From positions 1,312,001 to 1,376,000 of the forward strand of contig CBDCGL010000011.1 in assembly GCA_965216755.1 (NCBI GenBank): a stretch of 64,000 bases of DNA, read 5' to 3'. The notes under the pieces are model-generated. The model made no database searches, was not told the origin of the DNA, and worked only from the letters and a program-made list of their open reading frames with translations. The stretch is from Alphaproteobacteria bacterium (GTDB lineage: Bacteria; Pseudomonadota; Alphaproteobacteria; UBA7887). How positions within the stretch are numbered: the stretch's first letter is position 1; each line of letters opens with the position of its first letter. Positions 1 through 64,000 of this stretch are shown piece after piece. Position numbers and translations under genes: made by a program.

Positions 1-479
1 GTCACTTTGGGCGCGCGCTGTTTGGCATATGGTGGGGCCATGGTTTCGTGTGACAGCTCGTGACCTTCCAATAGCCAGCGACTGATCGTCGCGATCATCG
101 CGTATGGAAAATTGCCATACGAAAAAACCTCAATGACATCGCGGATTTCGTCAATTTCGCGAGGCGCATAGCCGTTGCCCGATAGTGCCGGTTCCAAACC
201 TGTCGGTTGGAGTTGCCAAACCGCGCTCTCGGCCTGCGCGCGGAGCCGCTGACAAGCCGTGACAAACGGTGCGCTGGCGGCGAGCGGCCTGAGTCCCGGC
301 CACAGTACCTGGTAGAATGCACGATAGTGTGCGTGCGCCATGGCAATGACGCCCATCCAAGGCACCTGCAAGACTCTTTTGGTGTCCTCGTAATCCGCCT
401 TGAGCGCCCCGTCGGCCAAATACTCCGGCAATGCGTGTATGGTCGGCGTGGGTTCCGGGTACAAGCGAGAAAGCGTCAC
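1..479 (-). CDS. DehI-family (DL-2-haloacid dehalogenase-like) protein, 3' end runs off the window
   Basis: Manual translation from GTG at 479: MTLSRLYPEPTPTIHALPEYLADGALKADYEDTKRVLQVPWMGVIAMAHAHYRAFYQVLWPGLRPL...GYAPREIDEIRDVIEVFSYGNFPY; open to position 1. The Y-x-D-x-K-x-x-L-x-VPW-x-G and F-x-YGN-x-x-Y motifs are recalled as typical of DehI. Not in the ORF track. Confidence 0.7.
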   Translation of the reverse strand, partial: MTLSRLYPEPTPTIHALPEYLADGALKADYEDTKRVLQVPWMGVIAMAHAHYRAFYQVLWPGLRPLAASAPFVTACQRLRAQAESAVWQLQPTGLEPALSGNGYAPREIDEIRDVIEVFSYGNFPYAMIATISRWLLEGHELSHETMAPPYAKQRAPKV

Positions 480-486
480 GGCAAGG

Positions 487-1118
487 CTAGACCACATCAG
501 ATTCGATCGTCTGTAGCGACGGCACTGTCGCCACAAAAGACGGTCGCTCTGATAGACGTTGAAACAGGGCATCCAGATGGGCGTATTCGCGCTGCCCGTC
601 GTATCCCGGCATACGCACGTTCAAATAGCCCAAGGAGTCCCAACCGCGATATCACCCAATCCAAATTGGTCGCCAACGCAAAAAGTCGAACCTGGTGTCA
701 GTCGCGCGATTTCTCGAATACCAGCTCGGACTTTTCGCCGCTGACGCTTCTGCCACGGACGACTGCGTTGCGGCTCGCGACGCAGCTCTTCGATCACCAG
801 CAGGACGACGGCATCACAAACGCCGTCGGCAAGGACTTGTAGCCGAAGCGCGTCCAACCGTAAGTTGGGGTCCCGCGGTAGCAAAGACGGCATGGGAAAC
901 TTGGTCTCCAAAAACTCCAGAATGAACCGCGAATCGTAAACCGCCGTGCCGTCATCCAATATCAGCACCGGCAACTTCTCGAGCGGATTGTAGCGTGGCG
1001 TTTCGGCGCCGGCATTCCACGGCACTTCGGTGACCAGTTCAAATGACAGGTTCTTTTCGGCCAGGGCGATGCGCACCTTGCGCGCATAAGGGCTCGGTGT
1101 CGCGCTAATCAGCTTCAT
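487..1118 (-). pseudogene. Glutathione S-transferase family protein with a 1-bp frameshift near 635 (real lesion or sequencing error)
   Basis: MKLISATPSPYARKVR...NPLEKLPVL...YDSRFI (GST N-domain). The frame stops at 621 (GTPWAI*), but the GST C-terminus LGYLNVRMPGYDGQREYAHLDALFQRLSERPSFVATVP...VV* continues in another frame to TAG at 487. Confidence 0.8.
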
Positions 1119-1292
1119 GTGCATGCAAGATGGATTTCGACCGCGCGACTGTGCCATAGGCAGGCGCCGTTGTCACCTGGCCGATATGCGCTTGATAGAT
1201 TTCGTTGGCTGTTGCCGCTTTTGAAACAATCTACAGTGGGTTATCAGTTGGAATGCGTAAGTACCGGAAATTCACCCTGGAAGGATAGGCAC

Positions 1293-1853
1293 GTGGTCAG
1301 GATTGACCGGATTTACACGCGCGGCGGCGACAAAGGGATGACAACGCTGGGCGACGGCACGAAGGTCTCGAAAGCCGCACTCCGTGTGCAATGCTATGGC
1401 GCCACCGACGAAGCCAACGGCGTCATCGGCTTGGCGCGTTTGCATACCGAAGGTGACGCCGACGCCATGTTGGCGCGCATACAGAATGACCTGTTTGACG
1501 TCGGCGCCGATCTCTGCGTGCCGGCCAAAGACGACTCGCGCGCACGGCTTCGTATCGAGGATAGCCAGGTGGCTCGGTTGGAAAGCGAAATCGATTCCAT
1601 GGCCGCAGCGTTGGCGCCACTGGCGTCGTTCATATTGCCGGGTGGTTCGCAGGCTTCCGCCCATTTACATTTGGCGCGCACGGTTGTTCGGCGTGCGGAG
1701 CAGCTTGTCGTAGCACTGATGGACACAGAAACGATCAATCCGGCAGCGTTGAAATATCTCAATCGATTGTCAGATCATTTATTCACTCTAGCGCGCTTTC
1801 TCAACGATAAGGGCGCGCGCGACGTGCTTTGGGTCCCCGGCGCCAATCGCTAG
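1293..1853 (+). CDS. PduO-type ATP:cob(I)alamin adenosyltransferase
   Basis: RIYTRGGDKG-x-T, RIQNDLFDVGADL, FILPGG, ARTVVRRAE, YLNRLSDHLF motifs; GTG start at 1293 after AAGGA. Confidence 0.93.
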   Translation: MVRIDRIYTRGGDKGMTTLGDGTKVSKAALRVQCYGATDEANGVIGLARLHTEGDADAMLARIQNDLFDVGADLCVPAKDDSRARLRIEDSQVARLESEIDSMAAALAPLASFILPGGSQASAHLHLARTVVRRAEQLVVALMDTETINPAALKYLNRLSDHLFTLARFLNDKGARDVLWVPGANR

Positions 1854-1869
1854 GCCTGGCCACCGGCCT

Positions 1870-2904
1870 CTAATTCTGGAATTTGACCAGATGTCTAGCG
1901 ACAAAGGGGGCCAGAAAGATGATCTCGAAAATCCGTGCCAAATGGTGAATGGCAACGAAACCGGGTTCAATATCCAGCGCCAGAGCAATCAAGCACATCT
2001 CGGCGACGCCACCGGGCGCGAATGACAGCAACACCGCTATGTAATCGAGTCCAAGGGGGAATGCGACAACCAGCGACGCGACCGCCGTCACGGCCAATAT
2101 CAAGGCGGTCGCAACGACGGCATGCCCGGACAAATGCAGTAGAACGCCGCGGCCGACATTCGAAAAACGGCTGCCAATCGCGGCGCCGAGCACGAGCAAC
2201 GTCCCGGCCAACAGCCAAGCTGGTAGCGCGCCCTCAACAATGCCGGTTGTGTAAAGCAGGGCACTGGCGAACATCGCGCCAATCATCGGTGCAGCCGGTG
2301 TACGCAACAACCGCGCCGCGGTAGCGCCGATACCGGCAACAATTCCCAGAAGGATCGCATCATCCCACGATATCAATGCGTCCACGCTTGCCCCTGGCGC
2401 CCGATTGGAGTCGCCGCCGAGAAGGGAAACGATCAAAGGGGCGGCAAAGACCAAAAGCATGACGCGCAAGCTTTGAATAAAGGCGATGCGTTGTTCGTTG
2501 CCGCCAGCCGCCGCACCCAGAATGATCATCGGGGTTAGCGCCCCGGGCGCCGAAGCGAATAAGGCGGTCGTGCGGTCGATGCGCGCAATTCTTTGGTAAT
2601 AAGCCGCGGTTAGGAGGGTCAGAATCGGCACGTACAACAAGACCGCAACAACGCTCCATGGCCAAAGGGCGATGCCATGAAGAACCTCCGGTGTGAATGA
2701 CGAACCCAAAAAAACACCGAGGACGCCGAGCATTGCGGCGCGCAAGTTCATGGGCACGGCCACCGGCAGGCCCACCATGCTGGCTGCAAACGTCGCCATG
2801 ATCGGCCCGAGCATCCAAGCCAATGGTATGTCGATCCAATGGGCAATGGCGCCACCGATGCCGCCAAGGGTGAGCGCGGCCGCGAGCTTTTGCAGCATTG
2901 TCAT
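1870..2904 (-). CDS. AbrB-family duplicated membrane protein
   Basis: Hydrophobic, internally duplicated: PLAWMLGP, SAPGAL and FAPGGVAEM motifs. Confidence 0.85.
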   Translation of the reverse strand: MTMLQKLAAALTLGGIGGAIAHWIDIPLAWMLGPIMATFAASMVGLPVAVPMNLRAAMLGVLGVFLGSSFTPEVLHGIALWPWSVVAVLLYVPILTLLTAAYYQRIARIDRTTALFASAPGALTPMIILGAAAGGNEQRIAFIQSLRVMLLVFAAPLIVSLLGGDSNRAPGASVDALISWDDAILLGIVAGIGATAARLLRTPAAPMIGAMFASALLYTTGIVEGALPAWLLAGTLLVLGAAIGSRFSNVGRGVLLHLSGHAVVATALILAVTAVASLVVAFPLGLDYIAVLLSFAPGGVAEMCLIALALDIEPGFVAIHHLARIFEIIFLAPFVARHLVKFQN

Positions 2905-2955
2905 CCATCGGTGGCTGACGCTGCGTGAAAAGTGGTTGCGAATTGCGTGTGGCCC

Positions 2956-3405
2956 CTAGGCGCTGGCAGCGTCTTGCTTGGAACCTGGCTCGGCCGGACC
3001 CTTAAGTTCGACAACATTGCCGTCCGGATCTTCGATATACAAGGAAACCCCGAACCCTTCCGCGCCATAGCGCCGTCCATCATCACCAACCGTTACACCC
3101 ACGGTCGCGAGGGACGCTCTGAGCGATTCGACATCAAACGCGTCGACACGTATGCAAAAGTGATCAAGGTTGCGCGCACCCTGCCCTGGCGCATCGCCCC
3201 CTGTTCTGCCGATTGGGCCGTGAACATCGACCAAATCGATCAAACTGGCGCCGGCGCGCAACTGCACGAGCCCCAATTCGTCCAGCGTACGTTCGACGCT
3301 ACAGCCGAGCACGTCACAATAGAATCGAATCATGGGCTCTAGCTGCGCGGTCCGCAAAACGACATGGTCCAAGCCATGAATTCGTAAATTTGGTCCCTCC
3401 ATCAC
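2956..3405 (-). CDS. VOC/glyoxalase family protein
   Basis: GLDHVVLR...FYCDVLG...LDHFC...YIEDPDGNVVEL. Confidence 0.9.
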   Translation of the reverse strand: MMEGPNLRIHGLDHVVLRTAQLEPMIRFYCDVLGCSVERTLDELGLVQLRAGASLIDLVDVHGPIGRTGGDAPGQGARNLDHFCIRVDAFDVESLRASLATVGVTVGDDGRRYGAEGFGVSLYIEDPDGNVVELKGPAEPGSKQDAASA

Positions 3406-3416
3406 GGGCCACCTTT

Positions 3417-4049
3417 TTATTTGGTGCCGAAAAGCCGATCCCCCGCGTCGCCAATGCCGGGAACAATGTAGCCTTTCTCATTCAGACAATCGTCCATGCC
3501 GGCCGCGAAGACCGGCACGTCGGGATGGGCTTGATGAAACTTTTCGACACCTTCCGGAACCGTTAGCAAGCAAACGAACATAAGTGACCGAGCCCCTGCC
3601 GCCTTTAGCCGACTGACCGCGGCAACAGCGGTATTGCCCGTGGCCAACATTGGATCGACGACAATGATCAAGCGATCGCCCAGACTATGTGGCACCTTGA
3701 AATAATATTCGACCGCCACCAGAGAACTTGGTTCGCGATATAGGCCAACATGCCCGACCCGCGCAGAAGGTAGCAAATCGAGCATGCCCTGTAGAAGACC
3801 GTCGCCAGCGCGCATGATTGAAACCAAGCACAATTTCTTTCCCGCCAGGACCGGCGCGGTCATCGGGGCGATCGGCGTTTCGATCTCGCGCGTCGCGAGA
3901 GGCAAACCGCGCGTAATTTCGTATGCCATGAGCGTCCCAGATTCACGCAGCAACTGGCGGAAATTGGCAGTCGATGTCTCCCGTCGCCGCATCAGTGTCA
4001 GCTTATGCTGGACCAGAGGATGGTCTATGATTGTCAGCGCTGCTGTCAT
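3417..4049 (-). CDS. upp: Uracil phosphoribosyltransferase
   Basis: [27 protein letters not shown]-binding motif, [18 protein letters not shown]. Confidence 0.96.
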
Positions 4050-4106
4050 GGTTGCATTCCCCCCAATTCGGCGGTGACGTCCGCGGAACGATTAAATCGC
4101 TTCGAA

Positions 4107-5348
4107 CTAAAAGATGGTCGCGTCACTCGCCACGCGAATGGGTGGTCCGCCACCTGGGCGCTGTTCGGCAGCCAACTGCCGGCCAGCCGCCCAAGTTCCG
4201 CCTTCGAGTATCTTGACCAACGGCAACATCTCCTCATTTAGCCCCAAACGCCCGCGAATATTGACCGCCAATCGATCCAGCAATGCCACCGTTAGCGCCC
4301 GCCATTCTGTAACGATTTCCGAGTCGGCAGCGTGCTCTTCATCAAGTATTTCGGCATACTGCGGCTTGAGGAGTCCACAGTCGATCATCAAGCCGCCGTT
4401 GCGATATTCCGCAAGGCCGGTCAACATATCGAGCGCGGTGACGGTAATTCCGGCTTCAGCGAGCGGTTCGACCAGCGAATAGGTCAGCCACATCGACAGC
4501 TTGTGAAACGGCACCAAGCCGTTGGTCAGATCGTTTGTGCGCACGGCTGGATGGTGGCCAACATCGCCAAGATTGACGCCACCCAATTCGATTCGCCGGG
4601 GCCATATGCCCGAAAAGCCCCGCATAACTGCTGAAAACAGAATCGGCGCCGCCAGGGTGTGGCTGCGTGTGCGCCGCACGATATAGTCGTAGATGTGTCC
4701 GACACGCGGTCTTGACGATCCAAAAATCGCTGTTTCATGTTGCATAGTTTGGCCCAGTTGCCGAAGCAGCGCGACGCGCCCAGCAACACCCACCAGCGGA
4801 TTGTCCGCGCCGACTTGAAACGCGTTTGCAAGAGTTGACTCGTCAATTCCACCCAATGCGACTGCGTCGGCACGCAACGGATGCCGCGTGTCGCTTGACA
4901 AGGCGCCCGATGCGAACAAATCAAGGCTGGCCAGCGCCAGCCCTTCGGAGCGTTGCAGCACCGAGCCCGTTTGTTGGTCTCTATAGCTCCAATGGTCGCC
5001 TGCCCCAGCATCGAGTAGGACACTGATTGTAACAAGATCGATTCGGCTGCGCGCGCGCTCGGCGGGGCTTTCGTCTTGTAGCCGGCCGGCTAGGCCTTGC
5101 CAGCGATCCTCACCGGCCACCATGAAATGGCGCCATCGGCTATGCATCGGGATTTCAAGTGTGGGAAAGCGCCCGCGCGTGACCGCAACGACATATTCGG
5201 CGGCCCGATCGACTTGGTCCAGGTCAACAGTGAAATGGCCCAGCGTACCCGCGATGCCGGCATCAAGAACCAAATTGCAGCGGCGGCGTATTGCAGCCGG
5301 CGACCGAAGCCACAAGATCGCGTCGGCCGGTGTTTGGCTATCCCGCAA
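4107..5348 (-). CDS. URC4/Urg3 (DUF1688) family protein
   Basis: HSRWRHF, SVLLDAGAG, RSEGLA, PFHKLSMWLTYS, TGLAEYRNGGL, EWRALTV, LEGGTWAAGR motifs; lies between URC1-like and upp genes. Confidence 0.88.
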   Translation of the reverse strand: MRDSQTPADAILWLRSPAAIRRRCNLVLDAGIAGTLGHFTVDLDQVDRAAEYVVAVTRGRFPTLEIPMHSRWRHFMVAGEDRWQGLAGRLQDESPAERARSRIDLVTISVLLDAGAGDHWSYRDQQTGSVLQRSEGLALASLDLFASGALSSDTRHPLRADAVALGGIDESTLANAFQVGADNPLVGVAGRVALLRQLGQTMQHETAIFGSSRPRVGHIYDYIVRRTRSHTLAAPILFSAVMRGFSGIWPRRIELGGVNLGDVGHHPAVRTNDLTNGLVPFHKLSMWLTYSLVEPLAEAGITVTALDMLTGLAEYRNGGLMIDCGLLKPQYAEILDEEHAADSEIVTEWRALTVALLDRLAVNIRGRLGLNEEMLPLVKILEGGTWAAGRQLAAEQRPGGGPPIRVASDATIF

Positions 5349-5406
5349 GCGTGCTCCCTGGCGCTAGAAGATCGCCGGATCAGTTGTGGACGCGCATTTC
5401 CGGGGT

Positions 5407-6663
5407 TCAGTCGCCGAGCCGACGACCTTTTGGCGTGGCCAGATCCTGCGCGCTTGGTGTTTCGCCAGAGGAGTAATAGCCCGCAGACATCTTCGCATCA
5501 ATCTCCACGCGCGCGTCCGCGGGGATCAGTTCTTCGGGAATTGGCACACGTTGCTTGATTTCGATCCCCTGCCGAACGATGGCGTCGTGCTTGGTATCGC
5601 TCATGGACACGAACTGATCGATGCGCGTCACACCCAACCAATGCAACACATCAGGCATGAGCTCTTGGAAGCGCACATCTTGAATGCCCGCGACGCATTC
5701 AGTTCGTTCAAAATATGCTTCCGCTCGATCCCCGCCGGCCTGACGCTTACGGGCGTTGTAAACCAAGAATTTGGTAACTTCGCCCAAGGCCCGCCCTTCC
5801 TTGCGATTGTAGACAATCATGCCGACCCCGCCACGTTGCGCGGCGCCAATACACACTTCGATGCCATGGGTCAGGTACGGCCGACAGGTGCAAATATCTG
5901 ACCCGAAAACATCGGACCCGTTGCATTCGTCGTGGACTCGGCAAGCCACATCGCGTGTCGGATCGGCAAGCGCCGCGGGGTCACCAAATATGTAGACGGT
6001 GTGACCACCAATCGGCGGCAGAAACACGTGCCGATCCGGCCTGGTGACCAGATCCGGAAACATGCCTCCGGTGTGTTCAAAAAGGGCGCGCCGCAAATCC
6101 GTTTCAGAGATGCCGCACCGGGCCGCCACGCCGGGAAGATACCAAACCGGCTCAATGGCGGCCTTGGTCACCTTCACGTCACCGTTTGGAGCCAGAATTT
6201 GCCCATCGGTCGCCAGGCGGCCCTTGGCCACCGCCGATTCCATTTCCGGCAAGCGAATGCGCGCTTTCGTGACCGCAATAGTTGGTCGGATGTCCCAACC
6301 ATCGCGCAGTTTGTCGGCGAAGGCATCGCTGACCAAATGACCATAGGGGTCCAAGGACACGATCTTGTCTGGGTCAGCCCATTGAGCGTGCGGACCGATC
6401 TGAACAGCTGGAGCCGTGTCCGACAGATCCGGCACGTGGAGCGGATCCAATGTTTGGGCGGCAATCGCCAAAGCACGGTACAGCGCGTAAGAACCGGAAT
6501 GGGCGCCGATGACATTACGATGGTTGGGGTCGGCCAAAGTGCCGATTATCGGGCCCCGCGCGCTGGCGTTTCGTGCACCCCAGCATATGGCAGGCGCCGC
6601 ATTTCCATTCTGCGGTGGATGCGACGTGAGTACGATGTGATTGGCTCGACCGGTGCCATCCAT
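5407..6663 (-). CDS. URC1-type GTP cyclohydrolase II family protein (uracil catabolism)
   Basis: N-domain HIVLTSHP/RNVIGAHSGSY; C-domain RVHDECNGSDVFGSDICTC, RKEGRALG, KFLVYN, DVRFQELM. Start placed at MDGTGRANH (6663). Confidence 0.88.
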   Translation of the reverse strand: MDGTGRANHIVLTSHPPQNGNAAPAICWGARNASARGPIIGTLADPNHRNVIGAHSGSYALYRALAIAAQTLDPLHVPDLSDTAPAVQIGPHAQWADPDKIVSLDPYGHLVSDAFADKLRDGWDIRPTIAVTKARIRLPEMESAVAKGRLATDGQILAPNGDVKVTKAAIEPVWYLPGVAARCGISETDLRRALFEHTGGMFPDLVTRPDRHVFLPPIGGHTVYIFGDPAALADPTRDVACRVHDECNGSDVFGSDICTCRPYLTHGIEVCIGAAQRGGVGMIVYNRKEGRALGEVTKFLVYNARKRQAGGDRAEAYFERTECVAGIQDVRFQELMPDVLHWLGVTRIDQFVSMSDTKHDAIVRQGIEIKQRVPIPEELIPADARVEIDAKMSAGYYSSGETPSAQDLATPKGRRLGD

Positions 6664-6839
6664 GGTCTTGGTTCCGTGTCCCCTCAGCGTCGCCTTGGCC
6701 CTATATCGCGTCGCCGCCGCGCGGTGTACCGCGACCGCACGAACGCGCGCCACGAAAACCCTCGCTCACAAGAAATTGGGTCGACCGCGCCTTATGTCGA
6801 GGTATCGCGGCGCTTCAATCCCGGAAAACCCCGCTTTAT

Positions 6840-7727
6840 CTAGTCTCCCTCTCCATAACGTGAATCGAAGTCCCATACCTCTTGAAATCCCATAAGCCGG
6901 CTGAAATCAGAAAATGGATAAAGCGCCGACGTGATTTGCTCGCTGCCGCCGTTTGTCTTCAAAGTGTCATATACAGACGCTATGGCTGCGCCGATGGCCA
7001 GAAAAGCGGTCGCTGGGAATATGGCGACACGATAACCGATTTCGCCCAGTTTTTCCGCATTGAACACCGGCGAGCGACCGCCTTCGACCATGTTGGCCAA
7101 ACAAGGCGTGTCAAAACTACGGCAAATCTTGGCCATTTCATCCTCGGACTCTGGCGACTCGACAAACAGCACGTCTGCACCCGCCGCCGCATAGGCCTCC
7201 GCGCGCCGCAGCGCTTCGTCAAGCCCCAAGGTGGTGCGCGCGTCGGTACGCGCGATGATCAGCAAGTTCGGGTCAGAGCGACTGTCGATGGCGACCTTGA
7301 TTTTGGTCACCATGTCTTCAGTCGGAACCACGCGGCGCCCCAGCGTGTGGCCACATTTTTTCGGAAATTCCTGGTCTTCGAGTTGGACCGCACTGGCACC
7401 CGCGGCTTCGTAAGACTGTATCGTGTGGCGGACATTGAGCGCGCCGCCATAGCCAGTGTCGGCGTCTGCAATCAGGGCCGCAGTTGTCCGCGCGCTCAGA
7501 CAGCGGACTCGATCAACCATGTCGGTCAGGGTCGCATAGCCGGCGTCCGGCAATCCCAGATACGAAGCGGAGACTCCATAGCCCGTCATATACAGAGCTT
7601 CAAATCCGACGCTTTCGGCGATACGGACTGAAATACCATCGAAAACGCCAGGCGCCAAAACCAAGGGGCCAGATCCGATGCGACTCCGTAAAAGAGCGCG
7701 TTTGTCACGCGTGTCAATCGGGGACAT
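6840..7727 (-). CDS. Isocitrate lyase/PEP mutase superfamily enzyme (2-methylisocitrate/2,3-dimethylmalate lyase-like)
   Basis: LYMTG, ADADTGYG, LEDQ-x-FPKKCGH, IIARTDA, ANMVEGG. Confidence 0.88.
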   Translation of the reverse strand: MSPIDTRDKRALLRSRIGSGPLVLAPGVFDGISVRIAESVGFEALYMTGYGVSASYLGLPDAGYATLTDMVDRVRCLSARTTAALIADADTGYGGALNVRHTIQSYEAAGASAVQLEDQEFPKKCGHTLGRRVVPTEDMVTKIKVAIDSRSDPNLLIIARTDARTTLGLDEALRRAEAYAAAGADVLFVESPESEDEMAKICRSFDTPCLANMVEGGRSPVFNAEKLGEIGYRVAIFPATAFLAIGAAIASVYDTLKTNGGSEQITSALYPFSDFSRLMGFQEVWDFDSRYGEGD

Positions 7728-7971
7728 CTATTATCTCCTTGCGAAGCTCTCTGGCGATTTCGAACCACTTCCTGCTAGCATGTTGCCCGCCTGCCGGGCT
7801 GTCAAACACGACAGCGCGGGGTCATTGGTGGCTCGGTCAGATGCTCGGGTGCCCCTTCGCGGGGTACCTTCATCTCCTATATGCGTCCCCAATTGTTACG
7901 CGGTCCGGGGCTTTAAGATCCGGTGGAGTCTGTAGTGCAAGCAGCGAGTCACGCAGTCAAAAAGGGCTGTT

Positions 7972-9195
7972 TTGCCGATGGATAGTCAACAAATCGCGTT
8001 CGTCGGGATTATGGCGGCGATCGCCGTCATCGCACTGCTGGCATTCTTTATTTTGTTGATTGCGAGAGCATCCGTTGCACGCCACAGCTCGGGAAATGGC
8101 GTTCGCCTCGTCTATCAGCCCCGCTGGTACGAGTTCGTCCTGGCGCTGTTGGTCCTAGCCGTGGTCGCGGGTGGCCTAATTTGGCAGGTGCCGCTTTGGG
8201 AACGCGCGCCGGCCCCGGAAGCGTCTGATAGCAGCGAGATCGCTGGCGCGAACGAAACCGAGGCCGCCGCGTCAGATATCGACGAAACAAATGGCACCGG
8301 AAGCGACGCGGCTGCGCCACCGGACCGCGCCGATGTCTCGCCGGACCTGGGCGATGGTCAGGCGGATGGCCGCGAAGGTGCATTCGTGACGGTCATGCTG
8401 ATCGCCGCAGCTGTCGGATTCATTGCGTTTGTTGTGTTTCTGTTTGGCCATGGCCTCAATTCCGGACGCCCGTCGGGTGTCGCCGCATCTGGCACCGCGG
8501 ACCATGCGACGGTCACCGACGCGGTAGCGCGCGACACTGTCGAGGCGCCATCGACCGCACGCTTGCTCGGTTTGCTGGCGTTCGTTCTTTTGGTTCTTTT
8601 GGTCGGTTGGGCATATTTGGACCCGATCCAACGCAACGATCTCGTCGAAAATCTGATTTATCCGGCCGCCATGGCCGTGACCCTTGTTTTATTGTTCGAT
8701 AAGGCCAGCCGGGAATGGGTCACCAAAGGCGCGGCGGAAACAGTTCGTGAGTGGCTATTTTGCGATGCTCTAGCTGTGTTTCTGCTGCTCGGCTACCTCA
8801 ACTTGCGCCAATGGCAACCGGCAGAAGAACAAGCCTATGCGGCGATGTTTTGGGACATCGTCTATATCGCGACATTGTATTTTACGTTTTGGCTTGTTGA
8901 TCGGAAGCACACCACACTCCGTTTTCTGTTTGCCTATGGATTTATCGTTCTGGCGCCAGTGCTGCTTTTGATATGGCGACATGCGCACGATGTGTCGGGG
9001 ATGGCCGCAACATCCTGGTGGGAAACAATTTGGCCTTGCTTCCTGCTCACGGTTTTGTTTTTCGTATTTGAGATCGTTCTGATCATTGCGTCTCGCGAAA
9101 CCCCGCGACATGGCGTCGGTGCAGTGAAGGACTTGGTATTTTTCATCATGTACGGCGTCTTGCTGTTGATCGCTATTCCGGAGGCGGCCGCATGA
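7972..9195 (+). CDS. Multi-pass membrane protein of unknown function with an acidic extramembrane linker
   Basis: About 10 hydrophobic segments; ATGA overlap with the amidase gene. True ATG probably 7978. Confidence 0.7.
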   Translation: MPMDSQQIAFVGIMAAIAVIALLAFFILLIARASVARHSSGNGVRLVYQPRWYEFVLALLVLAVVAGGLIWQVPLWERAPAPEASDSSEIAGANETEAAASDIDETNGTGSDAAAPPDRADVSPDLGDGQADGREGAFVTVMLIAAAVGFIAFVVFLFGHGLNSGRPSGVAASGTADHATVTDAVARDTVEAPSTARLLGLLAFVLLVLLVGWAYLDPIQRNDLVENLIYPAAMAVTLVLLFDKASREWVTKGAAETVREWLFCDALAVFLLLGYLNLRQWQPAEEQAYAAMFWDIVYIATLYFTFWLVDRKHTTLRFLFAYGFIVLAPVLLLIWRHAHDVSGMAATSWWETIWPCFLLTVLFFVFEIVLIIASRETPRHGVGAVKDLVFFIMYGVLLLIAIPEAAA

Positions 9196-10619
9196 CGGCA
9201 AGTGACCTGACTGAGGTTGATATCAGTACGTTATCTTTGCTGATCAGCCGGCGCGATATTTCGCCCGTCGCCCTTGTCGAAGCTTACTTGTCAAAGATTG
9301 ATCGCCGCAACCCGGCGCTGAACGCCTACATTTCAGTTTATCCTGAACAAGCGCATGAAGCCGCCACGATCGCTGAAAACGAAATCGCCGCCGGCGACTG
9401 GCGCGGCCCATTGCACGGCGTGCCGTTAGCAATAAAGGATCTCTACCAAGTCAGCGGAATGCGCCGGACCTGCGGCTCGCGCCTGATTGACGAACCACCG
9501 TCGGTAGAAGACTCAACCAGCGTCGCACGGCTACGAAACGCCGGCGCGATCATTCTCGGCATGGCAAACTTGCACGAGTTCGCGTTTGGACCAACCGGCG
9601 TCAATGATCAATTCGGGTCGGCGCGCAATCCTTGGAATCCGGACCTATGTTGCGGCGGGTCGAGCTCTGGCTCCGCGTGCGCCGTCGCCGGCGGCCTAGC
9701 GGCCGGCGCGCTCGGCACGGACACCGGCGGTTCGATCCGTATTCCGGCCGCGCTGTGCGGTTGCGTTGGCCTGAAACAGTCTTACGGACTCGCAAGCCGG
9801 CATGGCATTTATCCGGTCAGCGCGTTGTTTGACCATGGCGGTCCCATCACGCGAACGGTCGGCGACGCGGCGATTATGCTTGATGCCATTGCCGGGGCGG
9901 ATCCTCGGGACCCGACCACAGCCGCGGCGCGCGTGGATGACTATGAACCCGAACTGGACCGTGGCGTTAGGGGGCTCCGAATTGGCGTGCCGCACGCGTT
10001 CTTTTTCGATTCGCTACATAACGAGGTGGGCGACGCCGTCAACAGCGCGCTGACTCTGCTCAGCGATCTAGGCGCTGACGTCGTGGAAGTCGGGCTGCCG
10101 GTGGACTGCGACCAGGTTGAACGCGCATGGGACATCATTGCTTTGGCCGACGCCTACGCCGTGCACGAACAGCACGTTCGCGATGGCAGCGAGATGCTTT
10201 CGCGAGATGTGCGGGCGCGCTTGTTGCGCGGGCGCGACATGCAGCCAGTCGATATCGCTGAGGCAAAGTCGGTGCGGTTGAAGGTGATAGCGGCCATGAA
10301 GGATTTCATGCATTCGGTTGACGTCCTAGCCATGCCGACAAGCCCGATCCCGGCGGTCTCGCTTTCGGATCGGACGATTGAAATCGACGGAGAATCCATT
10401 CGCGCCGCCACCGTGCTGGGCCGCTTGACCCGTTTCGCGGCCTTTACCGGCCAACCGGCGATCTCGGTTCCCTGTGGCTTTACTGGCGACGGTCGGCCAA
10501 TCGGTTTGCAGATGATCGGTGACTGGTTCGCCGAATCCTTTGTTCTAAGGACCGCGCGCGCCTATGAAAACGCAACTGATTGGCATATCCGCCGACCACC
10601 GCTGGATCCGGCCCCTTAG
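9192..10619 (+). CDS. Amidase signature family enzyme
   Basis: GPLHGVPLAIKD, GGSSSGSA, GTDTGGSIRIPA (Lys-cisSer-Ser triad). Confidence 0.93.
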   Translation: MTASDLTEVDISTLSLLISRRDISPVALVEAYLSKIDRRNPALNAYISVYPEQAHEAATIAENEIAAGDWRGPLHGVPLAIKDLYQVSGMRRTCGSRLIDEPPSVEDSTSVARLRNAGAIILGMANLHEFAFGPTGVNDQFGSARNPWNPDLCCGGSSSGSACAVAGGLAAGALGTDTGGSIRIPAALCGCVGLKQSYGLASRHGIYPVSALFDHGGPITRTVGDAAIMLDAIAGADPRDPTTAAARVDDYEPELDRGVRGLRIGVPHAFFFDSLHNEVGDAVNSALTLLSDLGADVVEVGLPVDCDQVERAWDIIALADAYAVHEQHVRDGSEMLSRDVRARLLRGRDMQPVDIAEAKSVRLKVIAAMKDFMHSVDVLAMPTSPIPAVSLSDRTIEIDGESIRAATVLGRLTRFAAFTGQPAISVPCGFTGDGRPIGLQMIGDWFAESFVLRTARAYENATDWHIRRPPLDPAP

Positions 10620-10743
10620 GCGACGTGTTGAAGATGGCTGGATTTAGGTCGGTGGACGCCATATGGTATGCGGCATGCGCGAATATCGCGCGCGTGCCTG
10701 GCGCTGACCATGTGCATAGATTTGAACTTGGGACAAATGTGTT

Positions 10744-11223
10744 ATGAGCGGATGGCAGTGGTTTTGGACGCTTGTGGGTTTTCTTGCCTACATCGCCATA
10801 GCGATTTTTCTGTATTTCTACGTGCCGTTCGCAGAACTTTTCAAGCTCATTGTTTATGGCATAACTTTTGACAACATAATCTTTTGGACTGCGTTGATCA
10901 CCGGAATCGTTGGGTTTTGTGCCTACCACTGGCGCGCCTATCGTGTGCATATCGTGCAACATGGCAATGTCGAGTCGATCGTTTTCGCATCACTTCGCGG
11001 CTCGACTTTCGTCGCGATCTTGTTGACCGCGGGCGCCGCATTGCAGGCCGTGCAAAGCCTTTGTATCAGCTTGTTGCGCCACGGCTATTCGGCGGACTCC
11101 GGCTTTGGCGGTCACTTGGCCGCAATTATCGCTTTGGTTCTGCTCACCGCTGTGTTCTGCATAATTTTTTGGCTGCTCAAGGTCGCGCGACCGGACAGCG
11201 CCCAGCGCCAACAAATCGGTTGA
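10744..11223 (+). CDS. Four-TM membrane protein, paralog of 24716..25243
   Basis: Shares DNIIFW, HW, AGAxLQA and FGG with 24716..25243. Confidence 0.72.
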   Translation: MSGWQWFWTLVGFLAYIAIAIFLYFYVPFAELFKLIVYGITFDNIIFWTALITGIVGFCAYHWRAYRVHIVQHGNVESIVFASLRGSTFVAILLTAGAALQAVQSLCISLLRHGYSADSGFGGHLAAIIALVLLTAVFCIIFWLLKVARPDSAQRQQIG

Positions 11224-11249
11224 CCGGACCCGGCTGGCTGCTTGGTCGC

Positions 11250-12734
11250 CTACTCAGCCGCCAACTTTCTCGAGGCGCCGTATCCACGCTCCGACGTTTG
11301 CCCCAGCACCCCTTGGGACGCGGCAGCTCGGGCCATCGGCTCGTATATACCGCCATAGGGCCCGCGCTTGACAAACGCACCATCACCAGGCCGGCCGACA
11401 TATTCGCCCCGGTCGATCACCACCTTGCCGCGGCTGATAACGGTTTCCGTTATCCCCCGCACCGGAAAGCCTTCGAAAGCATTATAGTCGATGTTCATAT
11501 GGTGGGTTTTGGCGTTGTAGTAGCTGATCGTTTCTTCTTGGTCGGGGTCGAAAATCACAATATCTGCATCGCTCCCCACCGCGATGGTCCCCTTTCTGGG
11601 GAACAAGCCGAATATCTTGGCGGGGCCGGTTGAGGTCAGTTCAACGAATTTGTTAAGCGAGATCCGTCCCTGATTGACTCCATAGTGATAGATCAAACTC
11701 ATCCGGTTTTCGATCCCCGGACCACCATTGGGAATCTTGCTGAAATCGTCTTTGCCAAGCTCCTTTTGCTCTTTCAAGCAAAACGGACAGTGATCGGTGG
11801 AGATAACGCTCAGATCACCGGTTCGCAGCCCGGACCACAGCTCATCCTGATTCCATTTTTCACGCAATGGCGGCGTCAGGACATATTTGGCGCCGTCAAA
11901 TCCAGGTTCGTCATATGCATCCACGTCCAAGAGCAAATATTGCGGACAGGTCTCGGCGTGCGCCATAACGCCCCGGGCTTGCGCGTCCCTGAGTTCCTTA
12001 AGTGAGTCGTAGGCGCTGAGATGCACGATATAGATCGGCGCCCGGGCAACTTCGGCAATGGCAAGGGCGCGGTGGGTGCCTTCGGCTTCAAGCCGCGTAG
12101 GCCGGGTGTAGGCGTGGTATTTGGGTTCGATATGACCCTCAGATAGGGCGATTTTCACGAGTTCATCGATGACAATGCCGTTTTCGGCATGCATGCACAC
12201 CAACGTGCCATCCTCTCCCGCCTTACGCATGGCCCGAAATATCGTCCCGTCGTCCGACAGCAGAACGCCAGGATATGCCATGAACAGCTTGTAACTGGTG
12301 ACGCCTTCGTCAGCGAGACGTCGCATCTCCGGCACGCGCTCGTTGGGCATGTCGGTAATGATCATGTGAAAGGCATAGTCGATCGCGGTCGTCCCAGCGG
12401 CTTTGGCGTGCCATTTGTCGAGGGTTTCTATGGTCGAGTGGCCTTTCGGCTGCATTGCAAAATCGATTATGCAGGTCGTACCGCCATAGGCTGCGGCGCG
12501 GGTACCCGTTTCGAACGTGTCGGAGGTTTCCGTGCCCCCGAACGGCATTTCCAGGTGTGTATGGGGGTCAACGCCACCCGGAAAGACAAGCTTGCCCGAG
12601 GCATCGATGATCCGATCTGCTTCAATCACGAGATCTTTGCCGATCAACGTGACCGTCGAATCGTTGATGAAGATGTCGGCGGTATAGTCATCGACCGCGG
12701 TTACCACGCGGCCGTTCTTTATCAACACGCTCAT
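11250..12734 (-). CDS. hydA: Dihydropyrimidinase / D-hydantoinase
   Basis: PGGVDPHTH, SYKLFMAY (carboxylated Lys), HAENG, YIVH, ETCPQYL, STDHCPF, IPNG. Confidence 0.94.
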   Translation of the reverse strand: MSVLIKNGRVVTAVDDYTADIFINDSTVTLIGKDLVIEADRIIDASGKLVFPGGVDPHTHLEMPFGGTETSDTFETGTRAAAYGGTTCIIDFAMQPKGHSTIETLDKWHAKAAGTTAIDYAFHMIITDMPNERVPEMRRLADEGVTSYKLFMAYPGVLLSDDGTIFRAMRKAGEDGTLVCMHAENGIVIDELVKIALSEGHIEPKYHAYTRPTRLEAEGTHRALAIAEVARAPIYIVHLSAYDSLKELRDAQARGVMAHAETCPQYLLLDVDAYDEPGFDGAKYVLTPPLREKWNQDELWSGLRTGDLSVISTDHCPFCLKEQKELGKDDFSKIPNGGPGIENRMSLIYHYGVNQGRISLNKFVELTSTGPAKIFGLFPRKGTIAVGSDADIVIFDPDQEETISYYNAKTHHMNIDYNAFEGFPVRGITETVISRGKVVIDRGEYVGRPGDGAFVKRGPYGGIYEPMARAAASQGVLGQTSERGYGASRKLAAE

Positions 12735-12910
12735 CGTGGCCTCCGCCTAGGGCTTTTGGGTTCAAATACAGCCGCCTGCATTGTAGTATCAGAATCTGAA
12801 TGGGTGAAGAAAGCGAATGTGCTGAGGCACGCTAGTAAGATCGCATATGGCCACGTGGGTCTAGATCTACGTGTGCAAAGATCGAAAACCCGGGAGGATG
12901 GAGGAACGCG

Positions 12911-14200
12911 ATGCCGGCCAAGAGTTCAAGTCCGTCAGCAAAGAAAACCAACGCTGGAGTGACACGCCGCCGCTTTATGGGAACCACAGCCGGCGCTGTC
13001 GCTGCAGCTACGACAATCAGTGGGTTTCCCTATATCGCGCGCGCGCAAGATCCTCTGCGCACGGTTGGTTTGGGTGTAAGCGTCATCAACGAGATTCAAG
13101 GGCAAGCGTCGAGCGATCTTGGCATGGACGTGCGCGGGCAGGCCCTCGGCTATGGCGCGATGTTCGGTAAGATGCTGAACCAAAACGATCAATACGAGAT
13201 CGCCGAAGGCTACTTCAATGACATGGATGTGTTTATTCCGGCGAAAGTTTGGCAGCCGATTGACACGACGCGGATAACCGAATGGGACAAAGTCAGCGAT
13301 CTGAGCAAGACGGGGCGTCTCACTCCAGATTCGAATCCGGGACAAGGCGATGCACCGTTTCGCCACCTGTGGCTGGATGAGAATGGCGACCGGGTCGAAG
13401 GTCCATCGCGTTACATTTCCATGGTGCCCGGTTGGCACAACGCAGACTCGATCGGCTACAACCCAGACGATACGGGGCGCAAAATCGAAAGCTGGGCAGA
13501 ACTGTTCAGTGAGGATTTTGCCGGTGCCGTCGCGCTGTTGAACGTGCCGCAAATTGGCGTCATGGACGCCGCCATGGGAATTGAAGCTTTGGGTCTGCGC
13601 ACTTTTGGCGACAAGGGCAACATGAACCGCGAGGAAATCGACTTCCTGATTGATTTCTTGATCGAGAAGAAAAACGAGGGGCACTTCCGCGCGTTTTGGG
13701 AGACCTTCGGGCAATCGGTCAATCTGATGGTTAGCGGTGAAGTGGTGTTGGAAAGCATGTGGTCGCCCGCTGTCACCGCCGTCAAAGCAGAAGGCGTACG
13801 ATGCGTGTACGCCTCGCCAAAGGAAGGCATGCGCGGTTGGCACGGCGGCTTGGCCATTTCCGCCCAAGTCACCGGCGCGGCCTTGGATCGGGCGTACGAA
13901 TATATCAACTGGTGGCTGTCGGGATGGCCCGGCGCTTTCGTAGCCCGCCAAGGCTACTACATGTCGGTGCCCGACAATGTGAAAGCACATCTGGAACCAG
14001 AGGAATGGGATTTTTGGTATCTCGGCAAACCTGCCGCGAAAGAACTACCCGATCCTTTCGGCACGATCATTGTCGAAGAAGGTGAAATTCGCGACGGCGG
14101 GTCGTATGAAGAACGGTTCCGCAATATTGCGGTGTGGAACTCGCTGATGGAAGAGAACGACTATCTGGTCAAACGCTGGACAGAGTTCCTTAGCGCTTAG
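12911..14200 (+). CDS. Tat-exported PotD/PotF-like ABC substrate-binding protein
   Basis: TRRRFM Tat motif; NADSIGY, ESMWSPAV, PKEGMRGW, AYEYINW; precedes two permeases. Confidence 0.88.
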   Translation: MPAKSSSPSAKKTNAGVTRRRFMGTTAGAVAAATTISGFPYIARAQDPLRTVGLGVSVINEIQGQASSDLGMDVRGQALGYGAMFGKMLNQNDQYEIAEGYFNDMDVFIPAKVWQPIDTTRITEWDKVSDLSKTGRLTPDSNPGQGDAPFRHLWLDENGDRVEGPSRYISMVPGWHNADSIGYNPDDTGRKIESWAELFSEDFAGAVALLNVPQIGVMDAAMGIEALGLRTFGDKGNMNREEIDFLIDFLIEKKNEGHFRAFWETFGQSVNLMVSGEVVLESMWSPAVTAVKAEGVRCVYASPKEGMRGWHGGLAISAQVTGAALDRAYEYINWWLSGWPGAFVARQGYYMSVPDNVKAHLEPEEWDFWYLGKPAAKELPDPFGTIIVEEGEIRDGGSYEERFRNIAVWNSLMEENDYLVKRWTEFLSA

Positions 14201-14226
14201 CCTTGAAACCAATGTTGAGACTGTAC

Positions 14227-14253
14227 ACGGGCGGGGCCAATGGCTCCGCCCGT
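14227..14253 (+). other. Intergenic stem-loop between the binding-protein and permease genes (mRNA stabiliser or partial terminator)
   Basis: ACGGGCGGGGCCA-A-TGGCTCCGCCCGT inverted repeat. Confidence 0.5.
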
Positions 14254-14258
14254 CTTGC

Positions 14259-15242
14259 ATGATGGCGCAGGTCGAAAATATTCAGCATCCGGGTTTGATC
14301 GGTACCCAACCGCAGGCGCCTGAGCAGGCGATCCGACGCAAACAGATTCGGCGAGAAACTGGCTTCCCAACCGGCTGGCTTATTGCGCCTGCAACGCTGT
14401 GGCTTATCATTTTTTTGGTCATTCCCTTAGTCAGTATTATCGTCTTCAGTTTCTGGACCAGTACGGGCCACGGCATGGTACCGGAACTGACTCTTCAGCA
14501 TTACTACGATTTCTTCGTTGCCGAGGGGTTCTTCGATCCGGAAGCACGACAATTTCTTACACCATCCGTTTTCATTCGCACCCTGTGGGAGACCTTCCGG
14601 TTTACAGCCGAAGTGATGATCTTATGTCTGATTGTTGGCTATCCAATTGCATACTTTTTATCTATGCAGGTGCAGTCCTTTAAATGGCAAATGGCGTTGT
14701 TTTTGCTCGCCATGGTGCCGTTTTGGACAAGCTATCTGATCCGCGCGGTTGCATGGCTACCCATGCTGGGACGGCGCGGATTGCTCAACCAAGCTCTGGT
14801 CAATATCGGCATTCTCGATAAGCCGGCCACGTTCCTGCTCTATTCGGAATTCGGCTACACCATGGCGCTGGTGCAGCTCTATGTCGTGTTGTCCGTTGGA
14901 CCGATTTTCTTTTCACTGGCGAAGATCGACAAGAGCATACTGGAAGCCGCGCGCGATATGGGCGCGACGCCATTTCAGATCTTTCGTGAAATTATCGGGC
15001 CGCTGTCGCTGCCGGGTGTCGCAATCGGCATGATATTCATTTTTGTCATGTTGATGGGTGAGTTTGCCACGGCTGTGGTCGTCTATGGCGGCAAGACATC
15101 GACCACTGGCACGGTGATCCTCAACTATTATGCCATTGCCAACTATCCGTTTGCCGCAGTCAATGCCCTGATGCTGATGCTGGCGATGATGATGGGCGTG
15201 GTCATTATCCTGAAACTGGTCAATATTCGAAAAGAACTCTAA
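14259..15242 (+). CDS. ABC transporter permease (PotB-like)
   Basis: PFWTSYLIR, EAARDMGA (EAA loop). Confidence 0.92.
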   Translation: MMAQVENIQHPGLIGTQPQAPEQAIRRKQIRRETGFPTGWLIAPATLWLIIFLVIPLVSIIVFSFWTSTGHGMVPELTLQHYYDFFVAEGFFDPEARQFLTPSVFIRTLWETFRFTAEVMILCLIVGYPIAYFLSMQVQSFKWQMALFLLAMVPFWTSYLIRAVAWLPMLGRRGLLNQALVNIGILDKPATFLLYSEFGYTMALVQLYVVLSVGPIFFSLAKIDKSILEAARDMGATPFQIFREIIGPLSLPGVAIGMIFIFVMLMGEFATAVVVYGGKTSTTGTVILNYYAIANYPFAAVNALMLMLAMMMGVVIILKLVNIRKEL

Positions 15243-15252
15243 GGCGCGGACC

Positions 15253-16080
15253 ATGGCGAGATGGACGGCGGAACGGCGGCGCAAATTGGCGGTGAAGACG
15301 GGCTTCAGCGCTTATTACGTAATTTTTCTGTTGTTCATCTATGGCCCGATGATCGCCATGTTCATCTTGTCATTCCAAGGTGAACGTGGTGGCACCAGCT
15401 TCCCGATGCGTGGTACCAGTTTCCATTGGTGGCGCAAATTGATCGAGCCATCTACTGTCGGTGATCTACAAGGCGCGATGGGACGATCCTTGATATTGGC
15501 GTTGATCGTCATGGTGATCACCGCCCTGTTTGCTACCATGTTGGCGATGGCGTTTCGTAAGCGTTTCATCGGTTCGGGCGCGTTGTTTTATACGGTCCTC
15601 GCCGGTCTGATGATGCCGGGAATCCTGCTGAGCCTGGGCATGGCAACCTTCCTGAAACAGATCGGCATTCAGCCAGCCTGGTGGTCTTCGGGTCTGGGCG
15701 TGCATGTCGTCTGGACCCTGCCCTTTGGATTCTTGGTGATGATGGCGGTGTTCAATCGCTTTGATGCGACCCTCGAAGAAGCCGCGCGCGACATGGGTGC
15801 CGACGAGTGGACCGTGTTTAAGGAGATTACGCTGCCCTTGGTAACGCCTGGTATCGTCGCGGCAGGCTTGTTTGGTTTTACGCTATCTTACGACGAGTTT
15901 GCCCGCACAACGCTGTTGGCGGGTGAGTTCAACACCCTGCCACTCGATATCAATGCTTCGATGACACAACGAATCCGACCGACTCTTTTTGCCCTCGGCA
16001 CAGCTTCGACCTTGTTCTCGTTGGGAATGATCGGCCTATTCCTGATGGTCTATACGATACTCTACCGCCGATCTCACTAA
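15253..16080 (+). CDS. ABC transporter permease (PotC-like)
   Basis: LEEAARDMGA, FTLSYDEF, TLPL. Confidence 0.92.
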   Translation: MARWTAERRRKLAVKTGFSAYYVIFLLFIYGPMIAMFILSFQGERGGTSFPMRGTSFHWWRKLIEPSTVGDLQGAMGRSLILALIVMVITALFATMLAMAFRKRFIGSGALFYTVLAGLMMPGILLSLGMATFLKQIGIQPAWWSSGLGVHVVWTLPFGFLVMMAVFNRFDATLEEAARDMGADEWTVFKEITLPLVTPGIVAAGLFGFTLSYDEFARTTLLAGEFNTLPLDINASMTQRIRPTLFALGTASTLFSLGMIGLFLMVYTILYRRSH

Positions 16081-16097
16081 GAGGCGGTGCGGACGAC

Positions 16098-17186
16098 TCA
16101 TATCTGTTCCAGCAACGCCGCCGATTCCACCGACCAACAGATGGTCTCGACCTCGCCCAGGTCATAAACGCGGTCTGAGACGTTGCGGTGCTGTTCCACA
16201 TGTACATAGTGGTTTGGCGCCACTTCGAATACGTCGGTTTCGAGCGACCCCTTGAATTCCGTTGTCACGAATCGACCGGTGACGCTGTTCGCCATATCGC
16301 GCTGGGTGCCGGTGTGCATCAAATCCGCGCGAACCGAAAAATGCGCCCGATCGCCGATCGGCACATGGCGCACATCGGGCGGAACAGTGACATAGTACAG
16401 ATGTTCCCCTGACTCGACAAAGACGACGCTGCCGCTGCGGGATCGAATGATCCCTTCGAAGAGATTGTTATTGCCAATGAACTCGGCGACGAACTTGGTG
16501 CGTGGCCGTTCATAGATTTCTCGCGAGGTGCCGGTCTGTTGGATCCTGGCATCACTCATGACTATGACTTTGTCAGCCATTGACATGGCTTCTTCCTGGG
16601 AATGCGTGACCATGATGAAAGTCATATTGAGCTCGCGTTGAATGCGCTTGAGCTCGTAAATCATGGTATGCCGAAGGTTATAGTCCAGCGCCCCTAGCGG
16701 TTCGTCGAGCAAAAGGACCGTGGGCCGGCTAATGAGCGCGCGCGCAAGTGCGACACGTTGTTGTTGACCACCGCTCAAGTCATGTGGGCGACGGGTCGCC
16801 AACGGATCCAAACCAACCATTTCCAACATGTCCCAAACTGGCTTGGCGCGCTCGTCCTTTGATTGCCCCTGCATTTTGAGACTGAACTCGACGTTCTGAA
16901 AAACCGTGCGGTGCGGAAATAAGGCAAAGCTTTGAAACATCATCGAGGTATCGCGGTGCGACGGCGGCAAATCCGTAACATCCTGACCTGATATGATAAT
17001 TCGGCCGGCAGTGACTTCTTCTAGGCCACCGATCATGCGCAAGGTCGTCGTTTTTCCGCAGCCCGACGGTCCCAGCATGGCGACAAACTCGCCATGCGCG
17101 ATCTCGGCATTGAAATCAATGACCGCCCTAACGTGGCCATCAAACGTCTTGTCGACGCCCTCTAGAATGACATCGTAGTCGGCCAT
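16098..17186 (-). CDS. ABC transporter ATP-binding protein (PotA-like, TOBE-type C-terminus)
   Basis: GPSGCGKTT, LSGGQQQR, LLLDEP, VTHSQEEA. Confidence 0.94.
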   Translation of the reverse strand: MADYDVILEGVDKTFDGHVRAVIDFNAEIAHGEFVAMLGPSGCGKTTTLRMIGGLEEVTAGRIIISGQDVTDLPPSHRDTSMMFQSFALFPHRTVFQNVEFSLKMQGQSKDERAKPVWDMLEMVGLDPLATRRPHDLSGGQQQRVALARALISRPTVLLLDEPLGALDYNLRHTMIYELKRIQRELNMTFIMVTHSQEEAMSMADKVIVMSDARIQQTGTSREIYERPRTKFVAEFIGNNNLFEGIIRSRSGSVVFVESGEHLYYVTVPPDVRHVPIGDRAHFSVRADLMHTGTQRDMANSVTGRFVTTEFKGSLETDVFEVAPNHYVHVEQHRNVSDRVYDLGEVETICWSVESAALLEQI

Positions 17187-17195
17187 GCCTCGCGC

Positions 17196-20021
17196 TTATT
17201 GACGCAACCTTGCCAGTGTTTGGATCAACTCCCAAACGCGCTCGAAAGTCACGTCTTCAAAGCCGCCTTGGCGTTCGAGATCGCGTAACAATCCAACCGC
17301 GCGAACCTGCGCTTGGTTGTCGCCGGCCTCGGCCTCAAGCGCACTGAGCGCCTGGGCAAACGGCACATCGCGCGCTTCCGAAGTTGCCAACGCCCTGCCA
17401 ACCAGCACGTCAAGGTTCTCAAACGCTTGGCGTAGAGAGTTCGGGTCGTGCGGCTGGCCGAGCAGTCCGCGAATACCATTTGCGGTGAATCTATCTCGCA
17501 ACCCATCCGGCAATGACTGGCCGAACCCCTCCAAGGCCTCGCCCAGACCGAAGCCCGACGTGAACAAGCCGCGGATCGTGTCGATCGTACCACCTGAACC
17601 ATTCTCACCGCCGAACATACGGATCTGCGCCCCACTCAGCGCCGAGCCCATGGCCTTCGCTTGATCAATATGCACATCGCGTTCGGCCTCGATGAACATC
17701 TTGGCCAGTTCGAGGAAGGTCGCGGCTTCGTTGTACTTCTTGAGCGCGCTCGCTTTGGCATCAAGGCCAGCGGCTTCGGCCTCAAGCATGCGCTGCGTGT
17801 TTTCAACACGTAGCGTTTCGATTTCCATCTCGGCGCGGCCCTTGGCGCCCGCTTCACGTTCCATGCCTTCGGCGGCAATTTTCTGGGCGTCACTGTTTGC
17901 ACGTGCGCGCATAAGTGTCGCCGCCGCCTCGCGTTCGGCCGCATCTTTGCGCGCATCGGATTGCGTAACCATGTGCATGCGCGTGATTTCGGCCTTCGAT
18001 TCCTCCTCAATGCGCCGCGCCGCGGCTTCCTTTTCGGCCGCAAGTCGTTCGACCTCTTTGGCACGCTTGGCGTCTGCAACGACCCGAACGGAATCGACAT
18101 TGTGTTCCGCTTGCTCTTTCGCGGCGGTCGTCTCCAGACGCGTAACCTCCACGGCCTCAAGCTCCTGCGTCTTCTGCACAAGCGCGATTTCGCGTTGTCG
18201 CTCCTCTAACTCGCGCGCCAGGAAACGCTGAATGTCCACTTTCTCGCGCTCTTGTTCTTTTTGGATGATCGCGATTTCGCGCTCGCGTTCCTCAAGCTCC
18301 ACGGTCTTGGCTTGGCGCACCTCTGCCCGCCGCAGCTCTTCGTCCTTCGCCACCAAGGCAATCGCGCGATCGCGTTCTTCCTGTTCACGGGCAAGCGCGC
18401 GGCGGACTTCGACCCGTTCCAGCTCCTCCGTCTTGGCAACCAGCGCGATTTCGCGGTCGCGTTCCTCCTGCTCACGTGCCAGCGCACGGCGCACCTCGGC
18501 TGCTTCGCGCACCTTCATTTCCTCGGCCACGGAGGCCTTTTTTTGGATTCGCGCGCGTTCAACCGCCAGTTCTTTCTCGATTTCCGTTTCCTGAACCTGC
18601 CAACGTTGATCCAAAATAAAGCGTTGCTTCTCTGCCAATATTCGCGCGCGTTCATCAGAGATTTCGCGCTCATGCTGAGCCGTCGCCAAGGCATCGTCCT
18701 TTTCGACGTTCAACGCGATTAGGCGGGTTTCCAAGCCGCGTTTGCGCATGGCAATCGCCGCCTCTTCTGTCGCCTTATGGCGTTCGTCGCGAGCGATCTC
18801 CTCTGCCGACATGACGGCTGTGACCCGTTGGATATCTGCTTGCTGCCGCTCCTGCTCCTTGGCGGTCAGCTCGATCTGGCGCTCCTTTTCGGCCCTTTCG
18901 CGTGACAAGGCGCGGCCGATTTCAGCGAGTTCTTCCTGTTCCGACTTGGTAATCAACTCAATCTCGCGATCCTTCTCTGCCTTTTCCAGAGCGAGACGAC
19001 GCTCGATATCGGCAAGCTCTTCTTCCTTCGCCTTAGCAATCAACGCAATTTCCTTCTCGCGCCTCTCAGCTTCTAATGCGAGATCCTTCCGAATTTCAGA
19101 TGCTTCTCGTTTCTGCGCCTCCTCTGTAATTGCGATCTCGCGGCCGGTGCGCAGCTGCTCTAGTTCCTTGTCGTTCTCGATCTCGCGCTGTTCAACCGCC
19201 ATACGCTGATCAAGGACGTAGATCTGCTTTTCGCCGAGCCGCAAAGCTTGTTCGTTTGAGACGTCCTTATCTTGAGACGCGCGCGCAAATGCCTCCTGGC
19301 GTTCGATTTCCAAGAGCTCGAGCTGGGTATCCAAGTCCTTCTGGCGAATTGCAACCGTGGTCCGCTTTTCGGTTTCGTGCACTTTCTTGCGGGCGTCCGA
19401 CGTGATTGCCGTAATGATCTTCAAACCTTCTGCGTCAAAGACATTGTCGGTCTTGAAATGGTCTTTGCCGGTCTGTTCCAAAGTCACGATCGTCACCTCT
19501 TCCAGCGACAGACCGTTGGCTTGGAAACTGGAAATCACGCTTTCCTTGACAGCTTGGGCGAAGGATTCTCGGTTCTCGTGCAATTCGTTCAGGGTCTTGG
19601 TGGCGGCGTAGCTACGAACGGCGCTGACCACTTTTGCCTCAAGCAAATTCCGAACTTTGTCGGGGTCGAACGTCTTGTCGCCCAGGCTTCGGCTGGCAGT
19701 CAAAACGTCGTCGACCGTGCGGCCGACATGCGCATAGAGTTCGGCGACAATATCAATGCGGATTTTGTCCGACGTGAGGACGGCTTGGTCGCGCGCACGA
19801 CTGACGATCAGCTTGATCGTTTCCAGCGATACCCAGGTTACGTCATGAAAAACAGGAAGAACGACCGCGCCCTGCCCAATGCACACTTTTGTTCCCAGAA
19901 ATCCCGTTCGAATGAAGGCGAGGTTCGCTGGCGCGCGCTTGTAGACCCATATCGACAACACATAGACAATCGCTATGACAACGATGATTGACAGTATTAT
20001 TGTTAGCCAGAGTTCAAGCAT
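17196..20021 (-). CDS. Flotillin/SPFH-domain protein with a greatly extended coiled coil (941 aa)
   Basis: N-terminal TM, AFIRTG...VLPVFH, SPFH core, NVFDAEGL flotillin motif; E/R/A-rich region with 29-aa repeats. Confidence 0.87.
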   Translation of the reverse strand: MLELWLTIILSIIVVIAIVYVLSIWVYKRAPANLAFIRTGFLGTKVCIGQGAVVLPVFHDVTWVSLETIKLIVSRARDQAVLTSDKIRIDIVAELYAHVGRTVDDVLTASRSLGDKTFDPDKVRNLLEAKVVSAVRSYAATKTLNELHENRESFAQAVKESVISSFQANGLSLEEVTIVTLEQTGKDHFKTDNVFDAEGLKIITAITSDARKKVHETEKRTTVAIRQKDLDTQLELLEIERQEAFARASQDKDVSNEQALRLGEKQIYVLDQRMAVEQREIENDKELEQLRTGREIAITEEAQKREASEIRKDLALEAERREKEIALIAKAKEEELADIERRLALEKAEKDREIELITKSEQEELAEIGRALSRERAEKERQIELTAKEQERQQADIQRVTAVMSAEEIARDERHKATEEAAIAMRKRGLETRLIALNVEKDDALATAQHEREISDERARILAEKQRFILDQRWQVQETEIEKELAVERARIQKKASVAEEMKVREAAEVRRALAREQEERDREIALVAKTEELERVEVRRALAREQEERDRAIALVAKDEELRRAEVRQAKTVELEEREREIAIIQKEQEREKVDIQRFLARELEERQREIALVQKTQELEAVEVTRLETTAAKEQAEHNVDSVRVVADAKRAKEVERLAAEKEAAARRIEEESKAEITRMHMVTQSDARKDAAEREAAATLMRARANSDAQKIAAEGMEREAGAKGRAEMEIETLRVENTQRMLEAEAAGLDAKASALKKYNEAATFLELAKMFIEAERDVHIDQAKAMGSALSGAQIRMFGGENGSGGTIDTIRGLFTSGFGLGEALEGFGQSLPDGLRDRFTANGIRGLLGQPHDPNSLRQAFENLDVLVGRALATSEARDVPFAQALSALEAEAGDNQAQVRAVGLLRDLERQGGFEDVTFERVWELIQTLARLRQ

Positions 20022-20121
20022 CTCTTGACCACCTCGTTACCGGCAAGGTTTCCACGCCCTTTGGTCTTCAGCGCACCAGAGGTGCGCGCGGGCGGTTTCC
20101 CACCGTATTTCCTCTCCACGC

Positions 20122-22404
20122 TCAGGCACGGCGCGCGCCACCCGGGCGTTCGCCGAAATCAAACAACGACGACTCCCCGCGACCGTGGCGCATGCCATCG
20201 CGCAATGTCTCGGTTGCCTGGCGGTCAACTTCAACACCCTCGCCGTCCAATACCACACCATAATCTTGCCGTGCCGCTTCGATACTCACAAGCTTTCGTG
20301 CAACATCATTGCGCACCGCGACGGGATCGCGATCCAAAGGGTCGCCCCAGCCGCCACCCCCGGCGGTGCGAAAAATGACGCGATCCCCGTGGGCGACTTC
20401 CACATTGTCGATTTTCGAAGGTAGTGGCTCCCGCGTGCCGTCGGCTCTTATCAGCCACTTCTCCGAACACTGACCAGGCCTGCCGCCCAAAATGCCCCAC
20501 GGTTGTGTCAGGTGCCGATCGTCATGAACGGAAATGTGGCCCGGCTCCATAAGCTGGTAAACCTTGTCCACGCCATTGCCACCGCGATGCTTGCCGGCGC
20601 CGCCAGTGTCGACGATCGTGCCATAGCTTTCGATCATCATCGGGTAGTAGCTCTCGAGATATTCGGTCGGGATGTTCTCGAACAACGGCCACCAGGAATG
20701 ACCGTCCATGCCATCGCCGACCGGGCGCCCGGGAATGCCACCGTAAAGAATTTCCATGAGCTGAAACGGTTCGCCGCGGGCATCAACACCGGAGTAAAGG
20801 AAATGCGGGCTGGAGCCGTATCCCGCCGCCGTCGCCAATTCCGGCGCGTTCTTGCTAAGCGCTCCACCCAACACATCAAACTGACGCGACAAGGCGTGCG
20901 TTCGGCAACCGAGCGCGGCCGGAAAGTCTGGTTGCACCAGCGAACCATGCGGCAAGGTCACATGAATCAGGTCATAAAAGCCATCGTTGAACAAGATCTG
21001 GGGATCAAACACCATGATCATGTAGACCCCGATGAACATCTTGAACATGCCTTCATGCAGGTAGAAGTTGATCGGCCCCGGCGCCTGCGTGGCTGTGCCG
21101 GTCCAATCGAAATAGCCATGTTCCCCTTCTCGCCAAACGGTCAATTTCATTTTGAAGGGACCGTTGCCGCAACCGTCGTCGTCAACAAAATCCTCGAATG
21201 ACTGCGGTTCCTCGGGCAGGTTTTGCACGATCAACGTGCGCATGGCTTTGTTGGTGCGCTCCAGCAGCGCATCGCACGCGCTCTTGTACGTCTCCACACC
21301 AAAGCGCTGACAGATTTCGATAACCCGTCGCTCCCCAGCGCGGCTGCCCGCGATGATCGCCATCAGGTCGCTGTAGTTCATTTCGGGCGTGCGCGTGTTG
21401 TTCATCAAAAGATCGAGCGCCGCCTTATTCAGCACGCCGCGTTCATAAATCTTGATGGGCGGAATGCGGATGCCCTCACCGAAAATCGACGTTGCCGCGG
21501 TTGGCATGCTGCCGGGCACCCAACCGCCGACATCCATCATGTGCCCGAACATCGAACTGAATCCGACCAACTCGCCTTCAAAAAAGATCGGTACGAGTAC
21601 CATCCAGTCGTTGATGTGACTGATCGCGCCGCCGCACTTGTAGGGATCACTCTGCAGAAGCACGTCGCCCGGATCAAAGGCAACGCCGTGGGTTTCGAGC
21701 ATCTCCGGGACATATGAACCAAACTGCCCAACGATCATCCGACCCTTGCGATCGGTGATCATCGGAAACTCATCATGCTGCTCGCGGATGACTGGCGACA
21801 TCGCCGAACGAAACAACACAGCGTCCATTTCGTGACGCGCATTGCGCAATGCGTTTTCGATCAGGTCCAGCGTGATCGTATCCAGGCTTGTCGCCCCGCC
21901 TGGCGTGCGGTCGATGTCCGCCGATTTGTCTTCGGACTTCTCGACAACGGGCGCCGGCGCCGACCCCGTTGGCTTGGCTTCCACTTGGCCATTGCCGGGA
22001 AACATCGCCGCGCATTTGAGTAGCGCATCATCGGTCGCGCGCTGCAACGCCGCGCCTTCGTCGCCAGCGATTCGCGCACTGCCGAATTGCATTTTGCTGG
22101 CGCCGTCCACCAGCAATTTGCACAGGACGGTCACGCGACCGCGCTCAATTTTGTGCTCAACGATCTCTGATGACCATGCATCACCAAACTGCTGGTTCAG
22201 CAATGCGACCGCATCCGAAACGGCACCGGTTTCAAGCTGCAAGCTCGCCGACGCCAGATCTTCTTTTGTCGCAGGACGGTGTTCGACGCCAACAACGCCC
22301 AGCTCTTTAGATTGAACAGCCGCAATCGCGTCGAACTGGGCTTTGCTTGCCTTCAGCAAGTCATCCAGCGACAGTAACTTTGGCGGCGGTTCGGGTTCGC
22401 TCAT
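20122..22404 (-). CDS. Hydantoinase B/5-oxoprolinase subunit (ATP-dependent lactamase-like) with an extra N-terminal domain
   Basis: ITLDLIENAL, SPVIRE, SDPY...SHIND, GHMMDVGG, EGIRIPP, GGAGKHRGG, AGGGGWGDP; roughly 170 extra N-terminal residues including a linker. Confidence 0.9.
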   Translation of the reverse strand: MSEPEPPPKLLSLDDLLKASKAQFDAIAAVQSKELGVVGVEHRPATKEDLASASLQLETGAVSDAVALLNQQFGDAWSSEIVEHKIERGRVTVLCKLLVDGASKMQFGSARIAGDEGAALQRATDDALLKCAAMFPGNGQVEAKPTGSAPAPVVEKSEDKSADIDRTPGGATSLDTITLDLIENALRNARHEMDAVLFRSAMSPVIREQHDEFPMITDRKGRMIVGQFGSYVPEMLETHGVAFDPGDVLLQSDPYKCGGAISHINDWMVLVPIFFEGELVGFSSMFGHMMDVGGWVPGSMPTAATSIFGEGIRIPPIKIYERGVLNKAALDLLMNNTRTPEMNYSDLMAIIAGSRAGERRVIEICQRFGVETYKSACDALLERTNKAMRTLIVQNLPEEPQSFEDFVDDDGCGNGPFKMKLTVWREGEHGYFDWTGTATQAPGPINFYLHEGMFKMFIGVYMIMVFDPQILFNDGFYDLIHVTLPHGSLVQPDFPAALGCRTHALSRQFDVLGGALSKNAPELATAAGYGSSPHFLYSGVDARGEPFQLMEILYGGIPGRPVGDGMDGHSWWPLFENIPTEYLESYYPMMIESYGTIVDTGGAGKHRGGNGVDKVYQLMEPGHISVHDDRHLTQPWGILGGRPGQCSEKWLIRADGTREPLPSKIDNVEVAHGDRVIFRTAGGGGWGDPLDRDPVAVRNDVARKLVSIEAARQDYGVVLDGEGVEVDRQATETLRDGMRHGRGESSLFDFGERPGGARRA

Positions 22405-22439
22405 CAGCCTTGCATCCTCGCCTTCAGTCCTCGTCGATC

Positions 22440-24497
22440 TCAGTTTTCGGCATTTGCAGGATTGATCAAGAAGTTGAGATGCGTATCGACGCGACCAACA
22501 TAGCCTGGATGAACAACAGTCGTCGTGTCCGTCTGCATAATAATGGCCGGACCCACGACCCGATTGCCGGCGACCAAACGGCTCCGATCATAGATTTCCG
22601 CGTCAATGAAGGCACCGTCGAAATAAACCTGGTGCTGTTCGACGACAGCCGCCGCCGCATCCGCGCTGCCAAGTGCGAAGTCTGGCGCGCGTGGACGTGG
22701 CACAGCGCCACTGCCCACCGCACGCAAGTTCACCAGCTCCACTGGTTGGTCGAGCCGAAATCCATACAATTTCTCGTGCGCCGCGCCGAAACGATCCGCG
22801 ATATCAGCCAACCCGCCAGCAGCTAGGCTATCCGGCGCGGCGTCCAGGGTGAATTCATAGCCTTGTCGCAGATAACGGACATCGACCTCGTAACGCACGT
22901 TCTGTTCTGTTTCATCAACGCCGTCGTCATGCAGCCAAGCACGGGCTTGGCGCCCCAATTCCATGAAGTGCACTTGTAGTTGGTCGCCATCGACGTCATC
23001 GATGTTTCGAATGAAAGTCCGGGCAAACTCGTTTTTGACGTCGGACGACAGAAAGCCCAGCGCCGATAGCACGCCCGGCGTTGGCGGCACCACGACCGGA
23101 AAGCATCCCGCCAAGGCCGCCAACGCATTGCCGTGCATGGGTCCGGCGCCGCCAAACGCAACCAAGGCGAAATCCCGTGGGTCGAGGCCCTTTTGCACAG
23201 TCAGCAGTCGCAAGGCGCCAAACATGTTCTCGTTAACGATGTCCAAAATGCCTTGTGCCGCCTGACAGGCATCCAAACCGAGCGTACGGCCGACTTTTTC
23301 CATGGCGTCTTCGGCGGCCTTGATGTCCAGCTGCATCTCGCCGCCGAGCAAGCTGGGTGGCAGTCGCCCCAACACGACGTTCGCGTCGGTGACGGTCGGA
23401 TTGTCCCCCCCATTGCTATAGCAAGCCGGACCGGGCATCGCTCCGGCGCTTTCAGGCCCAACCCGCAGAGCCCCGGTCAGCGGAACGTGGGCGATCGAGC
23501 CACCGCCGGCACCGACACTATGCACTTCGACCGACGGAATCTTTATTGGGTAATAGCCAAGTGAGGTTTGGCGCGAAATAACGGGCTTGCCATCACGGAT
23601 CATCGACACGTCGGTCGACGTGCCCCCCATGTCGAATCCAAGGGCATCCGGAAACCCGGCCGATGAGGCGACGTACGCTGCCCCCGAAACGCCACCAGCC
23701 GGACCGGAGAGCATGGTGTGGACTGGTGACTCCGTCGCCCGGGCGACGCTCATCAGCCCGCCGTCCGAACGGATGATACTGACGTGAGGCGCGAAATCGA
23801 TCGCGCGCAGCTTCTCTTCGAAATTGCGTAAATAGGCACGCATTGCCGGCCGCACATAGGCGTTCATCACAGCGACCAGCGTCCGCTCATACTCTCGAAA
23901 CTCCGGCAGGATATCCGAGGATAGAGAAACAGGAAAATCTACGCCCATATCCCGGATGATTTCACGTATGCGTCGCTCGTGGATCGGATTGGCATAGGCG
24001 TGCAGCAAAGCCACCGTGATGGATTCGACGCCAAGGGCCGATAGATCCTGAACAGCGGATTGGACGCGCGCCTCGTTCAAAGGTGTCACAACGTCGCCGT
24101 GAGCGTTAACGCGTTCCGGTACGCCGCGCGTGGCTTCCAGATCGGCAAGCGGGTCAGGTTTGACCATAATCATCCACCCGGCCAGCGGACCCGGCGTCTG
24201 CGACCGTGCCATGTGGAGAACTTGCTCAAAATTCTCGGTGACAATCAGGCCGACCTTGGCGCCTTTTTCTTCCAGCACGATGTTTGTGGAAACCGTCGTA
24301 CCATGCAGAAGACTTAGTATTGTGTCCGGCGCGACACCTGAATCCGCCACGATTCGTTCGATGCCCTTGAGAATTCCGACCGATTGGTCTTCTGGCGTGG
24401 ACGGTGTCTTCAGAAGGTGGATATCGCCAGTCGCGTCATTAAACAGCAGCAGGTCGGTGAAAGTCCCACCAACGTCGATTCCGAGTCGGGTGGCCAT
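22440..24497 (-). CDS. Hydantoinase A/5-oxoprolinase ATP-binding subunit
   Basis: GIDVGGTFTD, HGTT, SGPAGG, DMGGTSTD, GAGGGSI, GPESAGA-x-PGP, FGGAGP. Confidence 0.93.
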   Translation of the reverse strand: MATRLGIDVGGTFTDLLLFNDATGDIHLLKTPSTPEDQSVGILKGIERIVADSGVAPDTILSLLHGTTVSTNIVLEEKGAKVGLIVTENFEQVLHMARSQTPGPLAGWMIMVKPDPLADLEATRGVPERVNAHGDVVTPLNEARVQSAVQDLSALGVESITVALLHAYANPIHERRIREIIRDMGVDFPVSLSSDILPEFREYERTLVAVMNAYVRPAMRAYLRNFEEKLRAIDFAPHVSIIRSDGGLMSVARATESPVHTMLSGPAGGVSGAAYVASSAGFPDALGFDMGGTSTDVSMIRDGKPVISRQTSLGYYPIKIPSVEVHSVGAGGGSIAHVPLTGALRVGPESAGAMPGPACYSNGGDNPTVTDANVVLGRLPPSLLGGEMQLDIKAAEDAMEKVGRTLGLDACQAAQGILDIVNENMFGALRLLTVQKGLDPRDFALVAFGGAGPMHGNALAALAGCFPVVVPPTPGVLSALGFLSSDVKNEFARTFIRNIDDVDGDQLQVHFMELGRQARAWLHDDGVDETEQNVRYEVDVRYLRQGYEFTLDAAPDSLAAGGLADIADRFGAAHEKLYGFRLDQPVELVNLRAVGSGAVPRPRAPDFALGSADAAAAVVEQHQVYFDGAFIDAEIYDRSRLVAGNRVVGPAIIMQTDTTTVVHPGYVGRVDTHLNFLINPANAEN

Positions 24498-24715
24498 GCG
24501 CGAATCCCTGTTTGCCGTCTCCAGCGTCCACCGTCAACTCCCCAGATCCGTCGATAGGCGCCATCAGAACCCGCTCCAAGGTCATAGGTTCCGGAGGTCG
24601 ATGCGCGAATGATTCCCGACATGTACGACTCGGTCAACCCGCTTCGGCGCCATAGACGTCACCGAAACGATCGTGTAGCGTTTCGCCCAGCAAAATCTCG
24701 GACCAACGGTCAGCT

Positions 24716-25243
24716 ATGGCGCAGGAATCGACACATAGTCCATCGCGACGCTTTTGGGTGTTCCTTGTTGGCCTGATTGTCGCTCTTATTTTCCTGTATT
24801 TTTACGAACCGTTCGAAAATTTCGTGGTCACCGGAATCGGCAATATCCGATCTGACAATATTATTTTCTGGTTTGCATCTTTGGTTGGTGTGGTCGGATA
24901 TGCCATTGCCCACTGGCAAACCTTCCAGCAAAAGATATTTCGACGCGGGGCAGAGCTGGATGCCGATGCTTTGGTCTTCGACACCCTTCAGATCTCGATT
25001 CTGATCGCGGTAATATTTTGTGCCGGCGCGACATTGCAGGCGATCGGAATTCTCAGCGAACATTTGATCACCCGTGGCAGCATCATTGATGGCGTGTTTG
25101 GCGGCCGCCTACTGACCATCATTCTATTGGTATTCTTGGCAATCGGATTTTACTTGTTGCACCATGTGGTGCGTGCGTTCCGCTCTGGTTGGCGGCCAAA
25201 ACGGCCACCTGGTCGTGGAGATTCGCCGGCCCACCGAGGCTAA
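24716..25243 (+). CDS. Four-TM membrane protein, paralog of 10744..11223
   Basis: SDNIIFW...AHW...AGATLQA...VFGG. Confidence 0.72.
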   Translation: MAQESTHSPSRRFWVFLVGLIVALIFLYFYEPFENFVVTGIGNIRSDNIIFWFASLVGVVGYAIAHWQTFQQKIFRRGAELDADALVFDTLQISILIAVIFCAGATLQAIGILSEHLITRGSIIDGVFGGRLLTIILLVFLAIGFYLLHHVVRAFRSGWRPKRPPGRGDSPAHRG

Positions 25244-25253
25244 CGAGGACTTC

Positions 25254-26297
25254 TTAGACGGCGATCGACTGCTGCTGGAGCCGCGACGGGTCGGCCGGAT
25301 TCGACAGCGCGTTGAAAGCCGCGAGAGACTCCTTGAGCCGCGCGGGCGCCAAGTTCCGCACAATGAAAATCAGGCGCGACCGCCGATCCTCGTCTGGCCA
25401 GGCGCTCAAATGTGTCGGCGGATGGACAATATGCTGGACCCCATTGATGACCACCGGGTCCGCCATGCCGGCCACATTCAAGAGCCCCTTGATCCGCAAC
25501 ACACGGTCGCCATGACGATTGAGCAACATCGTCATCCATATGCCGAAGGCGGTCCAATCAAGCGGCTGATCGAACATCAGGCAGAACGAATTCACGCCAT
25601 CTGTATGTTGGTGGTTCCGATCCGGCGTCGCTTGGCGCCATTGGGCGACAGCTTGCGTGTGGCGGTCTTGGGCATAAAGGTCGTTTGTCACGAGTGCGAT
25701 CGCGTCGAAACTCGACGCGGCGGCATCACTTACGGTTGCGCCAGGATTTCGCCGTTTCAGCTCTGCAATAAGCGAACGAATGCGATCTTCGGCGCACAAA
25801 TCGGTTTTGGTCAACACCAACCCATCTGCGACCAACAATTGCTTTTCAGACTCGGGAAAAGTCGCCAACTGGCTTTCGCCATTGACTGCGTCGATAACCG
25901 TGATGACGTTGCCGAGCCGGAAGTGGTGCTGGATCACCTGATCCGACAGCAAGGTATAGGCAATGGGTACTGGATCGGCGAGCCCCGAAGTTTCAATGAT
26001 AACACGAGAAAACGACGGAATATCGCCACGGGTCTGCTGCGACAGTAGGTCTCGAAGGGCCCCCTTTAGATCTTCGCGTACCGCGCAGCACACACACCCA
26101 TTGTCGAGTAGCAACGTGTTTTCGGTGGCGTGCCCGATCAGATGGTGATCGAGTCCGACTTCGCCAAATTCATTCACCAAGACAGCGGTTTGCTTGAGTT
26201 GTGGCGCCTCGAGGATGCGCCGCAGCAGGGTCGTTTTGCCGCTGCCCAGAAAGCCAGTGACGACGTTGATCGGAATGAGGGTACCGTAGTCCGCCAT
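25254..26297 (-). CDS. CobW/COG0523 G3E metallochaperone GTPase
   Basis: TGFLGSGKTT, NEFGEVGLD, GCVCC, IETSGLADP, RIKG. Start placed at ATG 26297. Confidence 0.92.
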   Translation of the reverse strand: MADYGTLIPINVVTGFLGSGKTTLLRRILEAPQLKQTAVLVNEFGEVGLDHHLIGHATENTLLLDNGCVCCAVREDLKGALRDLLSQQTRGDIPSFSRVIIETSGLADPVPIAYTLLSDQVIQHHFRLGNVITVIDAVNGESQLATFPESEKQLLVADGLVLTKTDLCAEDRIRSLIAELKRRNPGATVSDAAASSFDAIALVTNDLYAQDRHTQAVAQWRQATPDRNHQHTDGVNSFCLMFDQPLDWTAFGIWMTMLLNRHGDRVLRIKGLLNVAGMADPVVINGVQHIVHPPTHLSAWPDEDRRSRLIFIVRNLAPARLKESLAAFNALSNPADPSRLQQQSIAV

Positions 26298-26522
26298 GGC
26301 TATAGCCCTTTCAGACAATAGGGAGCCGTTCTGCCGGAGCTGTTTTGTGCCAATATCAAGTTGCTGTCCGCAAGGCGTATCCGGCATACGGCCAAGGATA
26401 GCGGCGCAGGGATTGACGCAAAATCGCCCGGCCCCGCAGGTTTGTGGCCGGCGGGCGGCCACTTTGTCGCATGGCTTGCTCGATGCGCTCGTGCGGTGAA
26501 TCGGACGAGATCCAAATATTCG

Positions 26523-26599
26523 GCTCGTGTCCTGACGAAACCGAAGTTCGTAAGGTGCCTGGGATCAGACGTGACGAACTTCGGATTCGGGACACGAGC
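26523..26599. repeat. Palindromic intergenic element (REP/MITE-like)
   Basis: Nested inverted repeats GCTCGTGTCC / GGACACGAGC and CCGAAGTTCGT / ACGAACTTCGG. Confidence 0.55.
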
Positions 26600-26677
26600 A
26601 TTGTGCTGCGCCGCCCTTCGTGTGGACAACCGCGCCGGATCGCAAACAGTATCGACTCCATATCGTCCGAAATGGCG

Positions 26678-26995
26678 CTAGCGTGCCAGGGTGGCAAGCA
26701 ATGTGTCGTCCAATGGATCGCAATCACGACCAATCAACGACTCGGCCGCGGCCCATAGCGCCGTCATATTGTCAACAATCGCCGTTCGACCCGTGCGTGA
26801 ACGCAATATATAGCTCGCGCCGGCAAAATCGCTGACCGTGAGTCCATAATAGCGCAGCACGTGATTTGCCAGGCGTAAGCGCTGTTGGCGCTCTTGTCGT
26901 CGCGTGTGACCGCGCTGGTGGCGAAAGGCTTTTGGGTGACTGCTCGTTTCGGTCCAATGTCCAGGTCCGCCGAGCACACCACATAGACCGCACAT
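26678..26995 (-). CDS. Small hypothetical protein with N-terminal MCGLCG (CxxC)
   Basis: Starts 9 bp after the deacetylase stop; MCGLCG...HW...CDPLD. Confidence 0.7.
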   Translation of the reverse strand: MCGLCGVLGGPGHWTETSSHPKAFRHQRGHTRRQERQQRLRLANHVLRYYGLTVSDFAGASYILRSRTGRTAIVDNMTALWAAAESLIGRDCDPLDDTLLATLAR

Positions 26996-27004
26996 TAACC
27001 GGAC

Positions 27005-28081
27005 CTATCCTGCCGCCACGTTCGCGCGCGCGGGTTGGCGCGGATGGCGGCGCGCAAAGTCGTCGGCAATCTCATCGAATGTTGTGAACCGAACGCCCGC
27101 GTGACTGGTGAAATATTCAACAAGACGTTCGAGCATCAAAAGCACTTGCGGCCTTCCGGAAACATCCGGATGGATTGTCATCGTGAATACGGCATAGTCG
27201 TATTCACGATAAACCCAATCGAATTGATCGCGCCACAAATCCTCAATATCGCGGGGATTGACAAAACCGAAACTATTCGGCGCGGCCTTTATGAACATCA
27301 TAGGCGGCAAGTCATCCAAATACCAACTACCCGGGATGTCGATCAGGTCGGTTTCTGCCCCGCGCACCAAAGGCTTCATCCATTCGTCAGGATGTTTGGA
27401 ATAATCGATCGGCGTCCAGCTATCGCCGACGCGGACATAAAACGGATGGAAGTCCCTGTTCATCAAGCTGTGGTCATATTTGATGCCCCGCTTGAGCAGC
27501 AGTTCGTTGGTGACCGGGCTGAACTCCCACCACGGCGCCACATAGCCGGTCGGGCGCCGGCCACTCAAGCGCTCGATCAGGTCGATGCATTTGTCCATGA
27601 CGGCCTCTTCCTGTTCCGGCGTCATGGCAATCGGATTTTCGTGGGAATAGCCGTGCATGCCGATTTCGTGGCCAGCTTCGACGACCATGCGGCACTCGTC
27701 GGGGAATGTCTCTATCGAATGGCCGGGAATGAACCACGAGGTCGGAATACCCAACTTGTCGAACAAGCGTACCAATCGCGGCACGCCAACTTCGCCGGCA
27801 AACAAACCGCGCGAGATATCACATGGTGAATCCTCGCCACCGTAGGAGCCGAGCCAGCCCGCGACGGCATCAACATCGACACCGAACGCACAGAAGATCT
27901 CCTTCTTGCCGCCGCCGCCGGCCTTCGCCAGGTGCCGCGAGCCAATGTTAGCCGTGCTGGTGCTCGGTGTAATGAGCGGTCGTGGTCGATAACGTTCCGC
28001 ACTCGCGCGGCCGCCGGAACTTCGCAACGCTTTGTTATGATCGCTGCCTGGTCGTTGATTCATCACACGCCTCCCGCTCAC
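27005..28081 (-). CDS. Polysaccharide deacetylase family (CE4; PgdA/PuuE-like) hydrolase; start uncertain
   Basis: [52 protein letters not shown]. Confidence 0.87.
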
Positions 28082-28214
28082 GACCGATCGTCTCAGCCGC
28101 CGCTATCTTGCGTCGGTTGCGCTTTGTGGGGCAAGAGCCGTTTCATCAAGACCGCACACCCGTTGCCGGACAATGGCACACGGGGTATCGTTTTGCGTCA
28201 ACACGCGGAGAAAG

Positions 28215-28928
28215 ATGGCCATGGGCGAGACACATCACGAAACGTTTGAGGACTATCAGCGAAAGGGCTTGGGAAGTCGTTCTGGCTTTGGCGAGAAACC
28301 GGCGTTCGTGGTCGTCGATTTTAGCAATGGTTTTACTGATCCAACCAGCCCGCTGGGCGGCGACTTCAGCAAGGAGCTAGCCGTAACGGCGGCGTTACTC
28401 GACGGTTTTCGTCGCCGTGGCTTGCCAATTGTATTTACAACGGTTGCCTACGAGCCGCATTTCCGCGATGCCGGAGTCTTCATCAAGAAAGTCCCGTCGC
28501 TGTCGATCCTGCTCAAGGGCTCGCAAATGGTCGCGATCGATGACCGTATCCGGCCGCGCCCGGATGAGATGGTGCTGGAAAAGAAGTTCGCGAGCGCGTT
28601 TTTTGGTACCGAATTGGACCGCCATTTGCGCTCTTTGGCTGTAGATACGGTCGTGATCGCCGGCGCCACGACCAGCGGTTGCGTTCGCGCCAGCGCCGTC
28701 GACTCGATGCAGCATGGATTCCAGACGATTGTGGTCCGCGATGCGGTCGGCGACCGCGCGCAAGGTCCCCATGAGGCGAACTTGTTTGATATCGACGCCA
28801 AATATGGAGACGTCGTCTCCGGTCAGCAGGTTCTGACATATCTGGAAGAGCTCGGTCGTGCTGGCGGGATGGCAAGTAAGGCAGCCGATGCCTTTGACCG
28901 CTGGTGGAATCGCGGCGCAGTCGCCTGA
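28215..28928 (+). CDS. Isochorismatase-family cysteine hydrolase (N-carbamoylsarcosine/maleamate amidohydrolase-like)
   Basis: VVVDF, KKFASAFFGT, GATTSGCVRASAVD, NLFDIDAKYGDV; GGAG RBS. Confidence 0.9.
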   Translation: MAMGETHHETFEDYQRKGLGSRSGFGEKPAFVVVDFSNGFTDPTSPLGGDFSKELAVTAALLDGFRRRGLPIVFTTVAYEPHFRDAGVFIKKVPSLSILLKGSQMVAIDDRIRPRPDEMVLEKKFASAFFGTELDRHLRSLAVDTVVIAGATTSGCVRASAVDSMQHGFQTIVVRDAVGDRAQGPHEANLFDIDAKYGDVVSGQQVLTYLEELGRAGGMASKAADAFDRWWNRGAVA

Positions 28929-28939
28929 CGGACGTCACG

Positions 28940-29428
28940 ATGACCGACGAACGCCGCGGCGCGTACAGTTCACCGCTTGACGACATGCTGGTCCAGGCGC
29001 GCCAGCAATTTGACAGTTTGCTCGATGCGGAGGCGGCGGTCGAGGCGCCGCCCTCGCAGTCAGCCGAAGCGCTGGGCGCACCCGCCCGAATGACGCGACC
29101 GGATCTGGCACCATTGCCCGGCGCCGAAGATGCGATCCGCATGTTGCAACAGAAACATGTCAACAATTGGCGATATAATGTTGTCGAACGCCGCCATGAT
29201 GGATCAAGTGTCACGGTTCTGGTCGAATTGTTCGTCGCCGATATGACAGATCCCGTCTCAGCTTACGGCCACGCCCCAGGAAAAAGCAGTAGCGGCATTG
29301 TCCGTGGCACATCTGACGGCGTGTCATTTTCGATTGCGATGGGCCGGCCATCGCGGGCGACGAACCTGGATGCCGCATACGACCGCGCGATCGCGGATGC
29401 CCTGACCAATTGCGTCGCATTGCTATAG
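28940..29428 (+). CDS. Stand-alone copy of the hydantoinase-B N-terminal domain (Rad52/Rad22-like fold suspected)
   Basis: LDDMLVQARQQFD, DAIRMLQQKHVNNWRYNVVE, VTVLVEL and AYDRAIADALTNC align with the N-terminus of 20122..22404. Confidence 0.7.
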   Translation: MTDERRGAYSSPLDDMLVQARQQFDSLLDAEAAVEAPPSQSAEALGAPARMTRPDLAPLPGAEDAIRMLQQKHVNNWRYNVVERRHDGSSVTVLVELFVADMTDPVSAYGHAPGKSSSGIVRGTSDGVSFSIAMGRPSRATNLDAAYDRAIADALTNCVALL

Positions 29429-29480
29429 GACGGGATAAAAGGGGCCGACGATGCGCGAACATCGCCGGCCCACGCCACTA

Positions 29481-31241
29481 TCATGCAAGTGGTCCAGGGT
29501 TTTTTAGGTACTTGTTTTTGATTGCGTCGGCGGTCCAGTAAGCCAACGCGCCCACCTGACCAGTCGGATTGAAACACGAAAGTTGTGGAAAAGCGCTGGC
29601 GCCCACCACAAACAGGTTGTCGACATCCCAACTCTGAAGATACCGATTGACGGCACTATTGTCTGGTGCGTCGCCAGCGATCGCCCCGCCGACTTGGTGG
29701 ATCATGAAGTAATACTGGCCCTGATCAAAACGCTGCGGCAGCCCCCACAACGCATAGTGGCTCGGATTCATTGCCTTAGCAACTTCTTCGCCCTTGCCGA
29801 CCATGTAACGGCTCAGTTTGTGTTCGTTGGGTCCAAAGTCGTAGGTCAGCCGCAACAGCGGATTGCCCCATGCGTCGTTGTAGTTGGGATCAAGATCCAT
29901 GTAGTTGCCGCGATAGGACAAATGATCATGCAGGCCGACCACAAGGAAGCTGCGGTTGTAGTAGTGGGCTACGGCTTTTTTCCAATCCGATCCCCACGCC
30001 GGCGTGCCTGGTGGAGCCGGTTGGAAGGCCAGTGGACCATGACCACCCATCCAGGCCACCATCAGGCTTCCTCCGATGAAATCAAGGCCGCTGTGGTCGA
30101 AGTTGTCGCCCTGCAAATCAGCGACGGCCGTATCGAGAGCCCCCGTCGCCATGTACGGATTGAAGTGATGTCCATCGTCGAAATAGGCCTGAATTCCTGG
30201 CGTTACCCAATGCCATGAGAAATTCTTACCGACCGCGCCCTTGCCTGTGGCTGGATCGTATGGCGCGCCGATGCCGGAGACCAACATCAGCTGGACATTG
30301 CTCCAAGTGAACGCCGTGAGAAGCACAATGTCGGCGGGTTGCTCGATTTCACGACCCAGACCGTCAATATATGTGACGCCGGTTGCCTTGTTGCCATTCG
30401 TGTTAATTCGGGTTACCGCTGCATTCGTCCGCACTTCGAAGTTTCCGGTATCAAACGCGGCTGGTAACGTGCAGGTCTGCGGTGTCGACTTTGCGGCCGT
30501 TTCACACGCATAATTCATGCAATAGCCGCAATAGACGCATTCACCCAAGCTCACCCCATCCGGATTGGTGTAAGGCTGACTGCACTGCGCTGCGGGCATG
30601 GGAAACGGGTGGTAGCCAAGACTTTTGGTGGCTTCCGCATAGACGTTGCCGGCGTGGCTCCGCTTCAATGGCGGATTCGGATAGTCGCGCGAACGCGGTC
30701 CCTCAAAGGGGTTGCCACCGGCTTGGACGTTGCCTTGAACATTTCCGGCCTTGCCCGATATGCCGCACGTATATTCAAACTGATCGTAATAAGGCTCCAT
30801 TTCCTCGTAAGTCATGGGCCAGTCTTGGATCGTGCAGTCTTCGGGAATCATGCGTGCGCCATAGCGTTCGATTGTTTGGCTCCGGATATTGAAATCCCAC
30901 GGGGTTAGGCGCCATGTCCACCCGGCCCAATGAAACCCCGCCCCGCCCACGCCAGACCCCCATGGCCAGGGACCGTGGCGTCGCTGCGGACGCGCGACTT
31001 CGCCCGTCGAATTACGAAACGTATGGGTCGTTTTTGACAGATCCTCGAACATTTCGAGGCGCCGTTCATACTTGAGTTGATCATGCATGGAAGGAAGACT
31101 GTAGTCCTCCTGCCGCCGCTCGCCACCACGCTCGAGGCCAACAACCTTGAGGCCTGCTTTGGCGAGCTCAAGTGCCATAATGCTTCCCGACCAACCGACA
31201 CCGATCGTCACAACGTCGACCGGTTTCATTTTGATCGCCAT
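29481..31241 (-). CDS. GMC oxidoreductase, gluconate 2-dehydrogenase flavoprotein-like
   Basis: IGVGWSG, GLERG, GSGVGG, CVYCGYC...C, HQVGG, NPT. Confidence 0.88.
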   Translation of the reverse strand: MAIKMKPVDVVTIGVGWSGSIMALELAKAGLKVVGLERGGERRQEDYSLPSMHDQLKYERRLEMFEDLSKTTHTFRNSTGEVARPQRRHGPWPWGSGVGGAGFHWAGWTWRLTPWDFNIRSQTIERYGARMIPEDCTIQDWPMTYEEMEPYYDQFEYTCGISGKAGNVQGNVQAGGNPFEGPRSRDYPNPPLKRSHAGNVYAEATKSLGYHPFPMPAAQCSQPYTNPDGVSLGECVYCGYCMNYACETAAKSTPQTCTLPAAFDTGNFEVRTNAAVTRINTNGNKATGVTYIDGLGREIEQPADIVLLTAFTWSNVQLMLVSGIGAPYDPATGKGAVGKNFSWHWVTPGIQAYFDDGHHFNPYMATGALDTAVADLQGDNFDHSGLDFIGGSLMVAWMGGHGPLAFQPAPPGTPAWGSDWKKAVAHYYNRSFLVVGLHDHLSYRGNYMDLDPNYNDAWGNPLLRLTYDFGPNEHKLSRYMVGKGEEVAKAMNPSHYALWGLPQRFDQGQYYFMIHQVGGAIAGDAPDNSAVNRYLQSWDVDNLFVVGASAFPQLSCFNPTGQVGALAYWTADAIKNKYLKNPGPLA

Positions 31242-31355
31242 TCTCTCCTCCTCTCACGGCACGCGTCGCCTCTCGACACACGCCGCTTGTGGTATAATTT
31301 TGGATAGCGTGCTTATTTCCGCTTCAGCATCAACTTTTCTACGAAGCGAATGCAG

Positions 31356-32198
31356 CTACATGAAACCCACAAAATGGTTCGCGTTCCAATCCATCGCGAC
31401 GTCTTCCGATTCCGTACGTTTCTTGGGCGCCTCTGTCTTACGCGGTGCTTCGGCACGTTTGTGATGGGGATGACCATGATGGTCCTTCGGCACACGTGCC
31501 TGACGCACATCTTCCATGCTCACGGGCTCCACGTCGTACGGTTCGTTCTGGCCGATCACTTCGCTGTAAGACGCGGCGACGCCCGGATAGCCAACCAGTT
31601 TCCACCCGATCATATCGCGATTGCCGCCATAGGCGGGATCGGCAAAAAACCCATCCTTTGTGTCGGTGATCAAGTGAGCAAAGAAAGTTGCACCCGGCAC
31701 CTCTTCCAGCGACACGTCACCGGATACACCCTGCAATCCGCTCAGAACGTCTTCCTGCTGAGCCGCTTCGAGCTGGCTAAAGAACTTGCCATAGCTTTCC
31801 TGGCAGTACTGATCCGTGGCAGCGATGCCAACTTGGTAGAGCTGCCGAGGTGACAGGGGTAGCTGATAGCCTTGGTACCCGGTTGTGTCGCCGAACGGGC
31901 CTTGCTGATAAAATCGCGCACCGGCGCCATAGTCACCAGCCAACTGCTGATCGATAAAGTACGAGACGTCCGCCTCCAAAGCGCCGGGCCCGAGATCATC
32001 GGCCGGGATTAGGCGAGCGACCGCCGCTTCAATGAAGGCGGCTTCTGCGTCGGTAAAAAATGTATACGTCTTGTCCATCGTACCTAGATCGGCACGATGA
32101 ACGCGCGCCTCTGTGTGTGGCGCCGAGGCGACAACGTCCGACGCGGCCACGGATGCGACCGTGCCCGCGAGTATCTGTAGGAACCTTCGCCGGTCCAT
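31356..32198 (-). CDS. Gluconate 2-dehydrogenase subunit 3 (gamma) family protein, Tat signal
   Basis: MDRRRFL, RLIPADDLGPGA, GFFADPAYGGNRDMIGWKLVGYPG. Confidence 0.9.
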   Translation of the reverse strand: MDRRRFLQILAGTVASVAASDVVASAPHTEARVHRADLGTMDKTYTFFTDAEAAFIEAAVARLIPADDLGPGALEADVSYFIDQQLAGDYGAGARFYQQGPFGDTTGYQGYQLPLSPRQLYQVGIAATDQYCQESYGKFFSQLEAAQQEDVLSGLQGVSGDVSLEEVPGATFFAHLITDTKDGFFADPAYGGNRDMIGWKLVGYPGVAASYSEVIGQNEPYDVEPVSMEDVRQARVPKDHHGHPHHKRAEAPRKTEAPKKRTESEDVAMDWNANHFVGFM

Positions 32199-32692
32199 CT
32201 TGGGTTTTCCTCCCTAAAAGGACCGCGCAGCGGATCGTAAACGGTCGGCGGAAAGACTTTGTCGTCAGCCCTGCCCCCCGGCCGGACACCCGCGACACGA
32301 TCCGTGATTCTTGAGTCGAACCAAAAGCGTAGCTGGCGTCCGTTTGCGGTTCAAACCGAAAATGCCGCCGATTCAGTTTGTTGCAGCGCAAACTAACGAT
32401 CAACCATGCGCAAACGCACATGGCTGCTTGTCAATACGGGCACCGGATGAAACGACATCCGTCTATGAATTCAAGGCTGTAGAGACACCCGGCATACGCT
32501 TTAGACGTTCCGAACAAGGTGCCGGTGCGTCGAAATGCAGGTCACCGCGACGTGCCGGTGGATTGCCATGCGCGCCCGAGTCGATGCCAATTTCCAAGAA
32601 ACTTGAGATTGACTAGAACATTTGTAGTCCGAAACGCCGTGCGATTCGCAGGTTTCGTCGCGCGTCGCCCCTACCTATTGCTGACACGGCGC

Positions 32693-33709
32693 TTACGTGT
32701 AAAGCCGCTCGCCTCTTATACCCTCATATAGATGGGCGACCTGATCCGCGTATCCGTTGAAGAGCAATGTTGGTATTTTCTCTTTCGACCCCAACCGCTT
32801 CTCAGTCCGTTGACTCCAACGCGGGTGGCGGACTTTAGGATTGACGTTCGCCCAAAAGCCATACTCGTTCGGTTGGACGTCCTCCCAAAACGTCTGCGGC
32901 CTGTCTTCCACCAGCGTGAATCGCGTGATGGACTTGATGTGCTTAAAGCCATATTTCCAAGGCACCGCGAGACGCAACGGCGCCCCATTCTGTTCCGGCA
33001 AAGGCTTGCCATAGGCGCCGACAACGACGAAGGCGAGTTCATTGGTCGCCTCGTCAATAGTCAAAGCCTCCGTATACGGCCACGGATACCACGCCTGGCG
33101 TTGGCCAGGCGCGATATCGCTGTCGAAGAAGCTTTCCATGCGAAGAAACTTGGCGTCGCTCAAAGGGCGCGCCATGGCGATCAGCTCGCTAAGCGGAAAT
33201 CCGCTCCAGGGCACCACCATCGACCAGGCTTCGACACAACGATGCCGATATACCCGCTCCTCGAGCGGCATTCTGTGAACCAAATCATCGAATGAAATCG
33301 AGATCGGTTTTTCGACCAATCCGTCGATGGTGACATCCCAGGGGCTGGTCTGAAGGTTGACGGCCGTTTTCCATATGTTCTTGTGCGAGCCGAACTCGAG
33401 AAAATTGTTGTACCGAGTCACCAACTTTTTCTCCGTGATCGAGTCGTCAGCCACGTACGCGGCATTGCGCATGACCGGGAGAAGCTCGGCAACCGAGCGT
33501 GCCCCCGCGGTCGATATTTCCGGTGCATCCGGCGCTGCCGATTGTTCGCCTTCGTCGCCCGTATCACACGCGGCGATAAGTCCCGTTACCGACACCATCG
33601 TGGAGGCTATCGCCAACCCGCGCAGAAACTTACGGCGTTCCCGGAATGTATGCTCGGGAGTCACGGCGCTCTCGTCGATCGCCCATCCGGGCCGCACACG
33701 CACCAGCAT
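32693..33709 (-). CDS. msrP: Periplasmic protein-methionine-sulfoxide reductase catalytic subunit MsrP
   Basis: RRKFL Tat motif; YNNFLEFG, YRHRCVEAWSMVVPW, NGAPLRL-x-VPWKYGFK, EYGFWANVNP, HPRWSQ. Confidence 0.95.
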   Translation of the reverse strand: MLVRVRPGWAIDESAVTPEHTFRERRKFLRGLAIASTMVSVTGLIAACDTGDEGEQSAAPDAPEISTAGARSVAELLPVMRNAAYVADDSITEKKLVTRYNNFLEFGSHKNIWKTAVNLQTSPWDVTIDGLVEKPISISFDDLVHRMPLEERVYRHRCVEAWSMVVPWSGFPLSELIAMARPLSDAKFLRMESFFDSDIAPGQRQAWYPWPYTEALTIDEATNELAFVVVGAYGKPLPEQNGAPLRLAVPWKYGFKHIKSITRFTLVEDRPQTFWEDVQPNEYGFWANVNPKVRHPRWSQRTEKRLGSKEKIPTLLFNGYADQVAHLYEGIRGERLYT

Positions 33710-33843
33710 ATCCTTACATCACCTGCCCGGCCCGAAGTACCAGATCCGAAGTCAACATATGCCGTGTACATAGCGTATATCGCGACAGCCACGCCATAAA
33801 CAAATTTGTGCGCCACGCAGTCATACCAATCCCGAGCGGCATT

Positions 33844-34266
33844 CTATTGTGAGGCAAGTGGATAAAGTATCAACGCGCCATTTGGCGCGATCCAATACCA
33901 CCCGTGAGCGCCCGCATGGATCTCAGTTGGTTCACCCGCCTCGGCCATACCAAAGAAACCCGGCACGTTCGGGACCATCGGCATAGCCGGCATACCCACC
34001 ATGCCGACCATCCCCGCTTGCGGCATGGTCGGCCCCGACGGATACAGGGCCAACTGACCCGTGGTCAGGATTCGATACCATCCCGTTGACCCCAGGACAC
34101 CCCCAGCAGTGTAGCCGCGCGTCGCAGGATCCAAGCTCGATTGGCTTGCCGCAACCGTCCCCCCTGCGACCATCAAGAAAAGACACGCCAAAACTAGGCC
34201 ACCGTAAGCCTTTAGCTTGTAGCTACCGCACCTGTCCGGTGCCACCCTCGTGCCCAGCGTGTTCAC
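33844..34266 (-). CDS. Small secreted protein with two G-W-Y...LYP motifs flanking a Met-rich linker
   Basis: Signal-like hydrophobic stretch; GWYRILTTGQLALYP, MPQAGMVGMVGMPAMPM, GWYWIAPNGALILYP; GTGA overlap with the regulator stop. Confidence 0.72.
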   Translation of the reverse strand: MNTLGTRVAPDRCGSYKLKAYGGLVLACLFLMVAGGTVAASQSSLDPATRGYTAGGVLGSTGWYRILTTGQLALYPSGPTMPQAGMVGMVGMPAMPMVPNVPGFFGMAEAGEPTEIHAGAHGWYWIAPNGALILYPLASQ

Positions 34267-35624
34267 GTCGAACCCGACGACTCCTCATGCAAACCATATT
34301 TTCGGATCAGACGGTACGTGTTTCGCTCACTTATTCCAAGTGTGGCCGCAACTTTTACCCTATGACCCGAGTATTTTTCCAAGAGATGCTTCAGATAATC
34401 TTGCTCTATTTCTTTCAAGCTCGGTTCGTGATCAAATGACAAGACCAACTCCTCGGCCTTCGGCGACTGCTCGGTCGACAGAACGACATGCTCTTCATGA
34501 ATGGTCGGATGTGCACCGGACAGAATTATCGCGCGCTCCACTACATTCTTCAGCTCTCGCACGTTACCCGGCCAATCATATGCCATCATTCTTTTCATGG
34601 CGCGCCGCGATACGCGCTTGTCAATCCGTCTTGAAAAATCGTGATTGCTAATGAAATGATTAACCAAGTCTTCAATGTCCTCTCGACGTTCACGCAATGG
34701 CGGTACCGTTATGACAAAGGCACTGAGTCGATAAAACAAATCTGAACGAAACCGGCCGTCCCGACTGAACTTCTCTAGATTGGCATTTGTCGCGGCAACA
34801 ATTCGAACATGCGCTGTCAGGTCCTTTGTGCCGCCGACGCGCCGGAATTGACCGGATTCAAGAACGCGCAGCAACTTTGCCTGGATGGACGAAGTGATTT
34901 CGCCGATCTCATCGAGAAAGAGCGTGCCGCCTTCGGCCCCCTCGATTAACCCTTTCTTCTGTCGATCAGCACCGGTAAAGGACCCACGCTCATGGCCGAA
35001 AAGTTCCGATTCGAACAACGTTTCCTGTAAGGTACAGCAGTCCAACGCGACAAAATTGCGATTTAGTCGCGCGCTGCGTTCGTGGATTTCGTGGGCGACA
35101 AGCTCCTTGCCGACACCGCTTTCGCCTTGGATCAAAACGGTCATATCCGACGGCGCCACAGCATCGATCAGACGATTGACCTGCTCCACCGCCGTGCTGT
35201 TGCCGACCAAAAAAGTTCGCCGACTGGTGCGCAACCGATCTTCAACAAACTGCAAATTGCGGCGCAGCGCGGCATTCTCCAAGACTCGGTCGACAACGAC
35301 TTCCAATTCTTCCAAGTTGACGGGCTTGGAGAGATAGTCGGCAACGCCCAACTGCATGGCCTTCACGGCTTTCTGCACAGACGCATATGCCGTTAATATG
35401 ATGACCGGTTGCTGCGCGACGAGATCCGAAAGGAATTCGTACCCGTCAGCATCAGGTAGTCGTGGATCAAGAACGATCAGGTGTGGCTCGTACGCTGTCA
35501 GATAGTTTTCCGCAGCCGCCCAACAATCGACGCCCTCGGTTGCATAGCCGACTTGGTTGAGTTGCTTGACAAGCAAACTATTCAGAACTTGATCGTCCTC
35601 AATGATCAATATGTTCGGCTTCAA
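34263..35624 (-). CDS. Sigma-54-dependent response regulator (NtrC/AtoC family: REC-AAA+-HTH)
   Basis: ILIIEDD, GESGVGKE, ESELFGHERGSFTGA, FLDEI, WPGNVREL, C-terminal HTH; TTG start after AGGGAG. Confidence 0.93.
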   Translation of the reverse strand: MKPNILIIEDDQVLNSLLVKQLNQVGYATEGVDCWAAAENYLTAYEPHLIVLDPRLPDADGYEFLSDLVAQQPVIILTAYASVQKAVKAMQLGVADYLSKPVNLEELEVVVDRVLENAALRRNLQFVEDRLRTSRRTFLVGNSTAVEQVNRLIDAVAPSDMTVLIQGESGVGKELVAHEIHERSARLNRNFVALDCCTLQETLFESELFGHERGSFTGADRQKKGLIEGAEGGTLFLDEIGEITSSIQAKLLRVLESGQFRRVGGTKDLTAHVRIVAATNANLEKFSRDGRFRSDLFYRLSAFVITVPPLRERREDIEDLVNHFISNHDFSRRIDKRVSRRAMKRMMAYDWPGNVRELKNVVERAIILSGAHPTIHEEHVVLSTEQSPKAEELVLSFDHEPSLKEIEQDYLKHLLEKYSGHRVKVAATLGISERNTYRLIRKYGLHEESSGST

Positions 35625-37587
35625 CGCAGGCTCCCTGATCGACAACTGCCTGATATCCGGCGCGCGGCAACCGAATCTCAAATAGGGTTCCGACGCCGAC
35701 ACCACTCCTTACCTCGATCGTGCCCCCGTAGCGCTCGATGATAGCTTTGGCAATCGAAAGGCCCAATCCGGTCCCTTTTTCACCATCTGCCCGGCGGCTG
35801 AAAAATGGATCATAAATGTGAGGAAGGTCTCCAGGCTGGATCCCACAGCCCGTATCCTCGAATATGATTTCTACGTTGTCTTGCGTCTCCGAAGTCGCGA
35901 TTCTGAGTTCGTCGCCCGGCGACATGGCGTGAAACGCGTTTTGCACAAAATTCAGGACAATCATTCGAATCTCGCTGTCGCTGCACAGTACGCGCGGTTG
36001 CCGCGGATCCAGATCAAGCTCTATGCGATGTTCATGCGACTTGGATTCAAACGACAATAGAGACACGGTGTCGCTGATCGCACGGTTGACATCGACCAGT
36101 TCCGGGGACCTGCTTGGTGGTGCGCTCAACTTCATCAAGCGCTCTGTCACTTCGATGCATTTATCGATCTCAGTATCGACAGTACTCAGATACTGACCTA
36201 TGTCATCAAGGGACTTATCTTCCCGCCCCGTTGCTCGGAGCGCCGCTTGCAGCGCCAACCTGATAGAGCTCAGCGGATTGTGGATTTCGTGCGCGACACC
36301 CGTGGCGAGTTGGTCCAATTCCTTCAACTTCTGCTCTTGGGAAATTTGCATCTCGTTTGATAGGTCGCGAATGGACTCAACGACCAGCGTCTTCGGCCGT
36401 CCCTCTTCTTCCAACATAAGTGGTGCGGCGTAAACCTGCACCCGCGACAGGGACCCGTCGTTTAGAACATGCTGGTGGATCGTCTTTACGGGTTTCCCTG
36501 TGCGCGCGATTTCAGTCAACGGACAAATGACCAATCCAGCCGGACAGGGGCTTTCGCGGCGATGACTTGACTCATAGCAGGGTATGCCGACCACGTCGGT
36601 CATATGAACGCCAAGATGGCGACAATAGGCCGAATTCGCCGTGACGATCGCGTGGTCCGAATCGATCACACGCAATGGATCTGGATTTGCTTCCAACAAT
36701 GCTTGCAGAAATTGCCCTCGCCTTTGCGATTCCCGGATACTTGTCGCCAGATTGTGTGCCATTTCGTTGAAACGGTTTTCAAGCTCGGCCATTTCGTCAC
36801 GCCCACGTACGGCGACTCGGCTATCAAGCTGTCCCGAAGACAGTTTGCGCGTCGCCGTCGCCAACTGGCGAACTGGGCGAACCACGTTGTTGCGGACAAA
36901 CCACCATCCAGCACCAACCGTCAACAACACCACGAGCGCGCCCGAACCGGTTAACATAAAGGCCAGCATACGGGCATCCCGACGCACCGGCGCGGCGTCA
37001 TAGTCGACAAAGATGACACCATTGACCGGATGCGCTTCGACCGAACCATGACACCCGATACAAGCAGGGCGGTTCCGGATCGGGTTCACGCTGCGCAACA
37101 CCTCCCGTCCCTGCGCATCAACAGTAAAAACACTGCGCGGCCGGGACGCCGTCTCCGATGCGTGACACCCGGCGCAGGCAGGATCGGTGCCGCGGTCAAA
37201 CCGTATTCCGACACGATCTCCTGACGATGCAAACCTCACTTCACCCGCCGGGTTCACAATCATGACGCCGCTAATCCCCTGCTGCTGACCGAGGCGTACG
37301 ACAATATCCCGCAATCCACTCAGGTCTCTTTTCAGCATCGCATTCTCTAGCGATGCTTGGAGCAAGCGATTGATCTGTGTTGAGGCCTCCGTGCGTTCGC
37401 GCTCCAGTTGCGCGCGATACATGCCGACAAACAGCACTAAGAAAATAAGCGACGCGGCAACCAGACCAATCGTCATAATGACGGTAAATCTACGATCTAG
37501 TCGCGATATCAACGGCGTGACCCTCAGCCAGAAACCCCTTTTGACAATGTCACAAATCGGACATTTCAATTGGGCCCAAAAAAGCAC
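35599..37587 (-). CDS. Sensor histidine kinase with two periplasmic CxxCH heme-c motifs, HAMP and a Cys-rich PAS-like domain (start uncertain, possibly TTG 37512)
   Basis: CAGCH and CIGCH between two TM helices; HAMP; AHEIHNPL H-box; N, DTGCGI, F and GTGLGL boxes. Confidence 0.9.
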   Translation of the reverse strand: MLFWAQLKCPICDIVKRGFWLRVTPLISRLDRRFTVIMTIGLVAASLIFLVLFVGMYRAQLERERTEASTQINRLLQASLENAMLKRDLSGLRDIVVRLGQQQGISGVMIVNPAGEVRFASSGDRVGIRFDRGTDPACAGCHASETASRPRSVFTVDAQGREVLRSVNPIRNRPACIGCHGSVEAHPVNGVIFVDYDAAPVRRDARMLAFMLTGSGALVVLLTVGAGWWFVRNNVVRPVRQLATATRKLSSGQLDSRVAVRGRDEMAELENRFNEMAHNLATSIRESQRRGQFLQALLEANPDPLRVIDSDHAIVTANSAYCRHLGVHMTDVVGIPCYESSHRRESPCPAGLVICPLTEIARTGKPVKTIHQHVLNDGSLSRVQVYAAPLMLEEEGRPKTLVVESIRDLSNEMQISQEQKLKELDQLATGVAHEIHNPLSSIRLALQAALRATGREDKSLDDIGQYLSTVDTEIDKCIEVTERLMKLSAPPSRSPELVDVNRAISDTVSLLSFESKSHEHRIELDLDPRQPRVLCSDSEIRMIVLNFVQNAFHAMSPGDELRIATSETQDNVEIIFEDTGCGIQPGDLPHIYDPFFSRRADGEKGTGLGLSIAKAIIERYGGTIEVRSGVGVGTLFEIRLPRAGYQAVVDQGACVEAEHIDH

Positions 37588-37647
37588 ATAGTTATAAGGG
37601 TTTTTGGGACGTAACGCCAGCGCGGCGCCCTCCCAACGCGAGTCGTC

Positions 37648-38700
37648 TTATGCCAAGACTTGAAAGAGATTGAGCTTTCGTCCGGTTTCACGACATACCC
37701 AACACGTCGCGGACTCAAGAGCCTGGTCGCCCGGCATGTGAAACGGCGTACCACAGCGCGCACAGACCTGGCGCCGCAACGGCAATTGAAGCTGCGTGGG
37801 CGCGATGTCGGTCCCGATCGATATGGCGTGCTGTCTGCAAACATCCACACACAGCATACACCCACTGCATCGGTTCGCCTTCAGCCCATAGTGCGTATTG
37901 TCACCGTCACGCCGCAGAGTGATCGCGCCATGTGCGCACAAGCGCACGCAGGCGTCACAGCCCGAGCACCGTTCGCTGTCGATCTCCGGGACAAAGGGAA
38001 GTAGAGCCGTATCGCCATCCGCGAACAGAGGTGGCCTGTGCTTTGGCCGTGGCGCCTCGTCCGCGACCGTCTGTCGCTCGACGCGATCGATAAGTGTACT
38101 AACCATACCCTTCAGGAGCGAACGACGGCCGAGCCCGTTGTCGCGCCGGCGCACTTCGGCGCCGTCACGCGCCGCCCGCCACTTGCCGACGGGCAGCAAG
38201 CGAATGGCCAAAGCCGGCTGGTCCCGCGCCGACAAATACTGGTTCACGGTATCAACGACAGACTCAAGGCGCATACACGCCCCCCGCCGGCATGTGTCAC
38301 ATGGTGCCTCGGCGACCCACAACGTATAGATTCCGCGGTCGTGAAGTTGGAACAAAGCACGCATCGAAATTGCATGGACACATGGCACGACGCCTGCGCC
38401 GTCGTCGCTTGTCGCAGTATCGCAGGCGACGAACGCGACGCCTTGCCCGCGCACATCACGCATTGTTGTGGCAAATTTGGCCTCGATCGCGGATTCTGGG
38501 CATACTGCCGCGCACAGGCCGCAGCCGTCGCAACGGCCGACGTCGATCATCAAGCCATCATCGCACAACGACAAAGCGCCTTCGGGGCAGGCCTTGACAC
38601 AGGCGGTGCATGTCGCATCGACCGTACGCCCGTGGACGCATAAGTTGCCATCAATCTCGGGACATTGATCGTGCGCCGCATCCCTCGGCGAATCCGCCAT
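37648..38700 (-). CDS. Polyferredoxin-like multi-[4Fe-4S] protein
   Basis: CTACVKACP, CDGCGLCAAVCP, CSGCDACVRLC, CSGCMLCVDVC plus C-terminal CxxC...CxxC. Confidence 0.85.
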   Translation of the reverse strand: MADSPRDAAHDQCPEIDGNLCVHGRTVDATCTACVKACPEGALSLCDDGLMIDVGRCDGCGLCAAVCPESAIEAKFATTMRDVRGQGVAFVACDTATSDDGAGVVPCVHAISMRALFQLHDRGIYTLWVAEAPCDTCRRGACMRLESVVDTVNQYLSARDQPALAIRLLPVGKWRAARDGAEVRRRDNGLGRRSLLKGMVSTLIDRVERQTVADEAPRPKHRPPLFADGDTALLPFVPEIDSERCSGCDACVRLCAHGAITLRRDGDNTHYGLKANRCSGCMLCVDVCRQHAISIGTDIAPTQLQLPLRRQVCARCGTPFHMPGDQALESATCWVCRETGRKLNLFQVLA

Positions 38701-38714
38701 TTCCAATCGACCAA

Positions 38715-39500
38715 TCACCAACTCGGCGCGGTGCCAGGTAGATAAGTTGGGCCCAATTCGCCGCAGTCTTTTGAAAATCTCTTGTTGGCGCGTAGCTGCT
38801 CGTAGTTGGGCTTGGGCTGATCAAGTGCAAGTGCGAACAATTCACGTGCGCGATGAAGATAGGCTGCAGTCGTTCCCGCCAAACCCGCGTAGAAAGGCAT
38901 TTCGCACCGCGCCATGACGCGCTCCGCGAAAGCGTCGATCCAGAGCAGGAGGTGCTGATCCAAAAACGCTGCCGCGTCTCTCACCGCCTGCAAATCGCGT
39001 CCATCCGTCAGCAACCGGCCAACAAACTGCAGTTGCAAAACCAGGTGATCATCCGCGCGACTTGCCCAGTCTTGAACACAAACACCGTGGCGCCGGTACC
39101 AAGCCCGCACTTCAAACATCGGTTGCTGACGTTCCAATCCATCTTCGTCCAGCCACACCGATTCGTAAGGGGACGCGCGGTAGCCATGCGTCAAATAGAT
39201 TTCGCCATATTCGACCGCGAGCCGATCCAGTACGTCATCACCAGGTGTATCTGGCAACGCCGCCACCGCCTGATCGAATATATCGAGTGCGGCGCGTCCC
39301 GCCGCCGTCTCCAGTCGAAGACCCAGGCTTTGGGCAAGCCCTTCTTCACGCAGCGCTGCTAGGGTCTTCGCCTCTGGCTCCTTGTCATGAAGCATGGCCA
39401 AGAGCTTGAGATCCGCGGCCACACTCGTCCGCAGTTGGTCGAGCAAATCACGACCCCCGGGCATCTCGGACGCCACGGCCGATGCCATTTCAGCCGGCAT
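38715..39500 (-). CDS. TorD/DmsD-family molybdoenzyme chaperone
   Basis: SPYESVW, ADDHLVLQLQF, FLDQHLLLW, FY. Confidence 0.88.
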   Translation of the reverse strand: MPAEMASAVASEMPGGRDLLDQLRTSVAADLKLLAMLHDKEPEAKTLAALREEGLAQSLGLRLETAAGRAALDIFDQAVAALPDTPGDDVLDRLAVEYGEIYLTHGYRASPYESVWLDEDGLERQQPMFEVRAWYRRHGVCVQDWASRADDHLVLQLQFVGRLLTDGRDLQAVRDAAAFLDQHLLLWIDAFAERVMARCEMPFYAGLAGTTAAYLHRARELFALALDQPKPNYEQLRANKRFSKDCGELGPTYLPGTAPSW

Positions 39501-40161
39501 CGACGCGGCCTTTGCTGTGCGCCACAAAAGCAATCGACGGTCTGGTTAACGCTGGATCCGCCAAATTCTTGACTTGCTGCGTCACTTTGTCCGCCGGACC
39601 CAACGCCTTAGTCTCATAGCCACCCGCTACGATCTGGTCAATCGGCCCAACATCCAGCACGCGCATCATGCAAGCCATGACGCAATAGGGTTTTCGACCC
39701 GCATCAATTTCGTCGACGCACATATTGCATTTCTTGACCAGGTTATCTTCCGGATCAAATTGCGGTGCACCATAGGGGCATGCGGCCTCGCATCGCCGAC
39801 ACCCAATGCACAGCGTCGAGTCGATATCAACGATGCCATCTTTCTTGCGCTTGAATATGGCCCCGGTCGGACATGTCGGCAAACATGCCGGTTCTGCGCA
39901 ATGGTTGCATGACATATTAACCTTGTACGCATAAACGTCCGGGAACTGGCCGCCTTCGATGTATTGCACTCGGCGAAATCGAGGCCCTGGGCCAAGACCA
40001 TTCTTGTCTTTACAAGCAATTTCGCACGCGCGGCACCCGATACAATCAACGTTGTGATGCACGAATCCGAGTTGCGTATCGGGCACGACCGGCTTGTAAA
40101 CTTCGCGCTTGCGCCTCTTGACTGCTTCTTTGACCCGTGCCTTATCGATCTGGTTCGTCAT
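39490..40161 (-). CDS. dmsB: DmsB-like four-cluster Fe-S subunit
   Basis: CIGCRACEIACKD, SCNHCAEPAC..CP, CIGCRRCEAACPYGAPQ, KCNMC...CVMAC. Confidence 0.85.
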   Translation of the reverse strand: MTNQIDKARVKEAVKRRKREVYKPVVPDTQLGFVHHNVDCIGCRACEIACKDKNGLGPGPRFRRVQYIEGGQFPDVYAYKVNMSCNHCAEPACLPTCPTGAIFKRKKDGIVDIDSTLCIGCRRCEAACPYGAPQFDPEDNLVKKCNMCVDEIDAGRKPYCVMACMMRVLDVGPIDQIVAGGYETKALGPADKVTQQVKNLADPALTRPSIAFVAHSKGRVDAG

Positions 40162-40184
40162 GGAACAACTCCCCCTAAAACGTT

Positions 40185-42725
40185 TTAGTTGTCACGCCGG
40201 AAAACGTGGCCACGTGCCGTGGCAAGCTTGTCCCATCCGGGCCTGTGGGTGAGCTCTGTCTTGGACATGTTGACCAGAATCGTATTGTACGCGAACGCGC
40301 CCGCCGGACTCGGTTCGTCGGCTGTCAAGAAGTCCGGATTGCCCGAGCGGTCGACCCCTGTTTCATCGAGATCCATCCAGGCCCCTTCGTGCAGAACGAC
40401 GACGCCGGGCATGCACCTTTCGGTCACATAGGCCGGCACAACCGTGGCACCACGATCGTTCCAAACATAGACGGCGTCACCAGTCTTGATACCCAACCCC
40501 TCGGCGTCTTTCGTGTTGATCGTCACCTCTTGCTCGTAGGTCTCGCGCAACCAAGGAATGTTGTTGAAGATCGAATGGGTGCGCCACCGGGGATGCGGCG
40601 TGATCATGTGGAACGGATACTTCTCCGCTTTCGGGTGATTGAGCGACTCCCACGGCTCAATCCATTTCGGGATGTAAGGGATCGGCGCGCCAAACTGCGT
40701 CTTCTTCCAATCCGTGACCGACGCCAACTGTGTCGAGAAAATCTCAACCTTTCCTGACGGAGTCGAGAACGGTTGACCTTTCTCGACTTGATCCCGGAAC
40801 GCAACGTGTGGTTCGTCGAGCTCAAATTTGTAGACCCCACGTTTCTTGAACTCATCCCACGATATCTCGACGTGGTGGTGATGCCGTACTTTGGTCTCCC
40901 ACCACTCACTGAGATACGCTTCGTCGACAGCGTCGTCATTGTAGAAATAGTCGCGCGTGGCCTTCGGATTGAAGACGTTTCCAAATCCCAATCGGAAGCC
41001 GAGCTCGGTGAAGATCTGCAAGTCGCTTTTGCTTTCCCCCAACGGCTCAATGACTTTCGGCCGATGAATGTAGTAATGCCCCTTGTACCAAGGTAGGGCC
41101 ACGTCGTGCCGTTCGAAATGCGTGGCTACCGGTAGTAACACGTCGGCCCAAATCCCGGACGGGGTTATCGTGGAGTCTTGGCAAACCACGAGATCAAGCT
41201 TCTTTATGGCTTCGATCTCTTTGTTGATATTCGTCAACTGATTGAACCAATCGGATGCCTGCCACCAAATTGCACGGATATTCGGAATCACGCCGTCCAT
41301 TGGCCCAGGTTTTGGCCACAATCCAACATCCTCGCGCCGCACATACGGGTAGTTCAACACACAATGCGCCCACCGATCGGACTTAATCGCAGCCGCGTGC
41401 ACGTTAGCATATTGATCGTATGGGCCGGCGACGCTTTCCATATGCCAGCCCTTGCCGACACCTTCACTCGAACCGCCCAAAACACCGATGTTCCCGGTTT
41501 GCGCTTGCAGCGCCGCGGCCATACGGCTGTATTGTTCCCCATAGGCGGCGCGCCCGGGCGCCCAAGACGCCTTGAGCGCGGCTGGCTTGGTTGTGCCATA
41601 CATTTCGGCCAATTTCTTGATGTCCGCGGCGGACACACCGCAAATGGGTTCGGCCCACTCCGGTGTTTTTGGTTGACCATCATAACGGCCATAAATGTAG
41701 TCGCGGAAGTTCTCCATATTGGCCGCCCAGGGCGGCATGGTGCCCTGATCCATTCCCAAGCAGAATCTATCGATGAAATCTTGATCCTGCCAATTATTCT
41801 CAAAAATGTGGAAGGCCATGGCGGCAAGCATCGCCGCGTCTGTGTTCGGCTTGATCGGAATCCACCATGCGTCGTAGGCGGCTGCCGAGTCCGTGTACTG
41901 AGGATCGACGACGACAAATTTGCAGCCGCGTTGCTTCGCCAGCCGCATATAGTAGAACGTATTGCCGCCATGAAATGTGTAAGCCGGATTCCAGCCCCAC
42001 ATAATGATCAATTTGGAATGAGCGAACGCGTCATCCTCGTTGCCGTCTTCGATTGTTCCGAACGTCTGTAGTGAACTAAATGTTGTACCTTGATAGGATG
42101 GCACGGACCATGACACGGTGCGGCAGCCAAATATGCCGAGGAACCGACCCAGAGACCCTTCGATCTGATCCGACTTGTGCAGGGCACCCCAAGACGCACC
42201 CGCATAGGACTGATCGAGAATGGCCGTCGGGCCGTATGTATTCTTCAGGTGCAACATGCGCTCGGCGAGATAGTCAAGGGTATAGTCCCAAGACGCGCGT
42301 TTGAACTTGCCCTCACCACGTGCGCCGACCCGGATCATTGGGTAAAGCAACCGTTCCGGCGAATAAATACGCGATCGATACGATCGGCCACGCAAGCAAG
42401 CCCGCACTTGCGGCACCGCTTCCGTGTCAGTGTTAAACGCATCGCCTTGATAGGTTCCGTCGTCCGTCGACAAGCGAACGATCACATTGCCCTTTTTGTG
42501 CGCAACCAGCATATGGCGCGAACCACAGTTGTGTGCGCAGCTGGTGACAACCGTGGTGAGCTCATCATCCGTGTAATAGGGCTCATAAGCGAACGCGTCA
42601 GCCTGTTGGCTCTGTGCGGTGCTCACCAAGCCGGCCGTCGCGCCGGCGGCGGCCGATTGCAGAAAGCCCCGCCGCGAAACATTGAACGCTGATCTCAATT
42701 CATCCAGGCGATTTTGTTTAGTCAT
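40185..42725 (-). CDS. dmsA: Tat-exported DMSO reductase family molybdoenzyme, DmsA-like (substrate unresolved)
   Basis: SRRGFL Tat motif; CAHNCGSRH...RACLRGRS; RLLYPMIRVGARGEGKF; PNTDAA; PKTPEWA; TPSGKVEI; RTHS. Confidence 0.8.
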   Translation of the reverse strand: MTKQNRLDELRSAFNVSRRGFLQSAAAGATAGLVSTAQSQQADAFAYEPYYTDDELTTVVTSCAHNCGSRHMLVAHKKGNVIVRLSTDDGTYQGDAFNTDTEAVPQVRACLRGRSYRSRIYSPERLLYPMIRVGARGEGKFKRASWDYTLDYLAERMLHLKNTYGPTAILDQSYAGASWGALHKSDQIEGSLGRFLGIFGCRTVSWSVPSYQGTTFSSLQTFGTIEDGNEDDAFAHSKLIIMWGWNPAYTFHGGNTFYYMRLAKQRGCKFVVVDPQYTDSAAAYDAWWIPIKPNTDAAMLAAMAFHIFENNWQDQDFIDRFCLGMDQGTMPPWAANMENFRDYIYGRYDGQPKTPEWAEPICGVSAADIKKLAEMYGTTKPAALKASWAPGRAAYGEQYSRMAAALQAQTGNIGVLGGSSEGVGKGWHMESVAGPYDQYANVHAAAIKSDRWAHCVLNYPYVRREDVGLWPKPGPMDGVIPNIRAIWWQASDWFNQLTNINKEIEAIKKLDLVVCQDSTITPSGIWADVLLPVATHFERHDVALPWYKGHYYIHRPKVIEPLGESKSDLQIFTELGFRLGFGNVFNPKATRDYFYNDDAVDEAYLSEWWETKVRHHHHVEISWDEFKKRGVYKFELDEPHVAFRDQVEKGQPFSTPSGKVEIFSTQLASVTDWKKTQFGAPIPYIPKWIEPWESLNHPKAEKYPFHMITPHPRWRTHSIFNNIPWLRETYEQEVTINTKDAEGLGIKTGDAVYVWNDRGATVVPAYVTERCMPGVVVLHEGAWMDLDETGVDRSGNPDFLTADEPSPAGAFAYNTILVNMSKTELTHRPGWDKLATARGHVFRRDN

Positions 42726-42795
42726 TACTGAGTTCCTGTCTGGTGTCGCCTACTGCACAACTTGTCGTTGCTATTTCCTGCCATGACGTTTGACG

Positions 42796-43596
42796 TCACT
42801 GCGCGTTGATGCGAAAGCGTGACGCCGACTCGGTCGGGCGATCGACCGCCCATTCCGGCGTTTCTTCCGGCATGTCCGGCCAAGGATGTCGCGGGTATGG
42901 ATACGATGTCGCGTACCACGCACGGCCACCATGACAGCCGTAGCAAACATCTGAGCTCTCTCTTGCCAGTTCTTCTATGGCATCTGCCTTGAGGTAGTTG
43001 ACGTTGTGCCGAACCGTACGGAACAGTTCCTCATGACACAGCTGGCATCCATTGGGTGTCGCCTCATCCTCCAGATCAACACGAACTTCTGGCCAAGGCC
43101 CCTCGACGCCGAGCATCAGTTCGTTTGGAAAACGCCCATGACACAACAAGCACGTTTCTTGAGGGACCACCGACTTACGTAAACTAAATCCAGCGTCAGC
43201 GGCGGTCGGTGGTATGGGTGCTTCTTCACGGGGATCGTGACCCAGGTGGCAGGTGTTGCATTGCAAATCCATAACCTGCGTCGCGTATGGGGTTATCAAA
43301 TGCCTCCGATGAAAAGTTTCTTGATCTCCCTGATATGTATCCAATGTCTGATACCACGCCGTTGATTCCACAGCTTCAACGCCTGCCGGCGACTCGCTTA
43401 GAACGCGGCGGTCGATAATTTCCTGGTGACAGGACAAACATTGATCGTTCGTTGCTGACTCGATTGCCGGCCGGAAATGAATTGGATCCCAGATGGCGCT
43501 CTCATAGTCGATCTCCGCGGCACTAGCACCGGACGCCGCCCACAACCCGACATACATGGCAGTCAACGGCCGCACGATGGCCATCACCTTATTCAT
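42796..43596 (-). CDS. Periplasmic pentaheme cytochrome c
   Basis: Signal peptide; five CxxCH motifs: CLSCH, CNTCH, CLLCH, CQLCH, CYGCH. Confidence 0.88.
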   Translation of the reverse strand: MNKVMAIVRPLTAMYVGLWAASGASAAEIDYESAIWDPIHFRPAIESATNDQCLSCHQEIIDRRVLSESPAGVEAVESTAWYQTLDTYQGDQETFHRRHLITPYATQVMDLQCNTCHLGHDPREEAPIPPTAADAGFSLRKSVVPQETCLLCHGRFPNELMLGVEGPWPEVRVDLEDEATPNGCQLCHEELFRTVRHNVNYLKADAIEELARESSDVCYGCHGGRAWYATSYPYPRHPWPDMPEETPEWAVDRPTESASRFRINAQ

Positions 43597-43967
43597 TGTT
43601 GCCCCACCACTTGTTGCGTCGCCCCACTCATGGAGGCCGTTTCTTCATTGGATATCTCGCTGTGGCTCTGGTGCCATCCACGAATGTCGTACGGTCCGGT
43701 CATGCCTGGACGTGTAAAAGGCGTGAACCAGGCCCCCTGATCTTCGAGAAAACGGAGACTATAGGGATAAGGACTGTCGACGCCTGTGAGGGCGTGGTCA
43801 TACCAAGCCCCATTCTTTTCCAACTCATGGACCACCGGCGCGTCTGCCGGCCGCTGATCTGGCTTGGTTCCAGCGACTGAAAGAGTTGTTTGGCTGGCTT
43901 GCGCGCCTACATGTCCGAGACTGGCCAGAACGACACCCGCCAGCGGCACAAGTTTCCACAGTGTCAT
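43593..43967 (-). CDS. Small secreted hypothetical protein
   Basis: Signal peptide MTLWKLVPLAGVVLASLGHVGA; aromatic-rich core; ATGA overlap with the cytochrome gene. Confidence 0.72.
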   Translation of the reverse strand: MTLWKLVPLAGVVLASLGHVGAQASQTTLSVAGTKPDQRPADAPVVHELEKNGAWYDHALTGVDSPYPYSLRFLEDQGAWFTPFTRPGMTGPYDIRGWHQSHSEISNEETASMSGATQQVVGQQ

Positions 43968-44082
43968 GCTATTTCTCACTCTTCTTTTTCTTGCCCGCAC
44001 GCGTCGTCCCTCCCGGCTGGTAAACGCTGTCAAAGAAAATCCTGAACTCTTGGTCATCCTGCCAGTCGCTGGCCTCATCCGG

Positions 44083-44541
44083 CTAGTTTGTCACGTCGGA
44101 GTTATCCTGATCCACATTGCTCGGTCCCGCCATCGGTTGTGTGGCAGTCGGTGCCTGGCCATGCATCCACGGCATGGAGCGCGGTCCTTGTTGGCCAAAT
44201 AACAAGCCCGCCGGTGCGTAAAGCAGCAGCCCACCATCTGGCGCGACCCGAAAGAACCCGCGGGAATTGACCAGATTTGTGCTGCCGAACATGCCCAGGA
44301 TCGTGTACATCACCTCAGGCGGCACGACTTGGCTCACAGGATAAAGGACGATCCCCCCATTTGGCATAAACTGAAAGAAGCCATGGGCGTCCACCAACGA
44401 ACCAACGGCGATCGGCTGATCTGGATTAGCCGGCACAAGCGACTGACCATCTTGCGCGAGAACTTGCATCGGTTTGGCCGCCATGAATGCTGTCATGAGC
44501 AAGACGACGCCAAAACTTGTCACACGCCTAATTACAATCAT
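44083..44541 (-). CDS. Small secreted protein with two G-F-F...LY motifs (related to 33844..34266)
   Basis: Signal peptide ending VLA; GFFQFMPNGGIVLYP and GFFRVAPDGGLLLYAP. Confidence 0.72.
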   Translation of the reverse strand: MIVIRRVTSFGVVLLMTAFMAAKPMQVLAQDGQSLVPANPDQPIAVGSLVDAHGFFQFMPNGGIVLYPVSQVVPPEVMYTILGMFGSTNLVNSRGFFRVAPDGGLLLYAPAGLLFGQQGPRSMPWMHGQAPTATQPMAGPSNVDQDNSDVTN

Positions 44542-44690
44542 TGTCTAACTCACAATGTTCCGATCGTGCCATCATGCGTGAAGGTCGCAATCGGGAAGAA
44601 AGAGGCTTCGCGGTGAGTGTCCGGAAAACAACTGACTCGACTTCTGTCGGCGTTCACCGGACACATACACCATGCTAGCGCTTTAGCGTT

Positions 44691-46088
44691 TTAGCGCGGC
44701 GGTTCCCAGTTGCGGGCTGCCATACCTGGCATACCTTGCATGCCCCACATGCCGGGCATACCCTGCATGCCCCACATTCCGGGCATACCCTGCATGCCCC
44801 ACATTCCGGGCATACCCTGCATGCCCCACATTCCGGGCATGCCCTGCATACCCCACATTCCGGGGTAGCTGGCGTACATCCCCCACATGCCGGGGTTCAT
44901 CCCCCACATACCAGGCATACCTTGCATGCCCCACATACCGGGCATGCCGTACATGCCGCCCATGCCCCACATGCCAGGGTTCATGCCCCACATACCGGGC
45001 ATACCTTGCATGCCCCACATACCGGGCATGCCGTACATACCGCGCATGCCCCACATGCCAGGCATTCCGTACATGCCGCCCATACCGGGCATGCCGTACA
45101 TGCCGCCCATGCCCCACATGCCAGGCATTCCGTACATGCCGCCCATACCGGGCATGCCGTACATGCCGCCCATGCCCCACATGCCGGGGTTCATCCCCCA
45201 CATGCCGCGCATGCCATACATGCCGGGCATTCCGTACATGCCACCCATGCCGCGCATGCCCCACATGCCGGGCATTCCGTACATGCCGCCCATGCCGGGA
45301 TAGTTCGCGTACATGCCATACATACCGCCCATACCGGGCATTCCGTACATACCGCCCATGCCCCACATGCCGGGGTTCATCCCCCACATGCCGCGCATGC
45401 CATACATGCCGGGCATTCCGTACATGCCACCCATGCCGCGCATGCCCCACATGCCGGGCATTCCGTACATGCCGCCCATGCCGGGATAGTTCGCGTACAT
45501 GCCATACATACCGCCCATACCGGGCATTCCGTACATACCGCCCATGCCGGGCATGCCGTACATGCCGCCCATACCGGGCATGCCGTACATGCCGCCCATA
45601 CCGGGCATTCCGTACATGCCGCCCATGCCCCACATGCCGGGGTTCATCCCCCACATGCCGCGCATGCCATACATGCCGGGCGTTCCGTACATGCCGCCCA
45701 TGCCGGGATAGTTCGCGTACATGCCGCCCATGCCCCACATGCCGGGGTTCATCCCCCACATGCCGCCCATGCCGGGATAGTTCGCGTACATGCCGCCCAT
45801 GCCCCACATGCCGGGATTCATCCCCCACATGCCGCGCATGCCATACATGCCGCCCATGCCCCACATGCCGGGGTTCATCCCCCACATGCCGCGCATGCCA
45901 TACATGCCGGGCATTCCGTACATGCCACCCATGCCGGGATAGTTCGCGTACATGCCGGGCATGCCTTGCATGCTCCACATGCCGGGATACATCCCCTGCA
46001 TACCTTGGCCGGCGGATGGCTGTGACATCATTAGCATCGCGCCAATGACCATCGCCGTACCGGCCACTCTCCTTAGCTGCTTCAACAT
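44691..46088 (-). CDS. Secreted methionine-rich (Gly-Met-X)n repeat protein, 465 aa
   Basis: Signal peptide, GGAAGG RBS-like sequence upstream; mature part almost entirely [18 protein letters not shown] triplets interrupted by NP and YANYP. Confidence 0.85.
45166..45548. repeat. Exact 186-bp-period tandem duplication inside the Met-rich gene
   Basis: 45166-45362 is identical to 45352-45548 (for example TAGTTCGCGTACATGCCATAC at 45301 and 45487). Confidence 0.8.
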
Positions 46089-46372
46089 TTAACGAACCTT
46101 CCTCATAACAATTGTTCGGTCGGCTTAGACTTCACTCAATCCTCGAATCCCAGTTGCAAGTGCCGCCGTTCAAGGTCCGACACCGACAAATCTCGATCTT
46201 GGACCGGCGTTGCGGACAGAACATCAGCTATGCATCGTTGTTCCGTGAACCCTATCCATTTGTTCGCACTGCAACCTTTCGCCGTTTTATTGACGGCATT
46301 GAATAAAAAGATCTGTGGCTTACGCCCCGTTCTTGAGGGAACGGCCCAGTTGCTCTGTCAGAATTCCCAAGC

Positions 46373-46402
46373 CATGGTGGGCGCTCTGTTGCGCCCACCA
46401 TG
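46373..46402 (-). terminator. Stem-loop just downstream of the first Met-rich gene (terminator or mRNA stabiliser)
   Basis: CATGGTGGGCGC-TCTGTT-GCGCCCACCATG, perfect 12-bp stem; no clear U-tract. Confidence 0.5.
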
Positions 46403-46413
46403 CTGCAGTCGAC

Positions 46414-47451
46414 TTAGCCGTCTTTATCGTCGTCGGACTCACCCGACATGCCTTCCATGCCGGACATACCTTCCATGCCGGTCATGCCGGACATACCGCT
46501 CATGCCGGACATACCTTCCATGCCGGACATACCGCCCATGCCGGACATACCTTCCATGCCGGACATGCCTTCCATGCCGGTCATGCCTTCCATGCCGGTC
46601 ATTCCGGGCATCCCCGTCATACCCATTCCAGGCATGCCGTACATTCCGCCCATGCCGGGCTGTAACGCAGCCAAGTTTGCCGGATAGAGCGTGATGACGT
46701 TACCAGGGCCAACGGTGAAGTAGCCGGCGAAGACCGCGCCACCACTCATGCCTTGCATGCCGCCCATACCGGGCATGCCTTGCATGCCGCCCATACCGGG
46801 CATGCCTTGCATTCCCCACATACCGGGCATGCCTTGCATACCCCACATACCGGGCATGCCTTGCATACCCCACATGCCGGGCATGCCTTGCATTCCCCAC
46901 ATGCCGGGCATGCCTTGCATTCCCCACATACCGGGCATGCCTTGCATTCCCCACATGCCGGGCGTGCCTTGCATTCCCCACATGCCGGGCATGCCTTGCA
47001 TTCCCCACATGCCGGGATAGTTGGCATACCGTTGGCCTTGCATGCCCCACATGCCGGGGTTCATCCCCCACATGCCGGGCATACCTTGCATACCCCACAT
47101 ACCGGGATAGTTCGAATACTGTTGACCTTGCATGCCCCACATGCCGGGGTTCATCCCCCACATGCCGGGCATACCTTGCATACCCCACATGCCGGGCATA
47201 CCTTGCATACCCCACATACCGGGCATACCTTGCATACCCCACATACCGGGCATGCCTTGCATACCCCACATGCCGGGATAGTTCGAATACTGCTGACCTT
47301 GCATGCCCCACATACCGGGCATACCTTGCATACCCCATTGATTGGGCATAGTTTGCTGGCTATGTGCCGTGCTTGTCGCGCTCAGTGACGCCATCGCAAC
47401 AACGGCAACGAGGCCAACAACCCTCCCAATCTTTTTTAGCGTACTAATCAT
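46414..47451 (-). CDS. Secreted methionine-rich repeat protein, 345 aa: (GMQGMPGMW)n, one LYP motif, acidic (GME/GMS/GMT)n tail
   Basis: GAGG RBS; signal peptide ending TAHS; 27-bp repeat units; GYFTVGPGNVITLYP; ends GESDDDKDG. Confidence 0.85.
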   Translation of the reverse strand: MISTLKKIGRVVGLVAVVAMASLSATSTAHSQQTMPNQWGMQGMPGMWGMQGQQYSNYPGMWGMQGMPGMWGMQGMPGMWGMQGMPGMWGMQGMPGMWGMNPGMWGMQGQQYSNYPGMWGMQGMPGMWGMNPGMWGMQGQRYANYPGMWGMQGMPGMWGMQGTPGMWGMQGMPGMWGMQGMPGMWGMQGMPGMWGMQGMPGMWGMQGMPGMWGMQGMPGMGGMQGMPGMGGMQGMSGGAVFAGYFTVGPGNVITLYPANLAALQPGMGGMYGMPGMGMTGMPGMTGMEGMTGMEGMSGMEGMSGMGGMSGMEGMSGMSGMSGMTGMEGMSGMEGMSGESDDDKDG

Positions 47452-47623
47452 TCGTACCTCTATGTCGCCGTCTCCCGTGGAGACAGCGGTCCTTTAATGT
47501 GCTGACCGAGAAAAGACGCCGCAGCACCCGGGATGAACATTTCCTAGGTACTGTGGCTCGAATTCCCACCTAACTGCTTGCCTTCCCGTTGACGCCGCTG
47601 ATTGCGGCGCCGGCTTTTTAATA

Positions 47624-47639
47624 AGCAGATTTCGTGCCA
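47624..47639 (-). promoter_or_regulatory. Sigma-54 (-24/-12) promoter for the Met-rich/DmsAB cluster
   Basis: Minus strand TGGCACGAAATCTGCT = GG-N10-GC, close to consensus TGGCACG-N4-TTGCW; about 170 bp upstream of ATG 47451; a sigma-54 activator is encoded in the cluster. Confidence 0.8.
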
Positions 47640-47656
47640 GCCTTAGCGTGCAAGCG

Positions 47657-47669
47657 TAAGTATTTGAAA
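47657..47669 (-). promoter_or_regulatory. Putative IHF site between promoter and UAS
   Basis: Minus strand TTTCAAATACTTA versus WATCAANNNNTTR (one mismatch), in an AT-rich patch. Confidence 0.45.
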
Positions 47670-47716
47670 TTTTGTATGAATTCGACTTCGGCCACGTTCA
47701 AGGGCCTGTCTCTAAC

Positions 47717-47796
47717 CTGCCAAATTGGCAGACAAATCGGAGACCGAAATTAAGAATCTCTTGTTTTCAGCAGCTTGGAACCTGACATAATGTCAG
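47717..47796. promoter_or_regulatory. Two palindromic candidate upstream activator sequences
   Basis: CTGCCAA-A-TTGGCAG (47717-47731) and CTGACAT-A-ATGTCAG (47782-47796), both perfect inverted repeats. Confidence 0.6.
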
Positions 47797-47869
47797 CGTC
47801 GCGCCGAATGCAATGCGTTATCTGTGGCGAGGGCTCGGCGCGGCGTCAGTCCAGTGCGCGCCGACGGCG

Positions 47870-48943
47870 TCAATTGGCATCGACAAATCCGCGTTTGATG
47901 GTGTCCGTCGTCAACCCTGTTGCTTGGGCCGCGTCTGACACTTGCTGCCGTGTCTTTGGGTCCAACGGAATGCCGTTCGCCAGGCGCTCTGTTTTGGTCC
48001 GCCGCTCAACCATGCCCGGCAACAATACCTCAGCGTCATCTGACACAGGCGGTGAAGCCGTAATAAAATCAACGAAGCGATCCATATCGCCGCCCATGGC
48101 AGCCGTACCGGCCAAGCGCTCTGGATCAATCAAGATTGCCAACAGATTGTTGATTGGTCGGTCAGCGCTTGGATTGTCCGGATGGCCCGTGCCGCCGCCG
48201 ACCATGGCACCCGCAAATAATTCCACAAATATCGACAGCCCATGACCCTTGTGCCCGGCTGCGGTCGTCAGTGCACCCGGTGGATCCGTATAGAACGCTT
48301 CCGGATTTCGACTCGGTTGGCCCCGGTTGTCGATGATCGCCCCTTCAGGTAGCCGCGCGCCGCGGTTGCGGGCCACGCGGATTTTGCCTGCTGCGATGGC
48401 GCCGGTCGACATGTCGTGAATGATGGGGTCGTGATCCGGACGCGGCACACCCAGTGCAATCGGATTCACCGACAGGCGACGGTCGCTGCCGCCGTAGGGC
48501 GCAACTTGAATGCCATAGCCAGTTGTATTGACGAAATGAAGCGAGGCGAATCCCGCGACCGCGGCCTGTTCGGCCCAAGCTCCGATACGGCCCATATGGC
48601 CACTGTTGCGCACGCCAATCACTGAAACGCCATGCCGACGCGCCCGATCAATGCCGAGGTCGATCGCCTCCTTCGCGATCACTTGGCCAAATCCTTGCCG
48701 ACCATCAACAGTAACAGTGGCACCGCCGTCCGCAACAATCTCGATATGCTGATTTGCGGTCAGCTTGCCATCTTTCATCAAGCCGACATAAGGCGCGACG
48801 CGGATCACACCATGGCTGTCATGGCCCATCAGATTCGACTCGATCAAATGGAGCCCGACAAGTCCGGCCTCCTCTGAGGAGCAACCGGCACACTCGAAAA
48901 TTCGACAAACCAGATCCTGGAGGGGTTCTGCGGCAACGTTCAT
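47870..48943 (-). CDS. Ldh_2 family (malate/L-lactate/ureidoglycolate; YbiC/HcxB-like) dehydrogenase
   Basis: GHDSHGV, GFGQV, HMGRIG, NPIA, DMST, GHKGHGL, LLPG. Start placed at ATG 48943. Confidence 0.88.
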   Translation of the reverse strand: MNVAAEPLQDLVCRIFECAGCSSEEAGLVGLHLIESNLMGHDSHGVIRVAPYVGLMKDGKLTANQHIEIVADGGATVTVDGRQGFGQVIAKEAIDLGIDRARRHGVSVIGVRNSGHMGRIGAWAEQAAVAGFASLHFVNTTGYGIQVAPYGGSDRRLSVNPIALGVPRPDHDPIIHDMSTGAIAAGKIRVARNRGARLPEGAIIDNRGQPSRNPEAFYTDPPGALTTAAGHKGHGLSIFVELFAGAMVGGGTGHPDNPSADRPINNLLAILIDPERLAGTAAMGGDMDRFVDFITASPPVSDDAEVLLPGMVERRTKTERLANGIPLDPKTRQQVSDAAQATGLTTDTIKRGFVDAN

Positions 48944-49150
48944 GGGTAGCCATTCCTTGTCGGCATTGACATCGGCAGAATACGCGACGCCAAGACGGTA
49001 TTCGTCAAACCACTGGGCGGTCGAAGAGCCTACATGATCTGAGGCGTCGAGAGGAGGGTATCGTGGTTGAGTGATTGAGATTTCGCCGAGCGCGCGCGGC
49101 ATGTTGGAAATAGGTTCGCCCCAACCGCCCGGCTCGGCTACCATCGGCCT

Positions 49151-50293
49151 ATGATGGGTCAAGCATCGACCGGGCAATCAGTCGCGCGCTCAAGAGCGGG
49201 TTGTTTTCATACGCTGAATCCGTTGCGGCGGCGCGTTGCTTGTTGCGCTGTGATTGCGGTAAGTCTGGCGCGATCGGCTCTGGCACAAGACCCAGTCCCC
49301 GTGGAAGTCGTGGTCCCCCAACAGATCGAACGTGCGGCAACATTACGTCTCACCGGTACGTTAACAGCCGCGCGACATGCTTCCCTTTCCGCGCGGGAAG
49401 GCGGTTTGGTGACGGCCGTTATGGTCGATGCCGGCGATCGCGCGACCCACGGTGAGCCGTTGGTGCGCTTGGATGCTTCTCTGGTGGAGATCGAGCTTCG
49501 ACGCGCCGAAGCGGCCCTTGATGAAGCATTGACGCGTCTCGCCGAAGCGCAACGCCTCCGCGACGAAGCCCATGCCCTCGGCGCCAACATTCCGCAAAGC
49601 ACGCTGCGCACCCGCGAGGCACAGGTCGCCATCGAGCAAGCGGCCCTGGCGCGACTTGACGCGGAGAAACAACGCCAGGAAGAACTCGTCGCGCGCCATG
49701 AAGTTTTGGCGCCGTTTGATGGCGTCGTGAGCCGCAAACGGACCGAAGTTGGAGAATGGGTGACACCCGGCGAACCGGTTCTGGATTTCGTGGCCACCGA
49801 TCAGTTGCGGCTCGATGTGCAGGTCCCGCAGGACCACTTCGCCGGGATACTCGTCGGCGGGTCGGTACGGGTGCGGCTGGATGCTTTCCCTGAAAAGCAT
49901 TTTGTCGGATCGGTCGCAGCGAAAGTGCCGGTCGGCGATGCCTCGTCGCGAACGTTCCTGGTTCGCGTGGTCCTGGACAATCCTTCCGGCGAGATCAGTG
50001 CCGGTATGTCGGGCGAGGTCGCCTTTGACACGCAACACAGCGCCGGCGGCTTGGTTCTGCCCCGCGATACCTTGAAGAGGTATCCTGATGGAACAACAAC
50101 CGTATGGATCGTGCGCGATGCAAGTGATGGGCTGAGCGCATATGAACGCGAGATCCAAATCGGTCCGCGCATTGGCGCAACGATCGAAGTGTTGGATGGA
50201 CTGGACGCGGACGTTCGGGTCGTGGTGCGCGGGAACGAAACGCTGAGCGAGGGCGTGGCAGTGCGGATCGTCGACACGACCACGATGCGCTAG
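49151..50293 (+). CDS. RND efflux periplasmic adaptor (MFP)
   Basis: Lipoyl-like halves (G-x-V...VDAGD; APFDGVV...GEWV-x-PG), helical hairpin, SRTF, GM. Confidence 0.9.
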   Translation: MMGQASTGQSVARSRAGCFHTLNPLRRRVACCAVIAVSLARSALAQDPVPVEVVVPQQIERAATLRLTGTLTAARHASLSAREGGLVTAVMVDAGDRATHGEPLVRLDASLVEIELRRAEAALDEALTRLAEAQRLRDEAHALGANIPQSTLRTREAQVAIEQAALARLDAEKQRQEELVARHEVLAPFDGVVSRKRTEVGEWVTPGEPVLDFVATDQLRLDVQVPQDHFAGILVGGSVRVRLDAFPEKHFVGSVAAKVPVGDASSRTFLVRVVLDNPSGEISAGMSGEVAFDTQHSAGGLVLPRDTLKRYPDGTTTVWIVRDASDGLSAYEREIQIGPRIGATIEVLDGLDADVRVVVRGNETLSEGVAVRIVDTTTMR

Positions 50294-50302
50294 CAGATTG
50301 CA

Positions 50303-53300
50303 ATGATCCGCGGGGCAATAAACCACGGAACGCAACTGGCGGTCGTCGTATTGGTTGTCTGCGTTCTGGGCTTGATCGCGGCGCTTCGTGTTCCGGTGCA
50401 GATGATTCCAGATCTGGAAGTGCGCACAATCAGTGTCCGGACCAGCTGGCCCGGGGCAACGCCCCAGGATGTTGAGAATGAGATTCTCATCGAGCAGGAA
50501 GACTACCTCCGAACCATCCCCAATGTGCAGCGCATGACGGCAACCGCCGAACGCGGCAGTGCGCGCATCGAATTGGAGTTTCCATTCGGCGTCGATATCA
50601 ATGATGCGCTGATTCGTGTCAACAACGCCCTCAGCCAAGTTTCCGACTATCCCGAGAATGTCGACGAACCGCGCGTCTTCGCGAGCGCTTTTTCGCAGAA
50701 CGCATTCATTTTTTTCCGAATCGAACCCCGGCCCGGACGCGCGGTGACTTTGGACCTGGACATGATGCGCGACTTCATCGACGACAATGTCCGCGCGCGC
50801 ATGGAACGGGTCCCCGGCGTGTCGGAAGTACGTGTCGGCAGCGGCGCCCGTCGAGAGATCCGGGTTGCGATTGACGCCGGTCGGATCGCCGCGATGGGCC
50901 TGACGCTAACCGATGTTCGCGACGCCATCCGGGCACGCAACCGCGACATTTCTGCCGGCGACATCGACAGCGGCAAACGTCGATACCTGTTACGCACGGT
51001 CGGTCGCTTTAGCGATACCAAGGATCTTGCCGATTTGATCGTCGCGCGACAAGGCGAGTCAATTGTCAGACTAAGCGACGTTGCCGCCGTGACATTGGAT
51101 CATGCCGAACTGACCAACCACACCTTTGTCAACGGCCAACGAGTGGTCATCCTATCGGTCAGGCGAGAGATCGGATCCAACGTGATCGACGTCAAAAACG
51201 CGATGATGGAGGTTACCGCAAATCTCAATCGCGACGTTCTGCACCCCATCGGCTTGCAAATTACGTTGACCAGCGACGACGTCCGCTATGTGCGGGCGTC
51301 GATCTACAACGTATGGAAGAATCTGGCGATCGGTGCCGTACTCGCCAGCGCAGTCATGTTCCTGTTTTTGCGCACGGTGCCCGCGACGATGATTGGCGTA
51401 ATGGGTATTCCCGTGTGCACGTTGGCCGCATTCATCGGTTTGCTCGCCGCAGGGCGGACCGTAAACGTTATCTCGCTGGCGGGCATCGCATTCGCGATTG
51501 GAATGACGCTCGATAACAGCATCGTCGTTTTGGAAAGCATACGCCAAGAACTGTCGCGAACTGGCGATCGCGCCGCCGCGGCGTGGGCCGGCGTGCGCCG
51601 CGTGTGGCCCGCGGTTCTTGCCGCAACGATGACCACCGTGCTGGTATTCGCACCTGTCTTGTTTGTACGCGAAGAAGCCGGCCAACTGTTTTCCGACATA
51701 GCCATCGCCATTTCAGCCGCAATTGCCGCGTCAATGCTGATGGCGATCAGTGTCGTACCTTCAGCGAGCGCGCACGTCGCTTTGGTTCGCAAGAACGCGC
51801 GTCTGGGTGACGGCTATTTGAAAGCAACCACGGTCGCCAGCGTCCGTTGGCTTGTCGCGACTTGGCCGCGGCGACTGCTTGGAATTGGCCTGCCACTGGC
51901 TGCGACAATCGTGGCAATTGTGCAGCTGACCCCGCCCGCAGCATATCTTCCGGAAGGCGAAGAAGCGAAAACGTTTTCGCGTATGATCGCGCCGCCCGGC
52001 TACAACCTCCAGGCAATGCAAGCTGTTGCCGACAAGGTGCATGAAATTGTGCTGCCGCATATTGGCGCCGATCCGGGTCCCTTCGTGCGGGGCGAAACAC
52101 CGTTTCCCCCAATTGCATGGTTCTTGATGTCAATCAGCGCGCAACGGCTGTTCGTGGTTTCCGAGACCGCCGATCCAAAAGACATCAATCAACTAATGAA
52201 CGCACTCAACGATGTCTTTCGAAGCTATCCCGGCATGCGCGCCTTTTCGTCCCGCGGTTCGATCATTAGCAGCAATGACGGCGGCACGCGCAGTGTCAAC
52301 GTAGACATCGCTGGAACCGATTTGCGAACCATCTATGACGTGGCGTTGGCCGCTTATCGCCGGGCCGAACTGGCTTTCGACGAGCCGCAAATTAACTCGG
52401 ATCCGTCTTCTCTGGTTCTTGAACAGCCGATGATTGAGTTTCGTCCCCGTTGGACACGCGCGGTTGAGCTTGGCTTCAGCCACGAGCAAATCGGTTTCGC
52501 CATCGCGGCATTGAGCGACGGTGCATATGTCGACGAAGCGATCCTCGACGGACGTCGAGTCGACATTTTCCTGTACAGCCAAGCGGGCACCGCACAATCG
52601 CTGAACAACTTGGCGGAACTTCCACTCTACACGCCCCAGGGAACGGTCGTGCCGTTGGGCGCCGTCGCCGATTTGGTCGAACGTGCCGACACCGACAGCG
52701 TGCGCCGAGTCGATGGTCAAAGGTCGGTCACGCTAAATATCATACCGTCACGCGATATCGCTTTGGAAACGGCGGTCAATATTGTCCAAGGCGATGTTAT
52801 TGATCAAATGCGCCAAGAAGGGCTGCCCGCTGGCGTGACAATGGACATCTCGGGCGCAAGCGACCAGATGCACGCCACACGGCAGGCTCTGGCCCGAAAT
52901 TTTGCGGTCGCATTATTGCTCTGCTATTTGGTTATGGTCGCGATATTCACACATTGGGCGTTGCCCTTGGTTATTCTAACGTCCGTTCCACTGGGTATTG
53001 CCGGCGGTGTCATTGGCCTTTCGCTCCTGAACCTCGTTGGTGGAGCCCTACCAAGTTTCGGACTGGCCGCCATCCATCAGCCCTTTGACATGATCACCAT
53101 GCTTGGATTTTTGATCTTGCTCGGCACGGTCGTCAACAATCCGATCTTGATCGTTGATCAGTCGCTGCGCAACGTCCGCGATGAAGGCATGGCGCCGCGC
53201 GACGCGGTTCCGGCGGCCGTACGATCGCGACTTAGGCCGATGATGATGTCGACGATTACCACGGTGTTTGGGATCTCGCCACTCGTCCTATTGCCTGGCG

Positions 53301-53506
53301 CAGGCACTGAGCTCTATCGCGGCGTCGGGGCCATCGTGCTGTTCGGATTGCTATTCGCGTCCGCCATTACGATTGTCTTCCTGCCCCCGTTGCTCGTGTC
53401 GCTCTTGGAGATCTTTCGCGGCCGTAAAGCGCATGCCGTCACGCCGCAAGTGGGACCGACACTCCACGCACTCGACGACGAGAACCAAACGGAAGCGGCC
53501 GAATAG
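50303..53506 (+). CDS. RND efflux permease (AcrB/AcrD/AcrF family)
   Basis: WPGATP-x-DVE, NVISLAG, GMTLDNSIVVLE, GTVVNNPIL, RLRPMMMST. Confidence 0.93.
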   Translation: MIRGAINHGTQLAVVVLVVCVLGLIAALRVPVQMIPDLEVRTISVRTSWPGATPQDVENEILIEQEDYLRTIPNVQRMTATAERGSARIELEFPFGVDINDALIRVNNALSQVSDYPENVDEPRVFASAFSQNAFIFFRIEPRPGRAVTLDLDMMRDFIDDNVRARMERVPGVSEVRVGSGARREIRVAIDAGRIAAMGLTLTDVRDAIRARNRDISAGDIDSGKRRYLLRTVGRFSDTKDLADLIVARQGESIVRLSDVAAVTLDHAELTNHTFVNGQRVVILSVRREIGSNVIDVKNAMMEVTANLNRDVLHPIGLQITLTSDDVRYVRASIYNVWKNLAIGAVLASAVMFLFLRTVPATMIGVMGIPVCTLAAFIGLLAAGRTVNVISLAGIAFAIGMTLDNSIVVLESIRQELSRTGDRAAAAWAGVRRVWPAVLAATMTTVLVFAPVLFVREEAGQLFSDIAIAISAAIAASMLMAISVVPSASAHVALVRKNARLGDGYLKATTVASVRWLVATWPRRLLGIGLPLAATIVAIVQLTPPAAYLPEGEEAKTFSRMIAPPGYNLQAMQAVADKVHEIVLPHIGADPGPFVRGETPFPPIAWFLMSISAQRLFVVSETADPKDINQLMNALNDVFRSYPGMRAFSSRGSIISSNDGGTRSVNVDIAGTDLRTIYDVALAAYRRAELAFDEPQINSDPSSLVLEQPMIEFRPRWTRAVELGFSHEQIGFAIAALSDGAYVDEAILDGRRVDIFLYSQAGTAQSLNNLAELPLYTPQGTVVPLGAVADLVERADTDSVRRVDGQRSVTLNIIPSRDIALETAVNIVQGDVIDQMRQEGLPAGVTMDISGASDQMHATRQALARNFAVALLLCYLVMVAIFTHWALPLVILTSVPLGIAGGVIGLSLLNLVGGALPSFGLAAIHQPFDMITMLGFLILLGTVVNNPILIVDQSLRNVRDEGMAPRDAVPAAVRSRLRPMMMSTITTVFGISPLVLLPGAGTELYRGVGAIVLFGLLFASAITIVFLPPLLVSLLEIFRGRKAHAVTPQVGPTLHALDDENQTEAAE

Positions 53507-53544
53507 CTGATCATACGCACGGTCGGCGACCGCTGAACCACCAC

Positions 53545-54213
53545 TTATGCCGTGCCGGCGGCCGTCGACGCTTTGCGCGCCACGATATGGTACAGATGCC
53601 AACATTTGGTCGTACCCCGCGGCGTCGTCGACGTGGTCTCCTCTTCCTCGAATTTTTCGACCTGCAATTCGGCCAGAATGCGGTCCAGTTCCGTGCGGCT
53701 GAAGAATGTGATAGTCGGGTCGCCCACCCAACCATCGCGTTCGCCAAACAGCTGACCGGAAAAACGCCCATTGACCCGAAGTGAAGTGATCAAGCGCGAC
53801 CACATAGAGCGAAAGGCGACCGGTGGGCACAACGGCAACGCAAAGCTGGAGTTGATCAGGTTCGCACGTGGCCACGTCGCGCTTTCAAATCGCGCGACTT
53901 TGGTCTGTAGACTCGGGTTCGTCGGCAGATCCGGCCTAGCCAGCAAGGACTCGATCGCCGTGGCTTGCGCATCTATGGCGAGAACCGACCATCCGCGCCG
54001 CAACAGTTCGACCGTGTCGCGCCCCCCGCCGCACCCGAGGTCGACCGCGAAGCGCCGCCCGTCGGACGTAGGCTCGGCATCGAACCGATCGAGCGCAAAC
54101 AAAAGCGTGTCACGCGGCGGCCGCTCGCCCGTGTTTACGTAATACTGCCGCCACTTTTCGGCGCGTTCACGTGTGGTCACGTGAAAAGCCGGCGTTCTAC
54201 GATCGCGTCCCAA
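53545..54213 (-). CDS. Class I SAM-dependent methyltransferase
   Basis: AVDLGCGGGRD motif I; VLAID. Confidence 0.85.
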   Translation of the reverse strand: MGRDRRTPAFHVTTRERAEKWRQYYVNTGERPPRDTLLFALDRFDAEPTSDGRRFAVDLGCGGGRDTVELLRRGWSVLAIDAQATAIESLLARPDLPTNPSLQTKVARFESATWPRANLINSSFALPLCPPVAFRSMWSRLITSLRVNGRFSGQLFGERDGWVGDPTITFFSRTELDRILAELQVEKFEEEETTSTTPRGTTKCWHLYHIVARKASTAAGTA

Positions 54214-54234
54214 AGTAGCAACCGCGTCGATGCA

Positions 54235-55059
54235 TCAATACACATGCCCAAATCGGCGCATGGCGCGCCGTGTTTGTTGTTTCGCGTATTGCACCACCCC
54301 AACTTGCTCATGGGTCGGCGATCCCCGAAACACATCGAGATGGTCGACGCTATTGATGACAGCCGGATTGTCGGCCGCGTGGCGGATATCCCACGCCGGG
54401 ATTCTGTTGTTGCCGGTAAGCATCACGCAAGACCATTGGCCATCGGTCAAGAGCGGTTGCAATGAGATCATGACAGCGTGTTTCGAAGGAACTTTGTGAC
54501 GCAACTTCTGTGATGCCGACGCAAACAGCGTGGCAACAATATCTTTTTCGTAGGGATTGACGAGAAAGATCGACTCACCCGAACCGCTGGCGTTATGCCA
54601 TCGGCAGCCGGACCGCGTGAGACAAAACCGGCTCACCGTCTGCATCTGCTCGATAATTATCGGCCGCGCAAATTTCGCGTCGGGAATAACCGTCACGGTA
54701 CCGTAACCGGGAACGCGCATGATACCGTAGCCAACCGGAAGGTCGATCCGCCGAAAAATCGCCTCTCCGGCCGACAAAGCAATTTCTACAAATCCCGTGG
54801 CGCCAAGCCGATACTGCGACCAATCAGTGTCGATGTCCGATTGGCCACCGCGTACTGAAATCGCCTTTTTGCCGCCATCCGCGTGCTTGCCATCGCGAAA
54901 GACATTGGTTTCGACCAGCAACTCGCCGGTAAATGGCTCCTTTGTCCGGCTATCCAATATTTTTTGTACGTTTAGACCAATCGTTATCGTTCCCTCCGAA
55001 ACCGGAAACAGAGGAAACAACAACGGCGTGAGATAGGGAAACAACAATGGCTCAGACAT
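54235..55059 (-). CDS. Hypothetical protein; C-terminus resembles that of 55077..55994
   Basis: Co-oriented, GAGG RBS; IFLVNP...VPSK...SVDH. Confidence 0.65.
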   Translation of the reverse strand: MSEPLLFPYLTPLLFPLFPVSEGTITIGLNVQKILDSRTKEPFTGELLVETNVFRDGKHADGGKKAISVRGGQSDIDTDWSQYRLGATGFVEIALSAGEAIFRRIDLPVGYGIMRVPGYGTVTVIPDAKFARPIIIEQMQTVSRFCLTRSGCRWHNASGSGESIFLVNPYEKDIVATLFASASQKLRHKVPSKHAVMISLQPLLTDGQWSCVMLTGNNRIPAWDIRHAADNPAVINSVDHLDVFRGSPTHEQVGVVQYAKQQTRRAMRRFGHVY

Positions 55060-55076
55060 AGCCGGCCCTCAAACCG

Positions 55077-55994
55077 CTAGTTCGGAAAATGGTCTACACT
55101 CCATGACCCATCGCGATGTTCGTTGATGATATGTTTGCGTGTAGGCCGCGCACTTCGCACTGTAACAAAAACAGGTTCGTCCTTCGGCGCTTCGGGAAAG
55201 AGTATATCCAAGTCTTCGATCGCGGCGCCGCGCGGCGGCAGATCTTGATGCACGGTGCGCTGAAAGCCGCCGGCGGCGGACGACACCTCGATCTCCAATC
55301 CCGTGCGCCGTTCCACCGCATTGATGATCGAAACGCGCGTCGCCAACCTTTCACCATCGCCGGCCGTCACCACCGAATAGCGGTACCTGTCACGCGTCGC
55401 CATGGCATGAGGTTGCGTGTGGTACGATGCAGTCCAGCCCTTCCCTGACAGCGCAATCTGCGGTCGTAATGTTCCAAAAAAGCCTTCGTCGAGGGCATGG
55501 AGTGCAATCAAGAACCAACCTCGATCGATACCCGGCACAAGCTTGTTAAGATCGATCGTGCAATCCGTGTTGGAGTCAATACGACCTGCTTGTCGACTGA
55601 CAAGCTGACCGGACTCTGCGAACACGAGAACATTGTAGTTGAAATCGATCAATGCAAATTCGTCGTCATACATTTGGCCAAAGTTAGACAAGTGCAGCGT
55701 CGTTTTCACGTTGTCGTCACACACAAAAAAACCTGAATCGGCAAAGTCAGAAATGAGAAGTTGGCCAAATCGCCGACGCGCCCGTTCCTTGGGCCCGATC
55801 ATTACCTTGGCGTGGCCTTGGTGAATCGATTCCATGACAATGTCGAGATCGAACAAACACGCCGTGCATTTGGTGCCTATGGCGGTGTCCCGCACAAGGT
55901 CCTCATACGTGGCGCCTGGCTTGGCAAAGTGGGCACGAATGTCCGTTTCAGTCACGTTGAAGCAATAGCAAAGCGGCTTCGTATCGGTCATCAA
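55077..55994 (-). CDS. BFD-like [2Fe-2S] domain fused to an unknown beta-rich region
   Basis: LCYCFNVTE...GTKCTAC; start overlaps the stop of the upstream methyltransferase. Confidence 0.78.
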   Translation of the reverse strand: MMTDTKPLCYCFNVTETDIRAHFAKPGATYEDLVRDTAIGTKCTACLFDLDIVMESIHQGHAKVMIGPKERARRRFGQLLISDFADSGFFVCDDNVKTTLHLSNFGQMYDDEFALIDFNYNVLVFAESGQLVSRQAGRIDSNTDCTIDLNKLVPGIDRGWFLIALHALDEGFFGTLRPQIALSGKGWTASYHTQPHAMATRDRYRYSVVTAGDGERLATRVSIINAVERRTGLEIEVSSAAGGFQRTVHQDLPPRGAAIEDLDILFPEAPKDEPVFVTVRSARPTRKHIINEHRDGSWSVDHFPN

Positions 55995-56776
55995 TTCACC
56001 CGTTTTTCTTCCACACGCATGGCTTTGATCATATCGTTGTGGGCGGCTCGAGATTCCGTGCTCAGGTCATCTTGCCAATCGGTAAGTCGCACATATGACA
56101 AACCAGCATTCGTGCACATCGATTGCATCAAACCTGATGGATATTGGTAGTCCTTGACATTCGATCGCGCAACGCGCGTACCGTCGGCCTTGGCGAAATT
56201 GAACAGAAACAATCCGCTGGGACGCAACACCCGACGAACCGCCTTCATGAAGATCTCTGTTTCGCGCTGCGGCATGTGAGTCAAGACCGATTGCGCCCAA
56301 ACCATATCAACGCTCTGGTCATCCAGATAGGGCAGCGCATTATCGAATGCGACAATCCACGTCGGTTGTTTGACATCCAAACGCTCCCGTGTGGTCCAAT
56401 CGCGGGCTAACCGAATACGTTCCTTTGAAATTTCCACACCGATGTAGCGGCCGGGTCCCAAAAACTTGATGAGCGGAATGCCCGTTCGACCGAAGCCACA
56501 GCCAAAGTCAAGAATTGTGAGATCGGGCTTCAAGCCATGTCGGCACAGATAATCCACGTGATAGGTGCCACGCGAAAGATCGTAAAGGCCCTTGTCTTCT
56601 CGTGCGGCCTGAACTTTCGCGCTGCGCTGGAGAATCGACGCGATGCTGTTGCGCTTCTCTTGCCGGTCGAGCATCCAACCATAAAAATGATTCCACTCCC
56701 TGCCGACATAGTGGAAGGCCACTTCCACCAACGGCAGCGACTTCCACAACAGCCCCCCTTGGCCGCGCAGCTTCAT
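55991..56776 (-). CDS. Class I SAM-dependent methyltransferase
   Basis: ILDFGCGFGR, YIGVEIS, AQSVLTHM, RVLRPSG. Confidence 0.88.
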   Translation of the reverse strand: MKLRGQGGLLWKSLPLVEVAFHYVGREWNHFYGWMLDRQEKRNSIASILQRSAKVQAAREDKGLYDLSRGTYHVDYLCRHGLKPDLTILDFGCGFGRTGIPLIKFLGPGRYIGVEISKERIRLARDWTTRERLDVKQPTWIVAFDNALPYLDDQSVDMVWAQSVLTHMPQRETEIFMKAVRRVLRPSGLFLFNFAKADGTRVARSNVKDYQYPSGLMQSMCTNAGLSYVRLTDWQDDLSTESRAAHNDMIKAMRVEEKRVN

Positions 56777-56866
56777 GGATTCCCACCGTGCTCTCAGAAT
56801 GGCCGCCGCAGCAGCGCGACGTAATCTCTCAATCGTCCCGCGATCATAGGGCGCCCGCCTTGGACG

Positions 56867-57952
56867 TCAACCACGCGACGGCTCCTGGTCGTATCGTTCG
56901 GGAAATACGATCTTCATTTCAGTATGATAGGGGTCGGTACGGTAGCCTTCGCTGCCCTGGCCTGTTTGCAACCATTTCTCAAAACGCTTGCGGATGAACG
57001 GATCTTCAAGAAAGCCGTACATCGCATCCCAATCTGCCTTAGATGGAAAATGATTATCAGCCTCATATCCGTATCGGGCAAGATGCGGTTGGGTGACCAG
57101 CTCGACGAACATTGTCTCAGCGGGCGTCATCACATCGCGCCAGCGCTGCGTGGCCGGCGCAAATCCGACCATCGCGCCACCAAACGACGTATTATCGTGC
57201 CACGTCTCGCCAATCGTTACGCCATAGCTGTCCGGATCGAGCATACGATCTGAATAGTCGATGTTCAGGAACGCGCAGATCCGATCGACCGCGGCCCGTG
57301 GATTCGCGGCGACATCCTCGGCGCGGAGCATCATCACGCGCTCCGGTCCGAGCAATGCCTGATACCGGTCAATCGAGTCGATGGCGTGCACCGTGTTGAA
57401 AGCGGCATCCAAATACGTGTATCCCGGCTCGTTGGTCATCATTTTGTAGGATGCGGTAACACTGCGCGGGTCACGCAAGACGTGGATCACTTTGCCGTGG
57501 GGAAACATGGCCAGGAATTCGGGAATGCGGCTCCACATCAACGCGATCTTCTCGATCCATGATGTGCCGCTGGCACCATGGGCCGCCAGCAGGTGCGCCA
57601 TGATGCTGTCGTACAGGACCGCATATGAAACGCCGCGCGACTCGGCGTCGCCCAAGACAGCATCGACATCGAATCGCATTCGCCACCGGGCTTCGACCCG
57701 CCGATGAGTTTCGCGGACGAGCCGCACATAGTTTTCTTTGACCGTGATCGGGTCATACCGACCAATGCAAAATCGCAAATATTTGACTACCGACGACGTC
57801 GCGGTATAGGTCGGATGGCAGCCGATCACGCCGGCCAGAAACGTCGAATTTGATCGGTACAAGCTGGAAAGAAACAGCGGCCGCACCTCTTCGACCGTTC
57901 CGAGGTAATCACGCAGGTCGTCCAGACTTGCGCCAGCGTCATCGCGACCCAC
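56867..57952 (-). CDS. PAPS-dependent sulfotransferase family protein
   Basis: FLSSLYRSNSTFL (5'-PSB-like), WIEK, HVLRDPRSVTAS (3'-PB), RAED, ICAFL. Confidence 0.83.
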   Translation of the reverse strand: MGRDDAGASLDDLRDYLGTVEEVRPLFLSSLYRSNSTFLAGVIGCHPTYTATSSVVKYLRFCIGRYDPITVKENYVRLVRETHRRVEARWRMRFDVDAVLGDAESRGVSYAVLYDSIMAHLLAAHGASGTSWIEKIALMWSRIPEFLAMFPHGKVIHVLRDPRSVTASYKMMTNEPGYTYLDAAFNTVHAIDSIDRYQALLGPERVMMLRAEDVAANPRAAVDRICAFLNIDYSDRMLDPDSYGVTIGETWHDNTSFGGAMVGFAPATQRWRDVMTPAETMFVELVTQPHLARYGYEADNHFPSKADWDAMYGFLEDPFIRKRFEKWLQTGQGSEGYRTDPYHTEMKIVFPERYDQEPSRG

Positions 57953-57954
57953 GG

Positions 57955-58749
57955 CTATCCTAGCCCCACGCGCTCGGTTTCGTCGCTTCGCTTGAACGTT
58001 TCGGAATATGCGTCCGACAGCGTTTCAAACGGTTGGTGGCGAAGCCCCCGTTCAACGATCAAGAAATACTCATAGAACTTTGGTGGCTTGTGCTTCACAA
58101 ACTTGAACTTGGCGAAATCGCCCCGTTTTTCGAAATAGTACGCGTCCAACAACTTGTGTCCGCGATGCTTTAATTGCGCAAGCAATTGATCAACGTCAGT
58201 GAAATAATTTGGATGGCCTTTCTTACGCGCGCCCAATTCGGCATCCAGCGCCAAGTCATCGTCTTCACGATAGGAACAGTTCTTGCCGGTTACGTAGAGC
58301 CGCCCGCCGGGCCGCAGCACACGAGAAAACTCCGTCAACGCTTCGGCTTGGTAGGTCGCGTCAAACACGGCCAGACACGTGACGTTGTCGAAGCTCTCAT
58401 CAGCAAAAGGAAGCTCTTCCGCCTCGGCTTCTCTAAGATCGTCGACCGCCGCATCCCCTTGCCATTGGTCACGTGCCATTCGGATCATCGCGTCCGAAAT
58501 GTCAACACCGGTGACGCGCAGGCCACAGCCTTTGAAAAGTGCGAACATGCGCCCCCAGGCACAGCCCACATCAAGCAGGCTGCCCGCCGAGAACGGCGTC
58601 GCAGCAAAGATCCGTTCGTAAATCTCGTCACCCTCGGTCTTGGCGTCGCCGGCCACAACCGAACTCTCGGTCCCCCTCTCGGTTGATTCGGCAACGCGAT
58701 CGCGCCAATAGGCAACGTAGGTATCGTTCCAATACTGTTTTCTATCCAT
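57955..58749 (-). CDS. Class I SAM-dependent methyltransferase
   Basis: LLDVGCAWGR, GVDIS, LPFADESFD, RVLRPGG. Confidence 0.88.
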   Translation of the reverse strand: MDRKQYWNDTYVAYWRDRVAESTERGTESSVVAGDAKTEGDEIYERIFAATPFSAGSLLDVGCAWGRMFALFKGCGLRVTGVDISDAMIRMARDQWQGDAAVDDLREAEAEELPFADESFDNVTCLAVFDATYQAEALTEFSRVLRPGGRLYVTGKNCSYREDDDLALDAELGARKKGHPNYFTDVDQLLAQLKHRGHKLLDAYYFEKRGDFAKFKFVKHKPPKFYEYFLIVERGLRHQPFETLSDAYSETFKRSDETERVGLG

Positions 58750-59469
58750 CGACACCTGCGACTTGTCTGCGACAGCGGCACGCGGGGAATGCGAGAGCGC
58801 TTTGACGCACATGGCGGCCGCGGCTGGACAAGAGCAAATTTATCGTTTGGACGCGCCAGGTCAACGGCGGCAGCACGGCGACGCGATGTGCAACACTGAG
58901 TGCCACAACGACTCCCGCCAGCAATCCGGCTATATGCGCCCCCATATGCGGCGGCCACGCCAAGTTGCCCGAGACGATCGGCCCGAACGATATTTCCCAA
59001 ACGATCTTGGCAACCCCGATACCGAACATCGCCAGCCACAAACTGGCCCTCGTGCGACGCCACGATCGTAGAGTCAGCGCGGCATAGAGAGCGTTCAAGA
59101 TTGCCGAAAGACCACAAAAATACGAAACGTTGGGTGTCCCGACAAAAATGGTTGCCGAGATCATCGTGCCGGACAATCCGAGTATGCCAAACGCCAGTCT
59201 ACGGGAAGTACCGCCCTCGGCGGTTTCATAGGCCAGACCCAGCATCAGCCATGCGCCGACGTTGTAGGCCATGTGTTGTGCGTCCAATTGACCAAGTGCC
59301 CGGTCATGAGCCGCCAGATTTGGCCATCCAGAATGCGAGCGCGATCGTAGACCAACAAGTCCGGCGTGGCACCAAACACCACGTGCAAACAGATGCAAAC
59401 CGTCGCAACACCAAGAGTGACCCACGGCACGAAGATCGTGCCGCGGGTCGCTAGAAGGTTGTTATTCAC
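58742..59469 (-). pseudogene. Rhombosortase (rhomboid protease) with a 1-bp frameshift near 59287
   Basis: Frame 1: LLVYDRARILDGQIWRLMTGHLV; frame 2: LDAQHMAYN...CGLSA (catalytic Ser)...AHIAG (catalytic His); GTGA overlap with the VIT gene. Confidence 0.8.
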
Positions 59470-61559
59470 GGTGTCGCCCGTGATCGCCGCATCCAGAAGA
59501 CAGCGAATCCGGTAAAAAGACACCAAACGAGCCCCGGCCAACCAAGCGCACCGGACCCCGTCGCACCGCCGCCATAGGTTGGACGCGGCTGCGTAAATAG
59601 CGGCTGCGCCGCGTCAACCCGCACCGGTGCAGCAGATTGGCCTTGGCGCAAAGCTTGTGCCGCGCTTTCTATGGCGAGACGGTCGCGATTGTTTCGCTTC
59701 AGTGCCAACTCTTGGAACCGCTCGTCGCGCACCACGAGCATCGCAGTATAGGGAGAGAGTATGCCGTACTCTTTTGAAGTATCCACAATCGAAGTCTTGA
59801 TGTCGGCATCGTCACCCATCAATGCCATTTCATGAAGACCGCGTTCGATTTCCGCAAATCCCCACAAACGCTCGATCTCAGGATTGCGATTGGCGACGTC
59901 TGGAAATGCGAACTTCGTGCTGTACGACACGTCTTTGCCGGAAATCTGCCCCGACAGGCTCAAAGCAGCATCGCCCTGCCCCCAATAATGCCCAAACAGA
60001 ACCAACTGCTCGCCGCGATAGAGCGTCCGTATCGCGTCGCGCCGAATGTCGTCGATGCGCAAATTCGCCTCGGTACCGACAATGTCGAGCGAGAGACCGT
60101 GCAAAGCTTCGTAATTTACTTTTGTGGCGGCCTGCAGCAATACGCCCGGAATGTCGTCCGCATTCGACACGATCATCGCAAATCCGTTGGACGCGAGCGT
60201 CAGCGGCTCCAACAGTGGCACGTTTGCGCTGTTACCCATGATGGCAGTGAACAAACGGACGTCATTTCTTTGCATAAGGTCGAAAAAATCGCGTGTTTGT
60301 GTTTTGCCAATGTTTGCGACCCCGTCGGTGACCAAGACGATCGATCCAGTACGGTCGGCATCCAGAGCTGCTAAACCTCTCTCTAGACCAGCGAATAGGT
60401 TTGTCCCGCCGTCCGCCGAGACGTTGCGCAGCTCATCGATTGTTGCGGATACATTGTCCGACGTCGCGGGTGTGTAACCGTTTGTGACCTCGTAGGCGTC
60501 CTCGCTGAAGCAGATGATTCGGAAACGATCGCCCCCGGGCAACTTGCGCAACGCGCGCGCAACACCCTCGGCGAGAGTTGCCAACTTGCCGCTCATCGAC
60601 CCAGACTGATCGAGCACAAAGACCCAATCCCGACCTTCTGAAATCGGCTGCAAATCCATGCCGGGCGTTAGTGTGAGCATGAATGTCCCGCGTGCGGCAC
60701 TATCAGGCTTATGTACAACCGTATCGACGCGCGCCGGCTCGTCCGCCATTTGACGCCAATAAACAACGATATCGGTATCCAACCGTACCGGCCGTTGTCG
60801 CACTGATTTAGCCTCGCTGGCTTCCGGATCTATCGCATTTGCTGCATCCGGCACGGCGGCATTGTCAATGTGAACACGCCAGGTACCATCTTGGGATTGA
60901 GAGATCGTGGCGGTCGGATGCGCTGGCAGCCGAAGTGCCTCCACCACATAGTCCGTCTTCAAATGCAGGTCGAAAGAGAACGTCTCCGAAACCTCCTCGT
61001 TAGCGACCCAGAACGCCAGTTTCTCCTCATCGACACCTCCTTCTTCGAGGGGATAGGCAAACCGGCCAATTCCCGTTTCCAAGCTGACCGGTTGGATATA
61101 GGCAAGGCGAACGCGAACGTGATCTTGGGCATGTACCGGCCACACGCTTATGTCGAACGTTCGATAACTATCTTGTTCCGCAAGTCCGGTTTCACGACCT
61201 GCCGCCTTCTCGTCGTCATAGATCTGACGAGCCGTCTCCTTTTCCAACACTTCGGCTGTCACCGGCGCGCCATCAATCCAATACGTGAATTCGGAAACCG
61301 CCCCTTTTTTCGGAACTGGGAACGAGTAAATTGCCTCAAGATCCCGGGTGTGGGGATTGGCAAAAGTCTGTTCGACCGTAGTGATGGCATAGCCGTCTTC
61401 GACGACCACCCGGACAGCGTGATCTCGTATTTGAAGAACCTTTCCGCCATCTGTGGGCGACAACAATCCGGCCGCAGCGGCTGGCCAGGCTGCCAGTCCG
61501 AGGCTCGCGAAGCTCACGCATGCGCCTGTTACGATTGATTTGATGGTCATTTCATTCAT
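59466..61559 (-). CDS. VIT + vWA domain protein with a GlyGly-CTERM sorting signal
   Basis: Signal peptide; VIT (EQTFANP...LEAIYSFPVP); vWA MIDAS DQSGSM, GGTNL, VTDG; C-terminal GSGALG + hydrophobic helix + RRSR. Confidence 0.9.
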   Translation of the reverse strand: MNEMTIKSIVTGACVSFASLGLAAWPAAAAGLLSPTDGGKVLQIRDHAVRVVVEDGYAITTVEQTFANPHTRDLEAIYSFPVPKKGAVSEFTYWIDGAPVTAEVLEKETARQIYDDEKAAGRETGLAEQDSYRTFDISVWPVHAQDHVRVRLAYIQPVSLETGIGRFAYPLEEGGVDEEKLAFWVANEEVSETFSFDLHLKTDYVVEALRLPAHPTATISQSQDGTWRVHIDNAAVPDAANAIDPEASEAKSVRQRPVRLDTDIVVYWRQMADEPARVDTVVHKPDSAARGTFMLTLTPGMDLQPISEGRDWVFVLDQSGSMSGKLATLAEGVARALRKLPGGDRFRIICFSEDAYEVTNGYTPATSDNVSATIDELRNVSADGGTNLFAGLERGLAALDADRTGSIVLVTDGVANIGKTQTRDFFDLMQRNDVRLFTAIMGNSANVPLLEPLTLASNGFAMIVSNADDIPGVLLQAATKVNYEALHGLSLDIVGTEANLRIDDIRRDAIRTLYRGEQLVLFGHYWGQGDAALSLSGQISGKDVSYSTKFAFPDVANRNPEIERLWGFAEIERGLHEMALMGDDADIKTSIVDTSKEYGILSPYTAMLVVRDERFQELALKRNNRDRLAIESAAQALRQGQSAAPVRVDAAQPLFTQPRPTYGGGATGSGALGWPGLVWCLFTGFAVFWMRRSRATP

Positions 61560-61574
61560 CTTTTTTTGTCCTAC

Positions 61575-61629
61575 TGAACATCGTTCATGAACGATGTTCA
61601 TACACTATCCGAAAAATGAACGATGTTCA
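61575..61629. promoter_or_regulatory. Three TGAAC-N3-GTTCA palindromes (candidate TetR operators) in the divergent promoter region
   Basis: 61575-61587, 61588-61600 and 61617-61629. Confidence 0.75.
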
Positions 61630-61690
61630 ACTCGAATGGAAAAATGCGCCCATTTCAGCTATTTCTTCGGTCGGGGAGGCTGCGGACCAG

Positions 61691-62311
61691 ATGACAGGAT
61701 CCACAAATGGCCGCCGGCGGGGTGTCGGCCTCAAAACACAAATGATTGAAATCGCTTCGGAAATCATCAGCGAGGAAGGGATTTCTGCGCTCACGGCGCG
61801 ACGCCTGGCCGCCGACAGCGGGGTTGCCCTTGGCACCACCTACAACGTTTTCGCAAACCTTGGCGAGCTGATCGCCGAAGTGAACGCCCGCACATTGGCG
61901 GATTTGGTGGCCGTCCTATCGGGCGTTGCCGTCGACGACCGCTCTACCAAGGACGTGTTGTTAAATTTTGCGCTCGCATATTCGGATTATGTTGCTGGAA
62001 ACCGAAACAGGTGGTTGGCTCTGTTCGAGGTTGAATTAGCCGCACCCGGCCAATCAACGCCAAACCAAGCCCTCGTTGATCAGTTGTTTACCCAACTCGA
62101 GGCCGTGATTCAAAGCCATGACGATCGGATCGACACGGATACCGCCCGCGGTTCGGCGCGCGGCCTATGGGCTGCCGTGCACGGCTTGCTCATGCTTTCC
62201 GACAGCGGTCGGCTCGGCGTCGTCCGACTGGCATCGGTCGAACCGACCATCGACCATTTGATCACCTGCCACCTTCTCGGATTGGAAGCTCTCGTTGAAC
62301 CCTCCGGGTAA
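61691..62311 (+). CDS. TetR/AcrR family regulator (WHG-type C-terminus)
   Basis: EEGISALTARRLA...GTTYNVF HTH; LWAAVHG. Confidence 0.9.
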   Translation: MTGSTNGRRRGVGLKTQMIEIASEIISEEGISALTARRLAADSGVALGTTYNVFANLGELIAEVNARTLADLVAVLSGVAVDDRSTKDVLLNFALAYSDYVAGNRNRWLALFEVELAAPGQSTPNQALVDQLFTQLEAVIQSHDDRIDTDTARGSARGLWAAVHGLLMLSDSGRLGVVRLASVEPTIDHLITCHLLGLEALVEPSG

Positions 62312-62370
62312 AAGACACTGCTTTGGCCGGTCCTAAATCCGCAAGACGCAATCGACGATACCCACCAGGG

Positions 62371-62411
62371 TTGACAATTTCGCGCGATCTCCGAAAAATG
62401 AACAGTGTTCA
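62371..62411 (+). promoter_or_regulatory. Sigma-70-like promoter overlapped by a fourth operator-like site
   Basis: TTGACA at 62371, AAAAAT 17 bp later, TGAACAGTGTTCA at 62399-62411. Confidence 0.6.
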
Positions 62412-62439
62412 TACTTTGGCAATGGAACGACTCATCGCA

Positions 62440-63411
62440 ATGAAAAAGGTGCTTGTTGGCGCGATGGCGGCGCTATTGACGGGCCTGATCGTTAACGGCA
62501 CGCACACACTCAGCGCGCAGCCGATCTCCGATCCGTTTCACAAGCCCATTGTCGGCAGAGGCGGTTTGGAAGTCTGGATCGATACCCGATTTCACGCCGG
62601 TCGGCGCCTACAGAAAAACACCATTACCGGACATGGTCGGATAATTGATAACAACGAACAGGTGTTATGTTGGGGCGCGTTCGACACCATTGAACGTTCG
62701 TTCCAAAATTCCATGGATACCCAAAAAGACGCGGTAAGCAGTGACCATTTGGTGGTTTTGGTGCACGGTCTTGCGGCGACGCCCAGAACATTTGAAGCGA
62801 TGAAAACCGCGCTCCTAGCTGCCGGATACAGCGCCGTCGCGGTAAGCTACCCCAGCACCCGCGGTACCTTGGAGCAGCACGCATTCCGGTTGGAGCAGCT
62901 TTTGGATCAGACCAGGGGCGCGACCACAGTGTCTTTCGTGACCCACAGCATGGGCGGTTTGGTCGTTCGTCACCTGCTTGCGCGTCAAGGCTCTTGGCGC
63001 CAACGGCTAGAATTGGGACGTATCGTTCAGATTGCACCGCCCAACCGGGGGTCAATGCTCGCCCGATGGATCATGGACGTCCCTTTGTACGATGCGACCC
63101 TGGGTCCAGCCGCCAAAGAGATCGCCGTGGCCAAGCACAAAACACCCGCCTTGCCGTTGGGGCGTTTTGCCATCGTCGCCGGAGGACAGAGGGATGGCGG
63201 TGGCTACAATCCATTCCTGCCAGGCGATGACGACGGACTTCTGCGCGTCGACGAAACAAGACTCGCTGGCGCGCGCGACTTTCTGGTTATACCGGCCTTC
63301 CACACGGAAGTCGCCGGCACGCCCGAAGCGATCAAGGCCACGCTGGCATTCCTTCAAGACGGCACCTTCGATGTACAACCAGCCGAATCCGAGCCCGCGC
63401 CCAATCGTTGA
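62440..63411 (+). CDS. Secreted alpha/beta hydrolase (lipase/esterase-like)
   Basis: Signal peptide; VLVHGL, THSMGG nucleophile elbow, APPNRGS, DDGL, FH. Confidence 0.85.
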   Translation: MKKVLVGAMAALLTGLIVNGTHTLSAQPISDPFHKPIVGRGGLEVWIDTRFHAGRRLQKNTITGHGRIIDNNEQVLCWGAFDTIERSFQNSMDTQKDAVSSDHLVVLVHGLAATPRTFEAMKTALLAAGYSAVAVSYPSTRGTLEQHAFRLEQLLDQTRGATTVSFVTHSMGGLVVRHLLARQGSWRQRLELGRIVQIAPPNRGSMLARWIMDVPLYDATLGPAAKEIAVAKHKTPALPLGRFAIVAGGQRDGGGYNPFLPGDDDGLLRVDETRLAGARDFLVIPAFHTEVAGTPEAIKATLAFLQDGTFDVQPAESEPAPNR

Positions 63412-64000
63412 TCATTGACGGACAATGGTCACACCATCGGTTTTCAGATCGCGATCGCCATTGCCACCACCCGCCAGGTCATCTGCGAACAGCTTTCCAT
63501 CGCCGGCCGCCTCTTGGACAATTCTAAGACCCGCTTTGCCGCTGTTGGTCACGTCGGCTGACGTTACGTTCACAGTCACGTCTCCAACCCCGAATTCCTC
63601 CAATCGAATCCCGTCGTCGCCATTGCCGTCGACGACGATTCGCGACAAGTTGGCAACCAAATGCCCGTCTCCGTCGCTTTCATCGGGTGTCTCTTCAACA
63701 TCGGCATCCTCACTCAGCTTGATGCCCTCGTCGGTATTGCCGGACGCGACAAGATTGGCAGCAAACAGGTATGTACTGCCCGCACCCGCCTCATCCAAGT
63801 CGACGCCTTCGTCGGAATTTCCGTTGACGGTGACGTTGTTCAAAACGACAACAAGATCGCCACCGTCCGCTTCATCAACATCCAGCCCATCCTCGAGGTC
63901 TTCGGTGTTCTGCGGTTGCGTGCCGTTCTCGTCAAAATGGCTGTCGCTGGCCGTCAGATAAGCGTCGCCTGGGCCCTTTTCGTCTAGTTCTATGCCCTCC
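63412..64000 (-). CDS. Acidic parallel beta-helix repeat protein, 5' end outside the window
   Basis: Frame open to the window edge; repeats EGIELDE, DGLDVDE, NSDEGVDLDE, NTDEGIKLSE, NGDDGIRLEE. Confidence 0.7.
   Translation of the reverse strand, partial: EGIELDEKGPGDAYLTASDSHFDENGTQPQNTEDLEDGLDVDEADGGDLVVVLNNVTVNGNSDEGVDLDEAGAGSTYLFAANLVASGNTDEGIKLSEDADVEETPDESDGDGHLVANLSRIVVDGNGDDGIRLEEFGVGDVTVNVTSADVTNSGKAGLRIVQEAAGDGKLFADDLAGGGNGDRDLKTDGVTIVRQ

Follow-up and report, generated by a model that had tools for sequence, protein, structure and literature searches.

What do large secreted proteins made almost entirely of Gly-Met-X repeats do in one gene cluster with a DMSO reductase-like molybdoenzyme, a multihaem cytochrome, and a haem-c two-component system? 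The cluster occupies positions 32693-47451 of the window, the whole stretch of DNA analyzed (64 kb). The original prediction described 13 co-oriented genes, of which the first two after a sigma-54 promoter encode Met-rich proteins, and an ORF check confirmed the coordinates and strand. All 13 genes are on the minus strand, and MetR1, a polymer gene, is the first after the sigma-54 motif.

Organization and putative control of the cluster

47624..47639, minus strand: sigma-54-type promoter motif TGGCACGAAATCTGCT with canonically spaced GG and GC elements, lying 173 nt before the start codon of MetR1
46414..47451, minus strand: MetR1, 345 aa, Gly-Met-X repeats with GMW, GMQ, and GMP units, predicted secreted
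44691..46088, minus strand: MetR2, 465 aa, Gly-Met-X repeats with GMY, GMW, GMP, and GMG units, predicted secreted
44083..44541, minus strand: sp152, small secreted protein with two [FW][FY]x[IVF]xPxGxxxLY motifs, lineage-specific
43593..43967, minus strand: sp161, secreted protein of about 100 aa, ORF start possibly as far up as 44078
42796..43596, minus strand: pentaheme c-type cytochrome with five CxxCH and an N-terminal signal or anchor, start overlapping the sp161 stop
40185..42725, minus strand: DmsA-like Mo-bisPGD catalytic subunit, 846 aa, with a Tat signal, placed by family scans
39490..40161, minus strand: DmsB-like four-cluster Fe-S subunit (TIGR02951, 190.5 bits against a cut-off of 214.1)
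38715..39533, minus strand: TorD/DmsD-family chaperone (PF02613), start codon uncertain
37648..38721, minus strand: NapF-like poly-ferredoxin (TIGR00402 napF, below the cut-off)
35599..37587, minus strand: sensor histidine kinase with two haem-c CxxCH motifs in its N-terminal domain, followed by HAMP, PAS, HisKA, and HATPase
34263..35705, minus strand: NtrC-type sigma-54-dependent response regulator (PF00158), start codon uncertain
33844..34266, minus strand: sp140, small secreted sp152 paralogue with a short Met-rich linker (GMVGMVGMPAMPMVP), start overlapping the regulator stop
32693..33709, minus strand: MsrP catalytic subunit, periplasmic protein-Met-sulfoxide reductase (NF003767, 420 bits against a cut-off of 207)

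Family scans bore out the predicted DmsA-like enzyme and MsrP, and the pentaheme cytochrome and haem-c two-component system were recovered as claimed, with five CxxCH in the cytochrome and two in the N-terminal part of the kinase. The claim of several overlapping stop and start codons held for two firm 4-nt overlaps (sp161/cytochrome, ATGA; regulator/sp140, GTGA), whereas the remaining ones hinge on uncertain TTG or GTG starts.

TGGCACGAAATCTGCT is the sole match to TGGCAY-N6-TGCW within 64 kb. Because ca. 0.87 matches are expected there by chance, the motif would not be significant by itself, and its position 173 nt 5′ of MetR1 is what gives it weight. A −24 GG/−12 GC motif upstream together with a PF00158 enhancer-binding protein (E = 2.4e-65) points to a putative sigma-54-dependent operon. 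We compared the cluster with 80 related loci, the best-scoring 80 of at least 825, which are kin and not independent samples. Similarly placed sigma-54 motifs 5′ of the first module gene were found at 15 of these with an automated window and at 17 by eye, including two borderline cases. The NtrC-type regulator is present in 51 of the 80 and the kinase in 50, with at least one CxxCH in 48 of 49 orthologous kinase ORFs. Thus, the predicted sigma-54 and haem-c wiring recurs in relatives.

Met-repeat proteins MetR1 and MetR2

In MetR1, Gly accounts for 28% of the residues and Met for 24%; Gly precedes 80 of the 83 Met, and in 71 cases two successive Met have a spacing of exactly 3. The corresponding values for MetR2 are 34% Gly, 29% Met, 130 of 136 Met, and 114 spacings of 3, so the predicted content of about one-third Met over the repeats stands. 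Pro makes up 8-9% of both proteins, and charged residues are almost absent. The N-termini are basic and then hydrophobic, and were read by inspection as signal peptides. MetR1 additionally has one non-repeat motif, GYFTVGPGNVITLYP, and its tail of GMS/GME units is acidic. Only one assembly supports the exact lengths (345 and 465 aa), since contigs built from the short reads of four public runs end within each of the two repeat genes. No RNA run was found to contain the locus.

The Gly codons immediately 5′ of ATG are of all four kinds, in MetR1 (GGC 40, GGT 28, GGA 9, GGG 3) as well as in MetR2 (GGC 83, GGT 24, GGA 14, GGG 9). This variation is thus silent in the Met/Gly frame but changes the residues encoded by the antisense His-rich frames. 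The Met/Gly frame, as opposed to the antisense ones, is the selected frame, and the RefSeq annotation in a relative uses it. Pfam Collagen (PF01391) matched the two proteins with 99 and 82 bits, a match that seems to reflect only Gly at every third residue. Collagen-like proteins that form a triple helix are Pro- or charge-rich and have a trimerization domain. NCBIfam adhesin models scored far below their cut-offs.

Genome-wide, 89 of 58,492 stop-to-stop ORFs (at least 50 aa) reached 6 Met in any 30-aa window. Only a handful reached at least 9: MetR1, MetR2, overlapping alternative frames, and a few others, namely two Met/His-rich proteins in copper-type loci and one (MA)n ORF. A further 65-aa ORF at C11:2531405-2531599 also scores 9 Met per 30-aa window.

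These data bear on a soft-metal reading, in which the Met-repeat proteins would bind Cu(I), Ag(I), or similar ions in the periplasm as sponges or chaperones, and the reductase would keep their thioethers reduced or act on something unrelated. M-x-x-M runs are a classic ligand pattern for Cu(I)/Ag(I), a point against an oxidant cycle; the unbroken M-x-x-M spacing matches the Cu(I) 'Mets' motif, and the Met/Trp content recalls the Met2-Trp site of CusF. Besides MetR1 and MetR2, the strongly Met-dense secreted proteins of the source genome are confined to copper-type loci, whose neighbours, read by sequence, are a multicopper oxidase, a CopB-like protein, a P-type ATPase tail, and two-component systems. 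However, those copper-locus proteins are rich in Met and His, whereas MetR1 has a single His, and MetR2 has no His, no Cys, and almost no acidic residues. According to the available text of PMC9302797, MsrP of E. coli repairs CusF under copper stress, a point in favour of the metal reading.

Conservation and spread of the module

Whether homologous loci generally lack Met-rich genes had been set beforehand as one check on the prediction. A same-strand (G-M-X)n ORF lies beside the same DmsA clade in 38 of the 53 related loci with at least 2.5 kb of upstream sequence, so the pairing survives; 17 of the 27 further, truncated loci carry a partial Met-repeat ORF at the contig edge. The pairing spans Alpha-, Beta-, and Gammaproteobacteria and also occurs on a conjugative plasmid. 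No copper, cld, or msr gene was recurrent in the flanks of the 80 loci, and a metal sponge leaves its tie to a Mo oxotransferase and a cytochrome across three classes without explanation. We regard the soft-metal reading as improbable.

The Met-repeat proteins of relatives have signal peptides and 14-34% Met. Many of them carry a GW[VT]CTQW[TS]-type Cys motif, which neither MetR1 nor MetR2 has. Since the non-repeat motifs differ among relatives, composition rather than sequence is kept. The conserved core consists of a Met-repeat protein, the secreted protein of about 100 aa (sp161; 54 of 80 loci), the pentaheme cytochrome c (77), DmsA, DmsB (77), the TorD-like chaperone (70), the haem-c sensor kinase, and the sigma-54 activator, often with the NapF-like ferredoxin (34), which is probably a cytoplasmic maturation factor. 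In the source genome, the module is enlarged to two polymers (345 and 465 aa) and two small paralogous secreted proteins, with MsrP appended.

The reductase core stands without a Met-repeat gene in 15 of the 53 loci, one of which, L036, is interrupted by an assembly gap that partial Met-rich ORFs flank on either side. In four genomes lacking the local gene, a Met-repeat query found nothing strong elsewhere (best E = 5e-8, 3e-5, and 1e-3, and no hit in the fourth). Because the enzyme core occurs without the Met-rich gene, the polymer cannot be its sole substrate. Mapped onto the DmsA tree, the kinase/regulator pair is gained or lost along with the Met-repeat gene; the enzyme core also occurs without both. 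Among independent pairs on this tree, about 2.7 of 3 changed the same way; one pair changed the opposite way in 2 of 200 random pairings.

The original prediction placed two S-oxide enzymes, the DmsA-like protein and MsrP, in one system. MsrP, in which an RRKF twin-arginine motif is visible, has two further paralogues in the source genome, making three in all. A sigma-70-like motif lies just 5′ of its gene, and MsrP was found within 10 kb at 0 of the 80 related loci. Therefore, such a two-enzyme system is at most lineage-specific, and MsrP lies outside the conserved core, attached to the module only in the source lineage. A search for the MsrQ/YedZ-type family PF01794 gave no match in the 99.8%-complete source genome and was positive in the E. 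coli control genome.

The module is widespread, horizontally mobile, and apparently unnamed. Literature searches found no paper describing this architecture, in line with the earlier claim.

The reductase and its predicted small subunit

The best NCBIfam model for the DmsA-like protein was DMSO/selenate reductase A (TIGR02166 dmsA_ynfE; 607.1 bits, below the cut-off of 777.7), followed by YnfE, DmsA, BisC, and TorA. It is 34% identical to E. coli DmsA; among solved structures, those of Rhodobacter DMSO reductase and of TMAO reductases come closest to it. Ser210 aligns with Ser147, the Mo ligand of DorA (1eu1), and is invariant in 46 clade members; by this ligand, the enzyme would fit the Ser-type S-/N-oxide reductases (DorA/TorA/DmsA group). 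Tyr174 aligns with the DorA Tyr114 and is invariant. Where DorA has SYGW, the protein reads S173-Y174-A175-G176, with SY kept and GW replaced, and Y174, A175, and G176 are invariant in the clade alignment. Its FS0 motif is C63-x3-C67-x3-H71...C110, in which the third position is a His invariant in 46 sequences, whereas the canonical DmsABC-type FS0 [4Fe-4S] motif has four Cys. No family match to a DmsC/NrfD-type membrane quinol-oxidizing subunit was found among the 13 cluster proteins; the pentaheme cytochrome c is present instead.

sp161 has a conserved C-terminus (...QGAWYTPFxxPGMTGPYDIRGWH) and no family in Pfam or NCBIfam scans. Folded alone, it was mostly coil (pLDDT 70.6). The predicted sp161-DmsA complex scored 0.74, against 0.01 for the best of three controls. 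Among 157 solved complexes, 116 attained that mark, as did 2 among 215 mismatched pairs; these counts are rough here because our own alignments were used. At least 47% of contacts were common to the runs, and the partner pLDDT was at least 60. These models suggest that sp161 is a small subunit of the DmsA-like reductase that would bind DmsA. sp152 and sp140 are paralogues (BLASTP E = 1e-7). sp152 matched no Pfam or NCBIfam family, and a word-indexed search of 5.8 billion proteins, confined to near-length sequences, found only sp152 itself.

A possible periplasmic Met/Met-sulfoxide cycle

We tentatively read the module as a periplasmic Met/Met-sulfoxide cycle, analogous to MrpX-YedY and built from different parts, and give this reading slightly less than an even chance. 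The haem-c sensor kinase and the NtrC-type activator would induce the module under sigma-54 control, and the induced cell would secrete the flexible (Gly-Met-X)n protein in large amounts. Its exposed thioethers would take oxygen atoms from two-electron oxidants, candidates being hypohalous acids, chloramines, chlorite, peroxides, and peroxynitrite, and Met would become Met sulfoxide. A dedicated Tat-exported molybdoenzyme of the S-oxide reductase type, comprising DmsA with Ser-ligated Mo, DmsB, the small subunit of about 100 aa, and the pentaheme cytochrome in place of the DmsC anchor, would return the sulfoxides to Met with electrons from the respiratory chain. If so, poly-Met proteins would serve as a rechargeable oxidant sink. 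In favour of this reading are the conserved pairing, the placement of the enzyme among S-oxide reductase families, the polymer-first gene order after the sigma-54 motif, the joint gain or loss of the Met-repeat gene and its regulators, the lack of recurrent copper, cld, or msr genes in the flanks, and the predicted sp161-DmsA contact; the loci with the core but no Met-repeat gene count against it.

In the available text of PMC7402097, DorA of R. sphaeroides reduces MetO within proteins, with a preference for the peptide QWGAGM(O)QAEED, whose Gly-Met-Gln context the WGMQGM units of the Met-repeat proteins resemble. The same text reports the SYGW motif to be necessary for sulfoxide reduction by DorA-like enzymes. 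The SYAG of the enzyme studied here, along with its score of 607 against 777.7 bits for TIGR02166, may accordingly count against the cycle.

The same two features, a score below the DmsA/YnfE cut-off and an incomplete SYGW motif, would suit an enzyme that reduces a high-potential oxyanion or oxide (chlorate, bromate, iodate, selenate, or similar), in respiration or detoxification. The Met-repeat proteins would then be guards that quench chlorite or hypohalite, and may act as MrpX does beside perchlorate reductase, with recycling by MsrP or by the same enzyme. The gene set parallels the perchlorate-reduction island, which holds a Mo reductase, a multihaem cytochrome, a chaperone, a kinase with a sigma-54 activator, a Met-rich protein, and YedY. 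The occurrence of the core without a Met-repeat gene (15 of 53) and the association of that gene with the regulators, not with the enzyme, fit as well. However, Ser-ligated Mo is typical of S-/N-oxide reductases, and dedicated (per)chlorate and selenate reductases are of the Asp-ligated type II. Chlorite dismutase (PF06778) was not found in the 99.8%-complete source genome and was not recurrent near the 80 loci, and the neighbouring genes point to no oxyanion. On the supporting side, as far as the available texts describe, chlorate reduction leads to periplasmic Met oxidation in E. coli (PMC9805139, PMC12503329), and Met-rich MrpX, YedY, and SigF belong to one system in Azospira suillum (PMC4436054). 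We consider the oxyanion reading unlikely, although it retains some weight.

A sixth, N-terminal CxxCH is present in 17 of 71 complete orthologous cytochrome ORFs, which are ca. 490-555 aa long, and the additional part is a class-I cytochrome c domain in both six-CxxCH cytochromes scanned. Electron supply at the cytochrome-c level is typical of high-potential acceptors, so this extension would better suit such an acceptor, as in the oxyanion reading, or a reverse flow. In the latter case, the enzyme would be a thioether or reduced-sulfur dehydrogenase whose electrons reach the cytochrome c pool by way of DmsB and the cytochromes. The path from Mo through Fe-S and pentaheme to the extra haem part runs downhill in that direction. 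The polymer would then store electrons or act as a decoy. Thioether oxidation has a precedent in this superfamily, DMS dehydrogenase, but it is a type II, Asp-ligated enzyme, whereas the enzyme here is a Ser-type DmsA relative. The 'rechargeable battery' of the original prediction is unsupported; by rough arithmetic, the 83 to 136 Met of one molecule would sustain respiration for only seconds. With no physiological rationale or supporting neighbour gene found, reversed flow is very improbable. For the Met/Met-sulfoxide cycle, the objection from the sixth CxxCH may be tempered by a Campylobacter precedent: in the available text of PMC10653797, BisA of C. concisus respires S-/N-oxides, repairs periplasmic MetO, and is fed from Qcr via a c-type cytochrome.

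Comparison with known systems

Among Met-rich copper proteins, CusF, PcoE/SilE, and the Met loops of CopA/PcoA are periplasmic, show M-x-x-M with Met accompanied by His or Asp, and are encoded in cop/cus/pco operons with copper-sensing regulators. Compared by description, MetR1 and MetR2 share the periplasmic location and the M-x-x-M spacing, but have almost no His (one and none, respectively) and are encoded in a Mo reductase operon without a copper gene.

E. coli DmsABC/YnfEFGH, membrane-bound S-/N-oxide and selenate reductases, give the highest family scores for both the A and the B subunit and share a TorD/DmsD-type chaperone. The differences are an identity to DmsA of only 34%, scores below both curated cut-offs, and a periplasmic pentaheme cytochrome in place of the DmsC/NrfD anchor. 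DorA and C. concisus BisA/BisB likewise belong to the Tat-exported, Ser-type Mo-bisPGD, periplasmic S-oxide reductases; in the available parts of PMC7402097 and PMC10653797, DorA and BisA act on unfolded or Met-rich periplasmic proteins, and BisA is fed by cytochrome c. In those enzymes, FS0 and DmsB are absent, and no dedicated substrate protein is known. In contrast, the enzyme here comes with DmsB, a pentaheme cytochrome, and a predicted, invariant small subunit, and it has a Cys3-His FS0 and SYAG for SYGW.

The apt analogy, as originally proposed, is the hypochlorite-scavenging MrpX-YedY1/YedZ1 (MsrPQ) system of Azospira suillum PS. As portrayed in the available text of PMC4436054, a secreted, sacrificial Met-rich protein is co-encoded there with a periplasmic Mo sulfoxide reductase, and the proposed logic is Met oxidation followed by enzymatic recycling. 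MrpX is small, with 20% Met and 44% charged residues, whereas MetR1 and MetR2 (345 and 465 aa) have 24-29% Met, are strictly (G-M-X)n, and are nearly uncharged. The MrpX system pairs the sulfite-oxidase-fold YedY with membrane YedZ, while the MsrP of the cluster has no YedZ/MsrQ anywhere in the source genome and the module uses a bis-PGD DmsAB-type enzyme, a pentaheme cytochrome, and a predicted new small subunit. Control is by SigF/NrsF in that system, and would be by sigma-54 and a haem-c kinase in the module described here.

Organization of the gene cluster and its promoter

The 13 ORFs of the module follow one another in the same direction on the minus strand, from 47451 down to 32693, which confirms the co-orientation described in the original prediction. 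Their order is as follows.

Genes of the module in order (minus strand)
Gene 1: MetR1, secreted (Gly-Met-X)n protein, 345 aa
Gene 2: MetR2, secreted (Gly-Met-X)n protein, 465 aa
Gene 3: sp152, small secreted protein
Gene 4: sp161, small secreted protein
Gene 5: cytochrome with five CxxCH motifs
Gene 6: DmsA-like protein, 846 aa
Gene 7: DmsB-like protein
Gene 8: TorD-family chaperone
Gene 9: NapF-like poly-ferredoxin
Gene 10: HAMP/PAS histidine kinase, two CxxCH motifs in the N-terminal domain
Gene 11: NtrC-type sigma-54 activator
Gene 12: sp140, small secreted protein
Gene 13: MsrP

The flanks are unrelated to the module. An Ldh_2-family dehydrogenase gene lies upstream, and genes for a Tat-signal gluconate-2-dehydrogenase-subunit-3-like protein and a GMC oxidoreductase (29481-32198, minus strand) lie directly downstream of MsrP. 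This pair has no counterpart in the related loci and looks like a separate periplasm-facing dehydrogenase operon.

The Met-rich genes come first after a sigma-54 promoter motif, as had been proposed; the match to the pattern, TGGCACGAAATCTGCT, is located at 47624-47639, 173 nt upstream of MetR1, and is the only one in 64 kb. Since 0.87 matches are expected there by chance, the motif was rejected as statistical evidence by itself and counts only because of its position and the sigma-54 activator encoded in the cluster. Across the 1.39 Mb of 80 related loci, strict sigma-54 motifs were scarce (32 on the gene strand). An automated window placed one shortly ahead of the first module gene in 15 loci, a number that rises to 17 with two borderline cases judged by eye, and most Rhodobacterales loci had no strict match. 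A look for RNA runs that contain the window's locus found none. No FNR box was found in the promoter region (47452-47870), matches with up to 2 mismatches being located elsewhere in the window. Over the whole 64 kb, 53 FNR/CRP-like palindromes (TTGAT-N4-ATCAA, up to 2 mismatches) were counted against 24.6 expected, and none of 100 shuffles reached 53.

Properties of the Met-repeat proteins

Gly and Met account for 28% and 24% of MetR1 and for 34% and 29% of MetR2. The residue before a Met is almost always Gly (MetR1, 80 of 83; MetR2, 130 of 136), and a Met-to-Met spacing of exactly three residues predominates (71 and 114 times, respectively), in line with the claim that these secreted proteins are about one-third Met over their repeats. 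Their N-termini were read by inspection as signal peptides. The last residue of the triplet is usually Q, W, or P in MetR1; in MetR2, Y, W, P, and G prevail. Cys is absent from both, and His occurs once in MetR1 and not at all in MetR2. Pfam 'Collagen' hits to both proteins reflect only the Gly at every third residue, and a collagen-like reading was set aside as compositional.

At the DNA level, both genes are made up of 9- and 27-nt repeats that have diverged to a match of 62-95%. All four Gly codons are used before ATG; therefore, the copies differ synonymously in the Met/Gly frame, and the same differences are non-synonymous in the antisense His-rich frames. RefSeq annotates the same Met frame, as 'hypothetical protein', on pEJ01, a conjugative plasmid of Rhodobacter xanthinilyticus whose whole module is generically annotated. 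Both observations uphold the Met/Gly frame as the coding one, and judged by codon variation the Met-repeat proteins are real genes.

The exact lengths of MetR1 and MetR2 rest on one assembly. Short-read contigs of four public runs matched the unique flanks exactly and broke inside both repeat genes, so that they neither confirm nor refute the repeat lengths. Over 46389-46650, the 3' acidic GMS/GME part of MetR1, contigs at least 90% alike in these runs gave a summed word depth of 980-3358; the unique flanks had 2-8. Similar GMSGM-coding repeats probably occur in other organisms of these four samples.

Among 58,492 ORFs of the window's own genome, a density of at least 9 Met per 30 residues was reached only by MetR1, MetR2, their alternative frames, one 65-aa ORF, and the following three (positions in the genome prefixed C11).

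Other Met-dense ORFs of the genome
C11:26255-26947 (+): Met- and His-rich secreted protein, about 230 aa
C11:2891414-2892073 (+): Met- and His-rich secreted protein, about 220 aa
C11:1393588-1394175 (+): putative ORF outside the window, 196-aa open frame with a perfect (Met-Ala)n run (MAMAMAMAMAMAMSM)

The two Met/His-rich proteins have a 'VVINIYPGG' motif in common, and each is encoded in a copper-resistance-like locus; by sequence reading, their neighbors are a putative P-type ATPase tail, cytochromes c, two-component systems, a multicopper oxidase, and a CopB-like protein. Their hydrophobic-x-Tyr-Pro core bears a faint likeness to the 'LYP' motif of sp152, sp140, and MetR1.

Conservation and spread of the module

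The DmsA-like protein is single in its own genome, the next paralogue being 35% identical, and its clade was present in 1 of 60 genomes related to the window's, which rules out vertical inheritance as the explanation of the module. The best 119 database clusters besides the window's own were 75-84% identical to it, and the named ones were from Alpha-, Beta-, and Gammaproteobacteria. A scan for the DmsA clade in one genome per species gave at least 825 loci, and the 13 window proteins were compared with the 80 best of these, many of which are cut by contig ends.

Table. Matches to window proteins in the 80 best loci
Protein: loci with a match
DmsA: 80
Cytochrome: 77
DmsB: 77
TorD: 70
MetR1: 57
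sp161: 54
Regulator: 51
Kinase: 50
Ferredoxin: 34
sp152: 0
sp140: 0
MsrP: 0

Because BLAST identity among low-complexity proteins is not homology, a composition scan was added. A same-strand Met/Gly-rich ORF was found in 38 of the 53 loci with at least 2.5 kb upstream of the cytochrome and was absent from 15, and 17 of the 27 shorter loci had a partial Met-rich ORF at the contig edge. Homologous loci do not, then, generally lack Met-rich genes; a general lack would have spoken against the original prediction. In L036, one of the 15 loci counted as lacking it, the Met-repeat gene is interrupted by a run of N (about 8746-9017) with partial Met-rich ORFs on both sides; since repeats break short-read assemblies, the counts of loci without the gene are upper bounds. 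The pairing of Met-repeat protein and reductase is conserved, and this is the key result of the analysis.

The listed Met-repeat proteins of the relatives, some of them truncated by contig ends, range from 56 to 394 aa, and those whole at the N-terminus have signal peptides. Their units are mostly of the GMSGMGGM type, often with a Cys motif of the GW[VT]CTQW[TS] type that is absent from the window's proteins. These differences leave the (G-M-X)n composition and the operon position as the kept features.

On pEJ01, a 264-kb plasmid typed as conjugative (NZ_CP017782.1, locus L099), a complete module with a 244-aa GMSGM protein and a six-haem cytochrome occupies 6224-17206 and adjoins an IS1380-family transposase. 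This location is direct evidence for mobility. The module is real, mobile, and conserved and, as far as can be told, uncharacterised. Culturable, non-pathogenic carriers in the species scan include Rhodovulum imhoffii DSM 18064, Dechloromonas sp. CZR5, Zhengella mangrovi, Alsobacter ponti, Jhaorihella thermophila, Ruixingdingia sedimenti, and Rhodobacter xanthinilyticus with pEJ01.

A second class of Met-repeat proteins comprises small lipoproteins whose units read GMSGM(G/S)Q and whose signal peptide is followed by Cys. The gene lies between the cytochrome and DmsA in Hyphomicrobiaceae; in Betaproteobacteria, it stands alone elsewhere in the genome with apparently unrelated flanks.

Positions of the small Met-repeat lipoproteins
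L018: 9466-9840
L020: 9336-9707
L049: 9482-9844
L093: 1504-1887
L094: 1477-1884

Clustering of all ORFs of the 80 loci gave no other widely recurring gene beyond the core, and no copper, cld, or msr gene recurred in them. Minor recurrent flank genes encode a cytochrome d1-domain (NirF-like) protein (8 loci), a NirDL-like protein (4), and a tetrapyrrole methylase (4). These results bear on the possibility that the polymer is a soft-metal sponge, as its M-x-x-M spacing and the copper-type loci of the genome's other Met-dense proteins might suggest. With copper genes absent from the 80 loci, His absent from the polymers, and the polymer tied to a Mo oxotransferase, we regard such a role as decidedly improbable.

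Sub-structure of the module

Long flanks on both sides were available for 44 loci, of which 29 had both a Met-repeat gene and the kinase/regulator pair, 11 had neither, 2 had only the pair, and 2 had only the repeat gene. A DmsA tree was built from 43 of these loci and the window, with L072 left out for its broken DmsA match and L036 scored as Met-positive. Loci with neither trait were nested among complete ones in the Azonexaceae/Rhodocyclales part of the tree, which needed at minimum 6 changes of the Met-repeat state and 8 of the two-component state. In three independent pairs on well-supported branches, both traits changed the same way in about 2.7, and 2 of 200 random pairings contained one pair with opposite changes. 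The polymer gene so appears to travel with the regulators, although so small a number of pairs does not reach significance (median p 0.25).

The core of the enzyme (predicted small subunit of the sp161 family, cytochrome, DmsA, DmsB, and TorD) can stand without polymer and regulators. A Met-repeat query against the rest of four genomes with such bare loci gave nothing strong, only weak short matches, two of which are small GMSGM lipoproteins with seemingly unrelated, housekeeping-type flanks by ORF listing.

The reductase, its electron carriers, and a predicted small subunit

The NCBIfam ranking of DmsA placed DMSO/selenate reductase A first (607 bits, below the cut-off of 777.7), followed by YnfE, DmsA, YnfF, BisC, and TorA. 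Among solved structures it is closest to Rhodobacter DMSO reductase and to TMAO reductases, and its identity with E. coli DmsA is 34%. In the alignment with DorA (PDB 1eu1), the Mo ligand Ser147 corresponds to S210 and Tyr114 to Y174, both invariant in 46 clade members, and SYGW of DorA reads SYAG. A Tat signal is present, the motif for the N-terminal cluster reads C-x3-C-x3-H...C, its third position being an invariant His, and the gene cluster encodes no DmsC/NrfD-type anchor. On several membership tests, the module departs from DmsABC proper; current annotations of the clade go no further than 'molybdopterin-dependent oxidoreductase' or 'anaerobic DMSO reductase'.

Among 71 complete orthologous ORFs of the cytochrome, 53 had five CxxCH motifs, 1 had four, and 17 had six. 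The six-motif proteins (about 490-555 aa) are extended at the N-terminus, in the two scanned by a class-I cytochrome c domain (PF00034), which points to electron exchange at the cytochrome-c level. At least one CxxCH was also present in 48 of 49 kinase orthologues. The order of redox carriers is compatible with reverse electron flow, i.e., the 'rechargeable battery' of the original prediction, but it is the only positive evidence for this idea, which we consider very improbable.

The main rival to a Met-sulfoxide function gives the enzyme a high-potential oxyanion as substrate and makes the polymer a guard against the reactive product. It would fit the loci with a bare enzyme core, the additional cytochrome c part of class-I type, and the only partial match to SYGW, but the active site is of the Ser type and chlorite dismutase was not found in the window's own genome; we judge it unlikely.

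The sp161 family consists of secreted proteins of approximately 95-120 aa with invariant G33, P36, R39, G62, W80, P83, Y93, D94, and R96. It matched no Pfam or NCBIfam model, and only unnamed 'hypothetical protein' clusters in the Protein Atlas. Folded alone, sp161 was mostly coil (pLDDT 70.6). The best of 3 controls scored 0.01, whereas co-folding with DmsA residues 45-846 gave 0.74 (runs 0.69, 0.82, and 0.74), a mark that 116 of 157 solved complexes and 2 of 215 mismatched pairs attained, counts that are only rough since own alignments were used. The runs had at least 47% of contacts in common with a partner pLDDT of at least 60, and the predicted contacts connect sp161 63-99 with DmsA 78-84, 117-143, 520-525, 559-565, 722-724, 783-785, and 828-832. 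This model confidence, which is not a measurement, supports binding of sp161 to DmsA as a putative new small subunit. A subunit of this kind is not known from any solved DmsA-type complex.

Features special to the window's genome

The window's module has two very large, aromatic-rich polymers. Its small secreted proteins sp152 and sp140 are paralogues (BLASTP E = 1e-7), and when 5.8 billion proteins were searched by word index at near length, sp152 found only itself. The motif '[FWY][FWY]x[IVF]xPxGxxxLYP' is common to sp152, sp140, and MetR1. sp140, which has a short Met-rich linker, is translationally coupled to the regulator gene, and MsrP follows 134 nt after it, preceded by a sigma-70-like motif. 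Three MsrP paralogues of the genome scored above the curated cut-off.

MsrP paralogues of the genome
C11:1344708-1345703: MsrP of the module (window 32693-33709, minus strand)
C11:3781049-3782026: MsrP paralogue
C11:3088015-3088965: MsrP paralogue

No protein with the MsrQ/YedZ-type PF01794 was found in the 99.8%-complete genome, nor beside any of the three genes. The original prediction had counted MsrP as part of the module; with the sigma-70-like motif in front of it and no match in the 80 related loci, its attachment is lineage-specific, and it fits a Met-sulfoxide theme as weak evidence.

Proposed function and comparison with known systems

For a protein one-third Met encoded with an enzyme from the sulfoxide-reducing Mo-bisPGD branch, the Met/Met-sulfoxide couple is the most economical link. 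We therefore favor a Met/Met-sulfoxide cycle, at a probability slightly short of even. The Gly-flanked, probably disordered chain would offer a deep-funnel enzyme easy access to every sulfoxide. In a bolder and distinctly unlikely form, Met would be a periplasmic oxygen-atom relay: poly-(Gly-Met-X) would turn diverse two-electron oxidants, possibly chlorite or hypohalite made by its own enzyme from halogen oxyanions, into Met sulfoxide respired by a cytochrome-wired molybdoenzyme, spread horizontally to at least 825 species' genomes. This would amount to a general 'oxidant reductase', perhaps with chlorite-dismutase-independent oxyhalide reduction.

If the Met/Met-sulfoxide cycle is true, this large clade, strongly conserved across classes (75-84% identity in the best 119 clusters), would gain a physiological substrate and a new small subunit would be named. 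The carriers, in at least 825 species' genomes, include wastewater denitrifiers, phosphate accumulators, large sulfur bacteria, and marine Rhodobacterales. The polymers are also striking as material, with up to 136 Met per 465 residues and without Cys or His (MetR2).

Full-text literature, within a coverage that leaves out most subscription journals, gave no description of the module, which agrees with the initial impression of an undescribed architecture, and the matching passages of a 2026 review of sulfoxide reductases contain nothing like it. There are precedents for the proposed cycle. BisA of C. concisus combines S-/N-oxide respiration with periplasmic MetO repair, its electrons presumably passing from Qcr through a c-type cytochrome to BisA (PMC10653797). 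MrpX of Azospira suillum is described as a sacrificial Met-rich periplasmic protein recycled by YedY (PMC4436054). The likeness to MrpX-YedY drawn in the original prediction holds in that the module most probably works alike, yet the module is not a member of that system: MrpX is a small peptide with a repair enzyme, whereas the module is built from unrelated parts. If the Met-cycle reading holds, the MrpX-YedY idea would be widened to a dedicated, inducible oxidant sink powered by the respiratory chain.
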